IMG/VR virus record: IMGVR_UViG_3300037475_000122
Coordinates: 1 to 64,000 of that record
DNA length: 64,000 nucleotides
Direction: 5' to 3' (one strand)
Origin: a virus
Shown: piece by piece, positions 1-64,000 of the stretch
How positions within the stretch are numbered: the first letter of the stretch is position 1
How the letters are laid out: every line of letters starts with the position of its first letter
Made by a program: the position numbers and the translations under genes
The notes under the pieces: model-generated
Seen by the model: the letters and a program-made list of their open reading frames with translations, nothing else
What the model was told of the DNA's origin: nothing
Database searches by the model: none

Positions 1-330
1 AAGTCATTGGGGACGGTGAACGGATTGTGTTTCGCGGCCCTCGGTGACACCGTGCCCGAACGCAAGCCGCAATCAGCAGGCGGAGCACACACGGCCGCAG
101 AGTTGCACGCGTCGCTTATTGCCGCGCTCAATGGACCCGGAGCAAAGGCGAAGCCATCGGACGCGCTCATTGTGGAAGCATCGCAGGTTATCGACTCAGC
201 ACCCACAACCCCTAGTGGTCAGCAGGTTTCAGGCCACACAAGCAGTGGCACACAACCTGTTGTGGTGAGCACGAATCAGGCCACAAGTGAGCGAAAAGCT
301 CTCCCGCCCGTTCCGCTAGCGCAAAGTTGA
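1..330 (+). CDS. 5'-truncated ORF, possibly the C-terminal part of a terminase small subunit
   Basis: Frame is open from base 1 (KSLGTVNG...). Low-complexity C-terminus followed by a G-tract non-coding region. The TerS assignment is positional inference only. Confidence 0.35.
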   Translation, partial: KSLGTVNGLCFAALGDTVPERKPQSAGGAHTAAELHASLIAALNGPGAKAKPSDALIVEASQVIDSAPTTPSGQQVSGHTSSGTQPVVVSTNQATSERKALPPVPLAQS

Positions 331-637
331 GCAGGTGTAGCTTTTTGACCACATTGTTGGTCCTTATACAGCCTGTAGCCTTTCGACCATGCAGTCTGCA
401 AGCCTCAATGACTCGACGCCTCGCGGTCCTCATGTCTGAATCGCCCGAATTGAGAACAGGCCGGTCTCAGCGTCCCAAATTTGGACATCGACCGGGGGGC
501 TCTGGGGCCGGGGGAGGCCGCTCAGACATCCTCTCCGCGTGTAAAAAAACCGAATCGGAAGTCCGGTCCTACGTTTAAACGCATATACGGAGAATACCTT
601 ACTTACTTTTGAACGAAAGAGGCAACCTTGGTGTCCA

Positions 638-910
638 ATGACAACCATCCGCCTCACATGGCAACCTAACCCCGCGTCTGAACTCGTTACCTCCTATGAA
701 GTATGGGCGGCAAAGAGCGGCGCGGAATACCTGCAAATCGGCACCTCTGAACGCGAGAGCTTTGACTTTGTGAGCCCTGAACCGGCTCACTACAGTTTTG
801 CTCTCAAGGCCGCGAACTTCGCAGGCGTCAGCGGACTCGGCGAGGGGACATGCAGTCCCAACGTCCCGACCCCGCCTGCCGCACCGAAGATTGAATACGT
901 GCAGAGCTAA
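638..910 (+). CDS. Small fibronectin type III-like domain protein
   Basis: IRLTWQPN...VTSYEVW...YSFALKAANFAGVS matches the FN3 pattern (W, Y, Y-x-F-x-x-x-A-x-N-x-x-G-x-S). Confidence 0.7.
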   Translation: MTTIRLTWQPNPASELVTSYEVWAAKSGAEYLQIGTSERESFDFVSPEPAHYSFALKAANFAGVSGLGEGTCSPNVPTPPAAPKIEYVQS

Positions 911-942
911 GCATCACGGCCCGGGACCGAGGATTTTACCCC

Positions 943-970
943 TTGACCCCGGGCCTTTTTCTACAACCTT
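943..970 (+). promoter_or_regulatory. Putative phage late promoter TTGAC-N17-AACCTT, leaderless
   Basis: TTGAC 943-947, AACCTT 965-970, ATG at 976. Confidence 0.7.
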
Positions 971-975
971 ACCGC

Positions 976-1272
976 ATGGCTTTTCGCGAACTCCGGTCCC
1001 GTCAGGCGGATTCTGACAACGACTCACTCCGCAAAATCGTTGACTCTCTCGCGATTGCTCTCGGGCAACGCGGCCATGACCGCTACAGCGGCGCGACCGC
1101 TGCGACTGCCGGGGAATGGGCCATCCTCCACGCCATCGCCGCGTCAGTGGTCACAGTGATTCGCGACGGCACAAGCGAAGCCATCTCCCTCGGTGCGGGT
1201 GACCGCATTTACGGGCAGATTACGAGCGTGACCGTCACGTCCGGCGATGTCGAATTGTATCGGGTCAACTGA
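976..1272 (+). CDS. Hypothetical virion-associated protein
   Basis: ATG 5 nt after the AACCTT box; beta-rich C-terminus; stop overlaps the next start (TGATG). Confidence 0.7.
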   Translation: MAFRELRSRQADSDNDSLRKIVDSLAIALGQRGHDRYSGATAATAGEWAILHAIAASVVTVIRDGTSEAISLGAGDRIYGQITSVTVTSGDVELYRVN

Positions 1273-1415
1273 TGCAACTTCAGCTTCAAACTTTGATTAC
1301 AGTGCCCAGCGCCACGACTGGCGGGGTCGTTCCTCCACTCCCAACGAACAACCTGCTCACCGAGGGCAGTGACAATTTTGTAACGGAGGGCGGAGACAAT
1401 TTCGTAACGGAATAA
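1272..1415 (+). CDS. 47-aa protein with LLTEGSDNFVTEGGDNFVTE motif, putative tail-fibre adaptor peptide (not in ORF track)
   Basis: Translated by hand; coupled to the upstream stop; lies directly before a fibre gene. Confidence 0.6.
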   Translation: MQLQLQTLITVPSATTGGVVPPLPTNNLLTEGSDNFVTEGGDNFVTE

Positions 1416-1419
1416 CGCT

Positions 1420-3009
1420 ATGGCCGACGTCAAATTTTCAGGTCTCCCCGTCGCGGCTTCTCTCGCTGCGGCTGATTTGCTTGCCATCGCGCAGGGCGGG
1501 ACGAGCAAGTCCATCACGGGCACGGTCCTCTTGACGTTCGTCGGCACCACGTATTTTCCAAAGGCGGGCGGTGACATCGCGGGGAACACGACCATCGCGA
1601 CGAACAAGATTCTCCTGAACGCAGACGGGACGGCAGTCTTCACCGGCTTCGTCACGATGCCGTTCCTCCTGAATAATTTTCCGGATGCAGGCACCAACAC
1701 CGCCCCGTCCGTTGCGGAATTTTCTCACTCGCTCACGGCTGGCACCGCTGCGGCTAACTTCGGCGCGAGCATCGACTTGACGGCTGACTCCACGACGACT
1801 ACACGCCAAAACGTCGCGCGACTCACTGCCCGATGGACAGACGCCACCCATGCGACACGCACCGGCCAAATCCGTTTGTTCGCTGCGGTCTCCGGCACAC
1901 TGACCGAACTGTTGCGGCTGGACGCCACGAGCGTTTTGATTCCCGCCGGTTCACTCCTCTTCACCGACAACACGTTTGACATCGGTGCCACGGGTGCGAC
2001 CCGTCCCCGGACGATTTACGTCGGCACCTCGGCCATCATCCAGAAAGGTGGGATTGGCACCACGCAGACGGACGCGCTGCAACTCATCAACTCGACTGCG
2101 GCCATCAACGGCACCCAGCAATTCTCGACGGCGCTTCGATTGACGGGTCAGGGCTTCGGCACTACGGCTGGCACGAGTCAGGCAACCGACTGGCGCATCT
2201 ATGTCGTGCCGGTTCAGGGGACCACTGCGACGAGCGTCCTGCAATTTGATTCGAGCCTGAACGGCGCTGCGTTTGCGACGAAGGTTACCATCACGAGCAA
2301 CGGCGTTCTCACGGCGGTGGGACTTGTGTCCACGGGCAACGTCACGGCGGCTGCGGCGTCCGCGTTTATTTTTTCCGGCAGCACGAACATCAAGGCCCCG
2401 AGCGACGGCGTTTTGGAATTGCTCGATACGGCCGGTTCGAGTTTCAACCGATTGCAGTTCGGTGGGACCACGTCAAGCTTCCCGGCGATTCAGCGGTCCT
2501 CGGCCGGATTGATTTGTCGGTTGGCCGACGACAGCGCGGACACCACGATTCGCGCCACGGCGTTCAACATCGGTGCTAATCCGCTGAACCTCGCGCTCTC
2601 CGTTTACGCGGCCGGGACCGTTTACACGTTGACGGCCACGAACGCGAAAATTGATTTCGGCACGACTGACCCGAGCCTGACCATCACGGCCCCGGGGACC
2701 TACGCGTTGCACGGCTTCGCCAAGGTGCAGGTCAACGGCGCGACATTCGCCGCGAACCAAACGGTCACGGTGCTCATTCGCCGGACGAACAACACGCCCG
2801 CGAACATCACGAACTCCGGCACGACTTGGTTCCTGCCCACCATGACGACTCTGACTCAGACCATCGCGCTGATTCAGATGAAGGAAATTTTTTACACCAC
2901 GGCGAACAGCGACGACGTCCTCGAACTTTGGGCGGACGTCAGCGCGTTGCCCAGCGCGGGCACGGTCACCATCGAAGCCGCATCGCTCACCGTCATTCGC
3001 GTCGCATAA
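1420..3009 (+). CDS. Tail fibre / receptor-binding protein
   Basis: 529 aa, rich in Thr/Ala/Gly with beta-strand character; N-terminal MADVKFSGLP..LAIAQGGTSKSIT attachment-type motif; C-terminal beta-sandwich. Confidence 0.75.
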   Translation: MADVKFSGLPVAASLAAADLLAIAQGGTSKSITGTVLLTFVGTTYFPKAGGDIAGNTTIATNKILLNADGTAVFTGFVTMPFLLNNFPDAGTNTAPSVAEFSHSLTAGTAAANFGASIDLTADSTTTTRQNVARLTARWTDATHATRTGQIRLFAAVSGTLTELLRLDATSVLIPAGSLLFTDNTFDIGATGATRPRTIYVGTSAIIQKGGIGTTQTDALQLINSTAAINGTQQFSTALRLTGQGFGTTAGTSQATDWRIYVVPVQGTTATSVLQFDSSLNGAAFATKVTITSNGVLTAVGLVSTGNVTAAAASAFIFSGSTNIKAPSDGVLELLDTAGSSFNRLQFGGTTSSFPAIQRSSAGLICRLADDSADTTIRATAFNIGANPLNLALSVYAAGTVYTLTATNAKIDFGTTDPSLTITAPGTYALHGFAKVQVNGATFAANQTVTVLIRRTNNTPANITNSGTTWFLPTMTTLTQTIALIQMKEIFYTTANSDDVLELWADVSALPSAGTVTIEAASLTVIRVA

Positions 3010-3015
3010 TTTTTC

Positions 3016-3294
3016 ATGAAAATCACGAACGACCAAATCACTTTTGACGAGAGCGACTTCGACGGCCTGTCGGATTTCGCCCGCAAAGCAATTGAGCAGC
3101 GCATCGGCACGGTTGCGGATTTCGCGCGGGAGACGGGGACCATTCTGTCTCGAAGTCTCGACGCCGACAAGGCTCGATTGCGAAGCAACATCGCGGCTTC
3201 ACCTGAGGTTCAGAATCTCGTGGAGAAGCTTGCGCTCACCGACGACACTTCCCGGGCGGACGCCATTGCAGCGGCCGTCGAACGAGTCCAGTAA
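3016..3294 (+). CDS. Hypothetical protein (possible fibre chaperone)
   Basis: Follows the fibre gene; codon usage consistent with neighbours. Confidence 0.6.
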   Translation: MKITNDQITFDESDFDGLSDFARKAIEQRIGTVADFARETGTILSRSLDADKARLRSNIAASPEVQNLVEKLALTDDTSRADAIAAAVERVQ

Positions 3295-3309
3295 AAACCA
3301 ACCCAACCC

Positions 3310-3591
3310 ATGAGCCAACCCACGACCAACCCCATCGCAGCGCAGAAGCATTACTCCGTCATCCTCTCGCACGACGAACGCGGCATCCTCTTCGGATTCA
3401 TCGAAGCCGGGATGAAAGCCGAAGTCGCCCGCTGCGGCCTCTCGACGGATTCGAGCCTCACGGTTCAGAACGCCGTTTACCTCGCGAAGAAACTCTCCGA
3501 GGCCCACGAGGTCCAGCAAATTCCCGTCGCTGCTCCGGCCCCGGTTGCCTGCCCGCAGAGCGACGACGTCACGGACGTCGTCAAGCCGTGA
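3310..3591 (+). CDS. Hypothetical protein
   Basis: A/C-rich leader AAAACCAACCCAACCC before the ATG. Confidence 0.6.
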   Translation: MSQPTTNPIAAQKHYSVILSHDERGILFGFIEAGMKAEVARCGLSTDSSLTVQNAVYLAKKLSEAHEVQQIPVAAPAPVACPQSDDVTDVVKP

Positions 3592-3592
3592 C

Positions 3593-3621
3593 TTGACAAA
3601 CCCGGCAGCAGGTGCTACCGT
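3593..3621 (+). promoter_or_regulatory. Host sigma70-type promoter, leaderless
   Basis: TTGACA-N17-TACCGT with extended TG, ATG 5 nt downstream at 3627. Confidence 0.65.
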
Positions 3622-3626
3622 GGTTC

Positions 3627-3749
3627 ATGATTGAGAAACTTGTTGACGGCATCATCGCCCTCGGGGTCGTCGCCATCTCGGTGGGACTTCTCTGCGGCAT
3701 CGCGGTCGGCGTGGCACTTTGCTACGCGCTCATCCGCCTTCTCGTATGA
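3627..3749 (+). CDS. 40-aa membrane microprotein (not in ORF track)
   Basis: MIEKLVDGIIALGVVAISVGLLCGIAVGVALCYALIRLLV; ATGA overlap with the next ORF. Confidence 0.6.
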   Translation: MIEKLVDGIIALGVVAISVGLLCGIAVGVALCYALIRLLV

Positions 3750-3814
3750 GGCTCGTGAACATCCTCATCATACTCCTCCTCATCCTGTTGTTTAACCGCA
3801 TGGGAAAGAAATGA
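3746..3814 (+). CDS. 22-aa single-pass membrane micropeptide (not in ORF track)
   Basis: MRLVNILIILLLILLFNRMGKK; ATGA overlaps at both ends. Confidence 0.55.
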   Translation: MRLVNILIILLLILLFNRMGKK

Positions 3815-4023
3815 CGAAACATGACTCGAAACTGCACCCGGGGGAGTATTTCCTCGAACGTCGAGAAAAGCCCGACGGTCAGTGGGAACTCTCTTCACGC
3901 GACAACGACCTTGACGTTATGCGGATTCGGTTCGCCTATTGGAAGGACCACTGCAAGCCGGGGCAGGGAGTCCGCCTTCTCGCGCCTGACTGTTCCATTG
4001 TCGAGGATTTTGCCCATGCTTGA
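3811..4023 (+). CDS. Hypothetical protein
   Basis: Translationally coupled within the operon. Confidence 0.6.
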   Translation: MTKHDSKLHPGEYFLERREKPDGQWELSSRDNDLDVMRIRFAYWKDHCKPGQGVRLLAPDCSIVEDFAHA

Positions 4024-4096
4024 AATCATCCTCATCACAGTGACCGTTACAATCGCGCTCCTGATGTTTGCTTACCTCTACGCGATTCGCTCGTGA
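4016..4096 (+). CDS. 26-aa single-pass membrane micropeptide
   Basis: MLEIILITVTVTIALLMFAYLYAIRS; overlaps both neighbours. Confidence 0.5.
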   Translation: MLEIILITVTVTIALLMFAYLYAIRS

Positions 4097-4377
4097 CTGT
4101 CACGCTTTCATATCTCAGCCGGATACTCGCCGCGCTTCCGTTGCCCAAGGCCATTGGAGAGAAGCGGGTGTTCGCGCTCACCGAGCCGCCAGTGCTGAAG
4201 CCCGGGCAGTCGCTCGAATTCGAGCCGTCGTCATTGAGTCTCGACGTAATGGTCGAAGCCGAGTGGGTCACCGACGAGAACTCCCACAACACTTTTTGTT
4301 TTTGGGTCATCGTCCCCCACAAGGAACTGAAGATTGCATTTGACTTCTGCGGCCATGGAGTGTATCGTCGGTCATGA
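4093..4377 (+). CDS. Hypothetical protein
   Basis: GTGA and ATGA coupling with neighbours. Confidence 0.55.
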   Translation: MTVTLSYLSRILAALPLPKAIGEKRVFALTEPPVLKPGQSLEFEPSSLSLDVMVEAEWVTDENSHNTFCFWVIVPHKELKIAFDFCGHGVYRRS

Positions 4378-5060
4378 ACATTCCCCGCGAAGTTTACGGT
4401 TACGTCCGAGTCAGTGGAAAAGCCCAACTCGACGGCGACGGATTCCCCCGGCAGAAGGAGGCCATTCTCGCTTTTTGTCAGTCGCGCGGCTGGCTGTGCA
4501 AACGGATTTTCGAGGAGCGCGCGGTGCCCGGCAAGACCGAGATGGAAGACCGGACGGCGTTCATGGAGATGCTTGCGCTGTGCGGCGGAGTGCTCCCGCA
4601 GACGATTGTTGTCGAGCGCGCCGACCGCGTCGCCCGTGACCTCATCGTCGGAGAAATGCTTTACCGGGAGTGCGCCGAGGCGGAGGTCGAAATCTATGCG
4701 GCCGACTCCGGGCACGAGATGGTCTTGGCCGACGTGGACCCGACGCGCAAGCTGATTCGACAAGTCCTCGGGGCGATGGCGGAGTGGAGCAAAAACGAAA
4801 TCGTCATCAAGACCCGCAAGGCCCGCGAACGCATCCGCGCGCAGACCGGCCGGTGCGAGGGTGCGAAACCTTTTTCCATGACCAACCCGAAGGAGTTCGC
4901 GGCGGTCCTTGACTGGATTCGCGTTTCCCGGGACCGGGGTGATTCGTTCCACGTCATCGCCCGGCAACTGAACACTATGAAATTTCAATCCCCCAAGGGC
5001 TGCAAGTGGGGGCCGTCCTACGTTTACAAGCTCTACACCAACCACCTGAAAAACAAATGA
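4374..5060 (+). CDS. Serine recombinase (resolvase/invertase family)
   Basis: YGYVRVS..Q catalytic motif; IVVERADRVARD; C-terminal IARQLN..G.KW recombinase-type DNA-binding segment. Confidence 0.9.
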   Translation: MNIPREVYGYVRVSGKAQLDGDGFPRQKEAILAFCQSRGWLCKRIFEERAVPGKTEMEDRTAFMEMLALCGGVLPQTIVVERADRVARDLIVGEMLYRECAEAEVEIYAADSGHEMVLADVDPTRKLIRQVLGAMAEWSKNEIVIKTRKARERIRAQTGRCEGAKPFSMTNPKEFAAVLDWIRVSRDRGDSFHVIARQLNTMKFQSPKGCKWGPSYVYKLYTNHLKNK

Positions 5061-5254
5061 AAGACCTCAAAGAAATCCTCGAAGACAACAAGATTCCCGC
5101 CGTCGAACGACTTCAGTCTCGTGCGCGGGCGATGAACGCGAAGAAGGTCCCCCCGACGTGTAAACGCTGCAACGGCAAGCGCCGCGTCATCCGCAAGGCC
5201 AGCCTGTTCCCCCGGGTCCCGGAGGTCGCAATCAAATGCGACGGCTGCGCTTGA
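5057..5254 (+). CDS. Small zinc-ribbon protein
   Basis: CKRC...CDGC; ATGA overlap with the recombinase stop. Confidence 0.6.
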   Translation: MKDLKEILEDNKIPAVERLQSRARAMNAKKVPPTCKRCNGKRRVIRKASLFPRVPEVAIKCDGCA

Positions 5255-5279
5255 CAAACCCTGCAAGGCGTGCAACCTT
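5251..5279 (+). promoter_or_regulatory. Putative late promoter driving the tRNA/ncRNA array
   Basis: TTGAC-N18-AACCTT; the -35 box contains the upstream TGA stop. Confidence 0.7.
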
Positions 5280-5469
5280 GTAGAGTAGTCAGACAACCCC
5301 GAAGCGACTAGACATGAACAACAAAAGCGCCAGCGGCATATCACGGAAGGAGGGTAATCCCATGAGGAACTAACCCCCGCCCCGATTGACGAACTTACTA
5401 TGAATTCTTAATCAGGAACTCAACGACGAGAAGCCTGTAGAAAGGAAGAGGGCATGAAGTCCTCCGTGC

Positions 5470-5544
5470 TGCGGGATAGAAAAGTGGTAATTTAGCGGCC
5501 TCATAAGCCGTCACGCGCAGGTTCGATTCCTGCTCCCGCAACCA
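5470..5544 (+). tRNA. tRNA-Met(CAT)
   Basis: TGCGGGA/TCCCGCA acceptor stem, GCGGC-CT CAT AA-GCCGT anticodon arm, GCAGG-TTCGATT-CCTGC T arm, encoded ACCA end. Confidence 0.9.
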
Positions 5545-5550
5545 ATTTTT

Positions 5551-5695
5551 TGGCGACGACTGAACGTAATGCCCCGATAGCTGAAACGCTAGGGGAGAGA
5601 CAACGCAAGATTTGGAAGTCGCCGAGCGGTAACGCCGGGTATGATTCCGCCCCGGCCCCGAGATACACGGGTGATTGTGTTCAATCGTTGTCTCA
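5551..5695 (+). ncRNA. Putative structured ncRNA with alternative or pseudoknotted pairings
   Basis: GGCGAC/GTCGCC, TGAACGTAAT/ATTGTGTTCA, GAGACAACG/CGTTGTCTC, a GCG-GTAA-CGC tetraloop and several hairpins; bounded by T tracts. Confidence 0.55.
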
Positions 5696-5708
5696 TTTTT
5701 GAATCAAT

Positions 5709-5778
5709 GCCGAAGGTCGGGGAGCATAGCCCCGGAGACCGCGTCAACGGTTTCTAGTGTAACAGTAGCACTGTCGGC
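5709..5778 (+). ncRNA. Circularly permuted tRNA-like element (YrlA/Y-RNA-like topology)
   Basis: GCCGA-AGGT-[CGGGG AGCATAG CCCCG]-[GAGACCG cgtcaa CGGTTTC]-TA-[GTGT AACAGTA GCAC]-TG-TCGGC. Confidence 0.65.
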
Positions 5779-5784
5779 GACTTT

Positions 5785-5862
5785 GGCCTTATCGTCTAGC
5801 GGTTAGGACATCGGCTCGCTATAGCCGAAAACCTTGGGTTCAAATCCCTTGTTAGGCCACCA
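5785..5862 (+). tRNA. Aberrant tRNA-like gene (Glu-like body, 8-nt anticodon loop)
   Basis: GGCCTTA/TTAGGCC plus ACCA; D arm GTCT AGCGGTTA GGAC; TCGGC-TCGCTATA-GCCGA; mismatched T stem around TTCAAAT. Confidence 0.65.
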
Positions 5863-5863
5863 A

Positions 5864-6054
5864 CTGTGCCCCGAGCGCGGGCCAATGACTGTGATGGGCG
5901 CGGATAAGACGGCGTCGTGCCGAATAAAACGCAGAAGTTGCAGAGCGCAAAGTCCGGCGACGGCTGGACGGTCCCTTGGCGACGGTTGAGGGATTAGACA
6001 CGGGGGAACGACCCCCACAACAGGCCGAACCTTACTAACACTGAGGCTCCGGCC
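5864..6054 (+). ncRNA. Putative multi-hairpin ncRNA
   Basis: Consecutive hairpins including GTCCGGC-GACG-GCTGGAC, TCCCTTGGC-GACG-GTTGAGGGA and GGCCG...CGGCC; no credible ORF. Confidence 0.45.
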
Positions 6055-6056
6055 AG

Positions 6057-6127
6057 AGAATCGTAGCTCAACGGTAGAGCAGCGGCCTTTTAAGCTGTTG
6101 ACGCGGGTTCGACTCCCGCCGATTCTC
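6057..6127 (+). tRNA. tRNA-Lys(TTT), CCA not encoded
   Basis: AGAATCG/CGATTCT acceptor stem, GCTC AACGGTA GAGC D arm, GCGGC-CT TTT AA-GCTGT anticodon arm, GCGGG TTCGACT CCCGC T arm. Confidence 0.88.
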
Positions 6128-6141
6128 GACTTTTAATTTTG

Positions 6142-6984
6142 ATGAAGACCGGGCTCTTGTGGAACACCTACGGCGGCGACCTTGAGTGGTTCCGCCACTC
6201 CGCGCGCAGTTACAAAAAATACGCTCGCGGATGGACCTTTGCGAAGTGCATCGTGCCCTCTTCCGCTTACGCCGATTTTCGTCAGCCGTGTGAGGAGAAC
6301 GGGATTTTCCTCGCGTCGTTTGATGAGTGGCCCGGCAAGGGTTTTAATCACCATCAGGCGATGCAATGTTGCGGGGATTTGCACTTCCCCGAGGCCGACG
6401 TGATTTTCCACGTTGACGCCGACTGCGTCTTTGCCAGCGAATGCACGCCGGACGATTGGCTCCCCGGCGGCAAGGTCCTCCTCCCCTTCACCGATTTCGT
6501 CCGCTTCCTCGACCGTCCGCTCGTCCCCGACGAGGAGAAGAACTTCATGGGATTCACCGGCCGGGCCATCGACTTCAATCGCGGGCAATACTTCTGGAAA
6601 TTCGCGAGCGACACGGCCCTCGGGTTCTCAGTCGAGCGCGAGACGATGGCGTGGATGCCCATCGCGCACGTCCGCGAAGTCTATGCGAAGACCCGCGAAA
6701 TCGTCGCCGCGCGCTTCGGAATTTCGTTCGAGGACTACGTGAAGTCGTGCCGCAATGAGTGGCCGCAGTCCTTCTGCGAGTTCAACACCCTCGGCGGCGT
6801 CGCCCACAAGTTTTTCGAGAACCGATACCACTGGCAGGACGTGACCGTTCAGGGCCATGCGTTCGCGGGCAAGGTCGTCCAGTGTTGGAGTCACGGCGGG
6901 TTTGACCTCCCGCACAATTTTGCGAAAGAGGTCGGCGGACATCAAACGCCGCGTCAGCTTTTTGAACGACTTGGAATTTTATGA
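6142..6984 (+). CDS. Putative GT-A fold glycosyltransferase (DUF6492-like)
   Basis: IFHVDADCVF DxD motif; FCEFNTLG motif. Confidence 0.65.
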   Translation: MKTGLLWNTYGGDLEWFRHSARSYKKYARGWTFAKCIVPSSAYADFRQPCEENGIFLASFDEWPGKGFNHHQAMQCCGDLHFPEADVIFHVDADCVFASECTPDDWLPGGKVLLPFTDFVRFLDRPLVPDEEKNFMGFTGRAIDFNRGQYFWKFASDTALGFSVERETMAWMPIAHVREVYAKTREIVAARFGISFEDYVKSCRNEWPQSFCEFNTLGGVAHKFFENRYHWQDVTVQGHAFAGKVVQCWSHGGFDLPHNFAKEVGGHQTPRQLFERLGIL

Positions 6985-7223
6985 CCGAAGGCGTCGCGTG
7001 GAGTAAAATCAATTGTCCCGGCTGCGGTCTGCCGCTTCGGCAGGTCACGAAGAACTCGCAGACGACCGCGCGGTGCGCGAACACGAACTGCCCCGGCGAC
7101 CCGGCTCCGACGCCGGACTCCCCCAACCCTCCGCCGTGGCCGACCTTGGCCGGTCGATTGGCAAACCCAATCCGGACGGACGCGGAAGCGCGTGCCCAAC
7201 TCAAAGAGTTTGGATTTTCGTAA
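6981..7223 (+). CDS. Small zinc-ribbon protein
   Basis: CPGC...CANTNC; coupled to both neighbours. Confidence 0.6.
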   Translation: MTEGVAWSKINCPGCGLPLRQVTKNSQTTARCANTNCPGDPAPTPDSPNPPPWPTLAGRLANPIRTDAEARAQLKEFGFS

Positions 7224-9127
7224 TGCTTGCTGACGGCCCACAAAAAACTCTCGTCGGCCTCGTCGCCGTCAAACTTCACGCGGGGGAATATCAAGCAGCG
7301 GCGCAACTCGTGGCGGACTGGCACACGGGCCTTACGGGAATGGTCGCGCCCGTCAACACCAAAGCGGAGCAGGACACAATCCTGACGCTGCTTCTTCGGT
7401 GGTGCCTCGAAAATGACGGCTACGAAGAGGCGGCTCAAATGCTTTGGGGCTCGACGCTCTTCGACCCTCGGCCGGAATCTTCGCAACGAGTCTGGCGCGC
7501 ATTCGAGACGCAGGATTTGATTTTGCTGATGGGCGCGGGCTCCATGTCGAAGTCTTACTCGATGGGCGTTCGACTCTTCCTCGAATGGCTTCGCGACCCG
7601 GAATACACAACCGTCCGACTCGTCGGCCCCTCCGAGAAGCATCTTGAGGACAACCTTTTTTCTCACATCGTCACGCTGCATCAGCAAAGCACGATTCCGC
7701 TGCCCGGAGTAGTGGGCAAACTCTTCATCGGTCTCGACCCGCGCAACCGGAAGTCGTCCATCTCCGGCGTGGTGATTCCCCTCGGTCAGAAGAAGGCCGC
7801 GAAGTTGCAGGGGACAAAACGTATTCAGCGCAAGGTGGAGCATCCGAAGTTCGGCCCAACGAGCCGGATGTTTATTTTCCTCGACGAAATCGCGAACATC
7901 CCCAAAGGCATTTGGCGCGACATCGACAACTTGATGACCGGCATGGGAAGCATCAAGGGTCGGCAAAAAATCATGGGGGCGTTCAACCCCACCGAGCAGC
8001 AAGACGAGGTCGGCGTGCGATGCGAGCCCAAAGACGGCTGGCAGATGTTCGACGCGGACACAGATTTCGAGTGGGTGTCGGCGCGCGGTTGGTTCGTCGT
8101 CCGGCTCGACGCGACGCGCTGCGAAAACGTCCTTCAGAAAAAAGAAGTTTACCCCGGCCTGCAAACGTTCGAGGGCTTGGAAATGTTGGCCCGCAACTCG
8201 GGCGGCATGGACTCGCCGGGCTTCTGGTCGATGGGTCGCGGTTGCTTCCCGCCCACTGGCACGCCGATGTCTGTCATCCCGGCCGGGCTCCTGCTCGACA
8301 TCCGCGCCGAGGTCATTTGGTATGAGCGCCCGGAACCAGTCGGCGGCGTGGACCTCGCGTTCGAGGGCGGCGACACAGCGGTTTTTTGCAAGGGCAGCTT
8401 CGGGCTTGCGTCCGGAATCAAGCTGATGCCGTCGCTCGCGCATCCACTCGGGCGGACCATCATGTTTAAGAATCGCCGGGGCGATGGCGCACCACGATAC
8501 CTCCTCGTTGCCGAGGTCATGATTCCAATGCCGAAGGGCGACACGCTCGTGATGAAGGATGAAGTGCTCCGGCTGGCGCGGCAGTTTTCAATCAAGCCGG
8601 AATACCTCGCCGTGGACAAGACCGGCAACGGGCAAGGCGTCTATGACATGGTCCGCCACGAATATGGCGAAATCGTCGGCGTGAACTACACCGAGGGTTG
8701 CGGCAACCAGCGCATCATGGCGGAGGACCACGCGCCCGCAGACGAGTTGTATGAACGAATCAACTCTGAACTAATGTTTGCAACTCGCAAGTGGATTGAG
8801 TTCGGTTACGCGAAAGTCGCGCCGGGCTTTCCCACCGAGAAAGTTTTTCCTCAGTTGTCCGGTCGTCGCTACAAGTCCAAAGGAAAGAAATCGGCGGTCG
8901 AGCCGAAGCCGGTCTATGCGAGCCGGAATCAAGGCAAGTCCCCCGACGAGGCCGACGGATTCACGCTCATGGTCCACGCCGCGCGCAAGGGCTCTGGGTT
9001 TATCCCCGGGATGGCGCTCGAAAACTCGACGGAGTCGCTGCCGGGGGACGATGAGGATGATGATTTTGGTGGACGAGGCGGAACTCGTATTGACGAGACC
9101 AACCGTTTTGAGGACCTTGATGTATGA
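7223..9127 (+). CDS. terL: Terminase large subunit
   Basis: Walker A-like GAGSMSKS, Walker B FIFLDE, FNP coupling motif, RNase H-like GGVDLA...AVDKTGNG...SPDEADG; ATG overlaps the upstream TAA. Confidence 0.9.
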   Translation: MLADGPQKTLVGLVAVKLHAGEYQAAAQLVADWHTGLTGMVAPVNTKAEQDTILTLLLRWCLENDGYEEAAQMLWGSTLFDPRPESSQRVWRAFETQDLILLMGAGSMSKSYSMGVRLFLEWLRDPEYTTVRLVGPSEKHLEDNLFSHIVTLHQQSTIPLPGVVGKLFIGLDPRNRKSSISGVVIPLGQKKAAKLQGTKRIQRKVEHPKFGPTSRMFIFLDEIANIPKGIWRDIDNLMTGMGSIKGRQKIMGAFNPTEQQDEVGVRCEPKDGWQMFDADTDFEWVSARGWFVVRLDATRCENVLQKKEVYPGLQTFEGLEMLARNSGGMDSPGFWSMGRGCFPPTGTPMSVIPAGLLLDIRAEVIWYERPEPVGGVDLAFEGGDTAVFCKGSFGLASGIKLMPSLAHPLGRTIMFKNRRGDGAPRYLLVAEVMIPMPKGDTLVMKDEVLRLARQFSIKPEYLAVDKTGNGQGVYDMVRHEYGEIVGVNYTEGCGNQRIMAEDHAPADELYERINSELMFATRKWIEFGYAKVAPGFPTEKVFPQLSGRRYKSKGKKSAVEPKPVYASRNQGKSPDEADGFTLMVHAARKGSGFIPGMALENSTESLPGDDEDDDFGGRGGTRIDETNRFEDLDV

Positions 9128-9699
9128 TGGAAGTCAATCGCAATCTGTTCCCGCCGGACGGCTACGTCTTTGTTGAACGTGACGGCTCCCGGCTCCGTGG
9201 TGAAGGCTGGAAAGACCTCGAAGCGCGCATTCGCGGGTATCGAGCAATCAACGGAATGCCGCCCGGGGACCCATGGGCCGAAATTCAGGTCCAAATCTGC
9301 TCCCGGAATCCGTCTTTCTGCCACGAGGAGGGTCCGCCGGTCCCCCCACAAGGTCATCACTCGCTGACTTTCAATCAACGGGTCCTTCAGTGGTTCGTCC
9401 ATGCCATCGGATTGAAGCGCGTGGACCGCCTCGGCCGGGTCGATGACGCGACCGCAGCCGCCCGCGCGGAGATTTGCGCCCGCTGTCCGGCTCAGAAGTC
9501 CCTCAATCACGCGTGCGAGGGGTGCTTGGCGTCCATCAAGGAGTCCCGGAAGGGTCTGCTCAACGGTGCGACGTCGCTCCATCAGAATTTGCAGCCTTGC
9601 GCGGTGCTCGCGGAGGACTGCCAGACGTCGGTCCACGTCGAACAACCCCCGACAGACGTCCCCGGGCTCCCCGGGCACTGTTGGCGGAGGCCCCGATGA
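9124..9699 (+). CDS. Cys-rich hypothetical protein
   Basis: RAEICARCP, CEGC, C..., HCW. Confidence 0.7.
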   Translation: MMEVNRNLFPPDGYVFVERDGSRLRGEGWKDLEARIRGYRAINGMPPGDPWAEIQVQICSRNPSFCHEEGPPVPPQGHHSLTFNQRVLQWFVHAIGLKRVDRLGRVDDATAAARAEICARCPAQKSLNHACEGCLASIKESRKGLLNGATSLHQNLQPCAVLAEDCQTSVHVEQPPTDVPGLPGHCWRRPR

Positions 9700-9929
9700 C
9701 CCCGCTCCGTCCTTTTCTCGCCCTCAAGGCCCTTTTTCGGGTCGTTGGGGCTCTGTTTAAACGCAAGCCGGTCTTCGTGGCCCCCGAGGTGGTCCGAAAA
9801 CGCATGTCCGCGTGCTACATGTGCCCGGATTTCGACTCCGAGGGCGAGCAATGCAAGATTTGCTCGTGTTTCGTTAGATTGAAGGCCGAACTGGCGACGG
9901 AAAAGTGCCCGAAGCATCGTTGGCCTTGA
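9696..9929 (+). CDS. Cys-rich small protein (DUF6171-like)
   Basis: RMSACYMC...QCKICSCFV..K...CPKHRW. Confidence 0.65.
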   Translation: MTPLRPFLALKALFRVVGALFKRKPVFVAPEVVRKRMSACYMCPDFDSEGEQCKICSCFVRLKAELATEKCPKHRWP

Positions 9930-9954
9930 CGGAATGAGTCTTTTCACCAACTTT
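9926..9954 (+). promoter_or_regulatory. Putative late promoter variant for the portal operon
   Basis: TTGAC-N18-AACTTT; the -35 box contains the upstream TGA. Confidence 0.6.
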
Positions 9955-9967
9955 CTTTGATACAGCC

Positions 9968-12133
9968 ATGCCTGACCTTCTCGAAAACGGCCCGCCCCCG
10001 GATACAACCGGGACAATCAATATCCCGGACGTTTCCGCCAAGGGAAAAATCAAACGACGGGCAATTTCGAGTCCCCGACAGGCCCGGAACATCATCACCA
10101 CGTTTGAGGGGGCTTCTCGCGAGCGCAATGTCAAGAACGCGCGCATCATGGCGAAGTATAACAGCGAAAAGCCGTTCACGCAGGCATCGCTGGACAACGA
10201 CGGGCTTGGATGGAAGTCGAATTTCACGACGAAGCCGCTGCCGATGTTGGTGAACAAGGTTGCTCCTCGTTTCGTCAAGGCCGAGCAGTCAATCAAGTAT
10301 CTCGTCAACTCCGCGCTGCCGGACACGACCCCCGGGGCCGCTGAAAAGACCGAAGCCTATCGTCGCGAAATCACGAAGACTTGCCGCGCGTGGGAAGGCT
10401 GGACTGACCTCATCGCGGAAATCTCTCAGGAGAACGCTCTCTTCGGTTACACCTCCGTCGCGTGGCTCGACGAGTTCCACTGGAAGCCCAAGCATTTTCG
10501 ACAGGATGAATTTTTCGTTCCGACCGGCACCAAGCACCTTTCGAGCACGGCCCAAGTCATCACTCTCCGCGAAGTCTTTTTGATTAACGAGTTGTTCGAG
10601 TTGATTGAGGACAACGAAGCCGCGTCGGCCGCTGGCTGGAATGTTCAGAATACGGTCATGGCGATTAACTCCGCGATGCCGCTGAATCGACGCTCGCAGG
10701 CTGGCTTCGGAGAATGGGGCCGAATTCAGGAAGACCTGATTCGCGAATCTTCTGTCGGCCTCTCGCTGGAATCCGGCCCGCTCACCGTCACCGTCTGGCA
10801 CGTCCTCGCGCAGGAAGTCACCGGCAAAGTTTCGCATTACATCCTCACCGAAAACGCCAACGCCCCGGCGGATGCGTTCGATACAACCTCCGACCACAAG
10901 TCGGAAGTTCTTTTCGAGCGTGAAGACCAATTCGACAATATGGCGATGGCGGCGTCATTCTTCTCGTTCGAGCAGGCGAACGGAAAACTCCACGGCTCGA
11001 AAGGAATTGGCCGCGAGATTTACTCGATGGCTGCGATGCTCGACCGCGCCCGCAACGAAGTCGTTGACCGGCTCAACCTCGCGGGCAAGCTCATCATCCA
11101 GTGCGGAGAGAAGCAGGTCAAGAAATTTAAGGCGTCCATCGTCGGCCCCGCGCTACTCATCGGTCAGGAATACAACATCGCCGAGCGGAAAATTGACGGT
11201 GCGGTTGAACCGTTCCTCGAACTCGACCAATTTCTCACGGGTCTCCTCGACCAAATGGCAGGCGCGACGACTCCTAAGTTTTTCGAGGGTGAACGCGTGA
11301 CGAAAGCTCAGGTTGACCTCTATGCCAGCCGCGAGGAAGAATCCAAGGACAACATCATCGGCCGGTTCCTCACCCAGCTGGCTCGCATGATGAAGACCGT
11401 GGCGAAACGCCAATGCGACCCGCACACGGCCGACGAGGACGCGAAGGAAATGCAGAAGCGTTTGCTCGAAATCATGACTCGCGAAGAGTTGAACCTTCTC
11501 TCCGACCAGCCCGTCGCGCAGACCATCGCGGACTACACGGGCGAACAGCGGCAGCGCATCGTCCTCATCGCCCAAGAGGCGCGCGGAAATCCGCTCTACA
11601 ATCAGCGCGAGATGGAGCGCCGGAAACTCGCTTCGCAAATCGACGAGCAGTTCGCGGACGCAGTTCTCTTGCCCGACGAAGACCCGACAGAGTTGGCCGA
11701 GCAGACTCGCCTTCAGCAGATGGAACTCCTCATCCTCGCCGGTCAGGGCTCGCAAGTCCCCATCTCTCCGCGCGACAATCACCTCATCCATCTTCAGACC
11801 TTGCTCCCCGCCATGGAGTCAACCGCGCAGACTGCGGCCGACCCCGACGCGGAGACCGCGCAACACGGCATCGAGATTATGCACGCGATGCTCGACCACG
11901 CGAACCAGCACTTGCAGGCCGCGATTGCCACGGGCACGCCCAAGGAAGCACTCGCCGAAATCACGCCGCTTCTGACCAAGATGAATTCCGCGCTCGAACA
12001 GGCGACGGAGCAATTGAAGCAGCAACAGCAACTCGCCAACGAGCCTGAACAACTTCCCCCCTCGCCGGAGGCCCTTGCAGCCGCCGGTCAGCAACCTCAG
12101 CCAACCCAACCGCCACCAACCCCGGCTCAATGA
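9968..12133 (+). CDS. Portal protein
   Basis: 721 aa, downstream of TerL, helical, DNH..H motif and Q/P-rich tail typical of podovirus portals. Confidence 0.8.
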   Translation: MPDLLENGPPPDTTGTINIPDVSAKGKIKRRAISSPRQARNIITTFEGASRERNVKNARIMAKYNSEKPFTQASLDNDGLGWKSNFTTKPLPMLVNKVAPRFVKAEQSIKYLVNSALPDTTPGAAEKTEAYRREITKTCRAWEGWTDLIAEISQENALFGYTSVAWLDEFHWKPKHFRQDEFFVPTGTKHLSSTAQVITLREVFLINELFELIEDNEAASAAGWNVQNTVMAINSAMPLNRRSQAGFGEWGRIQEDLIRESSVGLSLESGPLTVTVWHVLAQEVTGKVSHYILTENANAPADAFDTTSDHKSEVLFEREDQFDNMAMAASFFSFEQANGKLHGSKGIGREIYSMAAMLDRARNEVVDRLNLAGKLIIQCGEKQVKKFKASIVGPALLIGQEYNIAERKIDGAVEPFLELDQFLTGLLDQMAGATTPKFFEGERVTKAQVDLYASREEESKDNIIGRFLTQLARMMKTVAKRQCDPHTADEDAKEMQKRLLEIMTREELNLLSDQPVAQTIADYTGEQRQRIVLIAQEARGNPLYNQREMERRKLASQIDEQFADAVLLPDEDPTELAEQTRLQQMELLILAGQGSQVPISPRDNHLIHLQTLLPAMESTAQTAADPDAETAQHGIEIMHAMLDHANQHLQAAIATGTPKEALAEITPLLTKMNSALEQATEQLKQQQQLANEPEQLPPSPEALAAAGQQPQPTQPPPTPAQ

Positions 12134-12453
12134 CCTTTTTCAAATCGGAACCTCCCGAATTCACCTCGCTTCATCGAAAAGCCCTTCAAGATTTTCTCGA
12201 ATCTGAAACCGGCCAAATCGCCCTCGCGTGGGTCGCGCACAATGCGCCGCAGCTTCTCGACGGAACCGACGTGAACCGCACGCTCGTTGCGTCCGGCGAG
12301 GTCAAAGGCTTCAACCGATTTTTGACGGAGCTTATCTCGCTGACTTTTGAACAGCCGAAGAAGTCCGAGGCTGCATCCGAAACTTTTCCGGACCTCGACG
12401 ATGATTCCAAGTGGGATAAGTCCGAGACCGAACGTCCCCGCCAACCCAAGTAA
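12130..12453 (+). CDS. Hypothetical head-module protein
   Basis: Between portal and scaffold; FLESETGQ motif. Confidence 0.65.
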   Translation: MTFFKSEPPEFTSLHRKALQDFLESETGQIALAWVAHNAPQLLDGTDVNRTLVASGEVKGFNRFLTELISLTFEQPKKSEAASETFPDLDDDSKWDKSETERPRQPK

Positions 12454-12467
12454 AACCAACCCAACCC

Positions 12468-13823
12468 ATGCCTACTGAAACCGCTCCGAAAACCGAATCC
12501 ACTCCGCCGCCCGACAATCAGGGCCTTCCCGCCGCTGTCCCCGGCGAGGAGTTGCGCGGCAACACCGCCGAAGAGATTCAGACCACCTCATCGGCGCTCG
12601 ACGAACTTTTGAAAGCTTCAGGAGCAACTGAAGAGGGCGAAGGCGACCCGCAGCCGACGGCTGAGGAAATCGCAGCGGAAGAGAAGGCGGCGAAAGAGGC
12701 CGAAGAGAAAGCGGCCAAGGAAGCGGCCGAGAAAGCCGAGAAGGAGAAAGCGGCCCCGGCCCCCGACAAGACCGCCGAGGAAAAGGCGAAGGAAAAGCCC
12801 GCCCCGGTGACCGACGAATTCGACAAGGTCGAACTGCCGCCCTACACGAAGCCCAAATCGGTTGAGGCATTCGCCACGGTGAAGCAAATGGCCCGCGAGC
12901 GCGTCGCCAGCCTCGAACGCGAGAAGGCCGAGATTCAGGCCAAGCTGGAAGCCGCCGAGAAGGCGAAAGCCGAAGCCCCGGCCGGACTCCCCGCCGAGGC
13001 CGAGAAGGAGTTGAAAGAACTCCGCGAGTTCCGCGCGAAATTCGACGTCGAAGCCGACCCGAGTTTCAAAACCTACGACTCTTCCATCAAGGAGAACGAA
13101 GGGCTCATCATCGCCAAGATGAAAGCGGCCGGAGTGGACGAAGAGTCCATTAAGCAGATTCAGGCCATCGGGATTTCGCAGGTGGAATGGGAATCCGTTT
13201 TGCCCAAACTGCCGCCGACGCTGAAGCGGTTCATCGAAGGCAAGCTCTACGAGAACGACAACCTCTCGGAAAAGAAAAAGCTCGCCATCGAGACCGCGAA
13301 GAGCAACGCCTCGGAATTCGTCCGCACCCGGCAGGAGGAACTTTACAAAGGCACCGAAGCCCGGCAGCAAACCACGATGCAGGAGTTCAACGCGCTTTTG
13401 CCGAACATGGACTGGCTGAAGAAAGAGACGATTGACCCGAAGGCCCCGGCGGAAGCCAAGGCGAAAGCCGAAGCGACCAACGCGCTCATCGACAAAGTCA
13501 ACGCGGATTTGCAGGAAGCCATCAACGACGACTCGCCCCGCATGCGCGCGATTCTCATCGGCGGCTTCGCGAAGCTCATGCGCGTTCAAGCGGATTTTGA
13601 AGCGACGAAGGCCGCGCACAAGGCCGAAGTCGAGAAGCTGAACTCCACAATCAAGGAGAAGGACGAGTTCATCGCCCGCATCAAAAAGTCGTCCACGTCC
13701 CGGCTGAGTTCTGCGGCCCCCGGCGTCGGAGAATCCAAGACCAAAACCAAGGTTGATTTGAACGAGGACGGCGCATCGGCTCTTGACCGCTTGCACCGCG
13801 AACTCGTCGCCTCGCAGTCATGA
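12468..13823 (+). CDS. Capsid scaffolding protein (putative)
   Basis: E/K/A-rich coiled coil with acidic, Pro-rich N-terminus, upstream of the capsid gene. Confidence 0.7.
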   Translation: MPTETAPKTESTPPPDNQGLPAAVPGEELRGNTAEEIQTTSSALDELLKASGATEEGEGDPQPTAEEIAAEEKAAKEAEEKAAKEAAEKAEKEKAAPAPDKTAEEKAKEKPAPVTDEFDKVELPPYTKPKSVEAFATVKQMARERVASLEREKAEIQAKLEAAEKAKAEAPAGLPAEAEKELKELREFRAKFDVEADPSFKTYDSSIKENEGLIIAKMKAAGVDEESIKQIQAIGISQVEWESVLPKLPPTLKRFIEGKLYENDNLSEKKKLAIETAKSNASEFVRTRQEELYKGTEARQQTTMQEFNALLPNMDWLKKETIDPKAPAEAKAKAEATNALIDKVNADLQEAINDDSPRMRAILIGGFAKLMRVQADFEATKAAHKAEVEKLNSTIKEKDEFIARIKKSSTSRLSSAAPGVGESKTKTKVDLNEDGASALDRLHRELVASQS

Positions 13824-14659
13824 GCGACCTTGTCCCGGTCCCGGCTGACGCGCTCCGGGAGAATAAGCGCGTCCTCATCGCACTCCCGTGGTATCGAGCG
13901 GCCAACCCGCTCACCACGGTTTCCCTCCTGAATCTTTTTCAGAGGGATTGCATGGGCGCGTCGATTTCTTTTGGTGACGCGTTCATCGTCCATGCCCGCA
14001 ACAAACTCGCGACGAAATTCCTTGGCACGAAGTTTGATTGGATGCTGATGATTGACGACGACATGGTATTGCCTTGCGGCAATGCCGCGTGGTTTAACGA
14101 ATACACCGGCCTCGGCTTGCCGGAGTGGTCCGCCGGTCTCAACACCGTTGAACGGCTCGTCAGCCATGGCAAGACGCTCGTGGGCGCGACCTATTTCGGC
14201 CGCAACCCCGGACGTCCGCCCGTCTTCGCGGAAGGCGTCTCCCGGAACGAAGAACTCATCCGCACTGGCCCGCGCAACGAAATCATCCCGACGAAATGGG
14301 TCGGCACGGGATGCTTGCTCATCCATCGCTCCGTTTTGGTGGACATCGAAAACAAATTCCCACACCTGTCGCGCTCCGAGAACGGAGGGACCGGCCAGTG
14401 GTTCACGTCCTCGGAGCATGACCTTCACCGCGCCGTCGAGCACGTCATGAATCTGCTCGCGGAACCGACGCCGAACCTTCGCGAGGTGAAAGAAGTTTTG
14501 GAGAGTGGCCTTGAGCACTCCCGCGTGCATTCGTCCATGGGCATGGGCGAGGACGTTCAGTTTTGTATCCGTGCAACCCAAGCCGGGCACCAGCCTTTCG
14601 TGGACCTCGGTCTGTGGGATGGTCACATTGGTCCCGCCTGCTTCCCCCTGAAAAAATGA
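13820..14659 (+). CDS. Glycosyltransferase family 2-like protein
   Basis: ARNKL...WMLMIDDDM, VGTGCLLIHRSV, GEDVQFC. Confidence 0.85.
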   Translation: MSDLVPVPADALRENKRVLIALPWYRAANPLTTVSLLNLFQRDCMGASISFGDAFIVHARNKLATKFLGTKFDWMLMIDDDMVLPCGNAAWFNEYTGLGLPEWSAGLNTVERLVSHGKTLVGATYFGRNPGRPPVFAEGVSRNEELIRTGPRNEIIPTKWVGTGCLLIHRSVLVDIENKFPHLSRSENGGTGQWFTSSEHDLHRAVEHVMNLLAEPTPNLREVKEVLESGLEHSRVHSSMGMGEDVQFCIRATQAGHQPFVDLGLWDGHIGPACFPLKK

Positions 14660-15369
14660 AAAAGCTACTCATTGCAATCCAATTCTGGGAACGAGACAAA
14701 GAGCAAGCGATGAAAGTCGCCCGGCTCATCGCGGACCTTCAGCCCGGCTTCTGCGACCTCGCGGACTTCATGTTCGTCGCGCGCTTCGACTGTGAGCAGG
14801 ACATGAAGACCATCGAGCACGTCTCACGGAAGTTCAACGTCCATCATTTCATCAACTCGCGCTTCCGTGGCGCGGAGTGGCCGCACGGCTGCAACTCACT
14901 TTGGTTCGGCACCATGGACTACATTTTTTCCATGACCGAGGCGAAGCGCATTCCGGACTACAAGGCCGTCCTCACTTGCGAGGCGGACTCCGCGCCCCTC
15001 TCGCCCAACTGGATTTCTGAACTCAGTCAGGCGTGGGACAAGGCGAACGTGAAGGTCCTCGGTGCGATGCAGACCAACCCGGCCCCGCACGTCAACGGCA
15101 ACGCACTTTTTAGCTGCGACCTCCCGTTTCTGAAGTGGATTGCCCGGGACATCGCCGGATGCACGCCGCACGCGGGCTGGGATTTCGTTTTGGCAAACGC
15201 CTTCAAGAAAAAAGGTTGGGCGGACTGCCCGGCCATGCGGTCTTGGTGGGGATACCCTACCATGAGCAAGGAAACCTTCGACCAACTCGGCCGCGAGGGG
15301 GTCGTGTTTTTCCACGGTTGCAAGGACGATTCCATGGTCCGGCACGTCCGCGAACGGTTTGTCCCTTGA
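14656..15369 (+). CDS. Putative GT-A fold glycosyltransferase
   Basis: WPHGCN..F, LTCEADSAPL (ExD), HVNGNALF, GWD, FFHGCKD. Confidence 0.6.
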   Translation: MKKLLIAIQFWERDKEQAMKVARLIADLQPGFCDLADFMFVARFDCEQDMKTIEHVSRKFNVHHFINSRFRGAEWPHGCNSLWFGTMDYIFSMTEAKRIPDYKAVLTCEADSAPLSPNWISELSQAWDKANVKVLGAMQTNPAPHVNGNALFSCDLPFLKWIARDIAGCTPHAGWDFVLANAFKKKGWADCPAMRSWWGYPTMSKETFDQLGREGVVFFHGCKDDSMVRHVRERFVP

Positions 15370-15393
15370 CAATTTCGGCGAGGTGTGAACCTT
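15366..15393 (+). promoter_or_regulatory. Putative late promoter for the major capsid gene
   Basis: TTGAC-N17-AACCTT followed by a leader of about 140 nt. Confidence 0.7.
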
Positions 15394-15537
15394 GTCACAG
15401 AGACTAATCCTCCTCCGTCTCGGGAGAAACGGGCCTAAATCGTTTCGTGGCCGGAAACGTGATAGAAGACCTTAAGAGGTCGAACTCGTTTAACCCGGTT
15501 TCAGGATTCACCTGAACCAAAGAAAGATTCCGATTTT

Positions 15538-16809
15538 ATGGCCGACTGTATTGCAGCTTCCGCTCTCTCCGACATCAGCAAGAAAGACACGTCCCGTCTC
15601 GTGGGCACCGTGGCAAAGGCTCTTGCTGCGAATTCCCCCTTCATCAACGTTTTCGAGGGCGGCACCTTCCCCTCCGGCGTGTCCGATGAAATCCGCACCT
15701 CCGTCCAGATGCAGGCGGCTCCCGGCGACTCCCTCGCCCTGCCCACCTTCGTTTGCGACACCGATTTGTGCGGCACCCAAGGCTTGCAGGACCTCACCGA
15801 CTCGATTGATTTCGTGGCCCGCCTCGAATCGAAGCGCGGCAAGGGTCCCCGGGTCTGCGTGAAGAAAGGCTTCGCGAACTACAAATCCAGCTACCTCGCT
15901 GCCGAGGACTCGCTGAAGAAACTGGTGACTCAGTATATCAATGCTGACACCCGGGCGCAGGCTTACCTCCGCTCCGCTTCCAAATTCACGGCCCGCACCG
16001 GCTACGACTTCAACTCGCTGTTCACTGGTGGTAACCCCACCGACATCGGCGTGAAGTTCGCCCCGCTGCTCCCGACCGGCGGAATCTCCTTCAAGGCGCT
16101 CCACTTCCTCGCGCGCTACCTGAAAGAGAACCTTTTCGCTGACATGTTCGAGGCGGCTGGCGAAGGCATGCCTCACTTCCGGTTCATCGGAAGCTCCGAC
16201 GTGGTCAACGCTCTCCGCGAAGAGGCTGGCGTCAAGGACGTGCTGCTCTCCTTCGTCAATGGTTCCTACAAGTTCGGCGAACAGGCTCTCCGGGGCTACT
16301 CGTTCGAGACCGCTGGGGCCTATCGTGGCATCAGCTTCGGCATCGACCAACGCCCTCTGCGTGCGTCCGGCTTCACGGCCGGTGGTTTGCTGAACCTCAT
16401 CGACCCGCTCACCATCGTGACGAACGCGTCGAAAAACACCGCGTATGCGAAAGTCAATCCCGCGTGGTTGACGGCCGACTACGAGGTCGCGTTCCTCTTC
16501 GCTCAGCGCAGCTTCCGCCGGTTGGTTCCGGAACGCTACGTCGGCGAGGGCTCCTTCAAGTTCGCCCCGCAGTTGATGATGGGCGAGTTGAACTGGCACT
16601 ATGTCGAAGACAACGACTGCAACACTTGGGGCGACTTCGGGTGGCACAAGTATCAGATTACTCGCGCCTACCAGCCCGAGCGACCTGAGTTCGTCGTTCC
16701 GATTCTCGTGAAACGCTGCCCCGGTGACCTCGGCCTCGTCGCTTGCGACCCTGCCAGCCCGTCCAGCTACACGGGCGCTGACACTTACACCACTGTTGGG
16801 GTCTGCTAA
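15538..16809 (+). CDS. Major capsid protein
   Basis: 423 aa, strong codon bias, own promoter and terminator, located after the scaffold. Confidence 0.8.
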   Translation: MADCIAASALSDISKKDTSRLVGTVAKALAANSPFINVFEGGTFPSGVSDEIRTSVQMQAAPGDSLALPTFVCDTDLCGTQGLQDLTDSIDFVARLESKRGKGPRVCVKKGFANYKSSYLAAEDSLKKLVTQYINADTRAQAYLRSASKFTARTGYDFNSLFTGGNPTDIGVKFAPLLPTGGISFKALHFLARYLKENLFADMFEAAGEGMPHFRFIGSSDVVNALREEAGVKDVLLSFVNGSYKFGEQALRGYSFETAGAYRGISFGIDQRPLRASGFTAGGLLNLIDPLTIVTNASKNTAYAKVNPAWLTADYEVAFLFAQRSFRRLVPERYVGEGSFKFAPQLMMGELNWHYVEDNDCNTWGDFGWHKYQITRAYQPERPEFVVPILVKRCPGDLGLVACDPASPSSYTGADTYTTVGVC

Positions 16810-16832
16810 GGGTTGGTCGGCCCTGACTTCAG

Positions 16833-16869
16833 AGCCGGGCTTGGACCGCAAATCCAAGCCCGGTTTTTT
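16833..16869 (+). terminator. Rho-independent terminator
   Basis: GCCGGGCTTGGA-ccgcaaa-TCCAAGCCCGGT followed by a T tract. Confidence 0.85.
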
Positions 16870-16877
16870 CTTAAACC

Positions 16878-17123
16878 ATGAAAGAACAACTGAAAGTTTA
16901 CTCGGCCGCGCTTCTCGGCTTCGGCGCTCCGGCGACGAATTGGTTTGTCGAAGTCGCGGAACCACTCTTGAAACTTCTTCTCCTCGTCGGCCAAATCGGT
17001 GTCGCCACTGCAACCATTTTTTACATCGTGGCGAAGTGGCGCAAGGTCCAGAGCGAACGCGCCGACCAACAGAAGCGGAACGACCGGCTCGACCGCATCG
17101 ACCGCCTCGAAAACGAAGACTGA
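16878..17123 (+). CDS. Putative holin
   Basis: 81 aa, hydrophobic segments and a highly charged C-terminus. Confidence 0.55.
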   Translation: MKEQLKVYSAALLGFGAPATNWFVEVAEPLLKLLLLVGQIGVATATIFYIVAKWRKVQSERADQQKRNDRLDRIDRLENED

Positions 17124-17858
17124 ATGAAACGCTTCCTCGCCATCCTCTCCCTTCTCCTCCTCACGGGTTGCAGTTCCCTCATCCCGAAGCCCGTTGAGTT
17201 TTTTCAGGACAAGGTCCACAAGATGCCGACTCAAAAGGCGTCCGAGAAGGAGACGCAGCGGCAGGCCGCGCAGCGAGCAGCGGAAAAGGCCCGGCAAGTG
17301 TTGGACGCCGCCCTGATTGAGGATGCATCCACTGCCGTGGTCAACCCGGCGAAAGAGGTCACTCAGTTGACAGATTCAGTCTCCCGCAGCCTCGGCCCGC
17401 CGGTCTCTCCGTCGTCCCTAACCTCCGAGGACTTGTCTCGAAAGCTCGACAAGGCAATCGCGAAGCTGAATCAGCGCCTCGACGAATTCAAAGCGGACAA
17501 CGACGAGAACGCCGGGAAGAAAATCGAAGGCTCCGGGGCCTTCAGTGTCCCTTACTTTTTCTACATCGCGATTATCGGATTCGTCGTCTTCGTAATTTTT
17601 CTCGTGCTGAAGACGTTCGTTCATGTGGCGGCTGCGGGCAACCCCGCTGTCGGAATGGGTCTTCAGGCCGTCCAACTCGGAGGCCGAGGCGTTGCCGCGC
17701 TGGCTAAAGAAGTGATTCACGGCGGCGAAATTTTCAAAGAAAAAATCGCGGCGGAGATGCCGGAATTCCGCGAGAAGATTGAGGCGCTGTTCTCTTCCGC
17801 GCACAAGGAAGCGCAGTCCCCGGATACTCAGGCGGCGGTTAAGAAACTCCTTTCATAA
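17124..17858 (+). CDS. Lipoprotein with internal TM helix (spanin candidate)
   Basis: MKRFLAILSLLLLTG-C lipobox, coiled coil, TM FFYIAIIGFVVFVIFLVL. Confidence 0.65.
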   Translation: MKRFLAILSLLLLTGCSSLIPKPVEFFQDKVHKMPTQKASEKETQRQAAQRAAEKARQVLDAALIEDASTAVVNPAKEVTQLTDSVSRSLGPPVSPSSLTSEDLSRKLDKAIAKLNQRLDEFKADNDENAGKKIEGSGAFSVPYFFYIAIIGFVVFVIFLVLKTFVHVAAAGNPAVGMGLQAVQLGGRGVAALAKEVIHGGEIFKEKIAAEMPEFREKIEALFSSAHKEAQSPDTQAAVKKLLS

Positions 17859-17859
17859 T

Positions 17860-19002
17860 ATGTCTTGCTCCTCTTGTAACGGTGCGAACCAAGCCGAGTG
17901 CGAGCGCAATTGCTGCGCGGGCGGTCGGAACAATGGGTCCATTCAGGGCTGCACCCCCTGCCAAACGTGTCCCCCGGCGAGCGCCGATTGCGAATCGCTC
18001 CCGAGCGCGTTGGAGAATTTCACCCAGCAGTTTTTCGGCGAGGTTCAGAAGACCGTGGTCAACGGCGTGGTGACGTGGACGCTGCCCTGCAATCTCGGCG
18101 TTGGTCTCCCCGGCAACCCTCGCGCGAATCAGGAGGGTTTGGCCTGCTACTTCCTCCGGCTCTTCCGTGACGGAATCATCGGACTCACCGGCCCCAAAGG
18201 CGACACGGGCGACGCAGGCGCGGACGGCCACAATGCCTACACCCAGACGACTACGGCGTTCACCGCGCCCACGGTTGGCACCCCGCTCGTCGAGTTCAAC
18301 GTCATCCCCGGCCCGCTGCTCTCCGTCGGCCAAACGATTTTCATCCCGCGTATCGGCTGGCTGGAAATCACCAACATTTTTCAGAACACGACGGTCTTTG
18401 CGTCGCTGCTTCAACTCGTCTCGAATCCCATCGCCACGTCCCCGCCCGGCGCATTGGTTTTGCCTACGGGTCCACGCGGTCTGCCCATCAAAGGCGACAC
18501 GGGTCCGCAAGGTGCGAAGGGCGACACGGGCGCAACGGGCGCAACCGGGGCAACGGGCGCAACGGGCGCAACGGGCGCAACCGGCCCGGCGGGTGCCACG
18601 GCTACGAACGCGAACGCGGAAGTCGTCGGAGGCGCGACGGATTACACGATGACGGCGGTTTACGCCAAGGTCGATTTCGGCGCGGCGGACCTCGAAGTGA
18701 CGCTCCCCACGGCGGGAAAATATCTCCTCCTCGTCAACATCTCCGGCGTGAACAACTCCGGCGCGACGCGCGAGTGGGACTTCAAACTTTTTGACAACAC
18801 GGCTGCGACTGACGTGCCGAACAGCGAGGTCCCTCGCTCCGTGGTCGTCAGCACTCTCGCGACTCAGGTGACCCTGATGTCGATTTACAACGCCCCGGTG
18901 GACAACACACTGATTCAAGTCTTCGCGGCAACGAGCAACGCAACGGCGACTCAAACGCTTTTCTATACGTGGTCAAAAATCATTTACATCAAGCTTCAGT
19001 AA
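17860..19002 (+). CDS. Collagen-like tail/head fibre protein
   Basis: Cys-rich N-terminus, two Gly-X-Y tracts including (GAT)6, C-terminal beta-sandwich. Confidence 0.8.
   Translation: MSCSSCNGANQAECERNCCAGGRNNGSIQGCTPCQTCPPASADCESLPSALENFTQQFFGEVQKTVVNGVVTWTLPCNLGVGLPGNPRANQEGLACYFLRLFRDGIIGLTGPKGDTGDAGADGHNAYTQTTTAFTAPTVGTPLVEFNVIPGPLLSVGQTIFIPRIGWLEITNIFQNTTVFASLLQLVSNPIATSPPGALVLPTGPRGLPIKGDTGPQGAKGDTGATGATGATGATGATGATGPAGATATNANAEVVGGATDYTMTAVYAKVDFGAADLEVTLPTAGKYLLLVNISGVNNSGATREWDFKLFDNTAATDVPNSEVPRSVVVSTLATQVTLMSIYNAPVDNTLIQVFAATSNATATQTLFYTWSKIIYIKLQ
18529..18582 (+). repeat. 9-bp tandem repeat (GGCGCAACG)x6 encoding (Gly-Ala-Thr)6
   Basis: Seen directly; units are near-identical. 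Confidence 0.9.
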
Positions 19003-19208
19003 GCACCCGGCCTCTAATCAAGGACACTGAGGGTGACTTCTCCGGGCGTTGTCGAAAGCGCGTCGGAATTCGGGACCTCGACAAGATTCACCGAACCTTG
19101 CCGGAGTTCCAGACTGAGAACGATGACGAGGAAGTCTTGCAGGACGAGGACGGCCTCGCGATTCTCGACGAACAGACGGCCGGATACATTTACGACAACC
19201 TTCGATAA
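18999..19208 (+). CDS. Small acidic protein with LQDEDGLAILDE motif; start uncertain
   Basis: Fills the gap before the next fibre gene; no ATG. Start is either GTG 18969 or GTA at 18999 overlapping the upstream TAA. Confidence 0.5.
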   Translation, partial: VSTRPLIKDTEGDFSGRCRKRVGIRDLDKIHRTLPEFQTENDDEEVLQDEDGLAILDEQTAGYIYDNLR

Positions 19209-19211
19209 TTT

Positions 19212-20384
19212 ATGGCAAAAGTTTCTGATTACCCGGAAGAGCTAGGCGCAAACCCCGAGGGGTTTTTGTTCATGGCTGTTCGGCAACCGGACGGCAAGTT
19301 CAAGACGAAGAAAATCGCGCCTGACCGCGTGGGCGCGCAAGGCCCGGTCGGTCCCGGCGGCGCAACTGGCCCCACGGGTGCGACGGGCGGAGTTGGCCCG
19401 GCCGGTCCTGCCGGTCCCGCAGGCCCTACCGGCGCGACGGGCTCTCAGGGTCCCGCAGGCACGAACGGCACCAACGGAACGAACGGCACCAACGGCACCA
19501 ACGGAACGAACGGCACGAACGCGACGGTCGTCGGCGAGATTCAAAACTACGACGGCATCGTGTATGAGAATTTCGATGACTACTCCGCTGGCGCAATCGC
19601 CACTCTCGACAAGGGCCTCGGCTGGGATGACAACGGCATTTGCACCGGCGCGACCATCGTGACGAAGACCAAGGCCGGGAATGGGACGTCTCCCACGGAG
19701 AAGCGATTGTCCATCGACAACGGGGAGTATATCCGGAAAATGCCATGGGGCGACGGATGGAATCGCCTGCAAATTTTCATTCAGTTCCGCGTGGGCAGCG
19801 TGGCCGCAGCGTTCACGGGCCTCGGGTATCTCGGCATCTGTTCCGGGCAGACCAACACGGCCGGGACCGCAGCGACGGACAATTTCGTCGGCCTCGTTTT
19901 CAACAAGGGGGTCAACGGCTGGACATTTGCAAACGGCACCCGCGTGGACTACACGGGATTTGCGTCGGGTCAAACTTTCATTACTCGCCGGGGCAACACC
20001 GATTCGAGTTGGGGCGGCACCGCCGGGTCCGACGGGCGCAAGTATTCCGTCACCGAGGGCTACACGTCCATTCTGATGCTGGACCTACAGCGCCCGGTTT
20101 TTGCGAACGACGCTTCGTCCGTGAATTACGACGGCTCCGTCCGCAGCACCGATTTGACTCACGTCGAATTTTCTTCGGCGAAGACGGCCCTTTGGAACTT
20201 GCTCCACAATGACGACCTCGTTACCAGCGGTGCGGCGGTTCGCGTCATCGGAAGCGGCGTGGAAACCCCTCCGTCGGTCGCGTTCGACCAATCGACGGGC
20301 AAGCTCGATACACTGAACTTCGTCTGGCCCGTGGCCGGGAAGCAGTTTGAAATCGCCGCCATCGGCGTCCACAAACTCTATTGA
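19212..20384 (+). CDS. Collagen-like tail fibre protein
   Basis: MAKVSDYP N-terminal motif, Gly-X-Y tract with (GTN)7, C-terminal beta domain. Confidence 0.8.
   Translation: MAKVSDYPEELGANPEGFLFMAVRQPDGKFKTKKIAPDRVGAQGPVGPGGATGPTGATGGVGPAGPAGPAGPTGATGSQGPAGTNGTNGTNGTNGTNGTNGTNATVVGEIQNYDGIVYENFDDYSAGAIATLDKGLGWDDNGICTGATIVTKTKAGNGTSPTEKRLSIDNGEYIRKMPWGDGWNRLQIFIQFRVGSVAAAFTGLGYLGICSGQTNTAGTAATDNFVGLVFNKGVNGWTFANGTRVDYTGFASGQTFITRRGNTDSSWGGTAGSDGRKYSVTEGYTSILMLDLQRPVFANDASSVNYDGSVRSTDLTHVEFSSAKTALWNLLHNDDLVTSGAAVRVIGSGVETPPSVAFDQSTGKLDTLNFVWPVAGKQFEIAAIGVHKLY
19458..19520 (+). repeat. 9-bp tandem repeat encoding (Gly-Thr-Asn)7
   Basis: GGMACSAAC units seen directly. Confidence 0.9.
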
Positions 20385-20409
20385 CTCGGACCCCCGTTTT
20401 TACAACCTT
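20381..20409 (+). promoter_or_regulatory. Putative late promoter, leaderless
   Basis: TTGAC-N18-AACCTT-N5-ATG(20415). Confidence 0.72.
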
Positions 20410-20414
20410 ATTCT

Positions 20415-20744
20415 ATGGCTGCATACCCTATCGACCTCGGACGGAAGTCCGGCCCCTTCCCCACCGAAGCCGTCAACCCGACGGAAAAGCACTATCCGAC
20501 GTTGTATCTCGACGACATCGGCAGCGAAATGGATTTGCCGGACGACGGGCTGATGACCGTGCGCTTCCACAAGACTTCCGAAACCACGACCGACCGCGAA
20601 GGAAAGAAAACGCAGTGCGTGTGCATCGAGGTCCAAGAGATTGTCAAAGTCAAGGGCGAAGCGCCGAAGGAGGACGAGAAGTCCCCGGGCGAAGTGCTTG
20701 ACGAACTGCTCGCGGAGAAACAGAAAGAGGGAGAGGATTACTGA
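20415..20744 (+). CDS. Hypothetical acidic protein
   Basis: First gene of the tail operon. Confidence 0.7.
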   Translation: MAAYPIDLGRKSGPFPTEAVNPTEKHYPTLYLDDIGSEMDLPDDGLMTVRFHKTSETTTDREGKKTQCVCIEVQEIVKVKGEAPKEDEKSPGEVLDELLAEKQKEGEDY

Positions 20745-21691
20745 TGCTCCTCGTTTCCGAAATTTGGGAAGACGCAATGGAGATTTTCGGCCATTGCAAC
20801 GAGACGAAATTGCTGCGTTGGATTACTGACGCGGTGCAATTCCTCGCGAACAAGGGCGAGGTGGACCCGCTCATCGGTTACGTTGACCTCTGCGTCTCGG
20901 GTCGCTGCGTCACTCTCCCCCGTGAAGTTGAGACCATTCTGAGTCTCAATATAGACGGCTCTCCCGCGCGCGGGCGGGATGAACTTTTCTCGTTCCACTT
21001 GAACGGCCCCGGCGAACGTCGGCAGTCCTGCAACTACACTTGGGACAACAGCGGCACCTTTTTCACCTATCGGGATTTGCAGTGTCCGGCGCGACTTGTC
21101 GCTTTCGTCGAACGCCAAGAGGACGCGGGCGTGATGCTGCGCGTGTTCGGCTACGACGACCAAAACCGACCCTTGCGGACGAACGCCAACGGGGTCTGGA
21201 CTGACGGCCTTCTCGTCCCGACGATTTACGGCTACGCGCTCCCCGCCTCGACGGACCCCTTCGTCTCCCGCATCACGGGAATCGTCAAGGGCCAGTCTGT
21301 CGCCAACATCCGCTTGTCCAGCTTCGACAACGCGACTTCCTCGGGCACCCTCCTCGGCATTTTCGAGCCCGACGAACTGAAGCCGGAATATCGTCGCATC
21401 CGGCTCAATCGCGACTGCCCGTGGATTCGCATCTGCTACCGTCGCCGGACGCTCGACTTGATTTCCCAGAACGACCGCATCCTTCTGCATTCCCGGATTG
21501 CGCTGATTCTGGCGATGCAGGCGTTGAAGAAATATCGGGAAATCGACCTCGTCGCGGCGACTCAACTCGAAGCGCACGCAGTTCGACTTTTGACGGAGCG
21601 AGAGAACGTCCTCACCGCGCCCATCAACAGCCCGATTCAGGTCGAGGACCACAACAGTATCAAGGTCCACGAGTGTGAGGATGTTGACTAA
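20744..21691 (+). CDS. Putative head-tail adaptor / tail tubular protein
   Basis: Position and helix-beta-helix layout; positional inference. Confidence 0.55.
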   Translation: MLLVSEIWEDAMEIFGHCNETKLLRWITDAVQFLANKGEVDPLIGYVDLCVSGRCVTLPREVETILSLNIDGSPARGRDELFSFHLNGPGERRQSCNYTWDNSGTFFTYRDLQCPARLVAFVERQEDAGVMLRVFGYDDQNRPLRTNANGVWTDGLLVPTIYGYALPASTDPFVSRITGIVKGQSVANIRLSSFDNATSSGTLLGIFEPDELKPEYRRIRLNRDCPWIRICYRRRTLDLISQNDRILLHSRIALILAMQALKKYREIDLVAATQLEAHAVRLLTERENVLTAPINSPIQVEDHNSIKVHECEDVD

Positions 21692-23664
21692 TGTCCAACA
21701 AGATTCAAGACGGCGACCTTCTGTTCCCGCTGGGGGTCGATTCCGGCACAGACCCCACGGGGCTGGCCCCGGGCTTCTACTCGCGCGGGATGAACGTAGT
21801 CAATCGCGGCGGCATCATCCAGTGTCGCCCGGGCTATCGCTGTCTGCTCGTCCTTCCTGAGGGCGAACTTCAGGGATTCGCCACGCTCCGGCCGAAACGC
21901 GGCCCCGAGACGTTGGTCTTCGCCGTCGCCGGGAAAATTTACACGAGCCAGTATCCGTTTGACACGGCCACGCAGCTTCAGGGGGTCGAATTTTCTACCA
22001 CGGCGGAGCAGATTTTTTTCAAGCAGGTCGAGCAAGTCGTCACGAACAATCCGGACGGCTCGATTTCGTTCACCAACCCGAAGAACATCCTCATCATTCA
22101 GGACGGCGGATTCACTGCCCCGGCCGTCTATGATGGCACGCGCGCGACGCATCAGCGCGGGCAGGGCTCGATTCCCCTCGGCGGCGTGATGGAATGGGTT
22201 GGCGACCGCTTGTGGGTTTCTCGCGGCCCGAACCTCTACGCGTCCGACATCGGCAACCCGGTCTCGTTCACCGAGTCAACTTACATCGCGGGCTCCCTCG
22301 GCTTTTTCACCTTCCCGCAGGACATCACGGCGCTTCACAAAACGCTGACGGTGGACTTCGCGCAGTTGCTCGTTTACTCTCGCACGACGACTCAGGTGAT
22401 TCAGGCTAGCATCCGGGACCGCACGCTCTGGGCGACGACTCCCAACTTCCAGAAGGAAATTTTCCCCAACATCGGCTGCGTTGCCCCGCGCTCCGTCGTC
22501 GCGCATTACGGTCTCCTCTGGTGGTTCTCCGAGCACGGCCTCGTGTCCCTCGACGCCGCCGCCACGGGATACATCTCGTCTTCGCTGCCCTACCAAGACA
22601 GTCAGATGCAGGAGAGCAAGGGCCGCTTGTCGCAGCACCTCACCGGCATCGCGTGCGCCAGCTACGAGAACTATTTGCTCGTCAGCGTGCCCTACGCGGA
22701 CAAGTTCAATCGTCATACGTGGTGCCTTGACAACACGGTCAACCCCGGGGAAGCGCAGCGCAAACCGTCGTGGAATAGTTTCTGGACCGGGACGCGCCCC
22801 GTGGAGTGGATTGTCGGCGAGTTTGAGGGCGAGACCCGCGCGCTCTATTTGTCGAAGGACTACGACGGCCAAAATCGTTTGTGGGAAGCGTTCATGCCCG
22901 ACCGGCTCGACAACAACTGCCCGATTACTTGGTGGGCCGAGTCTCGCGCCTACCCGTTCAACGCGCCGGGCAAGTTCAAGGATTTTCGATACGCGGACGT
23001 GTTCCTCACAGAGCTTTCCGGCACCGTGGACGTCGCGGTTTTTTGGGCGGGCTCGCATCGCGGAAAATATAAGCGCATCATGACGAAGCGCATTTTCGCG
23101 AACACGGCGACCTTTGCGGCCGGGCACACGATTGACGCCGAGGAAGTCCTCACGTCACTCAAAAAGCAATCTCGATACACGCGCACGCAGGATGCGAAGG
23201 CCCTGACGCCTCAGGAGACTTTGTCCTCGTGCGACGTTGAGTCCGACCGGCTCGACTTCCATGATGAAAGTTTTCAAGTGCTAGTTGTGGGCTCCGGCCC
23301 CGGCGCGATTCGCGGAATCGTCGGCTACGCTGACCCGCAGGTCAACGAGGATGACTCCGGCCGCTGTGAGAAGGACGAGACCGAAGACAATTTTGTGCGC
23401 TTCGACGGCGGGGCCTCAACGAAGTCGTCGCTCGAAGCCGCGCTCGCAGAATTTGCGAACACGATTCCGGTCTTCAAGTCCACGAAAACGGTCTCGCTCA
23501 CTCAGGACGGATACACGGAAATCGGCGTCGGCACTGGACAGAGCATCGTGTCCCAACAGGACGCGGACAAGATTGCCACGGCGATGGCGAACCGGCTCGC
23601 GTCTGAGGCGCTGAAGCTTGTCTTGCCGGACATCATCAATCTTGGAGAGACGGCCAACCAATGA
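21691..23664 (+). CDS. Putative tail nozzle / packaged-DNA stabilisation protein
   Basis: 657 aa, beta-propeller-like (DRLWV..LYASDIG, IGCVAPRSV); C-terminal SIVSQQDADKIA (DUF5977-like). Confidence 0.65.
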   Translation: MSNKIQDGDLLFPLGVDSGTDPTGLAPGFYSRGMNVVNRGGIIQCRPGYRCLLVLPEGELQGFATLRPKRGPETLVFAVAGKIYTSQYPFDTATQLQGVEFSTTAEQIFFKQVEQVVTNNPDGSISFTNPKNILIIQDGGFTAPAVYDGTRATHQRGQGSIPLGGVMEWVGDRLWVSRGPNLYASDIGNPVSFTESTYIAGSLGFFTFPQDITALHKTLTVDFAQLLVYSRTTTQVIQASIRDRTLWATTPNFQKEIFPNIGCVAPRSVVAHYGLLWWFSEHGLVSLDAAATGYISSSLPYQDSQMQESKGRLSQHLTGIACASYENYLLVSVPYADKFNRHTWCLDNTVNPGEAQRKPSWNSFWTGTRPVEWIVGEFEGETRALYLSKDYDGQNRLWEAFMPDRLDNNCPITWWAESRAYPFNAPGKFKDFRYADVFLTELSGTVDVAVFWAGSHRGKYKRIMTKRIFANTATFAAGHTIDAEEVLTSLKKQSRYTRTQDAKALTPQETLSSCDVESDRLDFHDESFQVLVVGSGPGAIRGIVGYADPQVNEDDSGRCEKDETEDNFVRFDGGASTKSSLEAALAEFANTIPVFKSTKTVSLTQDGYTEIGVGTGQSIVSQQDADKIATAMANRLASEALKLVLPDIINLGETANQ

Positions 23665-24068
23665 ACAATTTCGACTCCATCCGGGCCATCACCCGCCGCC
23701 ATTTTTGGGACGACTACCGCTCGCCTCTCACCTGCGTCGTGATTCCGTCCGCCTCGGGCTCCGGCTCCGGGGAGACCATCGACATCGGCATCACGCCGGT
23801 CTTTCAGGGGGTCGGCCCGGACCTCACCGCCGTGGCGGCTGGGGGCTCTATTACGTTATCGTGGTCGCAGACCCCCAAGGCTTACGCTTACGTGATTTAT
23901 CGCGCAAACGTTGCAGGCGGTCCTTTCACCATCCTCTTGGCCGGTCTCGTCGCACGTTCCTACGTTGACATTCCGGCGATTTCGGGAACCTATTACTATC
24001 GGGTTACAGCTATCGAGCCGGACTTCGGTGAGACCCTTGCCTCGAATACTGCATCCGCCACTGTTTAA
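23661..24068 (+). CDS. FN3-like virion protein
   Basis: ITLSW...YVIYR...YVD...TYYYRVTA. Confidence 0.7.
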   Translation: MNNFDSIRAITRRHFWDDYRSPLTCVVIPSASGSGSGETIDIGITPVFQGVGPDLTAVAAGGSITLSWSQTPKAYAYVIYRANVAGGPFTILLAGLVARSYVDIPAISGTYYYRVTAIEPDFGETLASNTASATV

Positions 24069-24073
24069 ACGTC

Positions 24074-25141
24074 ATGGCCAATCTGTTCAAGACCAATCTG
24101 AAAATCACGGCGGCTCAGCTTCCGCCCGACTTCTCCGGCACCCCGGCCGAGTTCCTGCGGGCCATCGTTGAACGGCTGGACATTTTCTCCCCTGTCGGCA
24201 CCAATTTCTTCGTCGTTGGCGACGTGGAACCCCCTACTAATCAAGGACCTTGGTTGAAGGACGGCAAGACGTGGTATGTCTTCGACGAGGACGAGGGGAA
24301 ATACGTCCCGGCCGACATCTCCGATTCGACGCTGACTCTCTTCACGGTCTCCGACGCTGAGCCCGAGCCCCCGGTTGCCGGGGAGGACGCTCTCATCTGG
24401 CTTCGGACCAAAAGCAACCGCGTCCTCGGCTGGTATTTCTGGGATGGCGAAGAGTGGCGACCCGAGGGCCATACACCCCCGAGCGGCCCCACGGCTGACC
24501 GCCCTTCGGACCCCGGCGACCTCGAACAGTTTTTCGACACGACCTGCGGGTGCCTGATTCATTGGGAGCGCGGCGCGTGGCGGACGGTCTCCGGCACTCC
24601 GGGCGACGTCAAGTTTGTGACGGCTCCGCTTTTGGCGGACGCCATCGCGTTCAACCCCGGCTGGGAATACCTCGGGGAGAACAGCCAAGATTTTCGCGGC
24701 AAGGTCCTCGGCGTGGCGACGAAAGACCCCGGGGCGACTCCGGCGATTTCGTATTCGACGGCGTCCGGCATCACGGCACGCGCGCAAGGTTCGCTCGCGG
24801 GCGCGGAAACGGTCGTCCTCGCGGACCTCGACATTCCGCAGCATTCCCACTTGGTTGGCGCGGTGAACGCACTCGGCAACAACCACAACGCAAACTTTTA
24901 TCGGGTTGACAACAACCAAGCCTTCGTCGCTCCCGGCTCCGGCCCGCCCAATTACGAGAAGACGACCGGAGCGAATTTCGACTCCGCGTCCGGCGCTCTC
25001 CCGGCGGCAACTGACGGCTGCGCGTTGGTGACTTCGACGCAGCTTGCCAAGGCCATCGCACCGTCGCCTTACACGTCCGATGCCGCCGCGCATCAGAACA
25101 TGCAGCCCACGGTTTTCCTCTGGGCGCTCCAAAAAGTTTAA
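24074..25141 (+). CDS. Putative short tail fibre / tail collar-type protein
   Basis: GDVKF...GW...FRGKVL, GAETVVL..IPQHSH, HQNMQPTV motifs. Confidence 0.65.
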   Translation: MANLFKTNLKITAAQLPPDFSGTPAEFLRAIVERLDIFSPVGTNFFVVGDVEPPTNQGPWLKDGKTWYVFDEDEGKYVPADISDSTLTLFTVSDAEPEPPVAGEDALIWLRTKSNRVLGWYFWDGEEWRPEGHTPPSGPTADRPSDPGDLEQFFDTTCGCLIHWERGAWRTVSGTPGDVKFVTAPLLADAIAFNPGWEYLGENSQDFRGKVLGVATKDPGATPAISYSTASGITARAQGSLAGAETVVLADLDIPQHSHLVGAVNALGNNHNANFYRVDNNQAFVAPGSGPPNYEKTTGANFDSASGALPAATDGCALVTSTQLAKAIAPSPYTSDAAAHQNMQPTVFLWALQKV

Positions 25142-25737
25142 TGAACCGGCTCCCGTTCATCGTTGTTGACGATTTCGTCGCGGACCCTGTCGCGGCGGCG
25201 GCAACTTTGCGCGCAGCGGACTTTGCAGACCGCAAAGGGCCGGACGGTGAAGTTTACAAACGCGTCGCTCCTCTTCCGCAGGAATTGTTCAAGGCGGAAA
25301 TTGAAAAGGCCCTCGGGTTTGCCATCCGTCCCAACTACTCGATTGCCCGGCTGAACTACGCGGGCGAGAATCCGAACAACGCGGTCCATGCCGACAGCGG
25401 CTATGATGAGTTTGCGTGCATCGTCTATCTGACCGAAGACAAGTTTTGCAGCGGCGGGACGGCGTTCTGGAAGCACAAGATTCTCGGCTTCGACTCGATG
25501 CCGGACGAGACTCAGGTCCGCGCCGTAGGAAAAAATCCCGGGCAGGTGATGAAGCGGCTCAGCGCGGACTGGAACAACATCAGCGCATGGACTCAAACGG
25601 CGCTCGCGGAGATGAAGTTCAACCGAGCGATTTTTTTCAAGTGCAAATCGTTTCATTCGCGGTTCCCGTTCGAGGCGTTCGGGGATAGCCCGGAAAACGG
25701 CCGTTTGATTTTCGTCAGCTTTTTCAACCGCGCATGA
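25141..25737 (+). CDS. 2OG-Fe(II) oxygenase (DUF6445-like)
   Basis: VHAD (HxD), IVYL, GGTAFW, MKFNRAIFF, FHS, RLIFVSF. Confidence 0.75.
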   Translation: MNRLPFIVVDDFVADPVAAAATLRAADFADRKGPDGEVYKRVAPLPQELFKAEIEKALGFAIRPNYSIARLNYAGENPNNAVHADSGYDEFACIVYLTEDKFCSGGTAFWKHKILGFDSMPDETQVRAVGKNPGQVMKRLSADWNNISAWTQTALAEMKFNRAIFFKCKSFHSRFPFEAFGDSPENGRLIFVSFFNRA

Positions 25738-26180
25738 CCTTTGGAAAACTAACGCCGGAAAATCTGAACCTCGTCCAAGAGATTGGCGAGAAGTTCACCG
25801 CGAGCGTCAACTATCCGGGCGGCTTCAAGTATGAGGCTTTCTCGGCCGTGTGGACCGTGCTTTTGAGTCTTGGCCTCGGCGAGATTTTCTTCGCGCACAA
25901 CGGCGAAAAGGTTGTGGGTCTGTTCGGCGGGGTTTTCAATCCGGACCCGTTCAATGGCCTAATGACGGCAGCGGAACAGTTTTGGTATGTGCTCCCCGAG
26001 GCGCGCGGGACGAAGGCGTCTTTGCGGCTCTTCGACATGTTCGAGGAAGAGGCGAAAGCCCGTCGGTGCAGTCGAATTTTGATGTTGCGTCTCGAAGGCG
26101 AATTCGCAGACATCTTGTCGCGGCTCTATGAACGCCGAGACTACAAAATGGCCGAACAAACTTTCGTAAAGGAAATTTAA
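25734..26180 (+). CDS. GNAT family acetyltransferase
   Basis: FWYVLPEARG...LYERRDY. Confidence 0.8.
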   Translation: MTFGKLTPENLNLVQEIGEKFTASVNYPGGFKYEAFSAVWTVLLSLGLGEIFFAHNGEKVVGLFGGVFNPDPFNGLMTAAEQFWYVLPEARGTKASLRLFDMFEEEAKARRCSRILMLRLEGEFADILSRLYERRDYKMAEQTFVKEI

Positions 26181-26181
26181 T

Positions 26182-27186
26182 ATGGGTGTCGTAACTGCAA
26201 TTGCTGCCGGTGCTGTCGCCGCAGGGGCCATCGCCTCGGCCGTCGTCAAGAAGAACGCCGCCGACAAGGCCGCGAAGATTCAGAAGAAGGCCATCGACCA
26301 GCAACAGAAAATTCTTCAGAATAAGCTGGACCCCGACGCGCTGAACAAGCTCGCGCAGACGGCCGACACCGAGCGCGCGAAGAACCGTATTGCGCTTCAG
26401 CAGACGATTGACCCGGAACTCGCACAACTCCGCACCGCTGGGAAGAAAGCGTTGCTTGAGCAGGCGAGCATCCCCGAAGAGCAGAAGCAGTCTTCGCAGT
26501 TGGCGAGTGCGCTGTTCAACGAGACGAAGACCGAAGACCCGCGCATGGCGGCGTTGAAGGACTCCATCATCAATGCGGCTCAGAACGAAATCAACGCGGG
26601 CGCAACTCTGCCCCCGGAATTTCAAGCCGAACTCGTTCGCTCCGGGCTCAACACGGGCTCTCAGTCCGGCATCGGCATCACGAAGAATTCAATCGGCGGC
26701 AGTGTCGCCCGGGCTCTCGGACTCGGCGGAGTTCAACTCCAATTCCAGCGCGAGCAGGCCGCGCAGAACCTCGCCGCCACGGGCCAGAGCCTCATCAACG
26801 CGCGAACGAACATTCTCTCCTCCGTGTTCCCGAAACTTCGCGACTTGGAAAACGAACGCCGGGTCGAGGCCGCACAGAATTTTCAACTTGCCGACCAAGC
26901 CCTTCCCGAAAGCGGCTTGTCCGGTCAGGACGTGGTCAACCTCAAGGTCGCACAGCAGAAGGGCATCGCGAACGCTCTCGGCGCGAAGGCTCAGGTGCGC
27001 GCGGGTCAGAAGATTGCGGCCGGTCAGGAAACCGGGGCCATCATCGGGGCCAGCACGAGCGCCATTGCGGGCGGACTCGGCGGCGGCTACGGAAACATCA
27101 TGGGCAGTCTTTTCAGCAAAAAGCCCGGCGTGGACACGGGCGGCGGGTCCAGCTTGAGCCAAGGTCAATTCCCCGGAGAAGGATAA
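26182..27186 (+). CDS. Internal virion / DNA ejection protein
   Basis: Gly/Ala-rich hydrophobic N-terminus and Q/A helical body, directly after the GNAT as in many podoviruses. Confidence 0.7.
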   Translation: MGVVTAIAAGAVAAGAIASAVVKKNAADKAAKIQKKAIDQQQKILQNKLDPDALNKLAQTADTERAKNRIALQQTIDPELAQLRTAGKKALLEQASIPEEQKQSSQLASALFNETKTEDPRMAALKDSIINAAQNEINAGATLPPEFQAELVRSGLNTGSQSGIGITKNSIGGSVARALGLGGVQLQFQREQAAQNLAATGQSLINARTNILSSVFPKLRDLENERRVEAAQNFQLADQALPESGLSGQDVVNLKVAQQKGIANALGAKAQVRAGQKIAAGQETGAIIGASTSAIAGGLGGGYGNIMGSLFSKKPGVDTGGGSSLSQGQFPGEG

Positions 27187-27187
27187 G

Positions 27188-27679
27188 ATGGCGCTTTTTT
27201 CCTCAACTGTGCGTCCGTCGCAAACGGCCATCGGCATCGGTGGTCAGCGCGCAAGCATTTTCCAGTCGGTGTTCCCGAACCTCCGCCAGCCCGACGCGAC
27301 TGGCATGTTCTCGAACCCGGCGATGATTCCTCACTTGCCCATGCCCAACGGTCAGCCCGCGCGTGCGAACTCTCCGGCGACTCCTCCGCCCGAGGTTTTG
27401 AATCCGACCATTCACAAGTCGGCGGCGACTCGTGCGGCTGAAGCTGTCGCGGCGCATCTCGCGGCCTATCCGCCGCCCGTCAAACCGCCCACCGTCATTC
27501 CGACTCGGCAGAACACGGCCCCGCGTGAAACGGCCGGGACCCGAAATACGAACATGGCGAACCAATCTTTGCAGGCCCTCGGATTGCAACCGCTGCCCGG
27601 CTCGACTCTGCCGCTAGCGTCTCCGCAGATGCGGAATCCAACCGGCCCATCTCTGAACACCCTTTTTCCAACCCGATAA
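27188..27679 (+). CDS. Pro-rich, probably disordered protein
   Basis: Fills the gap between ejection genes; shares an SVFPxLR motif with the upstream protein. Confidence 0.6.
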   Translation: MALFSSTVRPSQTAIGIGGQRASIFQSVFPNLRQPDATGMFSNPAMIPHLPMPNGQPARANSPATPPPEVLNPTIHKSAATRAAEAVAAHLAAYPPPVKPPTVIPTRQNTAPRETAGTRNTNMANQSLQALGLQPLPGSTLPLASPQMRNPTGPSLNTLFPTR

Positions 27680-27683
27680 AATT

Positions 27684-29270
27684 ATGCCCGGCATCGCCTC
27701 AGACCGTTCTCCCGGAATTCAGATTGGACCCATCGCGTCCATCGGAAGCGACATCACTCCGACGCCTGCCGTCGGCGACATGATGGATGCTTTCCGTTCA
27801 GGCTTCATCACCGTTGACGACCTGAAGAAACGCGTGAAGCAGGAGGCGTTGGACACCGACGCCATGAAGACCCAACTTCAGGCCGGGGACATTCAACGCA
27901 AGCTCGCGCCCGGCGCGGCGGAGAACGCACTCGCGCAGCAATCGCTCACGGCCGACCAAATCCGGGCCGCTCAGGCGGTTCTCCCCGGTGCCACGAAGTT
28001 GACTCTCGGCGGACAGACGCTCGCCCAACAGGAGCAGGACCGTCAGGCCGCGCTCACGAGCGACGACGTCACCATTCATCAGAAGGCCCTTGAGGACGCG
28101 ACGAAACGACAATACATCGACACGTTCGGCCACGAGCCGCCCAAGTCGATTGCGATTCCCAACCCCAAGCCGGTGGACCCGTTCGACGTGTGGCTCGAAA
28201 AGGAGCACGGTGCGGATTTGCAGAAGCGAATCAACGAATTCGACCCCGGCGTCCCGGACCCGAAGGAACTCGAAGCGACCATCACGGAGAAGGTCAACAA
28301 TTTCAAGAGTGGGTATCCGCTGAATTCCCGCGAGGACAACATCGAGCGCGCGAAGTTCGCGAACCAACTCGAAGAGCAGGCGAAGAACGTCCCCAACCCG
28401 GACGCCCTCCGCGCTCAGTTCGCCAATCAGGCCGCGCAGGAACTCCGCGAGAACCCGGCCATCCGGACTCAATACGAAACCTACAAGCTCGAACAGTCGA
28501 ACGCGAAAGACAAGGTCGTTCTCGGCACGCCGGAGCATACGGAAATCATGCGCCAGCGGATTCAGGACGCGCAGGACAAGGCCGCGCTCCGAGCCGCGAA
28601 AATCACCGCGCTTCCCAAAGTTTTGGAAGAGCAGGCGACGCTCCCCGGCAAGCTGGCTCAGAAGGAAGTGGAGAACAAAGGCAAAGCGGCAGGCGATGTC
28701 TTGCTGGAACTCCACAAGAGCGAGTCGTTGAAACGTTTCGAGCCTCAGTTCGAGGCGTTCGAGAAGGTGGACTCCATCCGCAACAGCGGCCGACCGCCCA
28801 CAAACGCCGACGACATCGCGGTTCTTTACGAGTTCGTCAAGCTGCTCGACCCCACGTCGGCCGTCCGCGAAGGTGAAGCCAAGCTCGCGCAGTCCACGGT
28901 CCCCGGGGTGAAGGCGATGTATAACAAGGTCCTCGGCCTTTTCACTGACCACAATAAAATCATGGACCCGCAGGCGCGCGAGTCGATGTTTCAGACGATG
29001 GACACCCTCCGGGACGGCGCAATCAAAACCGTCGCTCCCGAAATCAAGCGCATCTCGAACATCGCCATCGACCGGGGAGTTCCGCTCGACCAAGTTTTTT
29101 CCGGACCCTATCAGGCCATCCTCACGAAGAACGGCCGAGGTCCCGGCGCGGCTCCGGCTGGCAACCTCCCGCCCCCGGGCGGCTCCAAACGGGTCATCCC
29201 GTCGGAAGGCCCATATAAGGGCAAGACGTTGGAGTGGGACGGCGCACGGTGGACTCTTATCGGCCCTTGA
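27684..29270 (+). CDS. Internal virion / ejection protein
   Basis: Helical; D.AVLYEFVKLLDP.SAVREGE motif. Confidence 0.7.
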   Translation: MPGIASDRSPGIQIGPIASIGSDITPTPAVGDMMDAFRSGFITVDDLKKRVKQEALDTDAMKTQLQAGDIQRKLAPGAAENALAQQSLTADQIRAAQAVLPGATKLTLGGQTLAQQEQDRQAALTSDDVTIHQKALEDATKRQYIDTFGHEPPKSIAIPNPKPVDPFDVWLEKEHGADLQKRINEFDPGVPDPKELEATITEKVNNFKSGYPLNSREDNIERAKFANQLEEQAKNVPNPDALRAQFANQAAQELRENPAIRTQYETYKLEQSNAKDKVVLGTPEHTEIMRQRIQDAQDKAALRAAKITALPKVLEEQATLPGKLAQKEVENKGKAAGDVLLELHKSESLKRFEPQFEAFEKVDSIRNSGRPPTNADDIAVLYEFVKLLDPTSAVREGEAKLAQSTVPGVKAMYNKVLGLFTDHNKIMDPQARESMFQTMDTLRDGAIKTVAPEIKRISNIAIDRGVPLDQVFSGPYQAILTKNGRGPGAAPAGNLPPPGGSKRVIPSEGPYKGKTLEWDGARWTLIGP

Positions 29271-29295
29271 CGGTTGGACAGGTGAGGGGAACCTT
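29267..29295 (+). promoter_or_regulatory. Putative late promoter, leaderless
   Basis: TTGAC-N18-AACCTT-N5-ATG(29301). Confidence 0.72.
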
Positions 29296-29300
29296 CCCCT

Positions 29301-32300
29301 ATGCCCGTTCCGATGACGCCCGTGCCGGTTGATTTCGACCCGACGACCACTCCGTTTACACCTGTCCTCGACGCGGCGTTGTCCGGGGCTTCTCCCGTCA
29401 ATCCGGCTGAGCCGTCCAAAACCCCGGTCCTTGACCAAGCTCTCACCCCCGCGCCCATTGCGACGCCGACCACTCCGGCGTCCGGCCCCACCGTCGTTGA
29501 CTTCGACCCCACGACCACGCCGTTTACACCCGCCCCCGAGCCGAAGAAGGCCGTCATTTTCGACCCGACCAAGCAGGCACACGACAAAGTCTTTTCCGTC
29601 GCGGATTTCAAGGCCCTCCCGCTCGACCAACTCGACAACGAGAAGCAATTTGAGCCGACAGACTTCGGATTCCAACACGAGGACGAACTTAACGCGGACC
29701 CCGAAGCGAAAGCGAAGTTGCTTGAGCTTTACAAGCTCCGCAATCAGCCGTTCCATCAGACCCGCAAGTTTCTCGCGCAGCCTGCGGGCGACATCGCCAA
29801 GCAAACGCTGCTCGCGGGAGTTCATGCGCCCGGCAAACTCATCGGCGGCGCGTGGCATGTCGGCGGCGACATCGTCAAGGGACTTTGGAACGCGGCGCTC
29901 AACGCCAGCGGGGCCATCGGTGCAACCGGGCTCGCCGGACTTCAGGCCGTCACGGGTGCGAGTCCGCAGAAGGTCAACGAAACTCTCGGCATGGCGGGAA
30001 GCATGGGCAGCGAACTTTTGTCCGGGTTTGAGGCTCAGTCCACGTCTGAGGCCGGGCTTGGCCGTCGCAGCTTGCGGGCCGTCGGCGAAGGCGTCGCGGC
30101 GCTCGACCCAACGGGCGCGGTCAAGGACATCACCGGGCTGAAATCTTTTTCGGAATTGTCCCCGGAAGAATTGAAGGCGCGCTTTGACAGCGACGTGCAG
30201 GAAAAACGCGCCGTTCAGGACGCCGTCAAGGGGACCGGCGAAATGGTTCGCGCAATCGCGGGCAGCGAAGAGGAATTGAAGCAGGCCGGAATCACCATCG
30301 ACACCGCCAAGGTTGAGAAGCTGATGCCCGCAACGAGTCTCTTGAATTTCATCCCCCTCGGCGAAGGTCTCGCAGTGGGCGCGGTCGGAAAAGTCGGCGG
30401 GCGGTTCGTCGTCGAGAAGGTCGCGCAGGCAACCACACCGCAGCAAGCCAGTCTTTTCATCCGGGCGGTCAATCAGGGCGCGGAACTGGCAGGCAAAGCA
30501 GCGAAAGCGGGCGGCGAAGCGTTGGAGACGGCCGGGGGCAAGCTGCGCGAGAACGTTTTCAAACCGCTTCACAACCTCGGCGACGTTTCGGCGGTCCTCG
30601 CCGGTTCCGGCGGGCACCTCGGCGTCGGCGCGGGCATCGCTGCGGTTACGAAACTCACCCCCAAGGCGCTCGAACTTACCGGCCGGGCAGTGCAAAAGGC
30701 TGCTCCGTTTGTCGCAACGGGCGCGCGTATCGCTGCGGACTCGGCTATTGAAGCGGGCAAAGGCTACGCTCACGGTCTGCTCTACACTCTCCCGTTCATG
30801 GTTGGCGCGACGCCGACGGAGCAGGAAGGCTTGCTGAATGTCGCGGGTCTCGCGGGCGCGGTGCGCGGCGGCGTTCGTGCAACCGGACTCACCGGCCAAG
30901 TCGTCGGCTTCAAAGCTCAGGAAGCCCTTGCGAAGAAAATTTTCGAGCACGTCGAGCAGAAAGAACCGCCAGCGGTCCCGGACTACGGCACCGATATTTA
31001 TCTCGACGCTCAGTCGCGGGTGAATGCGGCGAATCTCCCGAAGGCTCAGAGCAATCTCCTCGGCTGGGCGAAGCACATGTTCAAAGACTCCGGCGTTGAG
31101 TGGCACCCGGTCACCGACGCTCAGATGATTCAGCAGACCGGCGGGCAGAGTGGGCGCGGGTTTGCGGTCAAGCTGGGTCAGACTATCGCCCCCGACGGCT
31201 CGACGAAACCTCTCGTCCGGATTTTTCTGAACGGCGACGTCGAAGCATTGCCTCACGAAATGCTCCACGCTCTCGGCAACATCGACGCGCCCGGCTATAG
31301 CGATTTCGTCAAGACGGTGAACGATTCGCTCACGACCCGCGAGCGCCAAACGTTCGAGCAGATTTACAACACGGTCCAGAACGGCGGGCTTCCCGAGGCC
31401 CAATGGAAAACCCGGCTCTCTCCGGAAAAGGTCAACGAGGAAGTCGCCGCTGAAATCTTTTCTCGCGTCATCCTCGGTCAGGATTTGTCCGGAGTCAAGC
31501 CCACGCTCGCGCGCAAGGCCGCGCTGTTTACGTCGAACCTTCTCGAAAAAATGGGAATCCCGCTGGGCGACGTGAACGTCATGCAGGCGAAGGATTTTAA
31601 TCCCAAGGCCGACCGCCCCGGATTTTCAACCCTCGGCGTTCGTCCGACTGCCGACGCGACCATCATCAGCCAGAACTTCATCAAGGGACTTTTGAACCAC
31701 CTTGAGAACAACGGCGACCTACTCCCGAATTTTCAACGTCCCTCGCTCTTGAAAGGCGGCGCTGTGACCGGCGGCACGTCTCTCATCAAGCCTCGCCCCC
31801 GCACTCCTGCCCCCACGCCCGGGGCACCCGCTGCTCCGGCCGCTCCTGCAAATCCTGCAACCCCTGCGGCTCCCGCCACTCCCTCGGCCGGTCCTTCAAC
31901 TCCTACGACGCCGACGCCGCTCCCCACGGGGCCGACTCCGTCGCCCAAGCCTCGCAACATCCGCACCACGGAAGCAAAGCAAAACGATTTTGCGGCTCAG
32001 CGCGCCGAAGTCACGAACGTTGACAAAGCGACCGACGCGGCAGCGAAATCGGCCGACGCGAATACGGTCAAGCACGTCGCGGACATCTCCAAAGTTTTGG
32101 AGTCCGGCAAAGGCGTTGTCGAACTCGAATATCTGTCGGTCAAGGACACCGGCAATGCGAACGCTCCGACGACTCGCACTCCCCGGCGCGATGCCCAAGA
32201 GGCTGCATACATCGCCGAGGGAATGGGCGCGGCTCCGGCCGACGTCCGGGACCTCGCGCAGAAGGTTACCGTGCCCGTCCGCTGGGAAGTTCAGGGCGGG

Positions 32301-35300
32301 AAGCCGCAACTTATCGCGATGTCTCTCGACAAGGTCGTCGCCAACGTCGCGCAGACGGTCAAGGACGTTGTCGCGAGCAAAGTCGAAGGCAAAATCCCCT
32401 ACGAGATTAAGGACGGCGCGCTGACGGATGCTGCGTGGCATGATGTCGTGTCGGACCTTCAGGACTACGCGGAGAATCAGTCGAACGGCTTCCGAGGCGA
32501 CGGTCAGAAACTCACGCGCCCGACTGAAGACATCGGCGCTTCCATCCCGGCCGAGAATCCGGCATACAGCCCCCGCATTCTTTCGGAGCAGAAGGCGAAT
32601 TTTCTGAACTACATTCAGGGCTTGAATCCGCCGCTGACCGCGCGCGAAGTCAAAGGCGTGACCCCCGGCAACGTGAAGGGCCAAATCATTGCCGAAGTCA
32701 ACAAGCGGACGCCGGAGAAGCCCGCCGTCATCCGTCCGAAAGACATCCAGAAGCAGACATTCAAGAGCGGCCGGGAGATTCGCGAAACGAATCCGCTCCG
32801 CAACGAACTCGCGGCGGCTGGCGTGGACCCTCGGAAACTCATCGAGGTCACCGAACGCATCGACCCGTCGCTCATCGCGAAAGTTACACCGCGCCCCGAC
32901 CTGAATTTTAAAGCGCCGGTCACCGACACCATTCGCGGCGGCTTCCTCCCCGGCGGCAAGGAATTTTTCAAGCACAACACGGTCGATGAAATCGGCGAGG
33001 CCGTCTCGAAGGCGTCCCCGGAAGAGTGGCAGAAGCTTTCGAGCGAGATTGGAAGCCTTACAACGGGCGCGTATCAACTTGGCGTCAACCTCAAGGACGT
33101 CGCAGACGTGGCAAAACTTCGCGCGCTCGAAACGAAATTCACTGAGGCTTATCAGGCGGCGAAAGGCGAGAAGGATTTCGACGCGATGATGCTGGCGGCG
33201 ACGAAAAAACAATTCGTCACCGAGGCGCTTGAGACGGCCACGGGAATGAGCCCGGGCAAACGCGAAACCATCGCGCGCCAACTCGGCCCCGACTGGCAAC
33301 CGCCTTTTCCTGAAGCCGCCAAGCCCGAGGGTCAGCTTCTCCCGAAGACTGAATCCGCGCAGAAGCTTTCAACCGAAGGTTTTGATTTCCGCATCTCCGG
33401 CCAGCCCGGCGTCCGCGCCGTCACGGTTTTGAAGGACGGCGTTGCGGTCGGCGAGTTCCAATCGGCACAGCGCGCTCCCGGCACGGCTGAGATTTCAAAC
33501 GTGCTGTTGAAGAAAGAGGCGCGCGGCACGGGGGCGGCGGAAGCGGCCTATCGCGAACTCCTCGCGCAGTTGCAGGCCGACGGCGTCACCAAGGTTGAAG
33601 GCACCGTTGTCGCTCCGCAACCGCTGGCGATTCGCCGGAAAATCTTTGGCGGCTTCGACAAGCTCGAACTGAACGGCGAGCCGGTCAGCATCGACGACGC
33701 GCTCCACGCCGCGAACGAAATCGCGACCTCCCGCGCGCGGGACATCACGAACATCGAGGCGGTGAACGAAATTCCCGTTGACAAGCAATTTCTCCCCGGC
33801 GGCAAGGACGAACTCAACGGGCTCGCGTTCAAGGAATTTTTCTCGAAGGTCTCGAAGGGCGAGTTCGGCAAGTCGAAAGTTCCGTGGGTCCCGGTCACCA
33901 ACGTCGAGAAGCAAAAGGATTTTCTCCAAGCCGTGCAAGAGCACTCGGGGAACTTCGATGAGCATATCGCGAAGTCGATTCCGACCTACCGGGAGACGCA
34001 GCTTCGCAAGGGCACCGCAATCATCGCGCTCGCGGGCGACGGAGACTTGGCCGTGCTGGACATCGGCGGCAGCGAAGGCTCATGGGACAAGGCGGTCACT
34101 CAATTGTCCGGCGGCAAGGTCACGACGGTTACGGTTGACCCGAATCCGGCGATGTCGGACTTTTTTCACGAGAAGAGCAAGGTCCCCGGCGCTCAGCACG
34201 TCACGGCTGCATTTCGCGAGGGCTTCGAGGACGAAGGCAAGCACATCCCGGCGTTTGACTCGACGAAGAAATTCGACGTCGTCAACGAGTCGATGACGTT
34301 CCAGTTCATCAACCCCGACCGCGCGGGCCAAGTTGCAGAGGTGAAGCGACTGCTCGCCCCTGACGGCTTGTTCATCACTGACGAGAAGCTGCGCGACCCG
34401 AAGTGGGCGGAGAACGAGGCGAAGAAAGACAAGGATTTCAAGTCGGTCTATTTCTCGGACGAAGAGTTGAAGGCGAAGGATAAAGTCGTCGGCTTCCAAC
34501 AGGCGAAGCAGGAGACCAAGACCGTGGGCATGATTGACAACATGGTCACGCCGGAACAATACGAACAGATTCTCCGGGACCATTTCAAATTTGTCTCTCA
34601 GTATTGGGACAGCGGCAACTTCAAAGGCTACGTCGCGTCTGACGACCTCTTGAAGCTTCAGAAATTTCTCCGCGAAGTCGGCGACACGTCCTCCGAGTTC
34701 AGCACTCAGAAGACTCCGCGCGCCGTTCCGAACGTCCGCGAGCAGGGCGAGAACTCGCTCCTCACTCAGCAACGGCTCCTAGCGGGCCAACTGCTCCCGA
34801 AACAACGCGAGCCGCTGAGCCCGGAAGACGTCCAGCGGAAAGCCATCAAGTCTCCCGCTGTTCGACTCGACAACGGCCGTGTCATCGAAGGACCGATTCA
34901 CGCGATGGCGATTGCCAAGGCTCTCGACGAGGCCCCGAACTACGAAGGCAAATTCAAGAGCGGATTTACAACCAACGAAGGGGAATTTCTCGACAGCAAA
35001 AAGGCTCTCCTCCGTGCCGAGGACATCAAGCAAGTTCAGAAGGGCAAAGGGCTCGCGCAGTCGTTGGGCTTCCTTGAATCGAAGGAGTTCGAGAAGAACC
35101 GAAACTTCCTCCCCGGCTCGACGGGCTGGATTCTCCCCAACCAGAAATTTGTCCCGCTGGCGCAGTCGTATCACGAACGCTACCTCGCGGACGAGTCCAA
35201 GGCGCTCAACAAAAAGTTCGGCACCAAGTTCTCGGCGACGGCGGACATCAATGAGCGGTTGAAAGCCTTGAACGACGGCTTCGTCCGCATCCGTGGCGGA

Positions 35301-36719
35301 TTCAACGGCGGCGGGTCGATGAACATCGAGTTGAACGCCAAGTTTTTCACGGGCAAGACCCGGAAGGCCGTCGAGAATTTCCTTGAGGACCACGCCGACG
35401 ACATCGACAATCTGAACATTTCCCTTTTGAACGACAAGGGACAAATCGTGGACTCGACGAGCGCCAAGGTGTTTGAGTTTGACGGGCCGGAACGGGTGAA
35501 CGCCCTGCTCGAAGCCGTTGACGGATTGCGCGCCCGGCCCGGCCGGACTCACGGCGGTCAACTGCTCCCCGGCGGAGACGAGATTTTGCCGGGCCTGAAC
35601 ATCCCCAGCGAAGAACGCGCGCAGCAATTGCGCGTGAAGGCTCGCGTGGCGAAGTCGAAGGAGAAATTCCCCGAGGCCATCAAGCTTCAGTATGCCAAGG
35701 ACGACGCGGGCAACTTCGTTCTCGGCGAGGACGGCAAGCCGAAGCCTCAGACCGTGGAGTATGGCTTCATGAACACGCCGCTCGCGCGCGAGGCCGCAAA
35801 GAACCTCAAGGGCGAAGACCGGATTCGTGCAGTCGAGCAGGCATTGGGGCGGAAACTCGTCACCGAGGCGAAGGACGCGCTCAAACGACCGGACCTTCAG
35901 GCCGGGGCGAAGTGGTATTCGACCGCACGCACGCGGCTCAAAGGTTTGTTCGGCGAGGACACCAAGTTTTTCACGGAACTTCTCGGGGCCACGAGCGCCC
36001 GGACTCCGGTCGAAACGAATTATCGCTTCGCGCTGGACGCTTACAACCAATTCAAGCAAGGAAAGTTTGACGACCTCATCCGGAAATATCGGGAAGGCAA
36101 ATCGAATTGGGACGCAGGCAACATCAAGGATTTTCTGGCCGCAACCGGAAACCAAAACCCGACGCGCGGGCAGTATCTCGATTGGTGGGTCCAGACAAAC
36201 GACATCAGCCCCGTGCAATCGAACGGGAAGAAGTTCGGCGCGAACTCCCGGCAAGTTCTCAAGGTGCTCGACGGCTCATGGGCCGAGGAAATCGGCGGGC
36301 CGAAGACCCCCAACTTCGCGGGGAACCTCGCGGGCACCACGTTCGAGGCAACGATTGACGTTTGGGCCGCGCGTATGTTGCACCGGCTCGCCAACGAGGG
36401 CAATACGAAGCCGTGGCGCATTCTGGCCGAGAACGAAACCGGCGTCGTCGATGAGGACTTCGCAATCGGACAGGCCGCTTATCGTCACGCCGCAAAGGAA
36501 CTCGGCATGAAGCCGGACGCGCTGCAAGCCGTCTTGTGGTTCGCCGAAAAAGACTATTGGGAAAAGAAAGGTTGGACACGCGGGGCCGGGGCGGAGAAGT
36601 CCGACTTCAACGTGCTGCTCAAAGAGACCGAGCCCGCAAGCGGCGGCACGATGAAAATGAAGTCGGCACAGAACGACCTTTTTTCCGTCAAATCCTTAGA
36701 GATTAAAAAACGCAAATGA
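29301..36719 (+). CDS. Giant (2472 aa) polyvalent internal virion protein
   Basis: HEMLH zincin motif; GNAT (EARGTGAA); class I SAM-MTase (VLDIGGSEG); C-terminal WY...ATS...KTPNF...TIDVW...QAVLW domain. Confidence 0.8.
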   Translation: MPVPMTPVPVDFDPTTTPFTPVLDAALSGASPVNPAEPSKTPVLDQALTPAPIATPTTPASGPTVVDFDPTTTPFTPAPEPKKAVIFDPTKQAHDKVFSVADFKALPLDQLDNEKQFEPTDFGFQHEDELNADPEAKAKLLELYKLRNQPFHQTRKFLAQPAGDIAKQTLLAGVHAPGKLIGGAWHVGGDIVKGLWNAALNASGAIGATGLAGLQAVTGASPQKVNETLGMAGSMGSELLSGFEAQSTSEAGLGRRSLRAVGEGVAALDPTGAVKDITGLKSFSELSPEELKARFDSDVQEKRAVQDAVKGTGEMVRAIAGSEEELKQAGITIDTAKVEKLMPATSLLNFIPLGEGLAVGAVGKVGGRFVVEKVAQATTPQQASLFIRAVNQGAELAGKAAKAGGEALETAGGKLRENVFKPLHNLGDVSAVLAGSGGHLGVGAGIAAVTKLTPKALELTGRAVQKAAPFVATGARIAADSAIEAGKGYAHGLLYTLPFMVGATPTEQEGLLNVAGLAGAVRGGVRATGLTGQVVGFKAQEALAKKIFEHVEQKEPPAVPDYGTDIYLDAQSRVNAANLPKAQSNLLGWAKHMFKDSGVEWHPVTDAQMIQQTGGQSGRGFAVKLGQTIAPDGSTKPLVRIFLNGDVEALPHEMLHALGNIDAPGYSDFVKTVNDSLTTRERQTFEQIYNTVQNGGLPEAQWKTRLSPEKVNEEVAAEIFSRVILGQDLSGVKPTLARKAALFTSNLLEKMGIPLGDVNVMQAKDFNPKADRPGFSTLGVRPTADATIISQNFIKGLLNHLENNGDLLPNFQRPSLLKGGAVTGGTSLIKPRPRTPAPTPGAPAAPAAPANPATPAAPATPSAGPSTPTTPTPLPTGPTPSPKPRNIRTTEAKQNDFAAQRAEVTNVDKATDAAAKSADANTVKHVADISKVLESGKGVVELEYLSVKDTGNANAPTTRTPRRDAQEAAYIAEGMGAAPADVRDLAQKVTVPVRWEVQGGKPQLIAMSLDKVVANVAQTVKDVVASKVEGKIPYEIKDGALTDAAWHDVVSDLQDYAENQSNGFRGDGQKLTRPTEDIGASIPAENPAYSPRILSEQKANFLNYIQGLNPPLTAREVKGVTPGNVKGQIIAEVNKRTPEKPAVIRPKDIQKQTFKSGREIRETNPLRNELAAAGVDPRKLIEVTERIDPSLIAKVTPRPDLNFKAPVTDTIRGGFLPGGKEFFKHNTVDEIGEAVSKASPEEWQKLSSEIGSLTTGAYQLGVNLKDVADVAKLRALETKFTEAYQAAKGEKDFDAMMLAATKKQFVTEALETATGMSPGKRETIARQLGPDWQPPFPEAAKPEGQLLPKTESAQKLSTEGFDFRISGQPGVRAVTVLKDGVAVGEFQSAQRAPGTAEISNVLLKKEARGTGAAEAAYRELLAQLQADGVTKVEGTVVAPQPLAIRRKIFGGFDKLELNGEPVSIDDALHAANEIATSRARDITNIEAVNEIPVDKQFLPGGKDELNGLAFKEFFSKVSKGEFGKSKVPWVPVTNVEKQKDFLQAVQEHSGNFDEHIAKSIPTYRETQLRKGTAIIALAGDGDLAVLDIGGSEGSWDKAVTQLSGGKVTTVTVDPNPAMSDFFHEKSKVPGAQHVTAAFREGFEDEGKHIPAFDSTKKFDVVNESMTFQFINPDRAGQVAEVKRLLAPDGLFITDEKLRDPKWAENEAKKDKDFKSVYFSDEELKAKDKVVGFQQAKQETKTVGMIDNMVTPEQYEQILRDHFKFVSQYWDSGNFKGYVASDDLLKLQKFLREVGDTSSEFSTQKTPRAVPNVREQGENSLLTQQRLLAGQLLPKQREPLSPEDVQRKAIKSPAVRLDNGRVIEGPIHAMAIAKALDEAPNYEGKFKSGFTTNEGEFLDSKKALLRAEDIKQVQKGKGLAQSLGFLESKEFEKNRNFLPGSTGWILPNQKFVPLAQSYHERYLADESKALNKKFGTKFSATADINERLKALNDGFVRIRGGFNGGGSMNIELNAKFFTGKTRKAVENFLEDHADDIDNLNISLLNDKGQIVDSTSAKVFEFDGPERVNALLEAVDGLRARPGRTHGGQLLPGGDEILPGLNIPSEERAQQLRVKARVAKSKEKFPEAIKLQYAKDDAGNFVLGEDGKPKPQTVEYGFMNTPLAREAAKNLKGEDRIRAVEQALGRKLVTEAKDALKRPDLQAGAKWYSTARTRLKGLFGEDTKFFTELLGATSARTPVETNYRFALDAYNQFKQGKFDDLIRKYREGKSNWDAGNIKDFLAATGNQNPTRGQYLDWWVQTNDISPVQSNGKKFGANSRQVLKVLDGSWAEEIGGPKTPNFAGNLAGTTFEATIDVWAARMLHRLANEGNTKPWRILAENETGVVDEDFAIGQAAYRHAAKELGMKPDALQAVLWFAEKDYWEKKGWTRGAGAEKSDFNVLLKETEPASGGTMKMKSAQNDLFSVKSLEIKKRK

Positions 36720-36862
36720 ACGCAGACTTCACACCAATCGAATTCGAGGACCTGAAGCTGACCCCCGAGGAGGCAAAACTCATCGACGTCGGCGCTAAGG
36801 TTTTCATGCAGACCGAGGACCCCCGGGACAACGAACGATTCCTTGACGCACCCAAGCCCTAA
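36716..36862 (+). CDS. 48-aa acidic protein (not in ORF track)
   Basis: MNADFTPIEFEDLKLTPEEAKLIDVG...; ATGA overlap with the giant gene. Confidence 0.55.
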   Translation: MNADFTPIEFEDLKLTPEEAKLIDVGAKVFMQTEDPRDNERFLDAPKP

Positions 36863-36871
36863 GCCAACCTT
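36843..36871 (+). promoter_or_regulatory. Putative late promoter, leaderless
   Basis: TTGAC-N18-AACCTT-N5-ATG(36877). Confidence 0.72.
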
Positions 36872-36876
36872 CTACC

Positions 36877-37443
36877 ATGCCCATCAATCTTCAGGATAGC
36901 CTTCCCCAGCCGCCCGCAGCCGCAGCCCCCGCCGATGACGAAGGGGGCGGGATTCCGGACGAGGTTTTGCAAATCCCCGCGTTCGCCGGTCTCCTCCGTG
37001 GCACTCCCCCGGCCGTTTGGGCGGAGAACGGAGTCAAGAGCCCCGAGGGGGACATCATCGTGAAGAACCAGAAGCCGCTGGCAGAGGCGGGTTTCGGCTT
37101 CTACAACTCCCCGGACAAGAAAACGAACGTCGTCTTCAACTCTCAGTTCACCAGCCTGCCCGAAATCGAGGCGATGGACAAGGCCGGGAAGCTGCGCGAC
37201 TTTGCAACCCCGATTGACGACCTCCGGGCCGCGTTTGCCGGTTCTGAAGCCCCGCCGGAGGGTGCAGCCGCCCCGCCCGCTCCCGGAGGCCCCGCCCAAG
37301 TCGCCCCCGTGCCGCCTAATGCGTCGCTGGACAAAAAGCTTGCCACCGCCCGCATTTCCAACGCTCAGCCCGGAAGCCCCACTTCCGGCCCCGTGCCCGG
37401 CCAAGGGCGCATCCTGAACTCCATCATGAAGCCAACCGTGTGA
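36877..37443 (+). CDS. Hypothetical Pro/Ala-rich protein
   Basis: Last gene of the + arm, with its own promoter. Confidence 0.7.
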   Translation: MPINLQDSLPQPPAAAAPADDEGGGIPDEVLQIPAFAGLLRGTPPAVWAENGVKSPEGDIIVKNQKPLAEAGFGFYNSPDKKTNVVFNSQFTSLPEIEAMDKAGKLRDFATPIDDLRAAFAGSEAPPEGAAAPPAPGGPAQVAPVPPNASLDKKLATARISNAQPGSPTSGPVPGQGRILNSIMKPTV

Positions 37444-38119
37444 GCGGTAGGCCGACCTTCTCCGCCCAATTGTCCGAGCACCAAGCACGGCACCCGAAGC
37501 ACGGGTGAAACTGCAAGTTCAGGCTCAATTCCTCCGCCCGGTTCATCAACCATTCGTCCGTCATCGGCTCCGCGTGCTGCCGGAGCTTGTCCATCGGGAC
37601 CCGGACGTGCTGCCATCCCTTTTCAACCTTGACCATCGTGTAAACAGTGGTGTTTCCCCGGTTGGGCTGGTTGTAGCCTTTCGCGAAGCGCGTGCCGAAG
37701 AAGTCCGCGCCGTTTTTGCAGGACGAGACCACGGCTCCGGCCGGGAGGGTGACTTTGACCCGCTTGCCCTTCTCGTCCTTGGCGAATCCGCCGTTGGCCT
37801 TCAGGAAGAAGGAATGCGGGGCGAGGAGGCGGAATTCCCGGCCCCGTTCGACATTGTGCGGCCCCGGGGTGAAGATGTCGCGGTGCTCCGCTCCGCGCAG
37901 CCCTTCGTAAATCCGGGGGACGAGGGCCTTGCGGGCGCGCTCGACAATCTCCGGCGTGGGGAGGAGGTATTCCTCCGAGAATCCAATCGCGCAGGCCGCG
38001 CGGGTCGTGCCGAGTTCGATTCGATGAAGCTGTCCGTCGGCCTCGTCGAAGTAAACGCCATACCAATCAGAATCGTCGTAGCCGTTGCACTCCCACCAGC
38101 AAATTCTGTATTTATTCAT
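37424..38119 (-). CDS. Hypothetical protein
   Basis: 231 aa with a leaderless sigma70-type promoter. Confidence 0.7.
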   Translation of the reverse strand: MNKYRICWWECNGYDDSDWYGVYFDEADGQLHRIELGTTRAACAIGFSEEYLLPTPEIVERARKALVPRIYEGLRGAEHRDIFTPGPHNVERGREFRLLAPHSFFLKANGGFAKDEKGKRVKVTLPAGAVVSSCKNGADFFGTRFAKGYNQPNRGNTTVYTMVKVEKGWQHVRVPMDKLRQHAEPMTDEWLMNRAEELSLNLQFHPCFGCRAWCSDNWAEKVGLPLTRLAS

Positions 38120-38829
38120 GCCGTGACAATATCATAGGGCAGGCGGTTTGTCAAGTCCTTGACGTAATCTTCGACGCGGCTCAATGCCTCGGCCCAATCG
38201 TAAACGTAGTGGTCCCCGTCGTGGCGGTCCTTCCCGTCGTGGTCGAGGTCCTTCGGGGGCCAGACGCCGATGCAATCCGGCGACGGGTCGCCCACGGTGA
38301 TTTCAATGTGATGCGCCCGGGCCAGCCGTTGCGCTTTGGCACGGTAGTTAGGACCGGAAGGCTGCAAGACCGGAGGAGGGACCGGCAGCGGGGCAGGAAC
38401 GAAACCCGGGACCGGAACGACATGCCACGCACCGCGCACTTTGGCGCGACGACGGGGAGCTTTTTTCAGAGGCACCGGGGTCTTCGTCCAGTTGTCATTA
38501 AACATCCGGCCGGAGACGGTGACATAATGGTGGGAGACGTTGAAAACGACGGCCCCAGCCTTCAGCAAGTGCGAATTCTCGGCGGTCCAGCGGGCGAGGG
38601 AGCGGCGCGGACCTCTATAGCCCGTGTCCACTTCAAAGAAACGGAAGCCGAGCAATTCCCCGGCTTTACGGAGTTCTGAGGGATAGACGCCTTTGACTGT
38701 TTTTCGCCCGGTGACATGCCGGAGCGTTGCCATTATGTGAGACGTCGGAAGGCCGGTGATGGTAGCGAGTGCGCCGGGGCCGCACCAAAGAACTGTTTTC
38801 AGGTCGTGCTTAATCGGGTGCAATTTCAT
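38116..38829 (-). CDS. Hypothetical protein, possibly peptidase C39-like N-terminus
   Basis: WCGPGALA...HHYVTV...ND arrangement. Confidence 0.55.
   Translation of the reverse strand: MKLHPIKHDLKTVLWCGPGALATITGLPTSHIMATLRHVTGRKTVKGVYPSELRKAGELLGFRFFEVDTGYRGPRRSLARWTAENSHLLKAGAVVFNVSHHYVTVSGRMFNDNWTKTPVPLKKAPRRRAKVRGAWHVVPVPGFVPAPLPVPPPVLQPSGPNYRAKAQRLARAHHIEITVGDPSPDCIGVWPPKDLDHDGKDRHDGDHYVYDWAEALSRVEDYVKDLTNRLPYDIVTA
38126..38154 (-). promoter_or_regulatory. Host sigma70-type promoter, leaderless
   Basis: TTGACA-N17-TATTGT-N6-ATG. Confidence 0.65.
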
Positions 38830-38835
38830 GCCCCT

Positions 38836-38863
38836 ACTATCGCACAGAATCAGTCCTTGTCAA
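38836..38863 (-). promoter_or_regulatory. sigma70-type promoter, leaderless
   Basis: TTGACA-N16-GATAGT-N6-ATG with extended TG. Confidence 0.6.
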
Positions 38864-38978
38864 ATTCTTTTTTCGCGGCCCGGCGCTCCGCCTTCGACTG
38901 GACACGCTTGCCAAAAGGTCGCAGGTGTTTTGCCCACTCCTTCGGCTTGACGAGCGTGTCTTTTCGCTTGTGGCTCAT
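38850..38978 (-). CDS. 42-aa basic protein
   Basis: MSHKRKDTLVKPKEWAKHLRPFGKR...; ATGA coupling. Confidence 0.55.
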   Translation of the reverse strand: MSHKRKDTLVKPKEWAKHLRPFGKRVQSKAERRAAKKEFDKD

Positions 38979-39406
38979 ATCCGGATTCCGTAGTGGTTCG
39001 CCTCTTCCCGGAAGGGGGTTGATTTTTGAGCCACGATTTTTCGTCCGTGCGTCAAGGTGACTTCGCCGTCGTGCCGGTCTTCTTTCCACGTCTTCGCCCA
39101 CGGGCCTCGGAAGGTCAGGACCCATGACGTCCCCTGACTGCGGACCTTGTGATAGGTATCGCGGCCGGTCCAAATCGGCTTCAGGCTGGGGCGATACCGG
39201 GTGCGTCCGCCGTGGCGGATGTCCTCATCGAGCAAGCCCGTCAACAGCCACGAAAAGCAGTTGAACGCGTGCGAGTGGTAGGCGCTCCGGGTCCCGTTCG
39301 AGAATCGCAGCAAGGCGACGCTGAAAACGGATTTCCATTCGATGAGCCAGAACGCGGTGACGTTGGACTCGGGTCCGCCGTCTTTGGATTTTGAGAATAA
39401 TTTCAT
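38975..39406 (-). CDS. Cupin-like protein
   Basis: YHSHAF..SWLLTG..E, YHKV, WVLTFRGP. Confidence 0.6.
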   Translation of the reverse strand: MKLFSKSKDGGPESNVTAFWLIEWKSVFSVALLRFSNGTRSAYHSHAFNCFSWLLTGLLDEDIRHGGRTRYRPSLKPIWTGRDTYHKVRSQGTSWVLTFRGPWAKTWKEDRHDGEVTLTHGRKIVAQKSTPFREEANHYGIRI

Positions 39407-39424
39407 GAGGGTTGGGGTTGAAGA

Positions 39425-40801
39425 TTACACCGGGGCGAAGGGCGCGGGCATGTCGTAGGGCTCGCACAAGCCGACGTTGGCAAACTTCAGTTGAATGTCA
39501 TACGTCGCGGTCTTGCCGAACTTCGGATGCACGAGGAAAAAGGTTTGCGTGGGGTCCACGGGGGAGAAACCACCGGCCAGCCCGTAGCCGTCGAGCCCGG
39601 GGAAGCCGCCGTTGACGATGAACGAGCCGCGCGCGTGCGGGAGCACAATCGAGCGGTGAAGGTGCCCGACGAGGAAGTAGTGCGGCGAAGCTTCCATGGC
39701 TTTTCCGAAAAGCTGCGCGGTGCTCGACACCATCCGGCCGACGGCATGGTTCGGAATCCCGAGGGCCTTGTCCCCGCCCTTCAGGTGGTCACCGTGCGAC
39801 AGATGGAACTTGAATCCCTGAACGTCGAACAGCGCGAACGGCTGGCGGTCGAGGTGCCATTGAACTTGCGGGATTCCTTGCGTCAGCGCCTCAATGTAGG
39901 CGTAAAGGAAATGGTCGAGGTTGCTGTATCGGTTCTCCGTTGGCATCTTGTGTTGGTGGGACCATCGGGGGTGATTCCCAACGCAGCAGTAAACGCGAAT
40001 CTTCGGGACGAGCGCGGAGAGGTTGCGGAGAAATTGCGCGATGGCGTGCCCGGCTCCGTAAAACTGTTGGAACAACGTCGAGTGTTGCCCGGCCTCAACG
40101 CCGTGATTCAGCGCGCCGTGAATCATATCGCCGCCGAGGCAAACGACGAACTCGTCGAGCGGCGTGGTCGTGTGGTCGGTCGAGATGGACCGCACCGCGT
40201 TCTCGTAGTATTTCAGACGGGCGAGGAACGTTCGGAAATCGTATCCGCCGTAGCCGAGGGTTTGGTCACCGTCGATTTTCTGGCCGACGTGCGTATCAGT
40301 GAGCATGATGAGCCCAGACTGCGCGCGGTTGCCGGGCCGGGGCTGGTTGGACGGCACGAACGGGACCGGCTGATAGCTCAGCGGGGCGAGGTCCTTTGCC
40401 AGCCCGACAAGCTGCTCGACCACGCTACCGTCACGAAGGGCGCGGTCATACTTCGCCTCAAGTTGTTTGTATTGGCGCTTCCAATACTCGCTGCTCGTCG
40501 CCTCGCGGTCCTGCTCGAACGTGGACGGCTCCACGGGAGGACGCGGAGGGCCAGAAGGACCTTGAGGGCCGCGAACTCCGCCGGGACCGGGAAGTCCGGG
40601 ACCTCCGGGGCAACCGGGCGCACCCATCGGCCCGGGGGGACCGGGAATCGAAGCTATAAAGCGCGCCTCTGCGGCAAGACGACGCCGAATTCCGCTCACT
40701 GCGGCCCGACTCTTTCCAGTGCGTAAGGCCACGTCAACATTTCGGATGCTCAGGTCTTTGACCAAGTCAAGTTGGTCGGGGGTCCAAGTCTTGTGCTTCA
40801 T
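39425..40801 (-). CDS. Calcineurin-like metallophosphoesterase with N-terminal HTH and collagen-like linker
   Basis: TDTHVG, GGDMIHG, VGNH, SHGD, VGHLH. Confidence 0.85.
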   Translation of the reverse strand: MKHKTWTPDQLDLVKDLSIRNVDVALRTGKSRAAVSGIRRRLAAEARFIASIPGPPGPMGAPGCPGGPGLPGPGGVRGPQGPSGPPRPPVEPSTFEQDREATSSEYWKRQYKQLEAKYDRALRDGSVVEQLVGLAKDLAPLSYQPVPFVPSNQPRPGNRAQSGLIMLTDTHVGQKIDGDQTLGYGGYDFRTFLARLKYYENAVRSISTDHTTTPLDEFVVCLGGDMIHGALNHGVEAGQHSTLFQQFYGAGHAIAQFLRNLSALVPKIRVYCCVGNHPRWSHQHKMPTENRYSNLDHFLYAYIEALTQGIPQVQWHLDRQPFALFDVQGFKFHLSHGDHLKGGDKALGIPNHAVGRMVSSTAQLFGKAMEASPHYFLVGHLHRSIVLPHARGSFIVNGGFPGLDGYGLAGGFSPVDPTQTFFLVHPKFGKTATYDIQLKFANVGLCEPYDMPAPFAPV

Positions 40802-41358
40802 TTCTTTTTGCGAGTTTTAGGCGGCTGTTCGGTTTGTGTCGAGGAAGGGTCGATGGAAATTTGCTCTTTGGCTTCGCGTTTAAACGCAGCGTCGTAATCG
40901 TCGAATGCGGCCTTCGGAGTCGCGCCCCGGCCGATGAGCCCGCATCCATGCACGCTGATGTCGCCCGTGTAGGCGATGAACGAGCCATCCCCGAGGCACG
41001 CAATCTGCGGCTTCATGAAATAGGACGGCTTCGAGACGACTTGCGCGCCCTCGGTTTGCGCCTTCAGGAATTCGTATTGCTGCTCGTAGTTTTTCTGAAG
41101 CGTCGCAAGGACTTTGCTCTCAGCGTCGATGCTCCATCGGGAATCCTCATCGAGAATTCTGTCCAGCCGCGCGCAAGTCTTGATGAGCGTCGTCGTAACG
41201 GCAACGGCCGCTTCGCCTTCGAGCCGGGCAGGCGTGGAGACGGAATCGTTTGCAGGCCGGAAAAAAGTGTCGAGCGTGGCGAGGGCCGAAAGCAGGTCTC
41301 GAATCTGTTGACTCGTCACGACCCCGGGCGAGGGCAAGTTGAATTGTGGTGCGCTCAT
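40798..41358 (-). CDS. Hypothetical protein
   Basis: Coupled ORF; GRGATPKAAFDDYD at the C-terminus. Confidence 0.65.
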   Translation of the reverse strand: MSAPQFNLPSPGVVTSQQIRDLLSALATLDTFFRPANDSVSTPARLEGEAAVAVTTTLIKTCARLDRILDEDSRWSIDAESKVLATLQKNYEQQYEFLKAQTEGAQVVSKPSYFMKPQIACLGDGSFIAYTGDISVHGCGLIGRGATPKAAFDDYDAAFKREAKEQISIDPSSTQTEQPPKTRKKK

Positions 41359-41876
41359 TTAAAGGTCTGTTTTGCCCAATTCAGGAGGTGAACCGCATCG
41401 ACCGCATTGTCGTCCAAAATCTTATTCCTTAAGGTATCCTTTACGCCGTCTTTGTCAAGTATGTATCTCGGGTCCATCGTTAAAGCCCGGGCCATTTTGT
41501 CTTTGTCGGCGCTCCCGCTGCCCGTGGCAAACGCTTTCAGCTTGCCAGTAGAAAGACAGTCGATGTTTACACCCTGTTGACACCAAATCGCCGCGCGCCA
41601 CGTCGCCCAGAGGTGCGCTTGCATCCGGGATTTGACGAACTCGACATCCTCAAAAACAATCCAGTCGATATTGGGGAACGAGGAGCGGAATTGCTTGATG
41701 AAAATCAACAGGCGCACGAAACGCGGGTCCTGTCGCCGGTCCATTCGCTTTTCGATGGCTTCGACAATCTGCGCGCGGCTGGCGAGACTCCACGTCCCTG
41801 CGTCGTCGTTGGGGAGCATCGCATGATGCATCGCCCAGCCGGTTTTTGTCCCGAGGTCGAGCGCCAGAATGTTCAT
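41355..41876 (-). CDS. RuvC-like Holliday junction resolvase
   Basis: ILALDLGTKTGWA, VFE, LKAFATGSGSADK, DNAVDA. Confidence 0.85.
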   Translation of the reverse strand: MNILALDLGTKTGWAMHHAMLPNDDAGTWSLASRAQIVEAIEKRMDRRQDPRFVRLLIFIKQFRSSFPNIDWIVFEDVEFVKSRMQAHLWATWRAAIWCQQGVNIDCLSTGKLKAFATGSGSADKDKMARALTMDPRYILDKDGVKDTLRNKILDDNAVDAVHLLNWAKQTFK

Positions 41877-42574
41877 TGAGTCTTGCGAATGCCCCGGCGT
41901 TCGAGCCGAGTCTTCAGCGCAGCCAGAATCCCCGCGTGAATCTGCCGGACGCGTTCGCGGCTCAGCTTCGGAGTCAGAATTTTTCCAATCTCCGCGAGGT
42001 TAAAGCCTTCGACGTAATGCAGACGGATGATTTCGCGGTCCCGGGGCGAGAGCGTTTCCTCGCACGCGGCCAGTTCACCCTTCAGGAAGCCGTCATGGTC
42101 GTTCTGCTCGACCGTGGATTGCTCAACGAGTTGGTCCGGGACTCGATTGCCCGCGCGGTGCTCACCGTCGAACGGGACGCCGGGAATCCATTTGTCGATG
42201 GGAATCTCGATGGGCGGCTCGCCATGCTTGAAGTCCACGGGCGAGCGGGCGCGCCAGCAACGGGCGATTGCCGCGCGGACGTAGGGAATCAGGAAAGCAC
42301 GGAATGGGAAGCCGAGTTCAGGATTGAAACGGCCGATGGCAATCATCAGCGCCTCATTTGCCGCGCTCGTCGTCTCATCGACTGGCAACCGTCCGCCGGA
42401 GAACCGCTGGCCTAGCTTCAGCGTGTAGAGCAGATGGCGAGTGATGAAAGTTTCCCGCGCGGCGTCATCGTTCGCGAGCATTTTGCGCGCGAGGCTGAGT
42501 TCTTCTTCCGCCGTCAGAGGCGGGAAGCGCAAGTCTTCCTCGACCTTGTAGTATCGTCCTTCGTTTTCGCTCAT
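41873..42574 (-). CDS. Sigma70-family RNA polymerase sigma factor
   Basis: PLTAEEELSLA (region 1.2), LMIAIGRFNPELGFPF (region 2), LSPRDREII.L...LAEIG...LSRERVRQI (region 4). Confidence 0.9.
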   Translation of the reverse strand: MSENEGRYYKVEEDLRFPPLTAEEELSLARKMLANDDAARETFITRHLLYTLKLGQRFSGGRLPVDETTSAANEALMIAIGRFNPELGFPFRAFLIPYVRAAIARCWRARSPVDFKHGEPPIEIPIDKWIPGVPFDGEHRAGNRVPDQLVEQSTVEQNDHDGFLKGELAACEETLSPRDREIIRLHYVEGFNLAEIGKILTPKLSRERVRQIHAGILAALKTRLERRGIRKTQ

Positions 42575-44799
42575 TTTTGGAATTGGGAATTTTCCGTTTG
42601 GGGGACCGGAGGGGCGGTCGGCTTCAGAAAACGGTCTTCGCATTCGATTGTGAACACGCGGCCGTTGTCGCCTTCCGCAAGAGTCATTTTGAACATCCCT
42701 TTTTCGTGGAGTTGGAGCAGGGTCCGGGGGATGAAGTCCGGCTTGTAGCCGCGCAGCACCTCGGCGAATCCGGGCGAGGACAGCATCGAAATCTTCAAGT
42801 CGGTCGCAGAGCCGACCCACGCCTTTGCGCCCCGGGCAACGTCGGTGAAGTATTCGCCGAGCCACTTGCAAAGGATTTCGGAGAAGGCCGACACCGCGCT
42901 CGAAAGATTCGACGTGCGCTGAAGTGTCGTGTCGCAGTAAGGGGTCACACCGAACCGAGGGTCCGCGCCGTCGAGACAATGCGCGGGAGTCTGCCAGTCG
43001 AGAAGCCAGCGCGCGAACGCCGGGAGTTCCCGCTTCAGCATCTCTCTCATTTCCGTCTGTCCGAGAAATTTGATAGTGCGCGTCGCAGCGCGGAACAGCA
43101 TGAGCTTTTCCAAGATGCTGCCGTCAAGATTAGGAATCTGGTCAATAGAAACAGGGTCATCATTGCAGGTAATCACGATGCGGCCTTGCCATGGAACCAT
43201 GACGGCCTTGCGGAACTTCTCGTTGGCCCGATGCTCCCGGGAGGCAATGGCCCGCTTCACGCCTTCACTGAAAAGCCGTTTCATGGTCGCATTCGACGCC
43301 ATGCTTCCGTCATCAATGACCCAGAGCCCGGCGTCAAAAAGTTCGGAGTTGAAATTGTCGGTCTGCGTCAGGTAGGCGTTGGCCTCAGCGCATCCGCCGA
43401 CAAGCCCGCCGATGATTCCGCGATTGAGGAAGGTCTTGCCGACGTTCACCGGCCCGGCGATGATGACGCCATGTCCGCTGTGCGGGTCGCGGAGGTGACA
43501 TGACCGATAGAAGTATTGCAACCACGCGAGGAATCGTTCAAGCGGCGTCCTGTCCGGCGTGAAAAACTGCTCAAGGAACATTGAGACGAACGGGAAATCC
43601 CCGGACGCGCCCCAAGTGCCGCCGGTCAACTTCGGCTTCACCGCTTCGATGCGGTGCGTGTTCAAAATCATCTTGCCGTTGTGATTGAAAACGCCGTGGG
43701 GGTAAAACGCGCACGACGCGGCCCCGGCGACATACTGATGAAGGTCGATGAACGCGAGGGCCTTTTCGACCATCGAAACGCCTTCCTTGGGTTTCTTATC
43801 CGAGAGCCCGTGATTGACGACAAGCTGCCGCCGGAGCGTCGTCGGCTCCATGCAGCGCACCGAGTTGTCAGGCGCGGGCATGAAGTAGGCGCGGCCGTCG
43901 AAATAGATGTCTTTGACCGCCTTGCCGAGGTGCTCGTCCTCAGACCGCTCGACGAACTCCGCGCCGATGAGGTCGGCCCACGGGTAAAACGGTTTCGGAG
44001 CGTGCGCGGAGAAAGTGTAAAGCCCGGTCTCGCGAACGATGGCGGACTTGGGGGACGCTGAGCCGTCAACCCAGAACGTCGGCCCCTGCGCGCCGACAAC
44101 GAACTCCCCGGGCCACTCGTGAAAGCGGGGAAATTTCTTCCGCATCTCCTCGGCGACGCGGTCCATCGACACGGCGACCTTGCCGAGTTCCTTGGACGTC
44201 CAATCGAATTTTTCGGAGATGCGAAGAACGAATCCGCGAAGCTGCGCCATGGGGACGAGCACCTTAGACAACTGAGTCCAGCGGCATCCGTTCGTGAAGT
44301 ATTTTTCGGGAGTGATGAGTGCCGGTTTGTCGAGCCCGGGGAGACGGTCCACGGGGATTAGCGCCGAAATCTCCTTCAGCACATTGATTGCGAACCGGCG
44401 GGACGGGAAGCGCAGCGGCTCCTCAAAAAGCCAGATGAGACGGCCGTTCCCGGAGAGCGTTTGCTCAAACCAATTCGGTTTGATGTCGCCCATGATTTTC
44501 ATCGCGGCGTAAACGTCCTCAAGGGTCGTCTTGGCGTCGTAATCGACCGCCAGCCCGTGCATGAAAATCGGAGGGTTGGACGCCTCGTCGTTGTTCGTCC
44601 CGCCGTGTAAACGCAGATTGGCTTGGACCCCCTCGAAAAGGGAATAGACGTGGAAGACCGTTTCCGGGTTGTTAATCCATGCGTCGCGAGCCGCCTTGTC
44701 TGTCCGGCACTCCTCGGGCACTAACTCGAACTCCGTGAACTCCCACGGCTTCACGTCCGAGAAGATTTCGACGGAAGAAAGGTTGCGAAGGTAAAACAT
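42571..44799 (-). CDS. Primase-helicase (prim-pol N-terminus plus DUF5906/SF3-like ATPase)
   Basis: AVDYD, GPVNVGKT Walker A, FNS, VIDD, ITCND. Confidence 0.8.
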   Translation of the reverse strand: MFYLRNLSSVEIFSDVKPWEFTEFELVPEECRTDKAARDAWINNPETVFHVYSLFEGVQANLRLHGGTNNDEASNPPIFMHGLAVDYDAKTTLEDVYAAMKIMGDIKPNWFEQTLSGNGRLIWLFEEPLRFPSRRFAINVLKEISALIPVDRLPGLDKPALITPEKYFTNGCRWTQLSKVLVPMAQLRGFVLRISEKFDWTSKELGKVAVSMDRVAEEMRKKFPRFHEWPGEFVVGAQGPTFWVDGSASPKSAIVRETGLYTFSAHAPKPFYPWADLIGAEFVERSEDEHLGKAVKDIYFDGRAYFMPAPDNSVRCMEPTTLRRQLVVNHGLSDKKPKEGVSMVEKALAFIDLHQYVAGAASCAFYPHGVFNHNGKMILNTHRIEAVKPKLTGGTWGASGDFPFVSMFLEQFFTPDRTPLERFLAWLQYFYRSCHLRDPHSGHGVIIAGPVNVGKTFLNRGIIGGLVGGCAEANAYLTQTDNFNSELFDAGLWVIDDGSMASNATMKRLFSEGVKRAIASREHRANEKFRKAVMVPWQGRIVITCNDDPVSIDQIPNLDGSILEKLMLFRAATRTIKFLGQTEMREMLKRELPAFARWLLDWQTPAHCLDGADPRFGVTPYCDTTLQRTSNLSSAVSAFSEILCKWLGEYFTDVARGAKAWVGSATDLKISMLSSPGFAEVLRGYKPDFIPRTLLQLHEKGMFKMTLAEGDNGRVFTIECEDRFLKPTAPPVPQTENSQFQK

Positions 44800-44812
44800 G
44801 GGTTGCTTCAAC

Positions 44813-44842
44813 AAGGTTCCACAAAGCAGGGTGCTTTGTCAA
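44813..44842 (-). promoter_or_regulatory. AACCTT-class promoter upstream of the primase/sigma operon
   Basis: TTGACA-N18-AACCTT on the - strand. Confidence 0.55.
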
Positions 44843-44848
44843 GTCCCC

Positions 44849-46864
44849 TCATTTTTTGTAGTGGGGGATGACCTCAAGCTCGCAGTCAATCGGCAGGCCC
44901 GGCATCCACGAAACCGGGCGGCGCATGATGTCCCGGACTTGGTCCGTGGTGATGAGGGGGTCTTCGACCTCAATGACGGCTTCGTCGTGGACGGTCCAGA
45001 GGACGTTGATTCCGGGGGTCTCGTCGAGCGCCACGCAGCACTGCCCAAATATATCGCGCGCTGTAGCTTGCACGAGATTTTCAGTCAACAGACCGCCATA
45101 GAAGTTTTTCCGGACGATGCCGTTGCGCTTTTGGTCGAACGCGAGGGCCGTGAAGCATGTCTTCGTGACCCATTTGCCCGGGCGGTCGGGGTCTGCAACG
45201 GCCTTGCGCTCGCGCATGACCTCGGGGTAGCGGAGCACCCGGCCGGAGGGCAACTCCATCTCGAAAGTTTTTCCGACGGAGTCCCGGAAGGCGGCATCGA
45301 GCGTCGCCCAGATTCCATCCGGCCCGGCGATGAGCGGATTCTGCTCCCGATACTCTTTCACGATGCGGCGCGAGGTCATCCCGTAGCCGGAAATCATGAT
45401 GGGCTTCCCGGCCATGTCTTTGCAGATTTCGCCTTCCTCGTTGCGCGCTTCGACGAACTCGGGGTCGTCAACGGTGATGTCGAGCCCGGCCATCGTCATG
45501 GCGACGTTGATGAACTTGCGCCAGCCACACCCGAAGCCCAGCCCGAGGACGCGCGCCTTTGCCAGCGCGTAGAGTTCGGCGTCCTCCTTCTTCATGTCTT
45601 CGCCCTTCCATCCCATCGTCGCGATGGCGTGCGCCTGATACGGCGAGACACCGCGCGACATGAGGTCGAGCATGATTTGGTCCTTCACGAACCACGCCAG
45701 AACGCGCGGCTCAATCTGCGACAAGTCGGGGGCCATCATCCGGCAACCTTTGCGCGGGACAAGCAGGCGTCGGACGTCGAGACTGTCGGCCACGTAGGCG
45801 GGAAGAGGTGTGGGCACTTTGGCAGAAACCGTTTTGGCAATCTCCTTCAGCCGGGGCGCGTCGGTGATGAGGTGCTGCCCGGCGTCGAAGTAGAGCGGCA
45901 CCTTTCGCATGTTCTGCATGTTGAAGCCGCCAGAGCCAGCCCAGCGGCCCGTATGCGCGCCGAAATAGAGCAGGTCGTATGGGAAAATGTTGTCGGAGTG
46001 CAGGCGGGACTTCAGCGTCTCCAACGTCGTGATTTGTTTGTTGATGACGCGATAGTCAGTGTATGCCTTGACCCACTCGTATTTCTGATACTGCTCCGCC
46101 CACTCGTCGTAAGCCTCATCGCCGTCCTTCGACTTCACGGGCGGGGCCGGGATTCCGTATTTCCGGCACTCCTCGGCGATTGCTTTCGGCGACGTCGGCT
46201 TGCGCCCGGAGGCGACCCACGGGAGGATTGAGTCCGCGAGGATGAGGGCCTTCTGCGCGGAGATTAGCTGGCGGTCTAACTCCTCAAGATTCATCGCGCA
46301 CCCGCGCATGCACTGGCGCACAGTCATGTCAGAGAGTTTTCGTTCAAGCTCCGGCCAGAGGTGTCCGAACTTCGCGAAAAACTGCCAGCATCGGATAACG
46401 TCCACGCGCCCGGCTTCCATCACCTTTTCCGAGACGCCTTCCGCAACCATCTGGTCCCACGTTTTCCCGTCGGCGTCCTGACGATAGGATTTATCGACCT
46501 TGAGCCCGAGCAAGTATTCCGTCGCCCGTTCGAGGTCGCGGCGCATCGCCAGAAACGTGGTCAGGTTGGCCGTGCAGTGCCACGCCTTGAAATCAATCGG
46601 AGGTGCCCAGCCTCGGCGCACCATCTCGGCATGCACGCGGCGGTCGAAGCCCGCGTTGTGCGACAGAAGCACGTTGCCGCCTTGCAGCGCGTCCCAATTG
46701 AATTGATTACGCGGGCCGGACCAAACATCTGTGCCATCGGTCACCGAAATCAAGTAAGGGTCGAAGCGCGGATGCCGCACGTAGGTTTCCGCACCAAGGT
46801 CCTTGATGCTATACTCCCCCTTGATGTAAAACGTCTCGAAGTCGATGCCGATGATTCTGCTCAT
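44849..46864 (-). CDS. DNA polymerase family A with 3'-5' exonuclease
   Basis: IDFET, HNAGFD, HTGRW, DLSQIEPR, KARVLGLGFG, ENLVQATARD, TVHDE. Confidence 0.95.
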   Translation of the reverse strand: MSRIIGIDFETFYIKGEYSIKDLGAETYVRHPRFDPYLISVTDGTDVWSGPRNQFNWDALQGGNVLLSHNAGFDRRVHAEMVRRGWAPPIDFKAWHCTANLTTFLAMRRDLERATEYLLGLKVDKSYRQDADGKTWDQMVAEGVSEKVMEAGRVDVIRCWQFFAKFGHLWPELERKLSDMTVRQCMRGCAMNLEELDRQLISAQKALILADSILPWVASGRKPTSPKAIAEECRKYGIPAPPVKSKDGDEAYDEWAEQYQKYEWVKAYTDYRVINKQITTLETLKSRLHSDNIFPYDLLYFGAHTGRWAGSGGFNMQNMRKVPLYFDAGQHLITDAPRLKEIAKTVSAKVPTPLPAYVADSLDVRRLLVPRKGCRMMAPDLSQIEPRVLAWFVKDQIMLDLMSRGVSPYQAHAIATMGWKGEDMKKEDAELYALAKARVLGLGFGCGWRKFINVAMTMAGLDITVDDPEFVEARNEEGEICKDMAGKPIMISGYGMTSRRIVKEYREQNPLIAGPDGIWATLDAAFRDSVGKTFEMELPSGRVLRYPEVMRERKAVADPDRPGKWVTKTCFTALAFDQKRNGIVRKNFYGGLLTENLVQATARDIFGQCCVALDETPGINVLWTVHDEAVIEVEDPLITTDQVRDIMRRPVSWMPGLPIDCELEVIPHYKK

Positions 46865-47142
46865 GGGTCCTTTAGATAACAGTGCAACACAAAAGCCCCG
46901 TTGTCAAGGAGCAGCGTCCCGAGGAAACTCCGCGAAGGGTCATATTCCATCGCAACGCCGGTCTCGAATTTCTCGATGACGTAGTCGCGCCGGGGCCACT
47001 TGTCGTCGAAAATTATCTCCGCCCAGACGAAAGGGATGCCCCGCTGAAGTTGAGCCGACAGAAGGTGTGAGCCCTGCGGCAAGTTGATGATGTCCCGCCC
47101 GGCCATCGGCTGAATCGGGAATTTGTGGATGATGGTTTTCAT
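46861..47142 (-). CDS. Hypothetical phage protein
   Basis: Coupled ORF; IHKF..LSAQLQ..WA..TG..FLGT..VLH pattern common in phages. Confidence 0.65.
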   Translation of the reverse strand: MKTIIHKFPIQPMAGRDIINLPQGSHLLSAQLQRGIPFVWAEIIFDDKWPRRDYVIEKFETGVAMEYDPSRSFLGTLLLDNGAFVLHCYLKDP

Positions 47143-47483
47143 GCCCAGAAATCGGGAGGAGGAGTTTTGAATGTGATTTTGGCTTTTGCGACGTGAATCT
47201 TGCCTTGGAAAAAGTGTTTGACCCAGATGTCGTCGCGGTCAGCGCCCCAGCCGCGAAGGAGAAACACGTAGGCCGGGAATTGCTTCGACAGCATTTTCAT
47301 GTCGTCTTCGTGGGCATACCATGAGCACTCCTCGTCGAACGGGTTGAAGCCGTCGAGGTCCGACGAGGAGTTCATCAGCACGCTAACAAAATCCGGTTCT
47401 GGCTCGCCTAGGACCTCGCGGAGCGGGTCATTCAGCGGCTTGTGAAGAATCGGTTCGAGTTTGTAGCGCGTGGAATAGCTCAT
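47139..47483 (-). CDS. Hypothetical phage protein
   Basis: WYAHEDDMKMLSKQFP..F.L.G.G...DIW motif. Confidence 0.65.
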   Translation of the reverse strand: MSYSTRYKLEPILHKPLNDPLREVLGEPEPDFVSVLMNSSSDLDGFNPFDEECSWYAHEDDMKMLSKQFPAYVFLLRGWGADRDDIWVKHFFQGKIHVAKAKITFKTPPPDFWA

Positions 47484-47830
47484 GCCTTGAGGGTGACGCC
47501 GATAGACGGATGACGGCGAACTTTGAGTTGAATGATTTTGCACGCGGCGACTTCCAGCATCGTGCGGAGCTTGACTTGCGCCCGGCCCGTCGTGAACGAG
47601 GAAATCTCTTGGTCTGGCGCGGTGTATTCGTCCACGGAGACGCCGTAGGCGTTCGCGAGATTCCGAATTGTGGCGTCGATGTTCGCTTCGATGTCGTCGA
47701 TGAACTGCTCCGAGACGCGGGTGAATTTTCCGCCGCGCTTCTCCTTCGAGACTTGCAGGGCGAACGCCTTCACGGCGCTTCGGTTGAGGAGGAACAGGCG
47801 GGGGGCTGCGGGTTGTGTGTCTTCAGTCAT
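47480..47830 (-). CDS. Putative histone-fold protein
   Basis: LLNRSAVKAFAL...TRVSEQFIDDIE...RHPSIGVTL. Confidence 0.5.
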   Translation of the reverse strand: MTEDTQPAAPRLFLLNRSAVKAFALQVSKEKRGGKFTRVSEQFIDDIEANIDATIRNLANAYGVSVDEYTAPDQEISSFTTGRAQVKLRTMLEVAACKIIQLKVRRHPSIGVTLKA

Positions 47831-47836
47831 GGTTTT

Positions 47837-48136
47837 TCAGTTTTGGTTTTCGAGAGTGTCCCACGGCGCGAGCGGCACCGACGTCCACGCGTCCGGCTTG
47901 CAGGAGGACGGCGAGCCCTCGCAATAGAATTCCCAGATGAGCCCGGCGACGAACCGGCCTAGGCAAACCCGCGTCGGGTGCCCGGCGCGCGGCTTGAAGG
48001 CCAGCAGAATCGGCTTCGTCGTCTGTGCGTCGCTGTGCCATTGAGGCAGCAAGGCGATTGTCTCCGCGTTCATCCACTCGACCGACTGGACGACTTGGGG
48101 AACTTCTTTGATTGGATTTTTGGCAGTTGGTTTCAT
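47837..48136 (-). CDS. Hypothetical protein
   Basis: ATGA-coupled ORF. Confidence 0.55.
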   Translation of the reverse strand: MKPTAKNPIKEVPQVVQSVEWMNAETIALLPQWHSDAQTTKPILLAFKPRAGHPTRVCLGRFVAGLIWEFYCEGSPSSCKPDAWTSVPLAPWDTLENQN

Positions 48137-48402
48137 TCGAGTTGTTTTTTCAGAGTTGTGATGCAATGCTCCCGGGCGAGCGCGAGCGGCTGAGAGTCCC
48201 CGGCGGCTTCGAGACGAGAGGCCCGGGCGATGACTATCATGCAGTCCACGATTGCGGCGCAATTCGCGGTGTGCCGCTTGTCGTGCCGGGTGCAGGGGCC
48301 GCACATCTCGCGGACCATGTCGGGCGGGACTAACACGCCATCCCGAGAGGCCAGCGGCGCTCCGCACTTGCACCACTTATTGTAAACGTCGCCCTCAATC
48401 AC
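48133..48402 (-). CDS. Hypothetical Cys-containing protein
   Basis: GTGA-coupled; CKC...CGPC. Confidence 0.5.
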   Translation of the reverse strand: MIEGDVYNKWCKCGAPLASRDGVLVPPDMVREMCGPCTRHDKRHTANCAAIVDCMIVIARASRLEAAGDSQPLALAREHCITTLKKQLE

Positions 48403-49019
48403 TCTCCGTCCTCCGGGATTTCGGCCGCTGGCAGGTCCGACTTCATCGGGCCGTGCCCGGGGCCGGGGCAAATCGGCTGGCCGACGTCGAGCCATTTTTG
48501 GGTCAGGCGCACGAGGAATCCGCACGTCTCGCATTCACACTTCCGCATGCGCGTCGTCTGCGGCTTCGGGTCCTTCGGGCACGGGAGAATTTTCGAGTGC
48601 GGGAACGGCCCGAGGGCTTCGGAGATTCCCTTGAATCGGACGATGAGGTCTTCGCCCGCGCTCGTCGAAGTCATCTTGCCTTCGAGCCCGAGTTTCTTTG
48701 CCACCTTGGCAAATTGCGGGCCATGCTTGGCGTCGGGACCGGCGGCGACGTGGCAGACTTCATGCACGAGGGTTGCCAGCACTCCCATCGGCGCGACGAC
48801 GTCGTCGAGCAGCGGCGAGATGAAAAGCTGCGGCTTGCCATCGGCGGCAGTCGAGCCGAACCAGCACTGACCGATGACCAACTTTTTCGGACTCAGCGCG
48901 CCCTTCGACGGCCAGCCGACACTGACGCGAATTTCCGGGATGGTGAATCCGTGCCCAAGGAAAATCGGTCGGAGGTTTTGAACGGCGGCGTCGAGCCACG
49001 CTTCACGATTCAGAGCCAT
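48399..49019 (-). CDS. SprT-like zinc metalloprotease
   Basis: TLVHEVCH...HGPQF and a C-terminal CxxC...C zinc ribbon. Confidence 0.8.
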   Translation of the reverse strand: MALNREAWLDAAVQNLRPIFLGHGFTIPEIRVSVGWPSKGALSPKKLVIGQCWFGSTAADGKPQLFISPLLDDVVAPMGVLATLVHEVCHVAAGPDAKHGPQFAKVAKKLGLEGKMTSTSAGEDLIVRFKGISEALGPFPHSKILPCPKDPKPQTTRMRKCECETCGFLVRLTQKWLDVGQPICPGPGHGPMKSDLPAAEIPEDGE

Positions 49020-49546
49020 ACACCCTCCGCGATGAGTTGGGCGCGCTGCTCGTTCACGATTTTGATAGCGTGTGTCAGGTCCCGGGCAACCGGGTAAAAT
49101 CGCCAAACGCCGGTCGGGGCCTGCTTGTGGGGGTAGCTATCGCGGACCCATGTCAGGATAGGTTCCGGCGCGGAAGAATTTCCGGAATAGTCCACGACCT
49201 CGGATTTCAGGGTGTTGCCGTTCCGGTCCATTTCGACGACGAAGCGCCGATAGTTGTTGGGGAGGTCGTATCGGTTGTCCACAATCCACTCTTGGACGTG
49301 CCAATCGCTTTCGGCGGCATCGCGCGCGGCGGCGAACGTGGAGAAAACTCCAACGACGTGGCAGTCGGAATACTCGCCTTGCTGAGCCGTGTAAAGAGTC
49401 AACGGGGCACTCTCGGCTTCGGCGATGGCGGCGACGGCCATATCGCGCACGGTTTTGGGGTCGATGGGTCCGCCCAGATTCAACCCCTCCGGCCCGCCCG
49501 TCATGTCGAGCAGGGCCTTGCAAGCTGCTAGTAAGTTTTTATTCAT
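49010..49546 (-). CDS. Hypothetical protein
   Basis: GEYSD..VVGVFST motif; leaderless promoter. Confidence 0.65.
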   Translation of the reverse strand: MNKNLLAACKALLDMTGGPEGLNLGGPIDPKTVRDMAVAAIAEAESAPLTLYTAQQGEYSDCHVVGVFSTFAAARDAAESDWHVQEWIVDNRYDLPNNYRRFVVEMDRNGNTLKSEVVDYSGNSSAPEPILTWVRDSYPHKQAPTGVWRFYPVARDLTHAIKIVNEQRAQLIAEGVWL

Positions 49547-49551
49547 GAGTC

Positions 49552-49579
49552 ACTGTGCCACACTTTCGCTCGTTGTCAA
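49552..49579 (-). promoter_or_regulatory. sigma70-type promoter, leaderless
   Basis: TTGACA-N16-CACAGT-N5-ATG. Confidence 0.55.
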
Positions 49580-49582
49580 ATT

Positions 49583-49620
49583 AAAAGAAAACCGGCCCGC
49601 GCGTCCCTTCGCGAGCCGGT
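49583..49620 (-). terminator. Rho-independent terminator
   Basis: ACCGGCTCGCG...CGCGGGCCGGT followed by TTTCTTTT on the - strand. Confidence 0.7.
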
Positions 49621-49636
49621 GCGGTGCGACCGAATT

Positions 49637-50530
49637 CTAGTCGCCCGAGGAGAGGACGCGCTGCACGAACTCGATGAACGCGGGCGTGTTGCGAGCGCCG
49701 GGGGTGAGCACGGGGACGTGCGCGCTGTTGCCGCCGTCGAACGGCTTCAGCTTCGTGGTCAGATTCCACGAGAAGGACGGGTAACCGCCCGCCTTGAGGT
49801 GACCCTGCTTGCGGGCCGTGTAGATGATTTTCGCCCCGCCCGTGTAGGCGGTTTTCTTCATCGACCAGAGGGCCAGCGAGTAGTATTTTCCCTCGCACTC
49901 ATGGGAAAAAACGAGGTGGTCTTCGTCCTGAACGTGTTCGGGCTTCTGCACGAGGAAAAGGCCCGTGGCAAGCCGCTGATACAGCTTGAGTCCGCGCGAT
50001 TTCGCTTCGGCATAGTCGAGCGTGCCGCCAGCGGCGACAACCTCGGCTTCCGATTTGAACACCTTGGCGGGTTCGCCGAACTTCACGTCCTCGACGTATT
50101 TTTTCTTCCGAAACCCGATGACGGTGAGGTTGAGGGGCTTCGTCCCGGCAACGCTCTTCAGCGGGTTCGCCGGAACATGAACCACGAGGGACTGGTTCAG
50201 GGTGATTTCGCCGGGGTTGAAGACCTTGGACAAGTCTCCGATTCCCTGCACGATGTTCAGCGCGGGGAGGATGATGTCCTCGAAGCTGATGTCTTCGTCG
50301 TCGTAGCCGCCTGCGGTGCTACGCGCGACCTCGCCGGGAGGCGGGACCACGGCAACGGCCGTTGACGGTGCGGCAGCGGGGGCCGAGGGAATCGCCGCAA
50401 CGGGGGTTGCGTCAATGACCGTCGGGGCCGGTGCGTTTGCCGCCGGAGTGGCGGTGTTCTGGCTCACGACTTCGACGTCCACGGCGGGAGTCGGGGTTGC
50501 GGTGCCAAAACTGATGCGGTTGCTACTCAT
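49637..50530 (-). CDS. Putative ssDNA-binding / recombination protein
   Basis: DIILPALNIVQ motif, highly biased codons, next to the nuclease gene; inference. Confidence 0.55.
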   Translation of the reverse strand: MSSNRISFGTATPTPAVDVEVVSQNTATPAANAPAPTVIDATPVAAIPSAPAAAPSTAVAVVPPPGEVARSTAGGYDDEDISFEDIILPALNIVQGIGDLSKVFNPGEITLNQSLVVHVPANPLKSVAGTKPLNLTVIGFRKKKYVEDVKFGEPAKVFKSEAEVVAAGGTLDYAEAKSRGLKLYQRLATGLFLVQKPEHVQDEDHLVFSHECEGKYYSLALWSMKKTAYTGGAKIIYTARKQGHLKAGGYPSFSWNLTTKLKPFDGGNSAHVPVLTPGARNTPAFIEFVQRVLSSGD

Positions 50531-50565
50531 TTTTTCTTCTTTCTGTTTTTGGTTTTTGGTGTTGC

Positions 50566-51759
50566 TCAGGAGTCAGCGGTTTTGCTGTCATCCTGTTTCC
50601 GGGCCTGTCGGAGGAACGAATAAGGCGTCCCCTCTTCGACCGCACCCAATGCGAGAGCGGCCAGCCCGAAATCTTTTTCAATCGCGGTCTTCTGTCCGCG
50701 CGGTGCTTCAGTGGCGATGAGCTTTTCCAGCTTGCCGATGTCCACCTTGTAAAGCAAGTCAACTTTGTCCCGGTTGGCCTCGGACAGATAGCTCTTGGCG
50801 AGGTCCCCGAGGGCGCGGGCGTTCACGACGGAGCGTTTCGACTGCGTCACGAGCGTGTAACCGTCCGGGATGAATTCCGGATGTTCGATTGTCTTCGCGG
50901 TCGCTTGCCGCTTGTAAGCCTCGGCCCACGTCTTGACGATGTCGGCCAGAGCGATGCCCAACTTGACTTGCGCTGGGTCGGAGACGAGGGACGGCGTAAT
51001 CTCCGCCGGGACTTCGAGCGGCGCGTATTTCCGGCCGACGGCGATGACCTTAGCGGCGACCGCCGGGCAGCGGGCAATGTGAGCGCAGAACCGGCAGGAC
51101 GAGGAGTTCGCCGACGCCATGGAAAAATCGTCCTTGGCGAGCGTGGCGGCTTCGGCCCGGCGGACAATGGTCGTTATCCGGGTTATCATCCAATTGAACT
51201 CGTCACGTTTAAACGTGTGCTCCGAGACGAAGTCCGCATGCGGCATGATGAAGCCAACTTTGATTTCCTGCAACTTCGGAAAACGCTTTAGGATTCCGAG
51301 CGCGTAGGAAATGCCCTGAACGTTGTTCACAGCTTCCTCGACCGCGTTGTTCCCGAACTTCCAGTCGAGAATTTCGGCGCGCAGTTCGTCGGCGCTGACG
51401 AGCCCAAAGTCGAGATAGCCCGCTGTCGTCCCTTTGAATCTGGTTCCGTCGGGCGCGGTGACAAACTCGTCGTCGATGGGCAAGTATTGCTCCTTGAGGA
51501 CCGTGCATCCGGGGTTGGCCTTGATGCGTTCCTCGCACAGCATGATGCAATCCGTCACCGCCATTGCACGGTAGTCCGGGAGGTCCAAATCGTCAATCCC
51601 TGAATCGACCGCGTCGTGCTGCTTCGTGCCGGTGATTGCCATCTCATGCACGTCGCCGTCGCGCTGCGCGAACTTCGGGCAGGCTTCGCGACACTGCAAC
51701 GAGGAGGGCGAGTAAGGGTGATGGACCCGCGTTTCGGATGTTGGTTTTTCGTCGTTCAT
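50566..51759 (-). CDS. PD-(D/E)XK exonuclease (DUF2800/Cas4-like)
   Basis: HHPYSPSS..CP, GT..H, GYLD, ILDWKFG, Q..SY, CRFC..C. Confidence 0.85.
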   Translation of the reverse strand: MNDEKPTSETRVHHPYSPSSLQCREACPKFAQRDGDVHEMAITGTKQHDAVDSGIDDLDLPDYRAMAVTDCIMLCEERIKANPGCTVLKEQYLPIDDEFVTAPDGTRFKGTTAGYLDFGLVSADELRAEILDWKFGNNAVEEAVNNVQGISYALGILKRFPKLQEIKVGFIMPHADFVSEHTFKRDEFNWMITRITTIVRRAEAATLAKDDFSMASANSSSCRFCAHIARCPAVAAKVIAVGRKYAPLEVPAEITPSLVSDPAQVKLGIALADIVKTWAEAYKRQATAKTIEHPEFIPDGYTLVTQSKRSVVNARALGDLAKSYLSEANRDKVDLLYKVDIGKLEKLIATEAPRGQKTAIEKDFGLAALALGAVEEGTPYSFLRQARKQDDSKTADS

Positions 51760-51983
51760 TTGAGTGAAGAGTCTCGGCCGACAATTTGTTCCCAGACGTG
51801 GGCCAACCACGAAAGAATCGCGGAGACCCGGGTGAAGTAGAACGGCCCCCAGACCGGGTGAAATCCTAGAATCTTGTGCGAGACCACGCGCCAAGCCGTC
51901 GAGCGTTGCGTGTCGCAATTCCAGTTGTCACACCGTTCGAGAGTGAACAAGAGCAAGTTGGTTCGGTGATAGTTTGAGTTCAT
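51756..51983 (-). CDS. Hypothetical protein
   Basis: ATGA-coupled. Confidence 0.5.
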   Translation of the reverse strand: MNSNYHRTNLLLFTLERCDNWNCDTQRSTAWRVVSHKILGFHPVWGPFYFTRVSAILSWLAHVWEQIVGRDSSLK

Positions 51984-52183
51984 TCGCGTATCAAATCATT
52001 AGTTGGCGTCGGCGGGACGGGCGATAGTAGCCGGGCGTAATGCCAGTGTGTATGCGCGCTCCAATGTCTCCCGGGCGGATGGAAAGTCGGATGCCACGAG
52101 TGGCCGGGACCTTTACAGTAAACGTCCCCCTCCTGAATTTCCTCGCCCTCAACTAAGAGGCGATGGCCGGGCGGAGGAATCAT
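51980..52183 (-). CDS. Hypothetical protein
   Basis: HRLLVEGEEIQEGD motif; ATGA-coupled. Confidence 0.55.
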   Translation of the reverse strand: MIPPPGHRLLVEGEEIQEGDVYCKGPGHSWHPTFHPPGRHWSAHTHWHYARLLSPVPPTPTNDLIRE

Positions 52184-52413
52184 GCCGGGACAATGCAGCG
52201 GATGCAGGTGTTGTTCCGGTCGCGGCCGAAGAGGAATCCCCGGCGGACGGATTCAGCCGTATTGCCAACGGCAATGACGACTTGGACGGGTCCGGGGCGA
52301 CTCTCGCGTTTCTCCCAGCCGCCGACATTGCCTTTGTTGGCAACCGGGACGGAGGAGTAAGTTTGGAAGGCGATTTTGAAGGGCTGGTTGTTTTTGTGTT
52401 TTCGGATTTTCAT
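52180..52413 (-). CDS. Hypothetical protein
   Basis: A-rich leader; ATGA-coupled to the next gene. Confidence 0.5.
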   Translation of the reverse strand: MKIRKHKNNQPFKIAFQTYSSVPVANKGNVGGWEKRESRPGPVQVVIAVGNTAESVRRGFLFGRDRNNTCIRCIVPA

Positions 52414-52605
52414 TTTTTGGTTTTTAATAACTGATAACAAATTGGAAATCTGGATTGACCCTCGGCTCGTTCCATGTCCGACTTCCCGGATAGGCGCTCC
52501 CAAGTGGCGCTGGTCCCGTTTTGCACCCGGCCCAGATTATACGGCAAAGTTGTAGCCGTGTTCGTGCGTCCGGCAAACGACGCCCTCGGGAGTTACCCGA
52601 AGAAG

Positions 52606-52752
52606 TCATTTCGGTTTGTAACCGTGGTCGATGGCATTCAGCAAACGCTGTTGCGCTTTCGCCTTGTCCTTCGTGGTGCATTTTGCGTGCGTCCCGTTCG
52701 GGGTCTTGACGCTGTAGCACCCGGATTTTTTCTTTGTCACTTTCGCTGGCAT
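52606..52752 (-). CDS. 48-aa basic protein (not in ORF track)
   Basis: MPAKVTKKKSGCYSVKTPNGTHAKCTTKDKAKAQQRLLNAIDHGYKPK; preceded by TTGACA-N17-GAACGT (52795-52767). Confidence 0.65.
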   Translation of the reverse strand: MPAKVTKKKSGCYSVKTPNGTHAKCTTKDKAKAQQRLLNAIDHGYKPK

Positions 52753-52759
52753 AGTCGTC

Positions 52760-54244
52760 TTATATCACGTTCGCATCTGACCCCGTATCTGTCAAGGGTA
52801 AATTTCCAAGAGGGCAAATGTCGCCATCGTTTAATAAGTCGTAACGGTCAAGCTTGCCCTCAAGTGCATCCCGCATAGGCTCTTCGATTGTTCCGGCGCA
52901 CAAAATGATGTCGTATTGCACGGGCGATTTTCCACCAGAGCGCGGCAGGCGTCCGAAAATTTGTCGGGTCTCCCGGGCAGAATTTCCGAGGTTTACTTCA
53001 CCGCTCCGAGGAAAATTGCCGTGTCGGTCGTGAAGACTAATCGCCACTCCCCCGGCCGCAGCCGACGCCACAATCACGCGCTCGCTGTCCGCGCCAAACG
53101 CTTCGATGTTCATCCGGCGCTCCTTCTCCGGCTGCGCGCCGATAATCATGCAGGACGTCCCGAGGCGTCTGCAAAGTTCCTTGACGCTGGCCCGGTAGTT
53201 CAGGAACACCGCCACACTCCGCCCGGCCGCAATCAAATCTTTCGTGCGCTGCTCGAACACCGGCAGCTTCAGCATCTCCAACTCCTGCTTAGCGCGGAGG
53301 AGATTTTCAAGCGCCGTATCGCCGCCCTTCTCGCGGTCCTCGTGAATGATGGCGATGAGGTCCGCCATCTCGCGATAGAGCGCGTCCATCCGGGCCGGGT
53401 CAGTGATGTTGTAAAGCTGCGCGCGGATGGTGCATTTCGGAAACTTGTCCCCGAGGTCCGCAATCCTCACGCGTGCGCCCCGGGAGGGGAACAGGTCCGC
53501 GTGAAGCTGCGACATTATCTTTTTGCCTTCCTCTTTCGACGCCACGTAATGAAAGCCACGGAAAGGGAGTTTCTTGCAGCCCCGAGACATTGCCCAAGGA
53601 TAAAAACCACGAGGGCCGATAAGCTCATGGAGACCAAGAACGAAACCCAGAGCGCGCATCCCGAGAGGTGAATCGCAACCAGTAGCCGAGAGCATAAGAG
53701 TCGGAATTTTTTGGCGCTTCGCTGCAATGAGCATATCAGCTTGCAACGAGTCGAGTCCTCCGCAACGGTGAACCTCATCGACGACGAGGAGTTTGATTCC
53801 GGGGTGCCAATTAAATCTGCCATACTTGTGCTCTCGTTTTAAAACTTTGACGCAGTGAATGCCGCCGTGATGGTGCGGACAATAGAACGGCTTGGCCGGG
53901 TCAATCTCGCACTGGCATTGCGTGCATTGCAAAAACGTCGGCATGACCTTCGGCGGCGGGTTGTCCCACTGCCCGAACGGCGTGTTGCCCAGCCGAATCA
54001 GGTCGAGCGACTGAACGTCCGGGTCGATTCCGAGGTGCTTTGCCATCCACTGCCAGTCAGAGACGGAGACCGCCGGGACGACGCACAGCGTAGGCACGCC
54101 AAGCTCCCGGATAACGGCGCACGCGTGGGCAGTCTTCCCGACACCCATGTCCGAGGCATCAAACGACGCGCCATGCAGACGGAGAGCCTTAAGGTGGGCT
54201 TCAACGGCCGGGGGCTGGTGGTCTAATAATCCAGTTACGTTCAC
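52760..54244 (-). CDS. SF2 (SNF2-like) helicase
   Basis: SDMGVGKT, VVDEVHRC, LSAT, AGGVAISL, QIFGRLPR. Confidence 0.88.
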   Translation of the reverse strand: MNVTGLLDHQPPAVEAHLKALRLHGASFDASDMGVGKTAHACAVIRELGVPTLCVVPAVSVSDWQWMAKHLGIDPDVQSLDLIRLGNTPFGQWDNPPPKVMPTFLQCTQCQCEIDPAKPFYCPHHHGGIHCVKVLKREHKYGRFNWHPGIKLLVVDEVHRCGGLDSLQADMLIAAKRQKIPTLMLSATGCDSPLGMRALGFVLGLHELIGPRGFYPWAMSRGCKKLPFRGFHYVASKEEGKKIMSQLHADLFPSRGARVRIADLGDKFPKCTIRAQLYNITDPARMDALYREMADLIAIIHEDREKGGDTALENLLRAKQELEMLKLPVFEQRTKDLIAAGRSVAVFLNYRASVKELCRRLGTSCMIIGAQPEKERRMNIEAFGADSERVIVASAAAGGVAISLHDRHGNFPRSGEVNLGNSARETRQIFGRLPRSGGKSPVQYDIILCAGTIEEPMRDALEGKLDRYDLLNDGDICPLGNLPLTDTGSDANVI

Positions 54245-54560
54245 TTTGCCAATCGACTTCGAGAAAAGATTTATCGAACTTCGGCGGATAGATGCACTGC
54301 TCGCGGGCCTGCTTCAGCTTCCGACGTTTCCACTTGAGCCGCTGCTTCCGGGTCCAGAGCCGATACGACCGGGGCTCCGAGTAAAAAATCATGAACGAGG
54401 CGTCATACGGGGCCTCGACCCAGAGCGGATTGGGCGTGACTCCGGCGTCAAGCTTCGCGTTTGCACTCGGGGCAGTAAGGGCGGTCGTCAGGTCCTCCGC
54501 CTTCAACAAGCCCGCAACCGCAATACGTGCAATAGGAAATCCCCTCGGCAGTCTCAGCAT
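54201..54560 (-). CDS. Hypothetical basic protein
   Basis: Fills the gap; start uncertain. Confidence 0.45.
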   Translation of the reverse strand: MLRLPRGFPIARIAVAGLLKAEDLTTALTAPSANAKLDAGVTPNPLWVEAPYDASFMIFYSEPRSYRLWTRKQRLKWKRRKLKQAREQCIYPPKFDKSFLEVDWQSERNWIIRPPAPGR

Positions 54561-54796
54561 TTTGGTCCGGGGATAGCGCAAGCTTCGCGAGCCGCGCCAA
54601 CGCGCTCTTGCAAATGTTTAAGGGTGACATAAGGAGAATGAAAAGACGGATGGTCTTGGTGAACTCTCAGCCCGTCGAGCATGACGGACAAAAATTTGTC
54701 GATGCGTTTGTCGCTCTCGACTTTCACGCGCGCCAGTGCCAACGCCTCGGCATTTTTCAGCGCGTTGAATTCTTCTTCGGTCAGGATGATTTGCAT
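54554..54796 (-). CDS. Hypothetical protein
   Basis: MQIILTEEEF start. Confidence 0.55.
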   Translation of the reverse strand: MQIILTEEEFNALKNAEALALARVKVESDKRIDKFLSVMLDGLRVHQDHPSFHSPYVTLKHLQERVGAAREACAIPGPKC

Positions 54797-54797
54797 T

Positions 54798-54992
54798 TTA
54801 TTCGATGGAAACGTGGTCCGGATATTGTTCGGCGACGGTCTTGCAGTCCTTCGAGAACGCGCCGACGTAAATCGGTTTGCGCTCGACGATAACCAGCGCG
54901 TGCCCGCGCGCGACGGACTCAAGGCATTCCGGCTTCGGCTTGTCGTATCCGCACTCGGCCAGCCGTTCGAGAAGTCGTCCCAAGGTTACCAT
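54798..54992 (-). CDS. Hypothetical protein
   Basis: Short ORF within the operon. Confidence 0.45.
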   Translation of the reverse strand: MVTLGRLLERLAECGYDKPKPECLESVARGHALVIVERKPIYVGAFSKDCKTVAEQYPDHVSIE

Positions 54993-55546
54993 ACGATTTT
55001 GTAACAGCGAATTGAGTCTTCGAGTTTTGCTTCCTGACACTTCACACGATAGCCGAATCTCGGTTCGACATACCACCAGACCCCGTTCGCGTCGCACAAT
55101 AGACCGAGCGCGTGGTGCCCGGCAAATCCGAGCCGCCCATCGAAGGAGTTTTCTTCGACCTCCGCGTAGCAGACAAAGACGGCGATGGGCAGTTCCTTGC
55201 TAACGTTCTCGACCGCCCAACGATGGCAGAGCACCCGCCACTCCCACGCCATGTCGTCGCAGTCCCACGCCTCAGCGAGATACGTGCGGTGAAGCTTGGG
55301 CCGAACCGCGAGGTCCATCTCGTGAAGTTGAAGGTGCGACGGAAAAAAGTAAATGTTGTCCGTCGGCCGGTCAGGCGCGTGATTGGGCGCGCCGGTCGAA
55401 TAGTAGGCGTCGAACGCGGTGAACAGCGCCACGCTAACCGCACGCTGCGAGACAAACTTCACCCGGGGGTCCGGCAGTTGCACGCGAGTGACGCACCCGC
55501 AGAGGGCGAGAAGCAGAGCGAGAATCAGGGCGGGGATTGGTTTCAT
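54986..55546 (-). CDS. Lipoprotein with transglutaminase/papain-like Cys-His motif
   Basis: LLALCG-C lipobox; WDCDDMA, HALG, VEP. Confidence 0.6.
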   Translation of the reverse strand: MKPIPALILALLLALCGCVTRVQLPDPRVKFVSQRAVSVALFTAFDAYYSTGAPNHAPDRPTDNIYFFPSHLQLHEMDLAVRPKLHRTYLAEAWDCDDMAWEWRVLCHRWAVENVSKELPIAVFVCYAEVEENSFDGRLGFAGHHALGLLCDANGVWWYVEPRFGYRVKCQEAKLEDSIRCYKIVW

Positions 55547-55845
55547 GGCAAGACTTCAACCTCGGCTTCAATCAAACCCGTCCGCAGGTCTGACAGTTTG
55601 GTGAACGCCGCCGGGCTGAGGTCAATCCGGTCGGCATGCTTGGGCGATGTCCGGTCGTTTACACGCACGACCACGGAGCGCCCCCCGGCCGTGACCCGCA
55701 ACCGGGTTCCGAATTTGTAACGGTTCGAGGCGCAGGTCAGCGCCGAGGTGTCATAAGGTTGCCCGGAAGCGGTCGGTTGTCCAGTCGAACCATACCACGA
55801 GCAGACCACGACCAACGCGGCGCTAATGAAGGCGGAGTATTTCAT
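55543..55845 (-). CDS. RlpA-like double-psi beta-barrel protein (lytic transglycosylase family)
   Basis: SWYG...TASG..YD..ALTCA...FGTRLRV...VRVNDR...IDLS.AAF. Confidence 0.85.
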   Translation of the reverse strand: MKYSAFISAALVVVCSWYGSTGQPTASGQPYDTSALTCASNRYKFGTRLRVTAGGRSVVVRVNDRTSPKHADRIDLSPAAFTKLSDLRTGLIEAEVEVLP

Positions 55846-56129
55846 CGGCCGTGAATTGGGTTGCGACAGTCTCCCGCGTGAAACGGGACGAGCGGCGCGC
55901 AGGAGACTCCGCTTCGGCGTTCGTAGTATTCACACTTCCCCAACGCGAAGCGAACAAAAACGCTGTCGTAGTTAGGGATGGCTTCAGGTAAAACCTTTTC
56001 CGACATCGGGACCGGAGCAGGCGCTTCGAGAGCAACCGGCCGGGGCAAGATGCGGTCCACGGCGACGACGGCCGCGATGCAAAAGCACATGACGCCGACG
56101 ATTTTAAGGGCAATTTTCAAGGATTTCAC
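55842..56129 (-). CDS. Small membrane-anchored protein
   Basis: N-terminal TM helix. Confidence 0.55.
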   Translation of the reverse strand: MKSLKIALKIVGVMCFCIAAVVAVDRILPRPVALEAPAPVPMSEKVLPEAIPNYDSVFVRFALGKCEYYERRSGVSCAPLVPFHAGDCRNPIHGR

Positions 56130-56625
56130 GGATTTCTTTCAAGTTTGCGATTTTGAGACGATACCAATTCAGCCAGAGCCGGTCTGACCCGCTGCCGATG
56201 TAGGGAATGGCATGCGATTTGAATTCTTTGATTTCCCCGGAGAGCCGGGCGCGCAGGAGATAGAACCAGCGAGGCTCGCATAGCACGGAGTATTTGTCCG
56301 CCCAGCACAGCAACGAGGGGTCCTCCTTGTGCAGCTTCGCGTATTCCCGGGAATGGTAGAGCGTCAGGTCATGGAAGGCGCGCGAATAAGAACTGCGGTC
56401 GAGGTATTTTCCGGCGAGGTCCGCGCCGAACTCCGGGTGTTCCCGGCCTTCAACTCCGTCGATGTTCGGCTTGCCCCAATAGCCGAGGTCATGCACGAAA
56501 ATGCAAAACCACTCGCGCCACGTCGGCCAGACGCAGAACAGCCGACGCCACGCCAGCCCCACGGTCAGAGGGTGCCAGAGGAATTGATGCACGCCGAAGA
56601 GAATTGACTTGGTTCCGATTTTCAT
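56104..56625 (-). CDS. HD-domain-like phosphohydrolase
   Basis: H...VHDLG...HP..GA...YH...ADK. Confidence 0.6.
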   Translation of the reverse strand: MKIGTKSILFGVHQFLWHPLTVGLAWRRLFCVWPTWREWFCIFVHDLGYWGKPNIDGVEGREHPEFGADLAGKYLDRSSYSRAFHDLTLYHSREYAKLHKEDPSLLCWADKYSVLCEPRWFYLLRARLSGEIKEFKSHAIPYIGSGSDRLWLNWYRLKIANLKEIREILENCP

Positions 56626-57143
56626 GGTTCGCAAGAGAGACCGCACGCCGGGACGTCCTGCTCTTCAATCGTGAGCGCGGGCATGGTTGAGTTGTGGAGA
56701 AAAAATTTCGCCATCGGCACAATCCAAGCCAGATTGGGCAGCGGCTCGTATTCCCCGACGCGGTCCACGCGCAGGAGATTGACGACTTCCTCGGAGGTGG
56801 TCTTCAGCGCGAGGAATTTGTCCCACTCCATCTGTCCGGTAAACATCGCGACCTTGCCGCCGGGAATCTTCATGTCGGCGAAATAAATCCAACTTTCCGC
56901 GTTGGTCTCCGTGCCGGTCTCCTCCTTGAACTCGCGCACCATGGCCTCGTGTTCCGTCTCTTCAAACGTTTTCACGTCGAAGTTCATCTCGCATCCAATC
57001 TTGCCGCCGATGCCGTTGAGCTTTCCCTTCTGCCAATCCGGTTTTGTTTTCCGGATGAGGGCGACGTAAAAGACGCCGGGAGTCCGAGGATATTCCGCGA
57101 ATGCGAATCCGACAACGTAGTTCATGGTGGGGACGAGGTTCAC
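56622..57143 (-). CDS. NUDIX hydrolase
   Basis: GIGGK...ETEHEAMVREFKEETG. Confidence 0.88.
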   Translation of the reverse strand: MNLVPTMNYVVGFAFAEYPRTPGVFYVALIRKTKPDWQKGKLNGIGGKIGCEMNFDVKTFEETEHEAMVREFKEETGTETNAESWIYFADMKIPGGKVAMFTGQMEWDKFLALKTTSEEVVNLLRVDRVGEYEPLPNLAWIVPMAKFFLHNSTMPALTIEEQDVPACGLSCEP

Positions 57144-57673
57144 GGCTGAGGGTCGAGCAGAAGTTCCGACGCATACAACGACGGCGTGATGCCGATGCTG
57201 TTCTGGACTGCCCAGCGCGTCACGTTGCGGTGAAACTGGCGAAGGTCTCCATCGTTGCGGATATAATCCGTCGCATACGATGCGTCGTAAGTGACCGTCG
57301 GGTCTTCCGGAATTCCAGTCCGGTCAATCCAAACGATATGGTCGAACAGGCATCGAGACTTCGCGGCGAGAAGTTCGACTTTGTCGCGCACCCCGGTAAT
57401 CACGCGGCCCTCGGGGGTCGCATGAAAGGCGCGCTGCATCAGCAGAAGCGGATTGTCGGCGCGGAATTGGTCGCAGGCCGCTTTCCAAAGCTCCCGGTTC
57501 TCGTGCCGGTGTTCCCACGCAAGCTGCGGATGAGTCTTCAGCAACTCCGCCATGAGCGGAAGAGCCGCCCAGCTTGTGCTTCCGGCGTAACGCACGCCAA
57601 GGTGATTGTCCATGAAACGCGCAGCCTCGTCCTTCCCGGAGCGGCCCCAGCCTACTATCAGTATTTTTTTCAT
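57140..57673 (-). CDS. P-loop nucleotide (dNMP-type) kinase
   Basis: ILIVGWGRSGKD, ITGVR...E, IRNDG. Confidence 0.75.
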   Translation of the reverse strand: MKKILIVGWGRSGKDEAARFMDNHLGVRYAGSTSWAALPLMAELLKTHPQLAWEHRHENRELWKAACDQFRADNPLLLMQRAFHATPEGRVITGVRDKVELLAAKSRCLFDHIVWIDRTGIPEDPTVTYDASYATDYIRNDGDLRQFHRNVTRWAVQNSIGITPSLYASELLLDPQP

Positions 57674-57999
57674 TGCACAAAAAAGATGTCGATTCGTTGA
57701 TTGTCCTTCGTGATGAGCCAGCGGACGTCCTTAAGGTCCCGATTTTCTCCACGACAGGCCCGGCCCCGCTGCGCGCCGAACGTCGCCAGAATTTCCTCCC
57801 AGATAAAACTTCGCGGGAGACAATTCGTGTTGTTGCGCGGCATAACTAGAAGGTCCAAATCTTTTCGAGACCCGGCCTTGTGTAGCACGCTGCCGCCGAT
57901 GCTCACATGATACCCCAGAGGGGTCAGCCGTTTTTCCAGCAGGCGGGCGGCGTCCATACCCTGCCCGAGGTTCCAAGGTTCATTCGCCTTCGCGTTCAT
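57670..57999 (-). CDS. Minimal Pol-beta-like nucleotidyltransferase
   Basis: IGGSV...SRKDLDLL...RIDIF. Confidence 0.7.
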   Translation of the reverse strand: MNAKANEPWNLGQGMDAARLLEKRLTPLGYHVSIGGSVLHKAGSRKDLDLLVMPRNNTNCLPRSFIWEEILATFGAQRGRACRGENRDLKDVRWLITKDNQRIDIFFVQ

Positions 58000-58196
58000 G
58001 AAAAAAGCTCTTGGATGAAGTCGGGGCGGTTCGGTCGGCGCGTCCTCGGGGGCGGCGGTCCAGCTTTCGGGACGTGCGGCACCCAAATGTGCCCCGGGGG
58101 CAAGATGGTTGTCGTCGCCGGTTGCATGCTGGACGAGCCGTGGGCGTCGTTGATGAGCGCGTTGAACGCGTCGCGATGGTCGAGCAGGTCGGACAT
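57996..58196 (-). CDS. Hypothetical protein
   Basis: ATGA-coupled. Confidence 0.45.
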   Translation of the reverse strand: MSDLLDHRDAFNALINDAHGSSSMQPATTTILPPGHIWVPHVPKAGPPPPRTRRPNRPDFIQELFS

Positions 58197-58200
58197 AGCT

Positions 58201-58665
58201 TTAGGAGGTTGGGCCGGTGACCTTGTTGTCACTGTTCGGCTGAATCACGGGGCCGGGGGTCACCGCGTCAACGCGCGCTTTCGCGGCGTCCAACTCAGCA
58301 ACAACCGCGTCCGCCTGACCCTCGCCGCAGTGGCCGGGCGCACAGCACGCCGGAGTCAAAACGTCGTCGCAGTTCGTGACGATGACGCGGCCCTTGAAGT
58401 TTTTCAGGGTGTTCTGAACAGCTTCGGAGAACGTGCCGCCGGGCTGAGCGTTGCGAACGAGTTGGAGAGTCTGGACCCGAGTCCAAGGCCAGACGGTGAT
58501 GCGCTCCGACGTCAGGAGAGCCACGCGGCGAGCGGAGAAAACTCCGGTCTTCGCATAGGTGTTTTTACCTATGGTGAAGCCGTCGTTGCGTTTGAGGGTG
58601 TGAAACCGTTGCCAGCGACGCGGGAGCGCGCGGGGTTTTTTGGTTGCGGATGTTTCGGTGCTCAT
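58201..58665 (-). CDS. Hypothetical protein
   Basis: Biased codons; AACCCATG start context. Confidence 0.6.
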   Translation of the reverse strand: MSTETSATKKPRALPRRWQRFHTLKRNDGFTIGKNTYAKTGVFSARRVALLTSERITVWPWTRVQTLQLVRNAQPGGTFSEAVQNTLKNFKGRVIVTNCDDVLTPACCAPGHCGEGQADAVVAELDAAKARVDAVTPGPVIQPNSDNKVTGPTS

Positions 58666-58706
58666 GGGTTGTATTAGGTAGGCGGCGAGTGGAAGGAACG
58701 GGTCCA

Positions 58707-59162
58707 TCAGGCGAGTTTTTTGGTTGCGTGCAGGCGGCGCGCTTCGATTTCGGCGTTCGTCTGCTTCAATGCGTGGATGTTCGCGTCCTGATAAGCTTGC
58801 AGGCTCTTCCGGAACTGCGAATCGGGGGACAGGGCGCGGAGCTTGTAACCGGCCCCGGCGGCGCGGCTGGCAAACTGCTTGCGACGACGGCCGAGTTGAA
58901 CCAACGTGAGCCCGGCCAGCCGTTCGGCCAGCTTCACAGCGGGCAAGCGGCGGACCTCGGGGGTCGGCATGACGACGATGTCGGCGCGGGTGCGCTTCAG
59001 GTAGCGGCGACCGCGAGCCCCGAGGCGTTCGTCAGGGTCACAGAGCAACGCCGCCGAGGAGGCGAGGTCGATTGTGGAGACAGGACGCCGGGGAAATGAC
59101 GGGCGTTCAGCCCGGCGGATGGAACGATAGATTTTGGCTTCGCGTTTGTTTCTGGCACTCAT
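58707..59162 (-). CDS. Highly basic Arg-rich protein
   Basis: A-rich leader; promoter TTGACA-N16-GATAGT at 59229-59202. Confidence 0.6.
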   Translation of the reverse strand: MSARNKREAKIYRSIRRAERPSFPRRPVSTIDLASSAALLCDPDERLGARGRRYLKRTRADIVVMPTPEVRRLPAVKLAERLAGLTLVQLGRRRKQFASRAAGAGYKLRALSPDSQFRKSLQAYQDANIHALKQTNAEIEARRLHATKKLA

Positions 59163-59215
59163 GGTATTCAGTTTTTGGTTTTTTAGTTAATCAGTCCACG
59201 CACTATCGCACGGAT

Positions 59216-59908
59216 TCAGGACTTGTCAAGTGCGGATTTCGGACTTTCGTCGTTCTCAACCGTGACCTTGAAACACTTTTTCGAGGCTTCGTGATAGATG
59301 ACGATTCCCTCGGGCTTCATGAAGCCGGGGGCGGCGAAGCTGCCATGGGCGACGAGCATTTCCAGCGAGCGGAATTGATTGCAGTCTTTGAAGTTTCCGC
59401 GCCAGAGCGTCGGGACGACATGACAGCAGGCCGGGCCGGGAATTCCAGTCTGCAAGTTCACAACACCCGGCGTTGAGGCGTCCGGAGGAACGGCGTTGAA
59501 GGTCGCAAAATCGCCCCAGCGGCCGACGTTGAAAAGCGAAAAGCGTTTCTCTTCGAGACCGTAGCGGCGCTGAATGCCCGCGCCCCACCACTCGCCGAAG
59601 TGACGACCAACGCCAAGCTTCACGAGTTCGGAGCGGTTCGCCTTGACCCACGCGGCAAATCCGGCGTTGTCGCCTTTGCCAAGAGTCAGCCAGCGATTGC
59701 GCGAACCGGCCATGACAATCAAGCCATCGCCGCCGCGAGACGGAACCGACGCGTCGTGGTCCACATTGCTGGGGTGCGACCAATCCCCGCTTTCGGAGAT
59801 GAGGATTTGCGCGTTCGTGCCGTCGATTTTTTCCGTGATGACGACCTCGCGATTGAGGCGCGCCATTTTCGGAAACTCGATGAAATCGAGGGGGCCTTGT
59901 TCGTTCAC
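59216..59908 (-). CDS. RNA ligase (Rnl2-like adenylation domain)
   Basis: ITEKIDGTNA (KxDG), GSRNR, FGEWWG, F.LFN, VVP, EGIV, FK. Confidence 0.8.
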   Translation of the reverse strand: MNEQGPLDFIEFPKMARLNREVVITEKIDGTNAQILISESGDWSHPSNVDHDASVPSRGGDGLIVMAGSRNRWLTLGKGDNAGFAAWVKANRSELVKLGVGRHFGEWWGAGIQRRYGLEEKRFSLFNVGRWGDFATFNAVPPDASTPGVVNLQTGIPGPACCHVVPTLWRGNFKDCNQFRSLEMLVAHGSFAAPGFMKPEGIVIYHEASKKCFKVTVENDESPKSALDKS

Positions 59909-60528
59909 TTGACCACCTCCTTTGCAGCCGGGGCCGGAGGACGAGTCACCGGGGCCGTCGGCATCTTCACCACGGGGACCGCGTCAGGAATGACGGGCCG
60001 GGTGCGAAGCGTGATGGCGTGCGCGTCGTGGCCGAGGACTTCCTTGATGATGCGCGGAAGTTCAGTGACCGCAAGCTGCGGTTGGATGACGTTGGAAAAG
60101 GGAATCGCGGTCGAGCCCATTTTGACCCGTGGAATCAGCACAATTCCGATGTTGCCCGCGCCACGGTTGAACGTCAGCATGATTTTGCAGGGCGTGCTAC
60201 AGAAAAACACATGCCCCACGTTGCGGCTTGTGCGCGGCTCCTCGTTGGTGTCGTTCGGGTCGAACAACTGGCGCAGCGTGCGGCCGTCGTCGAGGTCGAT
60301 GTATCCGGGGTCCTCGGCCGGGTCGCGCTGCTCGACGATTGAGCCGGTGCGGACGATTTTGGTGGGGTCGGCCTTCGGATGCCGCTTCGCGATGGCGTTC
60401 GCGAGCGCGCGATATTCAGCAGGGCCGTTGCCGACACACGGGACTTCGACAGAGTCCGGGCCGAAGCCGGGGACCTCGTAGAAGCCGACGATAAAAACGT
60501 TGGGGACTGGTTCGGGGGTGTTACTCAT
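59905..60528 (-). CDS. Hypothetical protein
   Basis: Coupled ORF. Confidence 0.6.
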   Translation of the reverse strand: MSNTPEPVPNVFIVGFYEVPGFGPDSVEVPCVGNGPAEYRALANAIAKRHPKADPTKIVRTGSIVEQRDPAEDPGYIDLDDGRTLRQLFDPNDTNEEPRTSRNVGHVFFCSTPCKIMLTFNRGAGNIGIVLIPRVKMGSTAIPFSNVIQPQLAVTELPRIIKEVLGHDAHAITLRTRPVIPDAVPVVKMPTAPVTRPPAPAAKEVVK

Positions 60529-61037
60529 TTTTCGGGTGTGGGTTTTTTGGGAGTGATGACGATGCACTTGTCCTCGCCACGTTGGCGGAGACGATACGGC
60601 GTAAGACTTTTGTGGACGGCGTCCCGGGCGACTGCGATGCGGCGCTCCTGTTCTTTCAACTGGTTTATTTCGATGATGCGGGCGCGATTCTCGGCGGTGT
60701 CCTCGCGGAGTTCACAAGCGGGAATCTTCCGGCGGCTTCCGTTATACTTCACCCAGAGTTCACGAGAAGCGACCTCCCCCCGGTAAGTGACCTTTGCCGG
60801 GTCATCGTCGCAGTAACTCAACACCTCGCACTCGTGGACCCCATTGTAGTCAACATAGAGCGCCGGATGCCGGTCGAAATCTGCGTCGCGTTTAAACGTC
60901 TCGTCAACGGCCTTCTTTGCATGGGCCAGAGAAGACCGGGCAGTCAGACGACTTTGGCCGATGGTGACTTCCCACGTATTGTCGCGCTCCCAATACTCAA
61001 TTTTTGCGCCCCGGTATTCGACAGCAATTTCGCTCAT
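60525..61037 (-). CDS. Hypothetical protein
   Basis: Coupled ORF. Confidence 0.65.
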   Translation of the reverse strand: MSEIAVEYRGAKIEYWERDNTWEVTIGQSRLTARSSLAHAKKAVDETFKRDADFDRHPALYVDYNGVHECEVLSYCDDDPAKVTYRGEVASRELWVKYNGSRRKIPACELREDTAENRARIIEINQLKEQERRIAVARDAVHKSLTPYRLRQRGEDKCIVITPKKPTPEK

Positions 61038-61237
61038 TTTTTCTTCGGGTAAAGGCTGGTCCTGATGGTGACCTTCTGCAAAGCGGGGTGAAGGAGTCGC
61101 AGTGCGGCGACCCCCTCGCCCCCGAGGGTTGGCAGGAGAAGGACGGCGCTATTTTTTGGCGAGACGCGAGCCGGAATTCCGGACTTGCGTAGGTCGCACG
61201 CGATAGCGCCGAGAAATGTTTTGGAGACGAACGGCAT
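61034..61237 (-). CDS. Hypothetical protein
   Basis: TTGACA-N17-GACCGT-N6-ATG promoter at 61272-61244. Confidence 0.55.
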   Translation of the reverse strand: MPFVSKTFLGAIACDLRKSGIPARVSPKNSAVLLLPTLGGEGVAALRLLHPALQKVTIRTSLYPKKK

Positions 61238-61455
61238 TATTTTACGGTCCCACACAGCGGCGGGGATGTCAAGGGTTTTTCGAGTTCAGAGCGCACAAGG
61301 TTTATGTATTTGTCGAGGTCGCGGATGTAAGTCAACATGCTTTCCAGTTGCGCCCGGTCATCCCAGAGCAAGGTCCATGCCTGAATCCGGACGACCTTCG
61401 CCCCCTGCGACTTCAAGGCGGCGACAAGCTTAACGGTGAAACATTCATTCACCAC
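61237..61455 (-). CDS. Hypothetical protein
   Basis: GTG start; fills the gap. Confidence 0.45.
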   Translation of the reverse strand: MVNECFTVKLVAALKSQGAKVVRIQAWTLLWDDRAQLESMLTYIRDLDKYINLVRSELEKPLTSPPLCGTVK

Positions 61456-61624
61456 GGATGACCTCCCGGTAGAAGCTGACCGCGAGGAAGCACAGGACGG
61501 GGCAGAGGAGGGCCAGCAATGCGGCCGTTCCGTATCCGTCGGGCAGTGCTGCGGCGAGCAGGCAGAACATCATGTAAAGGCCCGCGCAGGCCATCTTTTC
61601 GGACTCGGGTCGAATTCTTTTCAT
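61445..61624 (-). CDS. Small two-TM membrane protein
   Basis: TTGACA-N16-TACCTT-N5-ATG promoter at 61657-61630; hydrophobic. Confidence 0.55.
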   Translation of the reverse strand: MKRIRPESEKMACAGLYMMFCLLAAALPDGYGTAALLALLCPVLCFLAVSFYREVIRGE

Positions 61625-61653
61625 GGTGCAAGGTATCACAGTTTCGGCGGTTG

Positions 61654-61926
61654 TCAAGCGATGTAGCAAACGGCCTCGTAGGTTCCGGAGTCCATCCGAT
61701 AGACGTTCAGAGTCAATCCGCGTTTCGCCATCCGGCCCGCGATGACCTTGCCCTTGTATTCCGAGAGCAATCCAGCCCGGCGGACGGTCTGCCCGTAATT
61801 CACGCCGCCGAAGGTGAACGGATAGAAAAAGTCTTCCGGGTCGGCCAGCACGGAGCGGGTCTCGACGAGGTAAGCCCGCACGGCATCGAGTGCTTCGGAG
61901 AGGGTCTTGAAGAAGTTTTCTTTCAT
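61654..61926 (-). CDS. Hypothetical early protein
   Basis: TTGACA-N17-GATAGT-N6-ATG at 61961-61933; YRMDSGTYE..Y motif. Confidence 0.7.
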   Translation of the reverse strand: MKENFFKTLSEALDAVRAYLVETRSVLADPEDFFYPFTFGGVNYGQTVRRAGLLSEYKGKVIAGRMAKRGLTLNVYRMDSGTYEAVCYIA

Positions 61927-61957
61927 GCCGAAACTATCGCACAGCGCGGGGCGGTTG

Positions 61958-62179
61958 TCAAATTATTTCGGTCTCTCGAACGAATCTTTTGTGCGCCCCG
62001 GGATTCTCCGTCGGCTGCACGAGGTAGCCGTGCGGGTGCTCCCGATTTCTCCACGGGCAGGCCGGGTCTTGCGAATCTTCGACCTCAACGACCTTGCATT
62101 TGACCGTCTGCCCCTGCGGGCGAGTCCACCACGCGCGGACGGAGACGACCTCCCCTAGGGTGTAGCGCGGCGGGTTCAT
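61958..62179 (-). CDS. Hypothetical protein
   Basis: ATGA-coupled. Confidence 0.5.
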   Translation of the reverse strand: MNPPRYTLGEVVSVRAWWTRPQGQTVKCKVVEVEDSQDPACPWRNREHPHGYLVQPTENPGAHKRFVRETEII

Positions 62180-62478
62180 TTGACGTTCAGGTGGTCGGCG
62201 CATCCGATGATGTCCCCAAAGGAGAAGGACGGCGGATTGCCAATGGCCGGGGCGTCCTCGCGCTGCGGCCGAATTCCGGTCTCGGCCTCATGGACCCGGG
62301 CGACGGCGTTTAGCGGATTCACTGTGCGCGGCGGCAGTTGTGGCGGCAGTTCGCGCGCCAGCCGGAGGGCTTCCCCCTCGGGGATGCGGTCCCAAGTGTC
62401 CTTGCCGTCCACCGTGTAAACGGCGTGCCAGAGGGTGTCGTAAGAAGTTTTTCGGATTGTGTGATACTTTGTTTTCAT
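62176..62478 (-). CDS. Hypothetical protein
   Basis: ATGA-coupled. Confidence 0.55.
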   Translation of the reverse strand: MKTKYHTIRKTSYDTLWHAVYTVDGKDTWDRIPEGEALRLARELPPQLPPRTVNPLNAVARVHEAETGIRPQREDAPAIGNPPSFSFGDIIGCADHLNVK

Positions 62479-62663
62479 GAGATGATGTTCACCGCGAGTC
62501 TGTTGAAAAGTTCTTTGTGGGCGGCAGCTTCCCGGACGTTAGAAAACTTCTTCCGGATGTAAAGGTCGATTCCGATTGTGACGCTGCCCCGGTCGAGTTT
62601 CTTCGACTCGCCCCACCACGAGGGCCGGAACTTGCCCGCGCGGGAATGGTGAAAGAGGTTCAT
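62475..62663 (-). CDS. Hypothetical protein
   Basis: ATGA-coupled. Confidence 0.5.
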   Translation of the reverse strand: MNLFHHSRAGKFRPSWWGESKKLDRGSVTIGIDLYIRKKFSNVREAAAHKELFNRLAVNIIS

Positions 62664-62941
62664 TTTAGGTTCACGAGGCCGTGTATGATGCCGAGAGTTT
62701 CCCGGCGGGTGTATTCGTTCATCGTGGAGAGGAACAGTGACGCGACCTTCTCCGCGTCCTCGCATCGAAAATACATGTAGGCCAGCCCGTCCACTGCGGC
62801 CTTCCGCATTGCCTCGGGTTTCGCCCAGAACCGGCGGTCACCCATGAACTCGCGCATGCGGTTCAGTTCCTCAAGGAACTCCGTTTCCGTGAACGGCCCG
62901 GCGGTCTCCCGCCCCGGTGTGTTGAGGGTTGCGGCGTTCAT
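62660..62941 (-). CDS. Hypothetical protein
   Basis: ATGA-coupled. Confidence 0.55.
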   Translation of the reverse strand: MNAATLNTPGRETAGPFTETEFLEELNRMREFMGDRRFWAKPEAMRKAAVDGLAYMYFRCEDAEKVASLFLSTMNEYTRRETLGIIHGLVNLK

Positions 62942-63360
62942 CGGAGATAAGCGGCACCGAACGAGGTGACCGCGTTGTTCCACCAGTTTTCCCAAGTGCC
63001 GATGCGGATGTTGCCCCGGGCGTGCTTCGCGGCCTTGTTCATCCCCTCGGCCTTCAGGATGTCGCCGTTGCTCATGTCGATGAACAGGCAGACCGAAACG
63101 TGAGTGCGGCCGATTTCGCGCCCGTCCTGAAGTCCGGCTTCCGTGACGTGCAACAGCTTGGCCTTTTTCGGGCCGGTGCTCACTTCGAGGACGCGCCAGT
63201 TGACGGGGCAGTTAGGATAATCCTCGTGGCCCTCGGCGTTGATGAGAGCGGAGTATCGGGAGGCGAAGTCGAACAACTCGACCTCGGAGACCGGCCCCCG
63301 GGAGCGCGCCTCGTTCATCGCGGCGACCCAATTTGAAACTTGTTCAGGAGTGTTTTTCAT
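62938..63360 (-). CDS. Conserved phage early protein
   Basis: FID..NGDILKA.G..K.AKHARGNI motif; promoter TTGACA-N17-TAATGT-N6-ATG at 63395-63367. Confidence 0.7.
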   Translation of the reverse strand: MKNTPEQVSNWVAAMNEARSRGPVSEVELFDFASRYSALINAEGHEDYPNCPVNWRVLEVSTGPKKAKLLHVTEAGLQDGREIGRTHVSVCLFIDMSNGDILKAEGMNKAAKHARGNIRIGTWENWWNNAVTSFGAAYLR

Positions 63361-63403
63361 GTCGATACATTAGCGCACCTCGGCACCTTTGTCAAATTTT
63401 ATT

Positions 63404-64000
63404 TTAGAGAACCGCCACGATTTCGCAGCGGCGGCAGCAGGCCGCGTGCTGGTTGCAGAGGCACAGAAGGAGGTCTTCCGCGCTCTTCGCCCCGGCGACG
63501 TAGTCCGTGCGCTTCACAGAGTAGCCGGTCATCGGGTGCCCAATGACGGAGAACTCGGCGACGACGTAGGACTTCGGGAAAAACTCAACCCAAAACTGCG
63601 GGTTGTGGACCCGGGCCGCGCAGAAGTCGGGGTGAGCCGCTGCGGCTTCGCGGATGGTGCGGAAGCTGCGGACAACGACGTTGAACCGGGCCAGCACGTC
63701 ATCGGCTTCGTTGTTGGCCGCTGCGGTCTTGTTCATCTCCAACTTGTGCAGGGCCGTCTTGCACTCGCTCAGAAGCCGCCCGTGCGTGATTTCGGATTGA
63801 ATCGCGAAGTTGGTCCACGCGTCGGAACGGTCGGGGCTGTTGTCCGCGTAACGCAGGCGGAGGTCAAGGCGCTCGAAGTCGAACAGCTTGGCGCGAATCT
63901 TGCGGGCCTCGGAGATGCGGGCGCAGCGGGCGAAATAGACTTCCAGCTTGTCGGCCCCTACGGCAACGGCGGCTTCCTTCAGGAGGGCCGGGGTGAGTTT
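63404..64000 (-). CDS. 5'-truncated hypothetical protein
   Basis: Frame is open to the window end (KLTPALLKEAA...). Confidence 0.6.
   Translation of the reverse strand, partial: KLTPALLKEAAVAVGADKLEVYFARCARISEARKIRAKLFDFERLDLRLRYADNSPDRSDAWTNFAIQSEITHGRLLSECKTALHKLEMNKTAAANNEADDVLARFNVVVRSFRTIREAAAAHPDFCAARVHNPQFWVEFFPKSYVVAEFSVIGHPMTGYSVKRTDYVAGAKSAEDLLLCLCNQHAACCRRCEIVAVL

Follow-up and report, generated by a model that had tools for sequence, protein, structure and literature searches.

Results

Genome organisation and the phage sigma gene

The window analysed here is the first 64,000 nt of the record IMGVR_UViG_3300037475_000122, a CheckV-complete viral genome of 74,142 bp from an uncultured soil phage group with genomes of roughly 70 kb. 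A tblastn search against 50,697 phage records retrieved no GenBank phage relatives of the group. The genes, whose starts come from a simple in-house caller, form two convergent arms. The minus arm spans 73.2 to 37.4 kb and carries replication genes together with numerous small genes; the large terminase gene marks the plus arm as the structural and packaging arm. The following genes are central to the analysis:

7223..9127, plus strand: large terminase gene
41873..42574, minus strand: sigma-70 family gene (233 aa)
42571..44799, minus strand: primase/helicase-like gene (742 aa, DUF5906 domain), directly upstream of the sigma gene

The ATG of the sigma gene overlaps the primase stop codon (ATGA). 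The encoded protein matches phrog_351 (sigma factor) and contains regions 1.2, 2 and 4. PF00140 passes its curated cut-off in region 1.2, region 2 scores 28.5 bits with PF04542 (cut-off 24) and 69 with TIGR02937 (cut-off 42.9), and region 4, which carries the motif LSRERVRQIH, scores 46.9 bits with PF04545 (cut-off 24.1). The canonical 4.2 motif RERVRQI noted by the first-pass annotation is thus present. In the AF2 model the sigma2 helices (residues 22-110) have a pLDDT of about 90. A sigma3 domain was not found: PF04539 gives no match and residues 111-154 are disordered in the model, without a helical domain. PF04539 is absent from all close family members and present in the cellular matches. 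From its resemblance in sequence and fold to sigmas whose structures were solved within holoenzymes, the protein is predicted to bind core RNA polymerase and to direct promoter-specific initiation. Neither equivalog assignment applies, with 67 bits for RpoS (TIGR02394, cut-off 379) and 61 bits for RpoH (TIGR02392, cut-off 323).

HMMER aligns the stretch FRAFLIPYVRAAIARC of the phage protein to FSTYATWWIRQTIERA of E. coli RpoS. Pro-Tyr occupies the positions of W433-W434 of sigma70 and Ala that of Q437, replacements that had been read as a rewiring of -10 recognition. The replacements themselves are real. Loss of the W-W dyad, however, is shared by the entire family and usual in alternative sigma factors, and does not indicate a special rewiring of this protein.

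A stringent predicted promoter class, TTGAC-N17/18-AACCTT

Sites of the AACCTT class in the window are listed here, with the two variants last:

943..970, plus strand: cccTTGACc-N16-AACCTT, then N5-ATG of a 98-aa gene (976-1272)
5251..5279, plus strand: precedes 850 nt of non-coding DNA in which three tRNA genes lie (5470-5541, 5785-5859, 6057-6127)
15366..15393, plus strand: followed by a 145-nt leader and a 423-aa gene (15538-16809), the probable major capsid protein gene
20381..20409, plus strand: followed by N5-ATG of gene 20415-20744
29267..29295, plus strand: followed by N5-ATG of the gene for a 2472-aa virion protein (29301-36719)
36843..36871, plus strand: followed by N5-ATG of 36877-37443, the final gene of the plus arm
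9926..9954, plus strand: variant TTGACG-N17-AACTTT, ATG 13 nt on
44813..44842, minus strand: TTGACA-N18-AACCTT, 13 nt ahead of the primase/helicase ATG (44799)

The first-pass annotation had described the six exact plus-strand sites (943, 5251, 15366, 20381, 29267 and 36843) and both variants, AACTTT at 9926 and a spacer longer by 1 nt at 44842, as well as an AACCTT at 624 without a proper -35; all were recovered. Six exact copies in the window compare with 0.06 expected, and none of 100 shuffles reached this number. The whole genome holds nine copies (0.11 expected; maximum 2 in 300 shuffles), with two further exact ones beyond the window at 73260 (TTGAC, minus strand) and 73550 (plus strand). 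When all 5-mer/6-mer dyads were ranked in an unanchored search, TTGAC..AACCTT came first (9 versus 0.38 expected, P 4e-10). All nine copies are oriented with their downstream genes and share an identical -10 hexamer. The -35 flank reads cCTTGACn and the TG extension is absent, in agreement with the lack of sigma3 in the phage protein. A generic sigma-70 promoter scan called none of the AACCTT sites and did call TG-bearing early sites, and the sequence ahead of the -35 elements showed no conserved site of the activator type. In six of the nine copies the arrangement is AACCTT-N5-ATG (P about 2e-10), so that the corresponding mRNAs would be leaderless; the first-pass annotation had not remarked on this.

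Several sites have additional features. At 943 the -35 is part of a hairpin (918-932 / 941-955), with TTTTT after it. The gene behind the 9926 site (9968-12133, 721 aa) comes after the large terminase gene, and the probable capsid gene ends at a strong terminator (16835-16869). The spacer of the 44842 site contains a perfect palindrome, CAAAGCA-ccc-TGCTTTG, and this site heads the translationally coupled primase-sigma-RuvC genes.

Overall the class heads units for tRNAs, packaging, capsid, tail, the giant virion protein, the first genes of the minus arm and the primase-sigma operon. The label "late" originally given to it is therefore too narrow for the class, which also precedes replication genes through the primase-sigma-RuvC operon, besides the tRNA array and the first minus-arm genes.

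A separate canonical promoter class

An early class with TTGACA, proposed earlier as distinct, was confirmed at about 15 sites of the form TTGACA-N16/17-(G/T)AnnnT, most of them carrying TGTGc immediately before the -10; 13 of the sites are on the minus arm. The consensus is AT-rich-TTGACAA-N12-TGTGc-(G/T)AtAgT-N6-ATG, with a -35 flank of tTTGACAA, and mostly early genes follow. Eight further sites lie beyond the window, and those within it are:

61933..61961, minus strand: representative promoter aaataaTTTGACAAC-N12-TGTGC-GATAGT-N6-ATG
49551..49579, minus strand: TTGACA-N16-CACAGT with TGTGg upstream, then N5-ATG (49546)
38154, 38863, 59229 and 63395 (TTGAC), minus strand: other sites of this class
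3593 and 4340 (TTGAC), plus strand: other sites of this class

The two classes also differ in their -35 flanks, which the first-pass annotation had not pointed out, and are distributed unequally over the arms (Fisher P = 0.003). Hybrid hexamers (TACCTT, TACCGT, GACCTT) are present and blur the border between them. The promoter at 49551..49579 sits immediately after a terminator (49619-49588). No other canonical promoter lies closer ahead of the genes for DNA polymerase, primase and sigma, and the first sigma transcripts therefore likely originate here.

The -10 element changes among related phages

The sigma family forms about 61 clusters at 50% identity and is confined to phages; a search of GTDB species genomes gave no member. 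Thirteen complete genomes of related phages were retrieved, all of 68-74 kb and with the two-arm layout seen here, and every one carries exactly one such sigma. Each of them keeps the canonical leaderless (T/G)AnnnT class unchanged. The -10 of the AACCTT-type class, in contrast, is genome-wide and genome-specific: GGACCTT in G012 (13 sites), AACTTT in G011, CACTTC in G001, G002 and G014, and AACCTCTT in the G008 group. The exchange extends to orthologous promoters. Those of the capsid gene (15366; orthologues in 12 relatives) and of the 20381 type keep the -35 and have the -10 swapped to the variant of their own genome, and the aligned promoters also retain spacer or leader; the G012 orthologue of 20381, for example, has a conserved spacer and GGACCTT as -10. 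A -10 that changes throughout the genome, even at orthologous promoters, while the early class stays constant argues for a reader encoded by the phage.

The -35 is a different matter. The host-like TTGAC had been attributed to the canonical region 4.2, and this explanation is weakened by relatives with the 4.2 helix SRQAVHAAH or REAIRxxH, in which the orthologous promoter of the capsid gene still has TTGAC(A). Such constancy is unexpected if the 4.2 helix alone reads the -35. G001-type relatives also have a third motif class.

A promoter of the AACCTT-type class lies upstream of the sigma gene and shares its strand in G000, G002, G011, G012 and G014, and in G001 too if this DTR genome is read as circular. 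Autoregulation of the sigma gene through this promoter is thus plausible from the gene order.

Discussion

We consider it probable that the phage sigma and the AACCTT class form a cognate pair that switches the host polymerase, with feedback. The comparative -10 swaps make the pairing proposed by the first-pass annotation the best explanation of the data; of the points that accompanied it, strict lateness did not hold up and the 4.2 argument is weakened. In the mechanism that we envisage, the host primary sigma would use the canonical minus-arm promoters, TTGACA-17-(TGTGc)(G/T)AnnnT, at once. Transcription from 49579 would cross the genes for DNA polymerase, primase and sigma, so that the phage sigma is made. 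As expected for a member of its family, this two-domain protein (sigma1.2/2 plus sigma4) would bind host core RNA polymerase, and the resulting holoenzyme would read cTTGACn-16/17-AACCTT. The promoter of this class on the primase-sigma operon may then close a positive feedback loop. At six copies the start codon would form the 5' end of the mRNA, which would be translated leaderless, as in the early class. The data show the motif with its statistics and positions, the domains of the sigma and the comparative pattern; which polymerase form serves which class, and where and when transcripts start, is what we infer.

A host alternative sigma could instead read the AACCTT class, with the phage sigma serving elsewhere, for example at a middle class or as a regulator decoy. 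The invariance of TTGAC across phages with differing 4.2 helices would fit such a reader, and the third motif class of G001-type relatives needs a reader too. However, the late -10 varies among related phages and the canonical class does not, which would require in each host an alternative sigma whose main difference lies in a single position. Exactly one sigma gene is present in all complete genomes of the group, and we know of no described bacterial sigma consensus that fits TTGAC-N17-AACCTT. We therefore regard this reading as improbable. We judge it similarly improbable that the sites are weak promoters of the host primary sigma, switched on by a phage activator or a polymerase modification rather than by the phage sigma. 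Counted from the ATG, the element is nAACCT, with -11 still A and -7 still T; its -35 resembles that of the host, and hybrids such as TACCTT exist. Primary sigmas, though, read promoter positions -10 to -8 weakly, and the nine hexamers are identical at these positions too. The lack of a conserved activator-type site upstream of the -35 also speaks against weak host promoters, and the genome-wide swaps in the relatives call for a factor that reads the -10 by its sequence.

The fixed distance of 5 nt between AACCTT and ATG in six copies might suggest a signal for translation, packaging or recombination rather than a promoter. This is very hard to credit. One copy precedes tRNA genes (5251), where the motif cannot be a translation signal for want of a downstream ATG, and another precedes a 145-nt leader. 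TTGAC is required 17-18 nt away, a fixed -35/-10 geometry, and placement near the ATG is shared by the canonical class (N6-ATG).

The cognate pair favoured here can be compared with several known systems. The best sequence (E about 1e-11) and Foldseek (E 2e-7) matches of the phage sigma are RpoS/RpoH (group 2/3; PDB 5ipl, 8hkc), with which it has region 1.2, region 2 and the 4.2 motif RERVRQI in common. It differs from them by the lack of sigma3 and by region 2.2 (ETTSAAN) and region 2.3-2.4 (P-Y-V-R-A-A). The -35 of sigma32 promoters is CTTGAA, which cTTGAC resembles. ECF (group 4) sigmas use very stringent, near-invariant promoters and have the same two-domain build of sigma2, linker and sigma4. 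Unlike these, the phage protein has region 1.2 (PF00140), is nearer in sequence to RpoS/RpoH than to ECF models, and has no evident anti-sigma partner. T4 gp55 is another sigma for phage late genes, and its -10-type element is likewise unusual. It consists of sigma2 only, does not read a -35 and needs gp33 and the sliding clamp, whereas the phage sigma has a full sigma4 and its promoters carry a -35.

Both the -35 and the -10 of SPO1 promoters depart from the host type, whereas here the -35 stays TTGAC and the transcripts would be leaderless. The systems are otherwise alike in a sigma-70 relative, a phage-specific promoter class and host-type early promoters. In this Bacillus phage gp28 (middle) and gp33/gp34 (late) replace the host primary sigma on the core enzyme (PMC13401047). 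No sequence relation of the SPO1 proteins to the phage sigma was detected by tblastn (50,697 phage records), and the same search did not retrieve the sigmas of phiEco32 (gp36) and phage 7-11 as relatives. For these two phages genome analysis found few, near-identical promoters (Guzina and Djordjevic 2015, PMC4331800). They share with the present phage a two-cluster genome and host-type promoters for the early cluster, but their motifs (tAATGTAtA; TGATGT) are single -10-like elements without a -35 (PMC4331800). They are also cultured phages of enterobacterial hosts, with experiments for phiEco32.

A further, tentative and rather doubtful extension is that the -35 and an A-C-Y-T core are fixed and that the phages hold a series of orthogonal sigma/-10 pairs, in which the residues equivalent to sigma70 437/438 would set the -12 base (Ala-Ala with A, Gly-Arg with G, Ser/Gly-Glu with C). 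Residues and base match in about four lineages only, and in the G008 group they do not. If true, it would provide a readable -12 recognition code and a ready-made orthogonal promoter set, and sigmas without the Trp wedge and sigma3 would still set the start exactly on a leaderless ATG.

The switch from early to late transcription by a phage sigma is already known, and the genome analysis provides well-supported reasons to regard the present system as a new example. To our knowledge only a handful of phage sigmas that retarget the host polymerase have been characterised, all from cultured Bacillus and enterobacteria phages. The family described here is a new, phage-only one from uncultured soil phages. 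For the present genome the predicted regulatory map is wholly legible from sequence: early promoters of canonical type with leaderless starts, a sigma operon that has its own feedback promoter, and a stringent second class that combines a host-like -35 with a new -10. The natural -10 variants at orthologous promoters would make -10 recognition without the Trp dyad and sigma3 directly testable.

Genome organization and the phage sigma factor

The record, of which the window forms the first 64,000 bp, comprises 74,142 bp with a GC content of ~0.60 and is rated complete by CheckV. Our own codon-bias gene caller places ~108 genes on two convergent arms.

Principal genomic features (coordinates; strand or arm; feature)
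638 to 37443; plus; plus arm with large terminase, 2472-aa virion protein and 423-aa capsid candidate
7223-9127; plus; large terminase (PHROG match)
73226 down to 37424; minus; minus arm with many small genes plus RNA ligase, helicase and exonuclease
44849-46864; minus arm; family-A DNA polymerase
42571-44799; minus arm; DUF5906 primase/helicase
41873-42574; minus arm; sigma gene
overlapping the primase-sigma series; minus arm; RuvC-like resolvase

ATGA overlaps join the primase gene to sigma and sigma to RuvC, which makes the three translationally coupled. Most genes downstream of the promoters described below had no match in Pfam and PHROGs. The gene downstream of the sigma operon (39425-40801, minus strand) gave sub-threshold, weak matches to a collagen repeat and a calcineurin-like phosphoesterase.

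Judged by sequence searches, the phage is without relatives among 50,697 GenBank phage records. Neither megablast with the 41-45 kb region of the window nor tblastn with the capsid candidate matched phage records, and tblastn with the sigma returned only matches of ≤34% identity in gut metagenome contigs and cellular RpoH/RpoS. IMG/VR searches with the sigma, as a single query or as an alignment (A1), found nothing, and a primase query likewise returned no closer relative; an IMG/VR scan for the motif described below plus ATG gave single chance matches among those listed, none of which encodes the sigma. The metagenome scan recovered only one 100%-identical fragment and one 1.4-kb contig. The run search listed only soil metagenomes as containing phage DNA, all of them DNA runs, and no RNA runs.

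The 233-aa sigma scores above the curated cut-offs of Sigma70_r2, r4, r1_2 and TIGR02937, gives no region 3 match, and lies far under the RpoS and RpoH equivalog cut-offs. AlphaFold2 confidently models sigma2 (residues 22-110) and sigma4 (155-226) with a disordered linker between them; among solved structures, sigma32, sigmaS and SigA come closest. HMMER aligns FRAFLIPYVRAAIARC of the sigma to FSTYATWWIRQTIERA of RpoS, corresponding in sigma70 numbering to Y430F, W433P, W434Y and Q437A with R436 kept, and region 4.2 reads LSRERVRQIH. This agrees with the first-pass annotation, which had claimed a retained RERVRQI motif and the loss of the WW dyad and the Gln. For sigma70 it is well established that Q437 and T440 set the -12 pair and that W433/W434 act as the melting wedge.

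A word-based search identified 14 close homologues (48-86% identity), all metagenomic, followed by a gap and then cellular RpoS/RpoD at E ~1e-12. Among 1.8 billion representatives, a profile search yielded 61 clusters at E < 1e-30, and no relatives were found in GTDB species genomes with a further alignment (A2). Family members inspected are mostly ~200-250 aa long and share the motifs (D/N)E(V/T)xSAAN in region 2.2 and RFxxYLxPF(I/V)RGxIxxLW(R/K) in regions 2.3-2.4; the P-(F/Y) in the latter indicates that replacement of the W-W pair is a family trait. Searches with the terminase and with the sigma profile led to 13 more phage genomes (~59-74 kb), which share the two-arm layout and are 93-100% complete save G003 at 81%; each encodes exactly one family sigma.

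A recurrent TTGAC-AACCTT motif

TTGAC-N17/18-AACCTT (L class, sites named by their TTGAC coordinate) occurs six times in the window, at 943, 5251, 15366, 20381, 29267 and 36843 as first annotated, all on the plus strand, compared with 0.06 expected from shuffles. Two further exact copies lie in the remaining 10 kb (TTGAC at 73260, minus, and 73550, plus), and with the N19 copy at 44842 (minus) the genome total is nine, against a mean of 0.11 and a maximum of 2 in genome shuffles. Motif discovery, proposed as a check at the outset, points the same way: among all 5-mer/6-mer pairs spaced by 15-19 nt, searched with no sequence anchor, TTGAC..AACCTT ranks top in the genome (9 copies against 0.38 expected, P 4e-10). 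The other variants initially noted, at 9926 and 624, are present too.

Copies, variants and one-mismatch sites of the L class (position; strand; description)
970, 20409, 29295, 36871, 73578; plus; hexamer ends of copies with N5-ATG
73232; minus; hexamer end of copy with N5-ATG
5251; plus; 850 nt of non-coding DNA downstream, including three tRNA genes
15366; plus; 145-nt leader downstream
44842; minus; 13 nt ahead of the primase ATG
9926; variant, AACTTT
624; variant, poor -35
9090; one mismatch, GACCTT
23965; one mismatch, AACCTA
41458 and 61657; minus; one mismatch, TACCTT

All nine copies are oriented like the genes downstream, and in 6/9 the hexamer is followed by N5-ATG (binomial P ~2e-10). 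What lies downstream of the other three copies, at 5251, 15366 and 44842, shows that the motif does not act in translation. The label 'late' is too narrow; the class also serves the first minus-arm genes, the tRNAs and the primase-sigma-RuvC operon. The element could be read either as AACCTT with a 5-nt discriminator or as nAACCT (A at -11, T at -7) with an 18-bp spacer.

Pairing of AACCTT with the 16S rRNA 3' end was considered and rejected: the hexamer matches the CCUCC tail in sense rather than complementing it, and it would be upstream of the transcript.

Hybrid hexamers also occur. TACCGT and TATCGT, with N5-ATG, are found in two structural-arm promoters (3593-3626 and 4340-4373), and TACCTT at 41458 and 61657 joins T at -12 to the ACCTT core. 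Both forms of the polymerase may be able to use these sites.

Two likely promoter classes with apparent leaderless starts

The separate early class originally described as TTGACA plus a TANNNT-like hexamer is recovered as ~15 aligned sites, mostly on the minus arm (E class).

Comparison of the two promoter classes
Form: L, gccC-TTGAC-n, 16-17 nt, AACCTT, N5, ATG (9 copies); E, AT-rich, tTTGACAAc, ~12 nt, cTGTGc, (G/T)AtAgT, N6, ATG (~15 copies)
-10 hexamer: L, identical in every copy; E, varies within (G/T)AnnnT
TG at -15/-14: L, 2/9 copies; E, usual, as TGTGc
Base following TTGAC: L, free; E, A
Second codon: L, GCx/CCC; E, AAx

The E class has the textbook form of primary-sigma promoters, with a TRTG-type extended -10. 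The classes divide between the arms (E, 13 on the minus and 2 on the plus arm; L, 7 on the plus and 2 on the minus strand; Fisher P 0.003), and a generic sigma-70 scanner calls the E sites having TG but no L site. To our knowledge, a TG extension is unreadable by a sigma lacking sigma3; the absence of sigma3 from the phage protein and of the TG extension from most L sites thus fits a pairing of the two. Alternative sigmas without the melting residues reportedly need near-consensus promoters, and the identical L hexamers likewise fit a sigma that has lost these residues. We rejected the converse assignment, in which the phage sigma would read the E class and the host would use AACCTT, because the TG extension of the E class requires sigma3 and because this class heads small early genes.

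A strong terminator (49619-49588) is directly followed by an E promoter at 49579. No strong terminator was found between this promoter and the sigma gene, so early read-through could supply the first sigma.

In the E class the ATG lies exactly 6 nt past the -10 in ~15 promoters (38154-63395, minus, and on to 71403), with AAx (Lys/Asn) as second codon in nearly all cases. The fixed N5 (L) and N6 (E) distances suggest that both classes start transcription on or beside the start codon, and both appear from this spacing to yield leaderless mRNAs. Where genes do have a leader, it is A-rich, as in AAAAACCAAAAA, and lacks any Shine-Dalgarno match. Translation of leaderless and SD-less mRNAs is probably efficient in the host.

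Divergence of the second promoter class among relatives

The canonical leaderless class, TTGACA-17-(T/G)AnnnT-N5/6-ATG, is kept in every relative examined. The second class varies between genomes and is uniform inside most of them; its -10 elements have A-C-Y-T as a common core, and in each genome it is carried by the structural arm.

Second-class promoters in related phage genomes
G012: cTTGAC-N17-GGACCTT(T), 13 sites
G011: TTGACA-AACTTT, 5 sites
G001, G002, G014: TTGACA-N16-CACTT(C/A), 10, 8 and 7 sites
G008, G009, G013, G015: TTGACA-N16/17-nAC(C/T)TCTT, ~5-7 sites each

A second-class copy lies upstream of the sigma gene, on its strand, in the present genome (G000) and in G002, G011, G012 and G014. 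Orthologous capsid-gene promoters keep cTTGAC, and G011 and G012 also keep the transcribed CACAGAGCTAA; their -10 reads AACCTT in G000, GACCTT in G012, AACTTT in G011 and CACTTC in G001, G014 and G010. Similarly, the promoter at 20381 shares the spacer TC(G/A)GACCCC..TTTTTAC with the corresponding promoter of G012, and the two differ in the -10.

We compared the -12 base with the residues equivalent to sigma70 437/438. Ala-Ala (residues 101-102 of the G000 sigma) goes with A, Gly-Arg with G (G012), Gly-Ala with A (G011), and Ser-Glu or Gly-Glu with C (G001, G002, G014, G010); the G008 group has Gly-Ala with a mixed -12. This tracking, over ~4 independent lineages, is suggestive only. The -35 of the capsid-gene promoter is TTGAC(A) in 12/12 relatives, 6 of which have SRQAVHAAH or REAIRxxH as 4.2 helix. 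The first-pass attribution of the host-like -35 to the canonical 4.2 helix is therefore not secure, as relatives with other helices keep TTGAC(A).

On the early arm, G001-type relatives have one more, third type of motif, TTGACA-N16-CACTGG(T/G)A (G001 9644, 10572, 63877, 67620, 71701; G002 16234-34332), and the spacers are near-palindromic (TTTTCGAAAA); in G014 its upstream element is CTTAACA. No counterpart was found in G000.

The capsid candidate and other elements

The 423-aa gene (15538-16809, plus) probably encodes the major capsid protein. It is 67-82% identical across the group, far above the 53-59% of the terminase and the 30-38% of the sigma, and is rich in invariant Cys. A separate promoter and a 145-nt leader serve this gene, and the terminator behind it (16835-16869) is the strongest of the genome. 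It matched nothing in Pfam or PHROG, the Atlas lead is weak (Phage_capsid_3 on 13% of one cluster), and its AlphaFold2 model is of low confidence (pLDDT 37). Predicted folding of the leader is no stronger than that of shuffled sequences (z -1.2).

tRNA-model matches under the 5251 promoter (5280-6130), with structured spacers between them
5470-5541: Met
5785-5859: weak, 38.6 bits
6057-6127: Lys

A perfect 7-bp palindrome, CAAAGCA-ccc-TGCTTTG (44819-44836, minus), fills the spacer of the primase-sigma operon promoter and could be an operator or a hairpin ending the DNA polymerase transcript. At 918-960 a hairpin (GGCCCGGGACCGAGG / CCTTGACCCCGGGCC) followed by TTTTT contains the -35 of the 943 promoter, so that a terminator-like element overlaps this promoter. 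In an AT-rich gap between two divergent AACCTT promoters at the arm junction lies a 45-nt inverted repeat (73353-73507; 78% complementary, 65 nt apart), a possible origin, packaging site or control region.

Discussion

The L motif is very likely a promoter class; a non-promoter role is highly improbable. The best explanation, which we consider likely, is that the class is read by the phage sigma. The rivals are recognition by a host alternative sigma and use by the host primary sigma with a phage activator. In the relatives the -10 changes in concert genome-wide while the canonical class stays constant, which points to a phage-encoded reader, and the sigma is the only candidate seen for this role. 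We regard both rivals as unlikely.

With the phage sigma as reader, the switch would work like those of phiEco32 and 7-11 (PMC4331800) and of SPO1 (PMC13401047). The type of switch is thus already known; what is new is the sigma family and its consensus, in an uncultured phage group. The most useful feature of the system is the set of natural -10 variants among the relatives.

What the first reader, a model, noticed from the sequence alone, without database searches (positions are those of the whole stretch)
5709..5778. Circularly permuted tRNA-like RNA in a phage tRNA cluster (Y RNA/YrlA-like)
Seen: the tRNA parts occur in permuted order. The 3' anticodon strand GCCGA is followed by variable AGGT, a 5-bp T arm with 7-nt loop, a 7-bp acceptor stem closed by a 6-nt loop (GAGACCG-cgtcaa-CGGTTTC), TA, a D arm GTGT-AACAGTA-GCAC, and the 5' anticodon strand TCGGC. 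The ends fall where the anticodon loop would be. Established: bacterial YrlA Y RNAs have this T/acceptor/D permutation and a GNCGAAN(0-1)G Ro-binding motif, which GCCGAAGG here fits; permuted tRNA genes are known from algae and archaea. No Ro60 gene is visible in the window. Inference: either a minimal Y RNA or tRNA-elbow decoy with no anticodon for nucleases to cut, or a precursor that the phage RNA ligase (59216-59908) could join.
Basis: partly seen in the sequence, partly recalled or inferred. Interest (0 to 1): 0.8.

Follow-up and report, generated by a model that had tools for sequence, protein, structure and literature searches.

The report
Stand-alone permuted tRNA mimic in phages
A 70-base RNA gene in a soil phage's tRNA cluster keeps the body of a tRNA in rearranged order, with no anticodon loop and no free acceptor end; it is conserved in related phages, looks like the tRNA-like half of bacterial YrlA Y RNAs without their Ro60-binding half, and its partner is unknown.

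Summary
Window 5709-5778 (+) folds into a 5-bp closing stem and three hairpins (-28.8 kcal/mol, z -3.2). I found eight distinct versions in related ~70-kb phages. In their alignment 95% of pair cells are standard pairs and 13 of 21 pairs show compensatory changes.

With the middle hairpin opened and an artificial anticodon loop added, ARAGORN calls a tRNA. It calls none for the native order or the other two rotations. The tRNA core nucleotides U8, A14, G19, A21 and G46 never vary, and the 15:48 and 54:58 positions covary.

It is not a YrlA family member. The Rfam YrlA model finds nothing at the element, no phage carrying it encodes Ro60, the GNCGAA motif is kept in 2 of 8 versions, and the closing stem does not extend into the flanks.

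A ligase-joined tRNA is unlikely. The acceptor-like hairpin varies from 4 to about 10 pairs and once carries a GCAA tetraloop. The flanks are not anticodon-loop-like. A complete genome with the element has no RNA ligase.

Best reading: a stand-alone tRNA-body mimic of patchy distribution whose partner is probably host-encoded. Expression is untested.

The parts
5709..5713 (+). 5' strand of the closing stem (GCCGA), equivalent to the 3' strand of a tRNA anticodon stem
   Evidence: MFE fold. Three of the five pairs of this helix show compensatory changes across 8 homologues.
5714..5717 (+). Junction AGGT, equivalent to the tRNA variable loop (positions 44-48). The G (46) never varies. The last base is a pyrimidine (48) that fits a Levitt pair with the second base of the D-like loop.
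   Evidence: Segment table: 46 = G in 8 of 8; 15:48 = A:U six times, G:C once (L067, covarying), U:U once.
5718..5734 (+). Hairpin 1, the T-arm equivalent: a 5-bp stem CGGGG/CCCCG with the 7-nt loop AGCATAG. C56 and R57 are kept, and 54:58 is A:U.
   Evidence: Three of five pairs are compensatory. The loop is identical in all five type-A members.
5735..5754 (+). Hairpin 2, a closed acceptor-like stem: 7 bp GAGACCG/CGGTTTC with the loop CGTCAA. Its sequence and length vary among homologues.
   Evidence: All 7 model pairs are compensatory. Stem length ranges from 4 to about 10 pairs and loops from 3 to 7 nt, including GCAA in L209.
5755..5756 (+). TA dinucleotide, equivalent to tRNA U8 and R9
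   Evidence: U never varies and the second base is A or G in 8 of 8. YrlA keeps the same UA linker (bioRxiv 10.1101/312249).
5757..5771 (+). Hairpin 3, the D-arm equivalent: GTGT-AACAGTA-GCAC. This is the most conserved part, and the same 15-mer is the D arm of genuine phage tRNAs.
   Evidence: The stem is invariant apart from one G-C to G-U change. A14, G19 and A21 never vary. The 15-mer lies inside ARAGORN-called tRNA-Gln, Trp and Gly genes of other viral contigs. A near-identical D arm occurs in the CAU-anticodon tRNA-like sequence of L008, which I parsed by eye (no tool calls it), and in tRNA-Asn of L006.
5772..5773 (+). TG linker (the position-26 equivalent; one base in most homologues)
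5774..5778 (+). 3' strand of the closing stem (TCGGC), equivalent to the 5' strand of a tRNA anticodon stem
5470..5544 (+). tRNA-Met (CAT), the upstream neighbour in the same RNA array
   Evidence: ARAGORN; Rfam tRNA 62 bits.
5785..5859 (+). Aberrant tRNA with an 8-nt anticodon loop, starting 6 nt after the element. RNase P cutting at its 5' end would define the element's 3' end (inference).
   Evidence: Rfam tRNA 38.6 bits; not called by ARAGORN.
6056..6128 (+). tRNA-Lys (TTT), the last gene of the RNA array

Best explanation
The element is a gene for a small + strand RNA that folds into the L-shaped body of a tRNA from rearranged parts. The order is: 3' strand of the anticodon stem, variable loop, T arm, an acceptor-like helix closed by a loop, U8-R9, D arm, 5' strand of the anticodon stem. 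It most likely arose from the junction of two tandem copies of a phage tRNA after the outer halves were lost. It has no anticodon loop and no free CCA end, so it cannot decode. What selection keeps is the tRNA core and elbow. I therefore read it as a stand-alone tRNA-body mimic. It would be released from the tRNA-array transcript when its neighbours are processed. Shown: the structure, its conservation and covariation, retention of the tRNA core, a single copy per genome, and patchy accessory distribution. Inferred: transcription, processing, the L-shape, the tandem-tRNA origin, and the binding mode. The partner is unknown.
For: Eight distinct homologues were found with covariance models built here, and one of them (L209, 55 bits) was outside the training set. 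The alignment of all eight shows 95% paired cells and 13 of 21 compensatory pairs, and 0 of 500 shuffles reach the covariation score. Only the permuted-tRNA rotation is called a tRNA by ARAGORN. U8, A14, G19, A21 and G46 never vary. The Levitt pair 15:48 covaries (A:U to G:C), 54:58 covaries (A:U to C:G), and 19:56 is G:C in 7 of 8. The D arm is the same as that of genuine phage tRNAs. T loops of the xGCAxxx type also occur in the family's tRNA-like genes: L082:4818-4890 is an Rfam tRNA at 50.5 bits, and L008:1108-1183 is my own parse. The models also hit tandem-tRNA junctions, which is how such an element would arise. PMC4201824 warns of the same look-alike for YrlA searches. The element and tRNA-Met are the only parts of the 950-nt non-coding array that blastn aligns to relatives, which share 57-64% terminase identity. 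There is one copy per genome. It is scattered on the terminase tree and missing from near relatives such as L010 and L003. No phage ORF tracks it across genomes, so the partner is probably a host factor or a core phage protein. [quoted passage not shown]
Against: There is no expression evidence. The one RNA-library contig that matches the region covers 5910-6084 and not the element. The T loop of type A (AGCATAG) departs from the canonical TPsiCRA, so the elbow geometry is inferred and not shown. Only eight sequences are available, and the alignment was fitted to the model, which inflates pair counts. The type-C member (L215/G018) lies in a different genomic context and may have arisen independently. 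Neither a partner nor a phenotype is known.
Confidence: 0.55

Rival explanations
1. It is a cis-acting processing, stability or regulatory module of the transcript. A tRNA-shaped fold would recruit RNase P, RNase Z or other tRNA-processing enzymes, or block exonucleases, to punctuate or stabilise the neighbouring mRNAs and tRNAs. It would not act in trans.
For: In three lineages the element begins 0-12 nt after a stop codon (L082, L009, L067), and in L082 the next start codon is 19 nt downstream. In the window the next tRNA starts 6 nt after it. In L014 a tRNA-like 3' end lies 10 nt before it. U-rich tracts follow it in most members. M. smegmatis YrlA, which has a 7-bp closed acceptor stem like the window's copy, is cut by RNase P (PMC4201824).
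Against: The acceptor-like stem is not held at 7 bp (4 to about 10 pairs, with 3-4 nt loops including GCAA), so RNase P cutting cannot be a property of the whole family. Ordinary tRNAs in the same arrays already provide punctuation. The strict conservation of the loops and core suggests a specific partner.
Confidence: 0.2
2. It is a true Y RNA (YrlA type) that binds the Ro60/Rsr protein of the unknown host and tethers it to an effector.
For: It has the same T / closed acceptor stem / D order and the same conserved UA linker, pyrimidine 48 and Levitt pair as YrlA (PMC4201824; bioRxiv 10.1101/312249). The window and L006 copies begin with GCCGAAG, which fits GNCGAAN0-1G.
Against: The Rfam YrlA model has no match at the element at E up to 10. 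TROVE is absent from all six phage records that carry the element, whereas published phage YrlAs lie within 4 kb of a phage rsr gene (PMC4201824). The motif is absent from 6 of 8 members. The closing stem is 4-5 bp and the flanks are not complementary, so there is no Ro-binding helix.
Confidence: 0.08
3. It is a non-functional relic of two tandem tRNA genes that lost their outer halves.
For: Junctions of tandem tRNAs give the same arrangement and are hit by the models. The distribution among relatives is patchy.
Against: Compensatory changes are present in three helices, while the loops and core nucleotides stay fixed across phages with only 47-64% terminase identity. The surrounding non-coding DNA is not alignable. 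A decaying relic would not keep its pairing.
Confidence: 0.08
4. It is a precursor of a functional tRNA. The ends would be joined by the phage RNA ligase to form an anticodon loop, and the acceptor loop would be opened, as in the permuted tRNA genes of algae.
For: The phage encodes an RNA-ligase family protein. That ligase occurs in 3 of 6 element-positive records and in 0 of 12 element-negative relatives. The window's copy has a 7-bp acceptor-like stem.
Against: G001 (complete, with terminal repeats) and G004 (93% complete) carry the element but no ligase. The acceptor-like stem is 4 to about 10 pairs long, and L209 caps it with a GCAA tetraloop. There is no encoded CCA or conserved discriminator. 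The flanks show U at the position-33 equivalent in only 1 of 8 members. The ligase lies in the replication module next to a helicase and a PD-(D/E)XK nuclease.
Confidence: 0.03
5. It is a DNA-level site, for example a recombination site for the nearby serine recombinase or a packaging signal upstream of the terminase gene.
For: It lies between a resolvase-family gene (4374-5060) and the terminase gene in six of the eight loci (L209's context was not examined, and L215/G018 lies elsewhere). In L082 it abuts the recombinase stop codon.
Against: G-U pairs work on the + strand only, and the minus strand does not fold significantly. The pattern of covariation with conserved loops and tRNA core is that of an RNA. 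G018 carries it in a different context.
Confidence: 0.03

Closest known systems
tRNA-like (effector-binding) domain of bacterial and mycobacteriophage YrlA Y RNAs (Rfam RF02553; PMC4201824; bioRxiv 10.1101/312249)
   Same: The strand order is the same: (variable loop) - T stem-loop - acceptor-like stem closed by a loop - UA - D stem-loop, with the two RNA ends meeting in the anticodon-stem position. There is no free CCA. The tRNA core is conserved (U8/A14/A21, Levitt pair, pyrimidine 48, elbow), while the acceptor-like stem varies in sequence and length.
   Different: There is no Ro60-binding module: the closing stem is 4-5 bp, nothing lies beyond it, and GNCGAA is not conserved. There is no rsr/TROVE gene in the phage. 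The RNA is 62-75 nt against a 114-position model. The T and D loops differ (AGCATAG and AACAGTA in type A). The Rfam model does not detect it.
Circularly permuted tRNA genes (Cyanidioschyzon merolae, some green algae, Thermofilum). This comparison rests on my own knowledge, not on a paper read here.
   Same: The 3' half is encoded upstream of the 5' half, and a tandem-duplication origin is plausible. The de-permuted sequence is recognised as a cloverleaf by a tRNA finder.
   Different: Those genes yield real tRNAs: the ends form an anticodon loop through a bulge-helix-bulge splice, and a 7-bp acceptor stem is opened and receives CCA. Here there is no anticodon-loop sequence, the acceptor helix has variable length and stays capped, and no matching processing machinery is known in bacteria.
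Two-piece (circularly permuted) tmRNA genes of alpha-proteobacteria and cyanobacteria (my own knowledge)
   Same: This is a bacterial precedent for a tRNA-like domain encoded in permuted order.
   Different: tmRNA has a tag reading frame, pseudoknots and a chargeable acceptor end. ARAGORN, which detects permuted tmRNA, finds none here.
Small stable RNAs of unknown function in the phage T4 tRNA cluster (species 1 and 2, rnaC/rnaD; my own knowledge)
   Same: They are non-tRNA small RNAs encoded inside a phage tRNA array and released by tRNA-processing enzymes. Their function is still unknown.
   Different: They are larger, are not permuted tRNA bodies, and share no sequence or model similarity with this element.

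Membership tests
YrlA / bacterial Y RNA (RF02553) | Scores at or above the Rfam gathering threshold (69 bits) with the YrlA covariance model | tested here: not met
   There is no match at 5709-5778 at E up to 10. The best match in the genome is 13.1 bits, at 6076-6180.
YrlA / bacterial Y RNA (RF02553) | Encoded within about 4 kb of, and on the same strand as, an rsr/Ro60 (TROVE) gene (criterion used in PMC4201824) | tested here: not met
   PF05731 is absent from the complete 74-kb genome and from five other element-positive records. The control genomes gave matches. The host genome is unknown.
YrlA / bacterial Y RNA (RF02553) | Conserved GNCGAAN0-1G motif near the 5' end, within a helix formed by the 5' and 3' ends (the Ro60-binding module) | tested here: not met
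   The motif is present in the window and L006 only and absent from L014, L082, L209, L009, L067 and L215. The closing stem is 4-5 bp and the flanks are not complementary.
YrlA / bacterial Y RNA (RF02553) | tRNA-like domain in the order T stem-loop, closed acceptor-like stem, UA, D stem-loop, with a conserved tRNA tertiary core | tested here: met
   Rotation test with ARAGORN; core-nucleotide table; covariation.
Functional circularly permuted tRNA gene | The ends of the transcript supply an anticodon loop (U33, purine 37) when joined | tested here: not met
   The flanks of the 8 members give U at the position-33 equivalent in only 1 of 8, and no conserved 7-nt loop can be assembled.
Functional circularly permuted tRNA gene | A 7-bp acceptor stem whose intervening loop is removed, followed by a discriminator and CCA (encoded or added) | tested here: not met
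   The stem is 4 to about 10 pairs long, with loops of 3-7 nt including a GCAA tetraloop, and no CCA is encoded. Only the window's copy has 7 bp.
Functional circularly permuted tRNA gene | A joined (circular or re-ligated) RNA form exists | not testable with these tools
   No RNA reads cover the element.
Canonical tRNA (RF00005) | Detected in native order by the tRNA covariance model or by ARAGORN, and has an anticodon loop | tested here: not met
   ARAGORN makes no call. There is no RF00005 match at E up to 10. The native order is never called, even at relaxed thresholds.
Two-piece permuted tmRNA | A tRNA-like domain plus a tag reading frame, as detected by ARAGORN | tested here: not met
   No tmRNA was found in the window or in the 15 genomes.

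The most novel reading that the evidence does not exclude
This would be the first stand-alone, Ro60-independent permuted tRNA mimic family. It would be an accessory phage RNA that acts as a non-cleavable, non-chargeable decoy or inhibitor for a host factor that reads the tRNA body, for example a tRNA-targeting immune nuclease or another elbow-binding protein or RNA. It would sit alongside the rescue tRNAs in a hypervariable counter-defence locus.
Probability: 0.2. Interest if true: 0.85.

Novelty: new variant of a known kind. Interest (0 to 1): 0.62.

Why it matters
Phage tRNA arrays are now read mainly as spare parts against tRNA-cleaving defences. A conserved RNA in such arrays that keeps only the tRNA body would add a different tool: mimicry without decoding. 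It would also bear on YrlA. The partner of YrlA's tRNA-like domain has stayed unknown since 2014. A natural version of that domain stripped of the Ro60 module is a simpler bait for finding what binds such a fold. The family also gives a bacterial-virus example of how a tandem tRNA junction can become a new structured RNA.

Tried and rejected
1. blastn of 5250-6200 against GenBank phages found only tRNA matches.
2. Exact-pattern scans of the middle hairpin found nothing.
3. The search for related loci with the 281-aa neighbour and with the resolvase found no relatives.
The closest terminase relatives (P0001-P0005, 90-71% identity) could therefore not be inspected.
5. One viral-contig scan was wasted on a pattern with a wrong gap length, so type-B members could not be enlarged.
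6. The genome contigs pattern scan found nothing.
7. Host inference failed. Terminase hits in genome bins come from three unrelated phyla on short contigs.
8. L090 shares the hairpin-1 sequence, but it is only a hairpin after a stop codon and not a member.
9. L216/G007 keeps only the closing stem and the D-like arm, so I left it out.
10. L006:705-773 and L008:1028-1134 are a hairpin or a tRNA followed by the 5' half of a tRNA, not members.
11. MAFFT misaligned types B and C, so I used model-based alignments.
12. The sequencing-run search gave one RNA-library contig, at 5910-6084 only. The small shares in other runs are tRNA-like matches. There is no evidence on expression of the element or on its habitat beyond soil DNA samples.
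13. The gene co-occurrence scan found no partner protein.
14. The neighbourhood of the RNA ligase shows no polynucleotide kinase-phosphatase or other tRNA-repair partner.
15. The ligase has no sequence match in the PDB.
The test was redone from coordinates and reproduced.
17. The careful terminase tree did not finish, so the quick tree is reported.

Full report
**What is there.** Window 5709-5778 lies in an ~890-nt stretch without a credible gene. The stretch sits between a small zinc-ribbon ORF (ending at 5254) and a 281-aa ORF (starting at 6139). It holds tRNA-Met (5470-5544), an aberrant tRNA (5785-5859, Rfam only, 38.6 bits) and tRNA-Lys (6056-6128). As + strand RNA they fold into a 5-bp closing stem around three hairpins. 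The energy is -28.8 kcal/mol, this fold is 54% of the ensemble, z is -3.18, and 2 of 200 shuffles do as well. The reverse strand gives z -1.12. ARAGORN and Rfam, run down to E = 10, find nothing at the element.

**Relatives.** The record is a complete 74-kb virus genome from IMG/VR. Its terminase has hundreds of relatives on contigs of about 70 kb. I fetched 80 terminase loci. blastn of the RNA array against them aligned only tRNA-Met, the start of the 281-aa gene, and the element in L006 at 81% identity.

I built three covariance models, starting from two sequences and widening each time. Together with pattern scans, they recovered eight distinct members.
- Type A has the hairpin-1 loop AGCATAG and the hairpin-3 loop AACAGTA. 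Its members are the window (the same sequence recurs in L089 and in a DNA contig of run X2), L006, L014, L082 (identical in L083, L084 and L087) and L209.
- Type B has the loops CTCGGAA and AAGGTA or AGAGTA. Its members are L009 and L067.
- Type C has one candidate, L215.

L209 was not in the training set of the model that found it, and it scored 55 bits.

**Covariation.** In the eight-sequence alignment A9, 95% of pair cells are standard pairs, against about 50% when partners are slid. Thirteen of 21 pairs show changes on both sides. The covariation score is 0.62 against 0.17 for shuffles, and 0 of 500 shuffles reach it. Two caveats apply. The alignment was fitted to the model, and eight sequences are few. 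Alignments that leave out L215 and L209 (A5) or L006 and L209 (A8) give the same picture.

**Is it really a permuted tRNA?** A four-way junction can be read in four rotations. I built each rotation from coordinates and closed the end stem with the same artificial 7-nt loop in each. ARAGORN calls a tRNA only when hairpin 2 is the opened acceptor stem: 4 of 6 at default settings and 6 of 6 relaxed. It never calls the native order or the other two rotations on the given strand (one search gave the same result). The 7-nt loop is mine and not natural.

Read in that rotation, the nucleotides that hold a tRNA together are the ones that do not vary:
- U8, A14, A21, G19 and G46 are the same in 8 of 8.
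- Position 48 is always a pyrimidine.
- 15:48 is A:U six times and switches to G:C in L067.
- 54:58 is A:U in type A and C:G in type B.
- 19:56 is G:C in 7 of 8.

The 15-base D-like arm is also the D arm of genuine tRNAs. ARAGORN-called tRNA-Gln, Trp and Gly genes of other viral contigs contain it. Near-identical arms occur in tRNA-Asn of L006 and in a CAU-anticodon tRNA-like sequence of L008 that I parsed by eye. Unusual T loops of the xGCAxxx type occur in the family's tRNA-like genes as well: L082:4818-4890 is an Rfam tRNA at 50.5 bits, and L008 is my own parse.

**Origin.** The models also hit junctions of adjacent tRNA genes, that is, the 3' half of one followed by the 5' half of the next. 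The YrlA paper lists dimeric tRNAs as look-alikes for the same reason (PMC4201824). A tandem duplicate of one tRNA that loses its outer halves gives exactly this element, with complementary acceptor and anticodon-stem strands. This origin is inference.

**What it is not.**
- *YrlA.* The Rfam model RF02553 has its best match in the genome at 13 bits, over tRNA-Lys, against a cut-off of 69. TROVE is absent from all six element-positive phage records. GNCGAA is kept in only 2 of 8 members. The closing stem is 4-5 bp and is not extended by the flanks.
- *A tRNA precursor.* Hairpin 2 ranges from 4 to about 10 pairs, with loops of 3-7 nt, and L209 caps it with GCAA. The flanks cannot supply an anticodon loop. 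The RNA-ligase family gene is present in G000, G003 and G005. It is absent from G001 (complete, with terminal repeats) and from G004 (93% complete), and both carry the element. The ligase lies among replication genes, with no kinase-phosphatase nearby. Its absence from 12 element-negative relatives is a weak association that I only note.
- *A relic.* Pairing and core are kept while the surrounding non-coding DNA is not alignable.
- *A DNA site.* The G-U pairs and the significant fold are specific to the + strand.

**Context and distribution.**
- In six of the eight loci the element lies between the serine-recombinase region and the terminase gene. It usually sits next to tRNA genes and upstream of one to three paralogues of the 281-aa gene. 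That gene resembles DUF6492 clusters.
- L209's gene context was not examined. In G018 the element lies elsewhere.
- There is one copy per genome. It is absent at E up to 0.01 from 13 of 15 other near-complete relatives searched whole; the other two are the accepted type-C member in G018 (L215) and the rejected weak hit in G007 (L216).
- On a quick terminase tree, carriers are scattered: seven changes of the label, no clustering. Very close relatives differ, for example G004 has it and L010 does not.
- This is the pattern of an accessory cassette in a variable region.
- A scan for window ORFs shared by carriers and absent from non-carriers found no protein that tracks the element. Any partner is therefore probably a host factor or a core phage protein.

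**Mechanism.** The published structure of the YrlA effector domain shows that a T / closed-stem / D arrangement with the tRNA core folds as a close tRNA mimic without a free CCA. Its acceptor-like stem is variable and its partner is unknown (bioRxiv 10.1101/312249, sections 7-8). The phage element has the same design and nothing else.

I therefore commit to a stand-alone tRNA-body mimic, at 0.55. It would be freed by processing of the neighbouring tRNAs: the next tRNA begins 6 nt downstream in the window, and a tRNA-like 3' end lies 10 nt upstream in L014. It would act by binding something that reads the tRNA elbow or core.

A cis-acting role in processing or stability is the main rival, at 0.2. 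Three lineages place the element within 12 nt of a stop codon.

Expression is untested. The only RNA-library contig that matches the region covers 5910-6084.

**Verdict.** It is absent from Rfam. Full-text searches of the held library found no report of a permuted tRNA-like RNA in a phage without Ro60. I class it as a new variant of a known kind and set interest at 0.62.

Noticed in passing
window 5785-5859: An aberrant tRNA with an 8-nt anticodon loop and an encoded CCA. Rfam scores it 38.6 bits and ARAGORN does not call it. Its anticodon stem (TCGGC/GCCGA) is the same 5-bp helix as the closing stem of the element 6 nt upstream. This could allow alternative pairing, or it could be chance.
   Followed up: partly
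window 5910-6084: A 174-nt contig from a soil metatranscriptome library (run X9) matches the spacer between the aberrant tRNA and tRNA-Lys, plus the 5' part of tRNA-Lys, with one 1-nt deletion. DNA carry-over cannot be excluded.
   Followed up: no
L014:1100-1176: Directly upstream of the L014 element lies a tRNA-like sequence that neither ARAGORN nor Rfam (at gathering threshold) calls. It has acceptor strands, an 8-bp stem with the loop CTGTAAA (a GTA anticodon form), a long variable region and a canonical T arm (GGTTCGACTCC). It has no clear D arm.
   Followed up: no
L009:1697-1850 and L067:1205-1358: An almost identical ~150-nt non-coding region follows the type-B elements. It is predicted to form two long-range helices (-57 kcal/mol consensus) and has no Rfam match. 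The two copies are too similar to test covariation. L209 has a related hairpin after its element.
   Followed up: partly
L082:4818-4890; L008:1108-1183; L006:743-815: The tRNA and tRNA-like genes of this phage family often lack the GG of the D loop (AACAGTA, AAAAGTA) and carry T loops such as TGCAACT or TGCAATT. Several are missed by ARAGORN. The L008 example is my own parse and is not called by any tool.
   Followed up: partly
window 6139-6984 and paralogues in L006, L009, L014, L067: A 281-aa protein resembling DUF6492 (Atlas feature score 0.97, no Pfam hit) occurs in one to three tandem paralogues between the RNA array and the terminase gene. It occurs only in some relatives and in none of the 10 element-negative genomes compared.
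   Followed up: partly
window 59216-59908 (-): The RNA-ligase family gene (PF09414, PHROG 548) is patchy. It is present in 3 of 6 element-positive records and in 0 of 12 element-negative relatives. It is not required for the element, because G001 and G004 lack it.
   Followed up: yes
L006:705-742: A 7-bp hairpin with the loop AACGGAA sits just upstream of tRNA-Asn and resembles hairpin 1 of the element. Together with the 5' half of the tRNA it gives a weak model hit (23-28 bits).
   Followed up: partly

Follow-up and report, generated by a model that had tools for sequence, protein, structure and literature searches.

A repeated F/L-L-P tag between the modules of a giant phage protein: candidate self-processing sites for an embedded zincin-like domain

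The window analysed here is a 64,000-nucleotide stretch of an uncultured phage genome (positions 1 to 64,000 of IMG/VR record IMGVR_UViG_3300037475_000122); the phage contig measures 74,142 bp. Its largest late gene is an uninterrupted reading frame in a plus-strand block that includes terminase, tail fibres and a minor coat protein, and this layout is identical in 45 IMG/VR contigs, each of ~70–75 kb. The product is divided into a conserved carrier (aa 1–1214), which terminates in the anchor tag R-G-G-F-L-P, and six cargo modules: a helical module, a GNAT, a CmoA-like methyltransferase, two unassigned modules and one with DUF7178 (Table 1). In front of each cargo module stands x-x-[F/L]-L-P, set in a polar, flexible linker.

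Table 1. Features of the giant gene and its product, with positions in the window.
Feature	Residues (aa)	Position	Strand	Remarks
Giant gene	2472 aa	29301..36719	+	no Cys; closes plus-strand structural block
N-terminal carrier part	1–551	29301..30953	+	no family match
Zincin-like domain	552–750	30954..31550	+	AF2 pLDDT 73–92; structural matches
HEMLH	652–656	31254..31268	+	H652, H656 invariant; residue 653 always Glu/Asp across family
Tyr689	689	31365..31367	+	invariant; 33 residues past second His (H656)
EEVAAE	713–718	31437..31454	+	E714, E718 nearly invariant
Disordered Pro-rich linker	754–889	31560..31967	+	pLDDT <50 (AF2)
Site 1, GDLLPN	805–810	31713..31730	+	disordered stretch; doubtful junction
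Most conserved carrier domain	890–1212	31968..32936	+	pLDDT >90; many invariant columns
Anchor junction, GGFLPGG	1213–1219	32937..32957	+	homologous column in all relatives; carrier end
Module A	1218–1343	32952..33329	+	all-helical; no family
Junction, GQLLPK	1344–1349	33330..33347	+	pLDDT <50 coil; module border
Module B, GNAT acetyltransferase fold	1349–1494	33345..33782	+	Pfam PF00583; AF2
Junction, KQFLPGG	1495–1501	33783..33803	+	pLDDT <50 coil; module border
Module C, class I SAM methyltransferase, CmoA/CysG-like	1500–1828	33798..34784	+	Pfam, PHROG, Foldseek
Junction, GQLLPK	1829–1834	34785..34802	+	pLDDT <50 coil; module border
Module D	1834–1933	34800..35099	+	poorly modelled; no family
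Junction, RNFLPGS	1934–1940	35100..35120	+	pLDDT <50 coil; module border
Module E	1939–2085	35115..35555	+	alpha/beta; pLDDT 80–97; no family
Junction, GQLLPGG	2086–2092	35556..35576	+	pLDDT <50 coil; module border
C-terminal module with DUF7178	2091–2472	35571..36716	+	Pfam PF23802, E 3.7e-14, aa 2197–2415

The N-terminal part of the carrier contains a duplicated Pro/Thr-rich VDFDPTTTPFTP stretch, followed by a region rich in Gly and Ala in which two segments (aa 341–365 and 429–450) are weakly hydrophobic. In the AF2 model, the domain that comes next consists of a three-stranded sheet, a helix with HEMLH and a later Glu-bearing helix, the arrangement of a gluzincin (HExxH on a helix and a downstream Glu). 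E714 or E718, both nearly invariant, may supply the third metal ligand. A structural comparison by VIA returned lethal factor (Z 6.1), PPEP-2 (Z 5.7) and PPEP-3 (Z 5.5) over 144–151 residues, scores under the level that VIA rates clear; in Foldseek, lethal factor and the PPEPs were again on top, but at E 0.6–1.4, and the PPEP-1 variants E143A/Y178F were among the matches. The modelled fold therefore bears a weak resemblance to these enzymes, and the domain is tentatively assigned as a zincin-like metallopeptidase. Like the M34 peptidases (lethal factor and PPEP-1/2/3), it has H-E-x-x-H and a downstream Glu, and its conserved Tyr ~33 residues past the second His may be the counterpart of their catalytic Tyr. 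Unlike in M34, the spacing from Tyr to Glu is longer and variable, and one clade has HDxxH; in addition, the phage domain is embedded in its presumed substrate, whereas the M34 peptidases are secreted. Pfam, NCBIfam and the PDB gave no sequence match to the domain, either with the single sequence or with a profile, and the Pfam polyvalent MPTase models did not match it. The ESM Atlas yielded unnamed clusters only, one of them with LPD23 on 18% of its members.

The domain occurs in 393 cluster representatives and lies nearly always at residues ~450–750 of giant proteins. A large FLP-rich clade has HDAGH in place of HExxH and retains the carboxylate, and reversals between Asp and Glu at the position after the first His occur within one clade. 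Replacement of the general-base Glu by Asp usually weakens zincins. A strict HExxH pattern had seemed to uncouple the zincin from the tag, but the FLP-rich relatives proved to have HDAGH at the aligned column. In the most conserved carrier domain, beyond the disordered linker, one part is similar to WYL/Sm-like barrels (PafBC 6sj9_B, Z 8.8 over 90 aa; BrxR and CapW were also matched); by sequence, nothing usable was found for this domain in Pfam, NCBIfam or the PDB.

An earlier note on this DNA, made before any database search, had placed a GNAT between the third and fourth of seven motifs, a methyltransferase-fold domain between the fourth and fifth, and an enzyme beyond the seventh. The domains found occupy these intervals, with DUF7178 as the C-terminal domain; its module is also the most frequent terminal module across the family. 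The GNAT match is marginal (PF00583, E 4.1e-4, 21.0 bits against a cut-off of 20.7, aa 1366–1444), and the AF2 model has a folded alpha/beta domain at this place. The methyltransferase is matched by PF08241 (26.8 bits against a cut-off of 21.2, aa 1564–1703) and phrog_4752 (E 9.9e-14), and Foldseek aligned its model with CysG (9fcy, 1.3e-9) and CmoA (4iwn, 7e-9) at a TM to target of 0.66–0.78. Searches of Pfam, NCBIfam and the PDB with the sequences of modules A, D and E returned nothing usable.

Exactly seven [FL]LP triplets occur in the 2472 residues, and they are the seven that the earlier note had listed. The amino-acid composition predicts 1.68, and seven were reached in 2 of 2000 shuffles; the density is 2.83 per 1000 aa compared with 0.71 in the remaining phage proteome. 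The shuffles and the enrichment across the family described below rule out a chance origin. Information in the tag is confined to three positions, and the flanks are polar. The note had further observed that HEMLH and EEVAAE lie N-terminal to all of the motifs, which holds, and had treated the seven as equivalent markers of domain borders, which holds for six. The sites at aa 1215, 1346, 1497, 1831, 1936 and 2088 are well supported as true junctions, and AlphaFold domain parsing, a check that the note had proposed, does not place them inside folded domains. In the AF2 model of aa 1200–2200, the Phe/Leu of all six lies in a DSSP-coil segment with pLDDT <50; since just 16.4% of the modelled residues fall below this value, the chance of 6/6 is ~2e-5, with the reservation that the AF2 alignment was built partly from fragments ending at junctions, which could itself depress pLDDT there. 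At the anchor, the tag coincides with the collapse of AF2 confidence at the end of the carrier domain. The remaining site, at aa 807, is doubtful: it aligns solely with G-x-[ILV]-L-P-E of the closest relatives, never has Phe and ignores the lineage-specific variant. The six junctions thus show what is found at the sites of self-processing polyproteins, a short sequence repeated between units in accessible linkers. A reading of LLPKTE as a sortase LPXTG signal was discarded, as it is a single instance and the sortase match of the zincin profile (E 0.065) covers the sheet region only.

That the linker may also serve as a module-shuffling junction, another suggestion of the note, was borne out when homologues were compared. 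Of 11,966 internal BLAST alignment ends, 30.2% are no more than 3 aa away from a motif; random placement gives 3.1% (maximum 4.3%). The Phe is the commonest starting point of alignments and the Pro their commonest end point. Homology with about 70 relatives stops exactly at the six junctions, and the relatives have the same modules in an altered order. One methyltransferase module has differing flanks, namely FLP/LLP here, FMP in relative P0030 and FQP in P0049. One module that has the tag in front when fused occurs in L018 as a stand-alone gene without it.

The tag itself differs by lineage and is repeated in the same version within a protein: FLP, LLP, FKP, FMP, FQP, FSV, FQA and YLP were all observed. 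The tripeptide in the anchor column predicts the repeats downstream, which are mostly FLP, but FKP in P0009 (five times) and FSV in P0019 (four times); likewise, FMP recurs 4–5 times, FQP 6–8 times, FQA 7 times and YLP 3–4 times. After the anchor, 229 copies of a protein's own variant were counted where 13.4 were expected (17 times enriched), and 108 further representatives found with the zincin profile contained 263 additional copies of their anchor tag against 17.6 expected. In the carriers, by contrast, the own variant is depleted (1 copy against 11.1 expected), and in the flanking virion-module ORFs of 16 relatives it is at background level (9 against 11.5), as it is in the other proteins of the phage genome. 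P0009 and P0028 (FSP, seven times) nest inside FLP relatives, and variants without Pro exist (FSV, FLT). As all of the sites of a protein vary together by lineage, a single sequence-specific reader is indicated. Shared descent alone could make zincin and tag vary together, and because the zincin-like domain and the aa 890–1212 domain always co-occur, co-occurrence cannot identify the reader. The private changes of P0009 were examined for a compensating pocket switch and gave no clear candidate. In the literature that was searched, a tag site code of this kind is absent.

The giant protein is best explained as a phage polyvalent protein of carrier and cargo design, and the framing of the earlier note was apt in this respect. 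It is phage-encoded next to structural and late genes, and its 2472 residues combine a zincin-like domain, a GNAT, a SAM methyltransferase, DUF7178 and three unassigned modules; relatives additionally carry ART-PolyVal, radical SAM and SLT modules. The position of the gene and the near-total lack of Cys in the family (13 Cys in 162,447 aa) are indirect hints that the protein may be packaged in the virion and delivered with the DNA. The same composition excludes an embedded cysteine protease. All of the family members are from uncultured phages or metagenomes, and a search for proteomic data on them found none. In DNA and protein searches of cultured phages, the sole match was the methyltransferase module in Maribacter phage Panino, whose giant protein lacks both the zincin and the repeated tag. 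Across the 185,579 species genomes that were scanned, the family turned up on one MAG contig only, so that neither a prophage form nor a host clue emerged. Four homologues (P0034, P0040, P0041 and P0047) are short, with ~1380 aa, through either contig-end truncation or a true splitting of the gene.

Our preferred interpretation, to which we give a probability of roughly 55%, is that the tags are self-processing sites for the zincin-like domain of the carrier. The domain would recognize the tag and cleave there or immediately beside it, and each module would come off as a protein of its own. Cleavage would most likely occur directly before the Phe/Leu, with the aromatic residue as P1′ and Pro as P3′, because of the way in which zincins and Pro-Pro endopeptidases bind their substrates; PPEPs cut short Pro-containing linker motifs (VNP↓PVP and PLP↓PVP) and prefer Pro at P3′. 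Cutting after ejection into the cell is favoured over other timings. The earlier note had expected about eight released effectors; with six well-supported sites, six cuts would instead yield one 1214-aa carrier and six cargo pieces. Since any module between two tags would be released, modules could be freely swapped or added. Protease and tag would co-evolve, hence a private version in each lineage. In a bolder form, which we regard as possible but distinctly less probable, zincin and tag constitute a private, co-evolving protease–substrate code (F-L-P, F-M-P, F-Q-P, F-K-P, F-S-V and others) that makes the giant protein a plug-and-play delivery platform; an inserted gene would be carried into the host and its module released, and a one-step switch of the code at all sites would stop co-infecting relatives from processing a lineage's cargo or drawing off its protease.

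Among the alternatives, the one that we take most seriously, while considering it unlikely, leaves the tags uncut. They would be short motifs by which each module docks, whether to a chaperone, to the portal or ejection channel or to the conserved domain of the carrier, or else they would act as a hinge or proline switch in an intact beads-on-a-string protein. Exposed hydrophobic triplets within polar linkers are indeed what binding motifs look like, and N4 virion RNA polymerase and ArdC/TraC1 contain zincin domains yet travel uncleaved (PMC5512222). Nevertheless, docking is less likely than cleavage: modules that are covalently joined need no individual tag, and one tag ahead of each module is how the cut sites of a polyprotein are arranged. 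The depletion in the carrier fits a destructive consequence of the tag, and a module that occurs as a stand-alone copy is without it. Variants that lack Pro argue against a proline switch, and private variants would not be expected if the tag bound a general host chaperone.

A somewhat smaller chance is given to cutting in trans, either by a host protease or by a head-maturation protease of the phage that has escaped recognition. The weak fold match of the zincin and the clade with HDxxH speak for it, and since most of the structural ORFs are without a family match, a divergent protease could be hidden among them. There are precedents in T4 internal proteins and phiKZ inner-body proteins, which are packed in the head, ejected with the DNA and trimmed at short motifs by a prohead protease acting in trans (gp21 in T4). 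Such motifs, however, normally recur in several or many head proteins, whereas the phage tag is confined to one: the capsid, portal and further flanking proteins, both here and in the 16 relatives, contain it no more often than background, so that a general head-maturation motif is unsupported. Searches with PHROGs and Pfam detected no head protease or other protease family, although most head ORFs had no match at all. A host protease would leave the private variants FKP and FSP nested among FLP relatives unexplained.

Far less probable is the view that the motif has no peptide function and was left behind by module shuffling at the DNA level, through microhomology or a site-specific crossover. 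Module exchange exactly at the motif would be expected from it, the Leu codon is CTC at 7/7 sites of the giant gene, and of the five copies of CTCCCCGGC in the gene, four lie at the sites at aa 1215, 1497, 1936 and 2088. As CTC makes up 48% of the Leu codons of the gene, its use at 7/7 sites has a p of only about 0.006. Against this view, eight relatives encode the tag with many synonymous codons (TTG, CTG, CTA, CTT and TTA; CCC/CCG/CCT/CCA), and the tag keeps its reading frame and its polar surroundings in the peptide. On this evidence, the tag is read as a peptide rather than as DNA, selection acts on the peptide, and a DNA-level repeat or crossover site was rejected as the main cause.

Returning to cleavage by the embedded zincin-like domain, a parallel is offered by the MARTX toxins of Vibrio, bacterial toxins in which an internal cysteine protease domain cuts after Leu in the linkers between domains. 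There too, a giant carrier has a variable train of effectors freed by an embedded protease, and the repertoire is mosaic between strains. The MARTX protease needs a eukaryotic cofactor for activation, and the phage giant proteins, being practically free of Cys, would depend on a different protease class; we know of no lineage-private site code in MARTX. Among phage proteins, gp47 of Stx phage phi24B is a ~2800-aa polyvalent protein with a metallopeptidase domain; proteomics detected it in virions, the cryo-EM map did not show it, and an ejection role was proposed for it (bioRxiv 10.64898/2026.04.10.717836). It has LPD5/1/38 and MuF-C, and its peptidase was suggested to degrade the cell wall (bioRxiv 10.64898/2026.04.10.717836). 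In contrast to the protein studied here, the account of gp47 describes no junction motif, and the domain families differ.

The general idea that polyvalent proteins are autoprocessed by embedded zincin domains, with release of the other domains, was published by Iyer, Burroughs, Anand, de Souza and Aravind in 2017 (PMC5512222), who likened these proteins to RNA-virus polyproteins; no motif for cleavage is named there, and the word 'linker' does not appear. The giant protein resembles those that they described in its size, its place in the late structural block and its combination of a zincin-like domain with a GNAT and a methyltransferase, and its relatives do so in ART-PolyVal, radical SAM and lysozyme-like modules. 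It differs from them in the division into carrier and cargo, the universal anchor, the three-residue junction code and the lineage-private variants. Polyvalent proteins are considered a main route for the delivery of ready-made counter-defence enzymes from phage to cell, and their cutting, as well as the positions of the cuts, has been conjecture since 2017. In the present family, the positions at which cuts may fall are defined to the residue, the candidate protease has only ~200 residues, and nature provides a panel of specificity variants, with L, M, Q, K, S and A at the middle position of the tag in about 400 sequence clusters. If the proposal is true, the tag would also guide annotation, by dividing hundreds of giant proteins of phages into their separate cargo modules, few of which have a known function. 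With candidate sites, a small protease and a panel of variants at hand, cleavage, specificity and co-evolution can be tested by peptides or short constructs, without phage culture. An example peptide of a candidate cut site is TIRGGFLPGGKE.

We put at roughly 55% the probability that the giant protein (Table) is putatively self-processing, its own zincin-like domain acting on six copies of a short junction tripeptide ([FL]LP here, the tag). The zincin would cut at the tags and thereby yield a carrier of 1214 aa and six cargo modules. The phage contig comprises 74,142 bp, 64 kb of which form the window, and the plus-strand block encodes the large terminase, collagen-like tail fibres and a minor coat protein; no relatives by DNA or at the terminase level were found among 50,697 deposited phage genomes. 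The seven motifs described in the earlier note were each located at their coordinates and are the only [FL]LP tripeptides in the protein, compared with 1.68 expected from composition (two of 2000 shuffles reached seven). Their density is 2.83 per 1000 aa versus 0.71 in the remaining proteins of the genome, none of which contains the G-x-[FL]LP-G/K-like context. The GNAT, methyltransferase and C-terminal domains lie between and after the motifs exactly as had been claimed, judging from their Pfam positions. At the N-terminus (aa 1-100, window 29301-29600), a Pro/Thr-rich stretch, VDFDPTTTPFTP, is duplicated at aa 10-21 and 66-77.

Coordinates of the giant gene, its Pfam domains and the coil segments that hold six motifs
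Feature	Position	Strand	Remark
Giant ORF	29301-36719	+	last in the plus-strand block; 2472 aa
GNAT	aa 1366-1444	+	Pfam
Methyltransferase	aa 1564-1703	+	Pfam
DUF7178	aa 2197-2415	+	Pfam
Low-pLDDT coil segments with six motifs	model 2 residues 1-19, 141-147, 296-305, 631-640, 673-738, 881-898		AlphaFold2

Two AlphaFold2 models, both built on family alignments, cover aa 540-1230 (model 1, mean pLDDT 76.5) and aa 1200-2200 (model 2, 79.2). Model 1 predicts a folded zincin-like domain (aa 552-750), Pro-rich disorder from around the first motif onward (aa 754-889) and a domain modelled with very high confidence (aa 890-1215), whose pLDDT collapses exactly at GGFLP, the anchor that closes the carrier. 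In model 2, each of the other six motifs lies in coil with pLDDT below 50; since such residues make up only 16.4% of the model, six of six would occur by chance with a probability of ~2e-5, although the alignment consists partly of fragments ending at junctions, which may itself depress pLDDT, alongside full-length rows that span them. The proposal that the motifs mark domain borders is thus borne out, and in these models none was found within a folded domain. The first motif (GDLLPN, aa 805-810) sits in disorder and is doubtful as a junction: it aligns solely with G-x-[ILV]-L-P-E of the closest HExxH relatives, never has Phe, is missing in other relatives, and its counterpart in the homologue P0009 does not follow that protein's switch to FKP. 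Of the scheme with seven sites and about eight effectors, six sites, and with them the 1214-aa carrier and six cargo modules, are supported.

A word-indexed search identified 66 homologues (1376-4001 aa) of mosaic domain content (ART-PolyVal, GNAT, methyltransferases, radical SAM, SLT and DUF7178), the closer of which carry 4-9 FLP each versus ~0.4-0.6 expected (up to 11 with LLP included). An exhaustive zincin-profile search gave 393 cluster representatives, the domain nearly always lying at ~450-750 in giant proteins. BLAST alignments of the giant protein with its relatives are limited at aa 1213-1216, 1343-1348, 1497-1500, ~1809-1849, 1936-1941 and 2088-2100, and in the partner protein 0-3 residues from its own motif. 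When all pairs are taken together, a motif is found no more than 3 residues away from 30.2% of the 11,966 internal alignment ends, whereas random motif placement gives 3.1% (maximum 4.3%); starts are most frequent at Phe and ends at Pro. Module order also differs between proteins (P0003 has its methyltransferase module ahead of both the helical and the GNAT module), so that module shuffling at the tag, as suggested earlier, is real. Linker position and shuffling partly support the candidate self-processing polyprotein originally envisaged, and its site count is reduced from seven to six. Tandem double tags spaced by 8-14 residues, in many cases duplicating the unit R-[AGS]-G-[FL]-L-P, occur in P0008 (1114/1128), P0014 (1180/1188), P0003 (1831/1843) and P0016 (2184/2192); these may be redundant sites or release a mini-peptide.

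The carrier-closing tag (R-G-G-F-L-P here) occupies a homologous alignment column in every relative, and its version predicts the one repeated downstream. Most proteins use FLP, mixed with LLP in this protein and P0002; others use FKP (five copies, P0009), FSV (3-5; P0019, P0025 and several IMG/VR contigs), FMP (4-5), FQP (6-8), FQA (7), YLP (3-4) or FLT or YLT (2-3). For one and the same methyltransferase module, the flanking tags are FLP/LLP in the giant protein, FMP in P0030 and FQP in P0049. A carrier-domain tree (74 rows) implies at least 11 switches of the anchor version, with FKP (P0009) and FSP (seven copies, P0028) nested among FLP relatives. In 108 further zincin-profile representatives, all new, with an anchor and at least 300 residues downstream of it, the anchor reads A/G-G-F-x-P and the same tripeptide recurs downstream 263 times versus 17.6 expected. 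The tag is depleted in carriers, with one copy in 80,202 aa against 11.1 expected (a depletion that is not independent of phylogeny), and is found 229 times after the anchor against 13.4 expected. Information is confined to three positions, the flanking residues being polar or small. Such concerted versions point to one putative reader per protein.

The zincin block is the sole peptidase-like element found in the giant protein. H652, H656 and Y689 are invariant, E714/E718 nearly so, and the first His is always followed by Glu or Asp. Its predicted fold, a three-stranded sheet plus two helices, best matches M34 zincins: anthrax lethal factor (Z 6.1, 151 residues), PPEP-2 (Z 5.7, 144/185 residues) and PPEP-3 (Z 5.5). 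Foldseek likewise ranks lethal factor and PPEP-1 on top, yet with E of only 0.6-1.4, and no sequence-level match to curated families or solved structures was found; the zincin assignment of this predicted fold is therefore plausible, not secure. The N-terminal zincin of the earlier note accordingly stands as to its conserved HExxH residues and M34-like predicted fold, and lacks a family match by sequence. A whole clade (P0012, P0016-P0018, P0020-P0024, P0029, P0032, P0033, P0036, P0038 and P0046; loci L006-L018) has HDAGH instead of HExxH and retains 5-8 FLP tags, with HE[PST]GH in three nested members; these sequences suggest that Asp and Glu can replace one another as the general base. The aa 890-1212 domain (window 31968-32936), the family's most conserved part with many invariant residues and a nearly invariant S-L-D-K, could also be the putative tag reader; part of it resembles the WYL/Sm-like barrels of PafBC, BrxR, CapW and DriD (Z 6.5-8.8, 80-90 residues). 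Both elements always occur together, and co-occurrence cannot separate them as readers. Zincins generally choose a hydrophobic P1', and PPEPs cleave Pro-containing linkers (VNP↓PVP, PLP↓PVP), favouring Pro at P3'; by this analogy we propose, with low confidence, a scissile bond immediately before Phe/Leu.

Other explanations of the tag are less probable than cleavage by the carrier zincin. An uncut docking or hinge motif is unlikely, although among polyvalent proteins N4 vRNAP, ArdC and TraC1 were noted as travelling uncleaved (Iyer et al., 2017, PMC5512222). Cutting in trans by another protease is slightly less likely still: the virion-module ORFs that flank the giant gene in 16 relatives show the tag at background level (nine observed versus 11.5 expected, 74,346 aa), and no head protease was recognised, although most head ORFs match nothing, which together make a general maturation protease unlikely. 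That the tag is a recombination by-product is very improbable, since its many synonymous codons in relatives indicate selection on the peptide rather than on a DNA site. In the giant gene, every one of the seven sites encodes the Leu as CTC; of the five copies of CTCCCCGGC in this gene, four coincide with the tags at aa 1215, 1497, 1936 and 2088.

A cysteine protease is excluded as reader because the giant proteins are practically cysteine-free: there are no Cys in the 2472 aa here and 13 in 162,447 aa of the family, mostly within radical-SAM modules, versus 0.2-3% in the phage's remaining proteins. The two ORFs directly upstream (26182-27186, 334 aa; 27684-29270, 528 aa) and a head-module ORF (12468-13823, 451 aa) also lack cysteine, and this set may comprise proteins that exit the capsid via the tail and cross the periplasm.

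Polyvalent proteins were defined with zincin-like MPTases as a hub domain, and autoproteolytic release was proposed by analogy with polyproteins, with no cleavage site named (Iyer et al., 2017, PMC5512222). A giant polyvalent protein of unknown organisation was found in phi24B virions (preprint, 2026, bioRxiv 10.64898/2026.04.10.717836). No description of the junction motif was found in the literature searched; to the known concept of autoprocessing, the tag adds a concrete, evolvable candidate site code.

Two natural comparisons support the proposed self-processing. A ~100-aa module fused behind DUF7178 in P0037 and P0051 is preceded by EIQFQP and DLQFSP, and its stand-alone homologue (locus L018, 12521-12820, minus strand, ~100 aa) has no tag and begins with an Ala/Gly-rich stretch. 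Maribacter phage Panino is the only cultured phage matching the family; its CDS0069 (L055, PP540027.1, 28228-33717; 1829 aa, annotated 'tRNA methyltransferase') is multidomain, cysteine-free and adjacent to virion structural genes, shares only a CmoA-like methyltransferase module and lacks both zincin and repeated tripeptide. The only match among 185,579 species genomes, a 26.5 kb contig (L056, JABFSS010000103.1) binned with a Candidatus Peribacteraceae MAG, probably represents not a prophage but a phage contig. The tripeptide TPE is also frequent in many homologues (e.g. P0071, P0074, P0093, P0141 and P0142), with 6-9 copies per protein versus ~0.7 expected; these lie inside domains (e.g. YTPEQ of the zincin block) and are thus not junctions, but possibly a recurrent helix cap.
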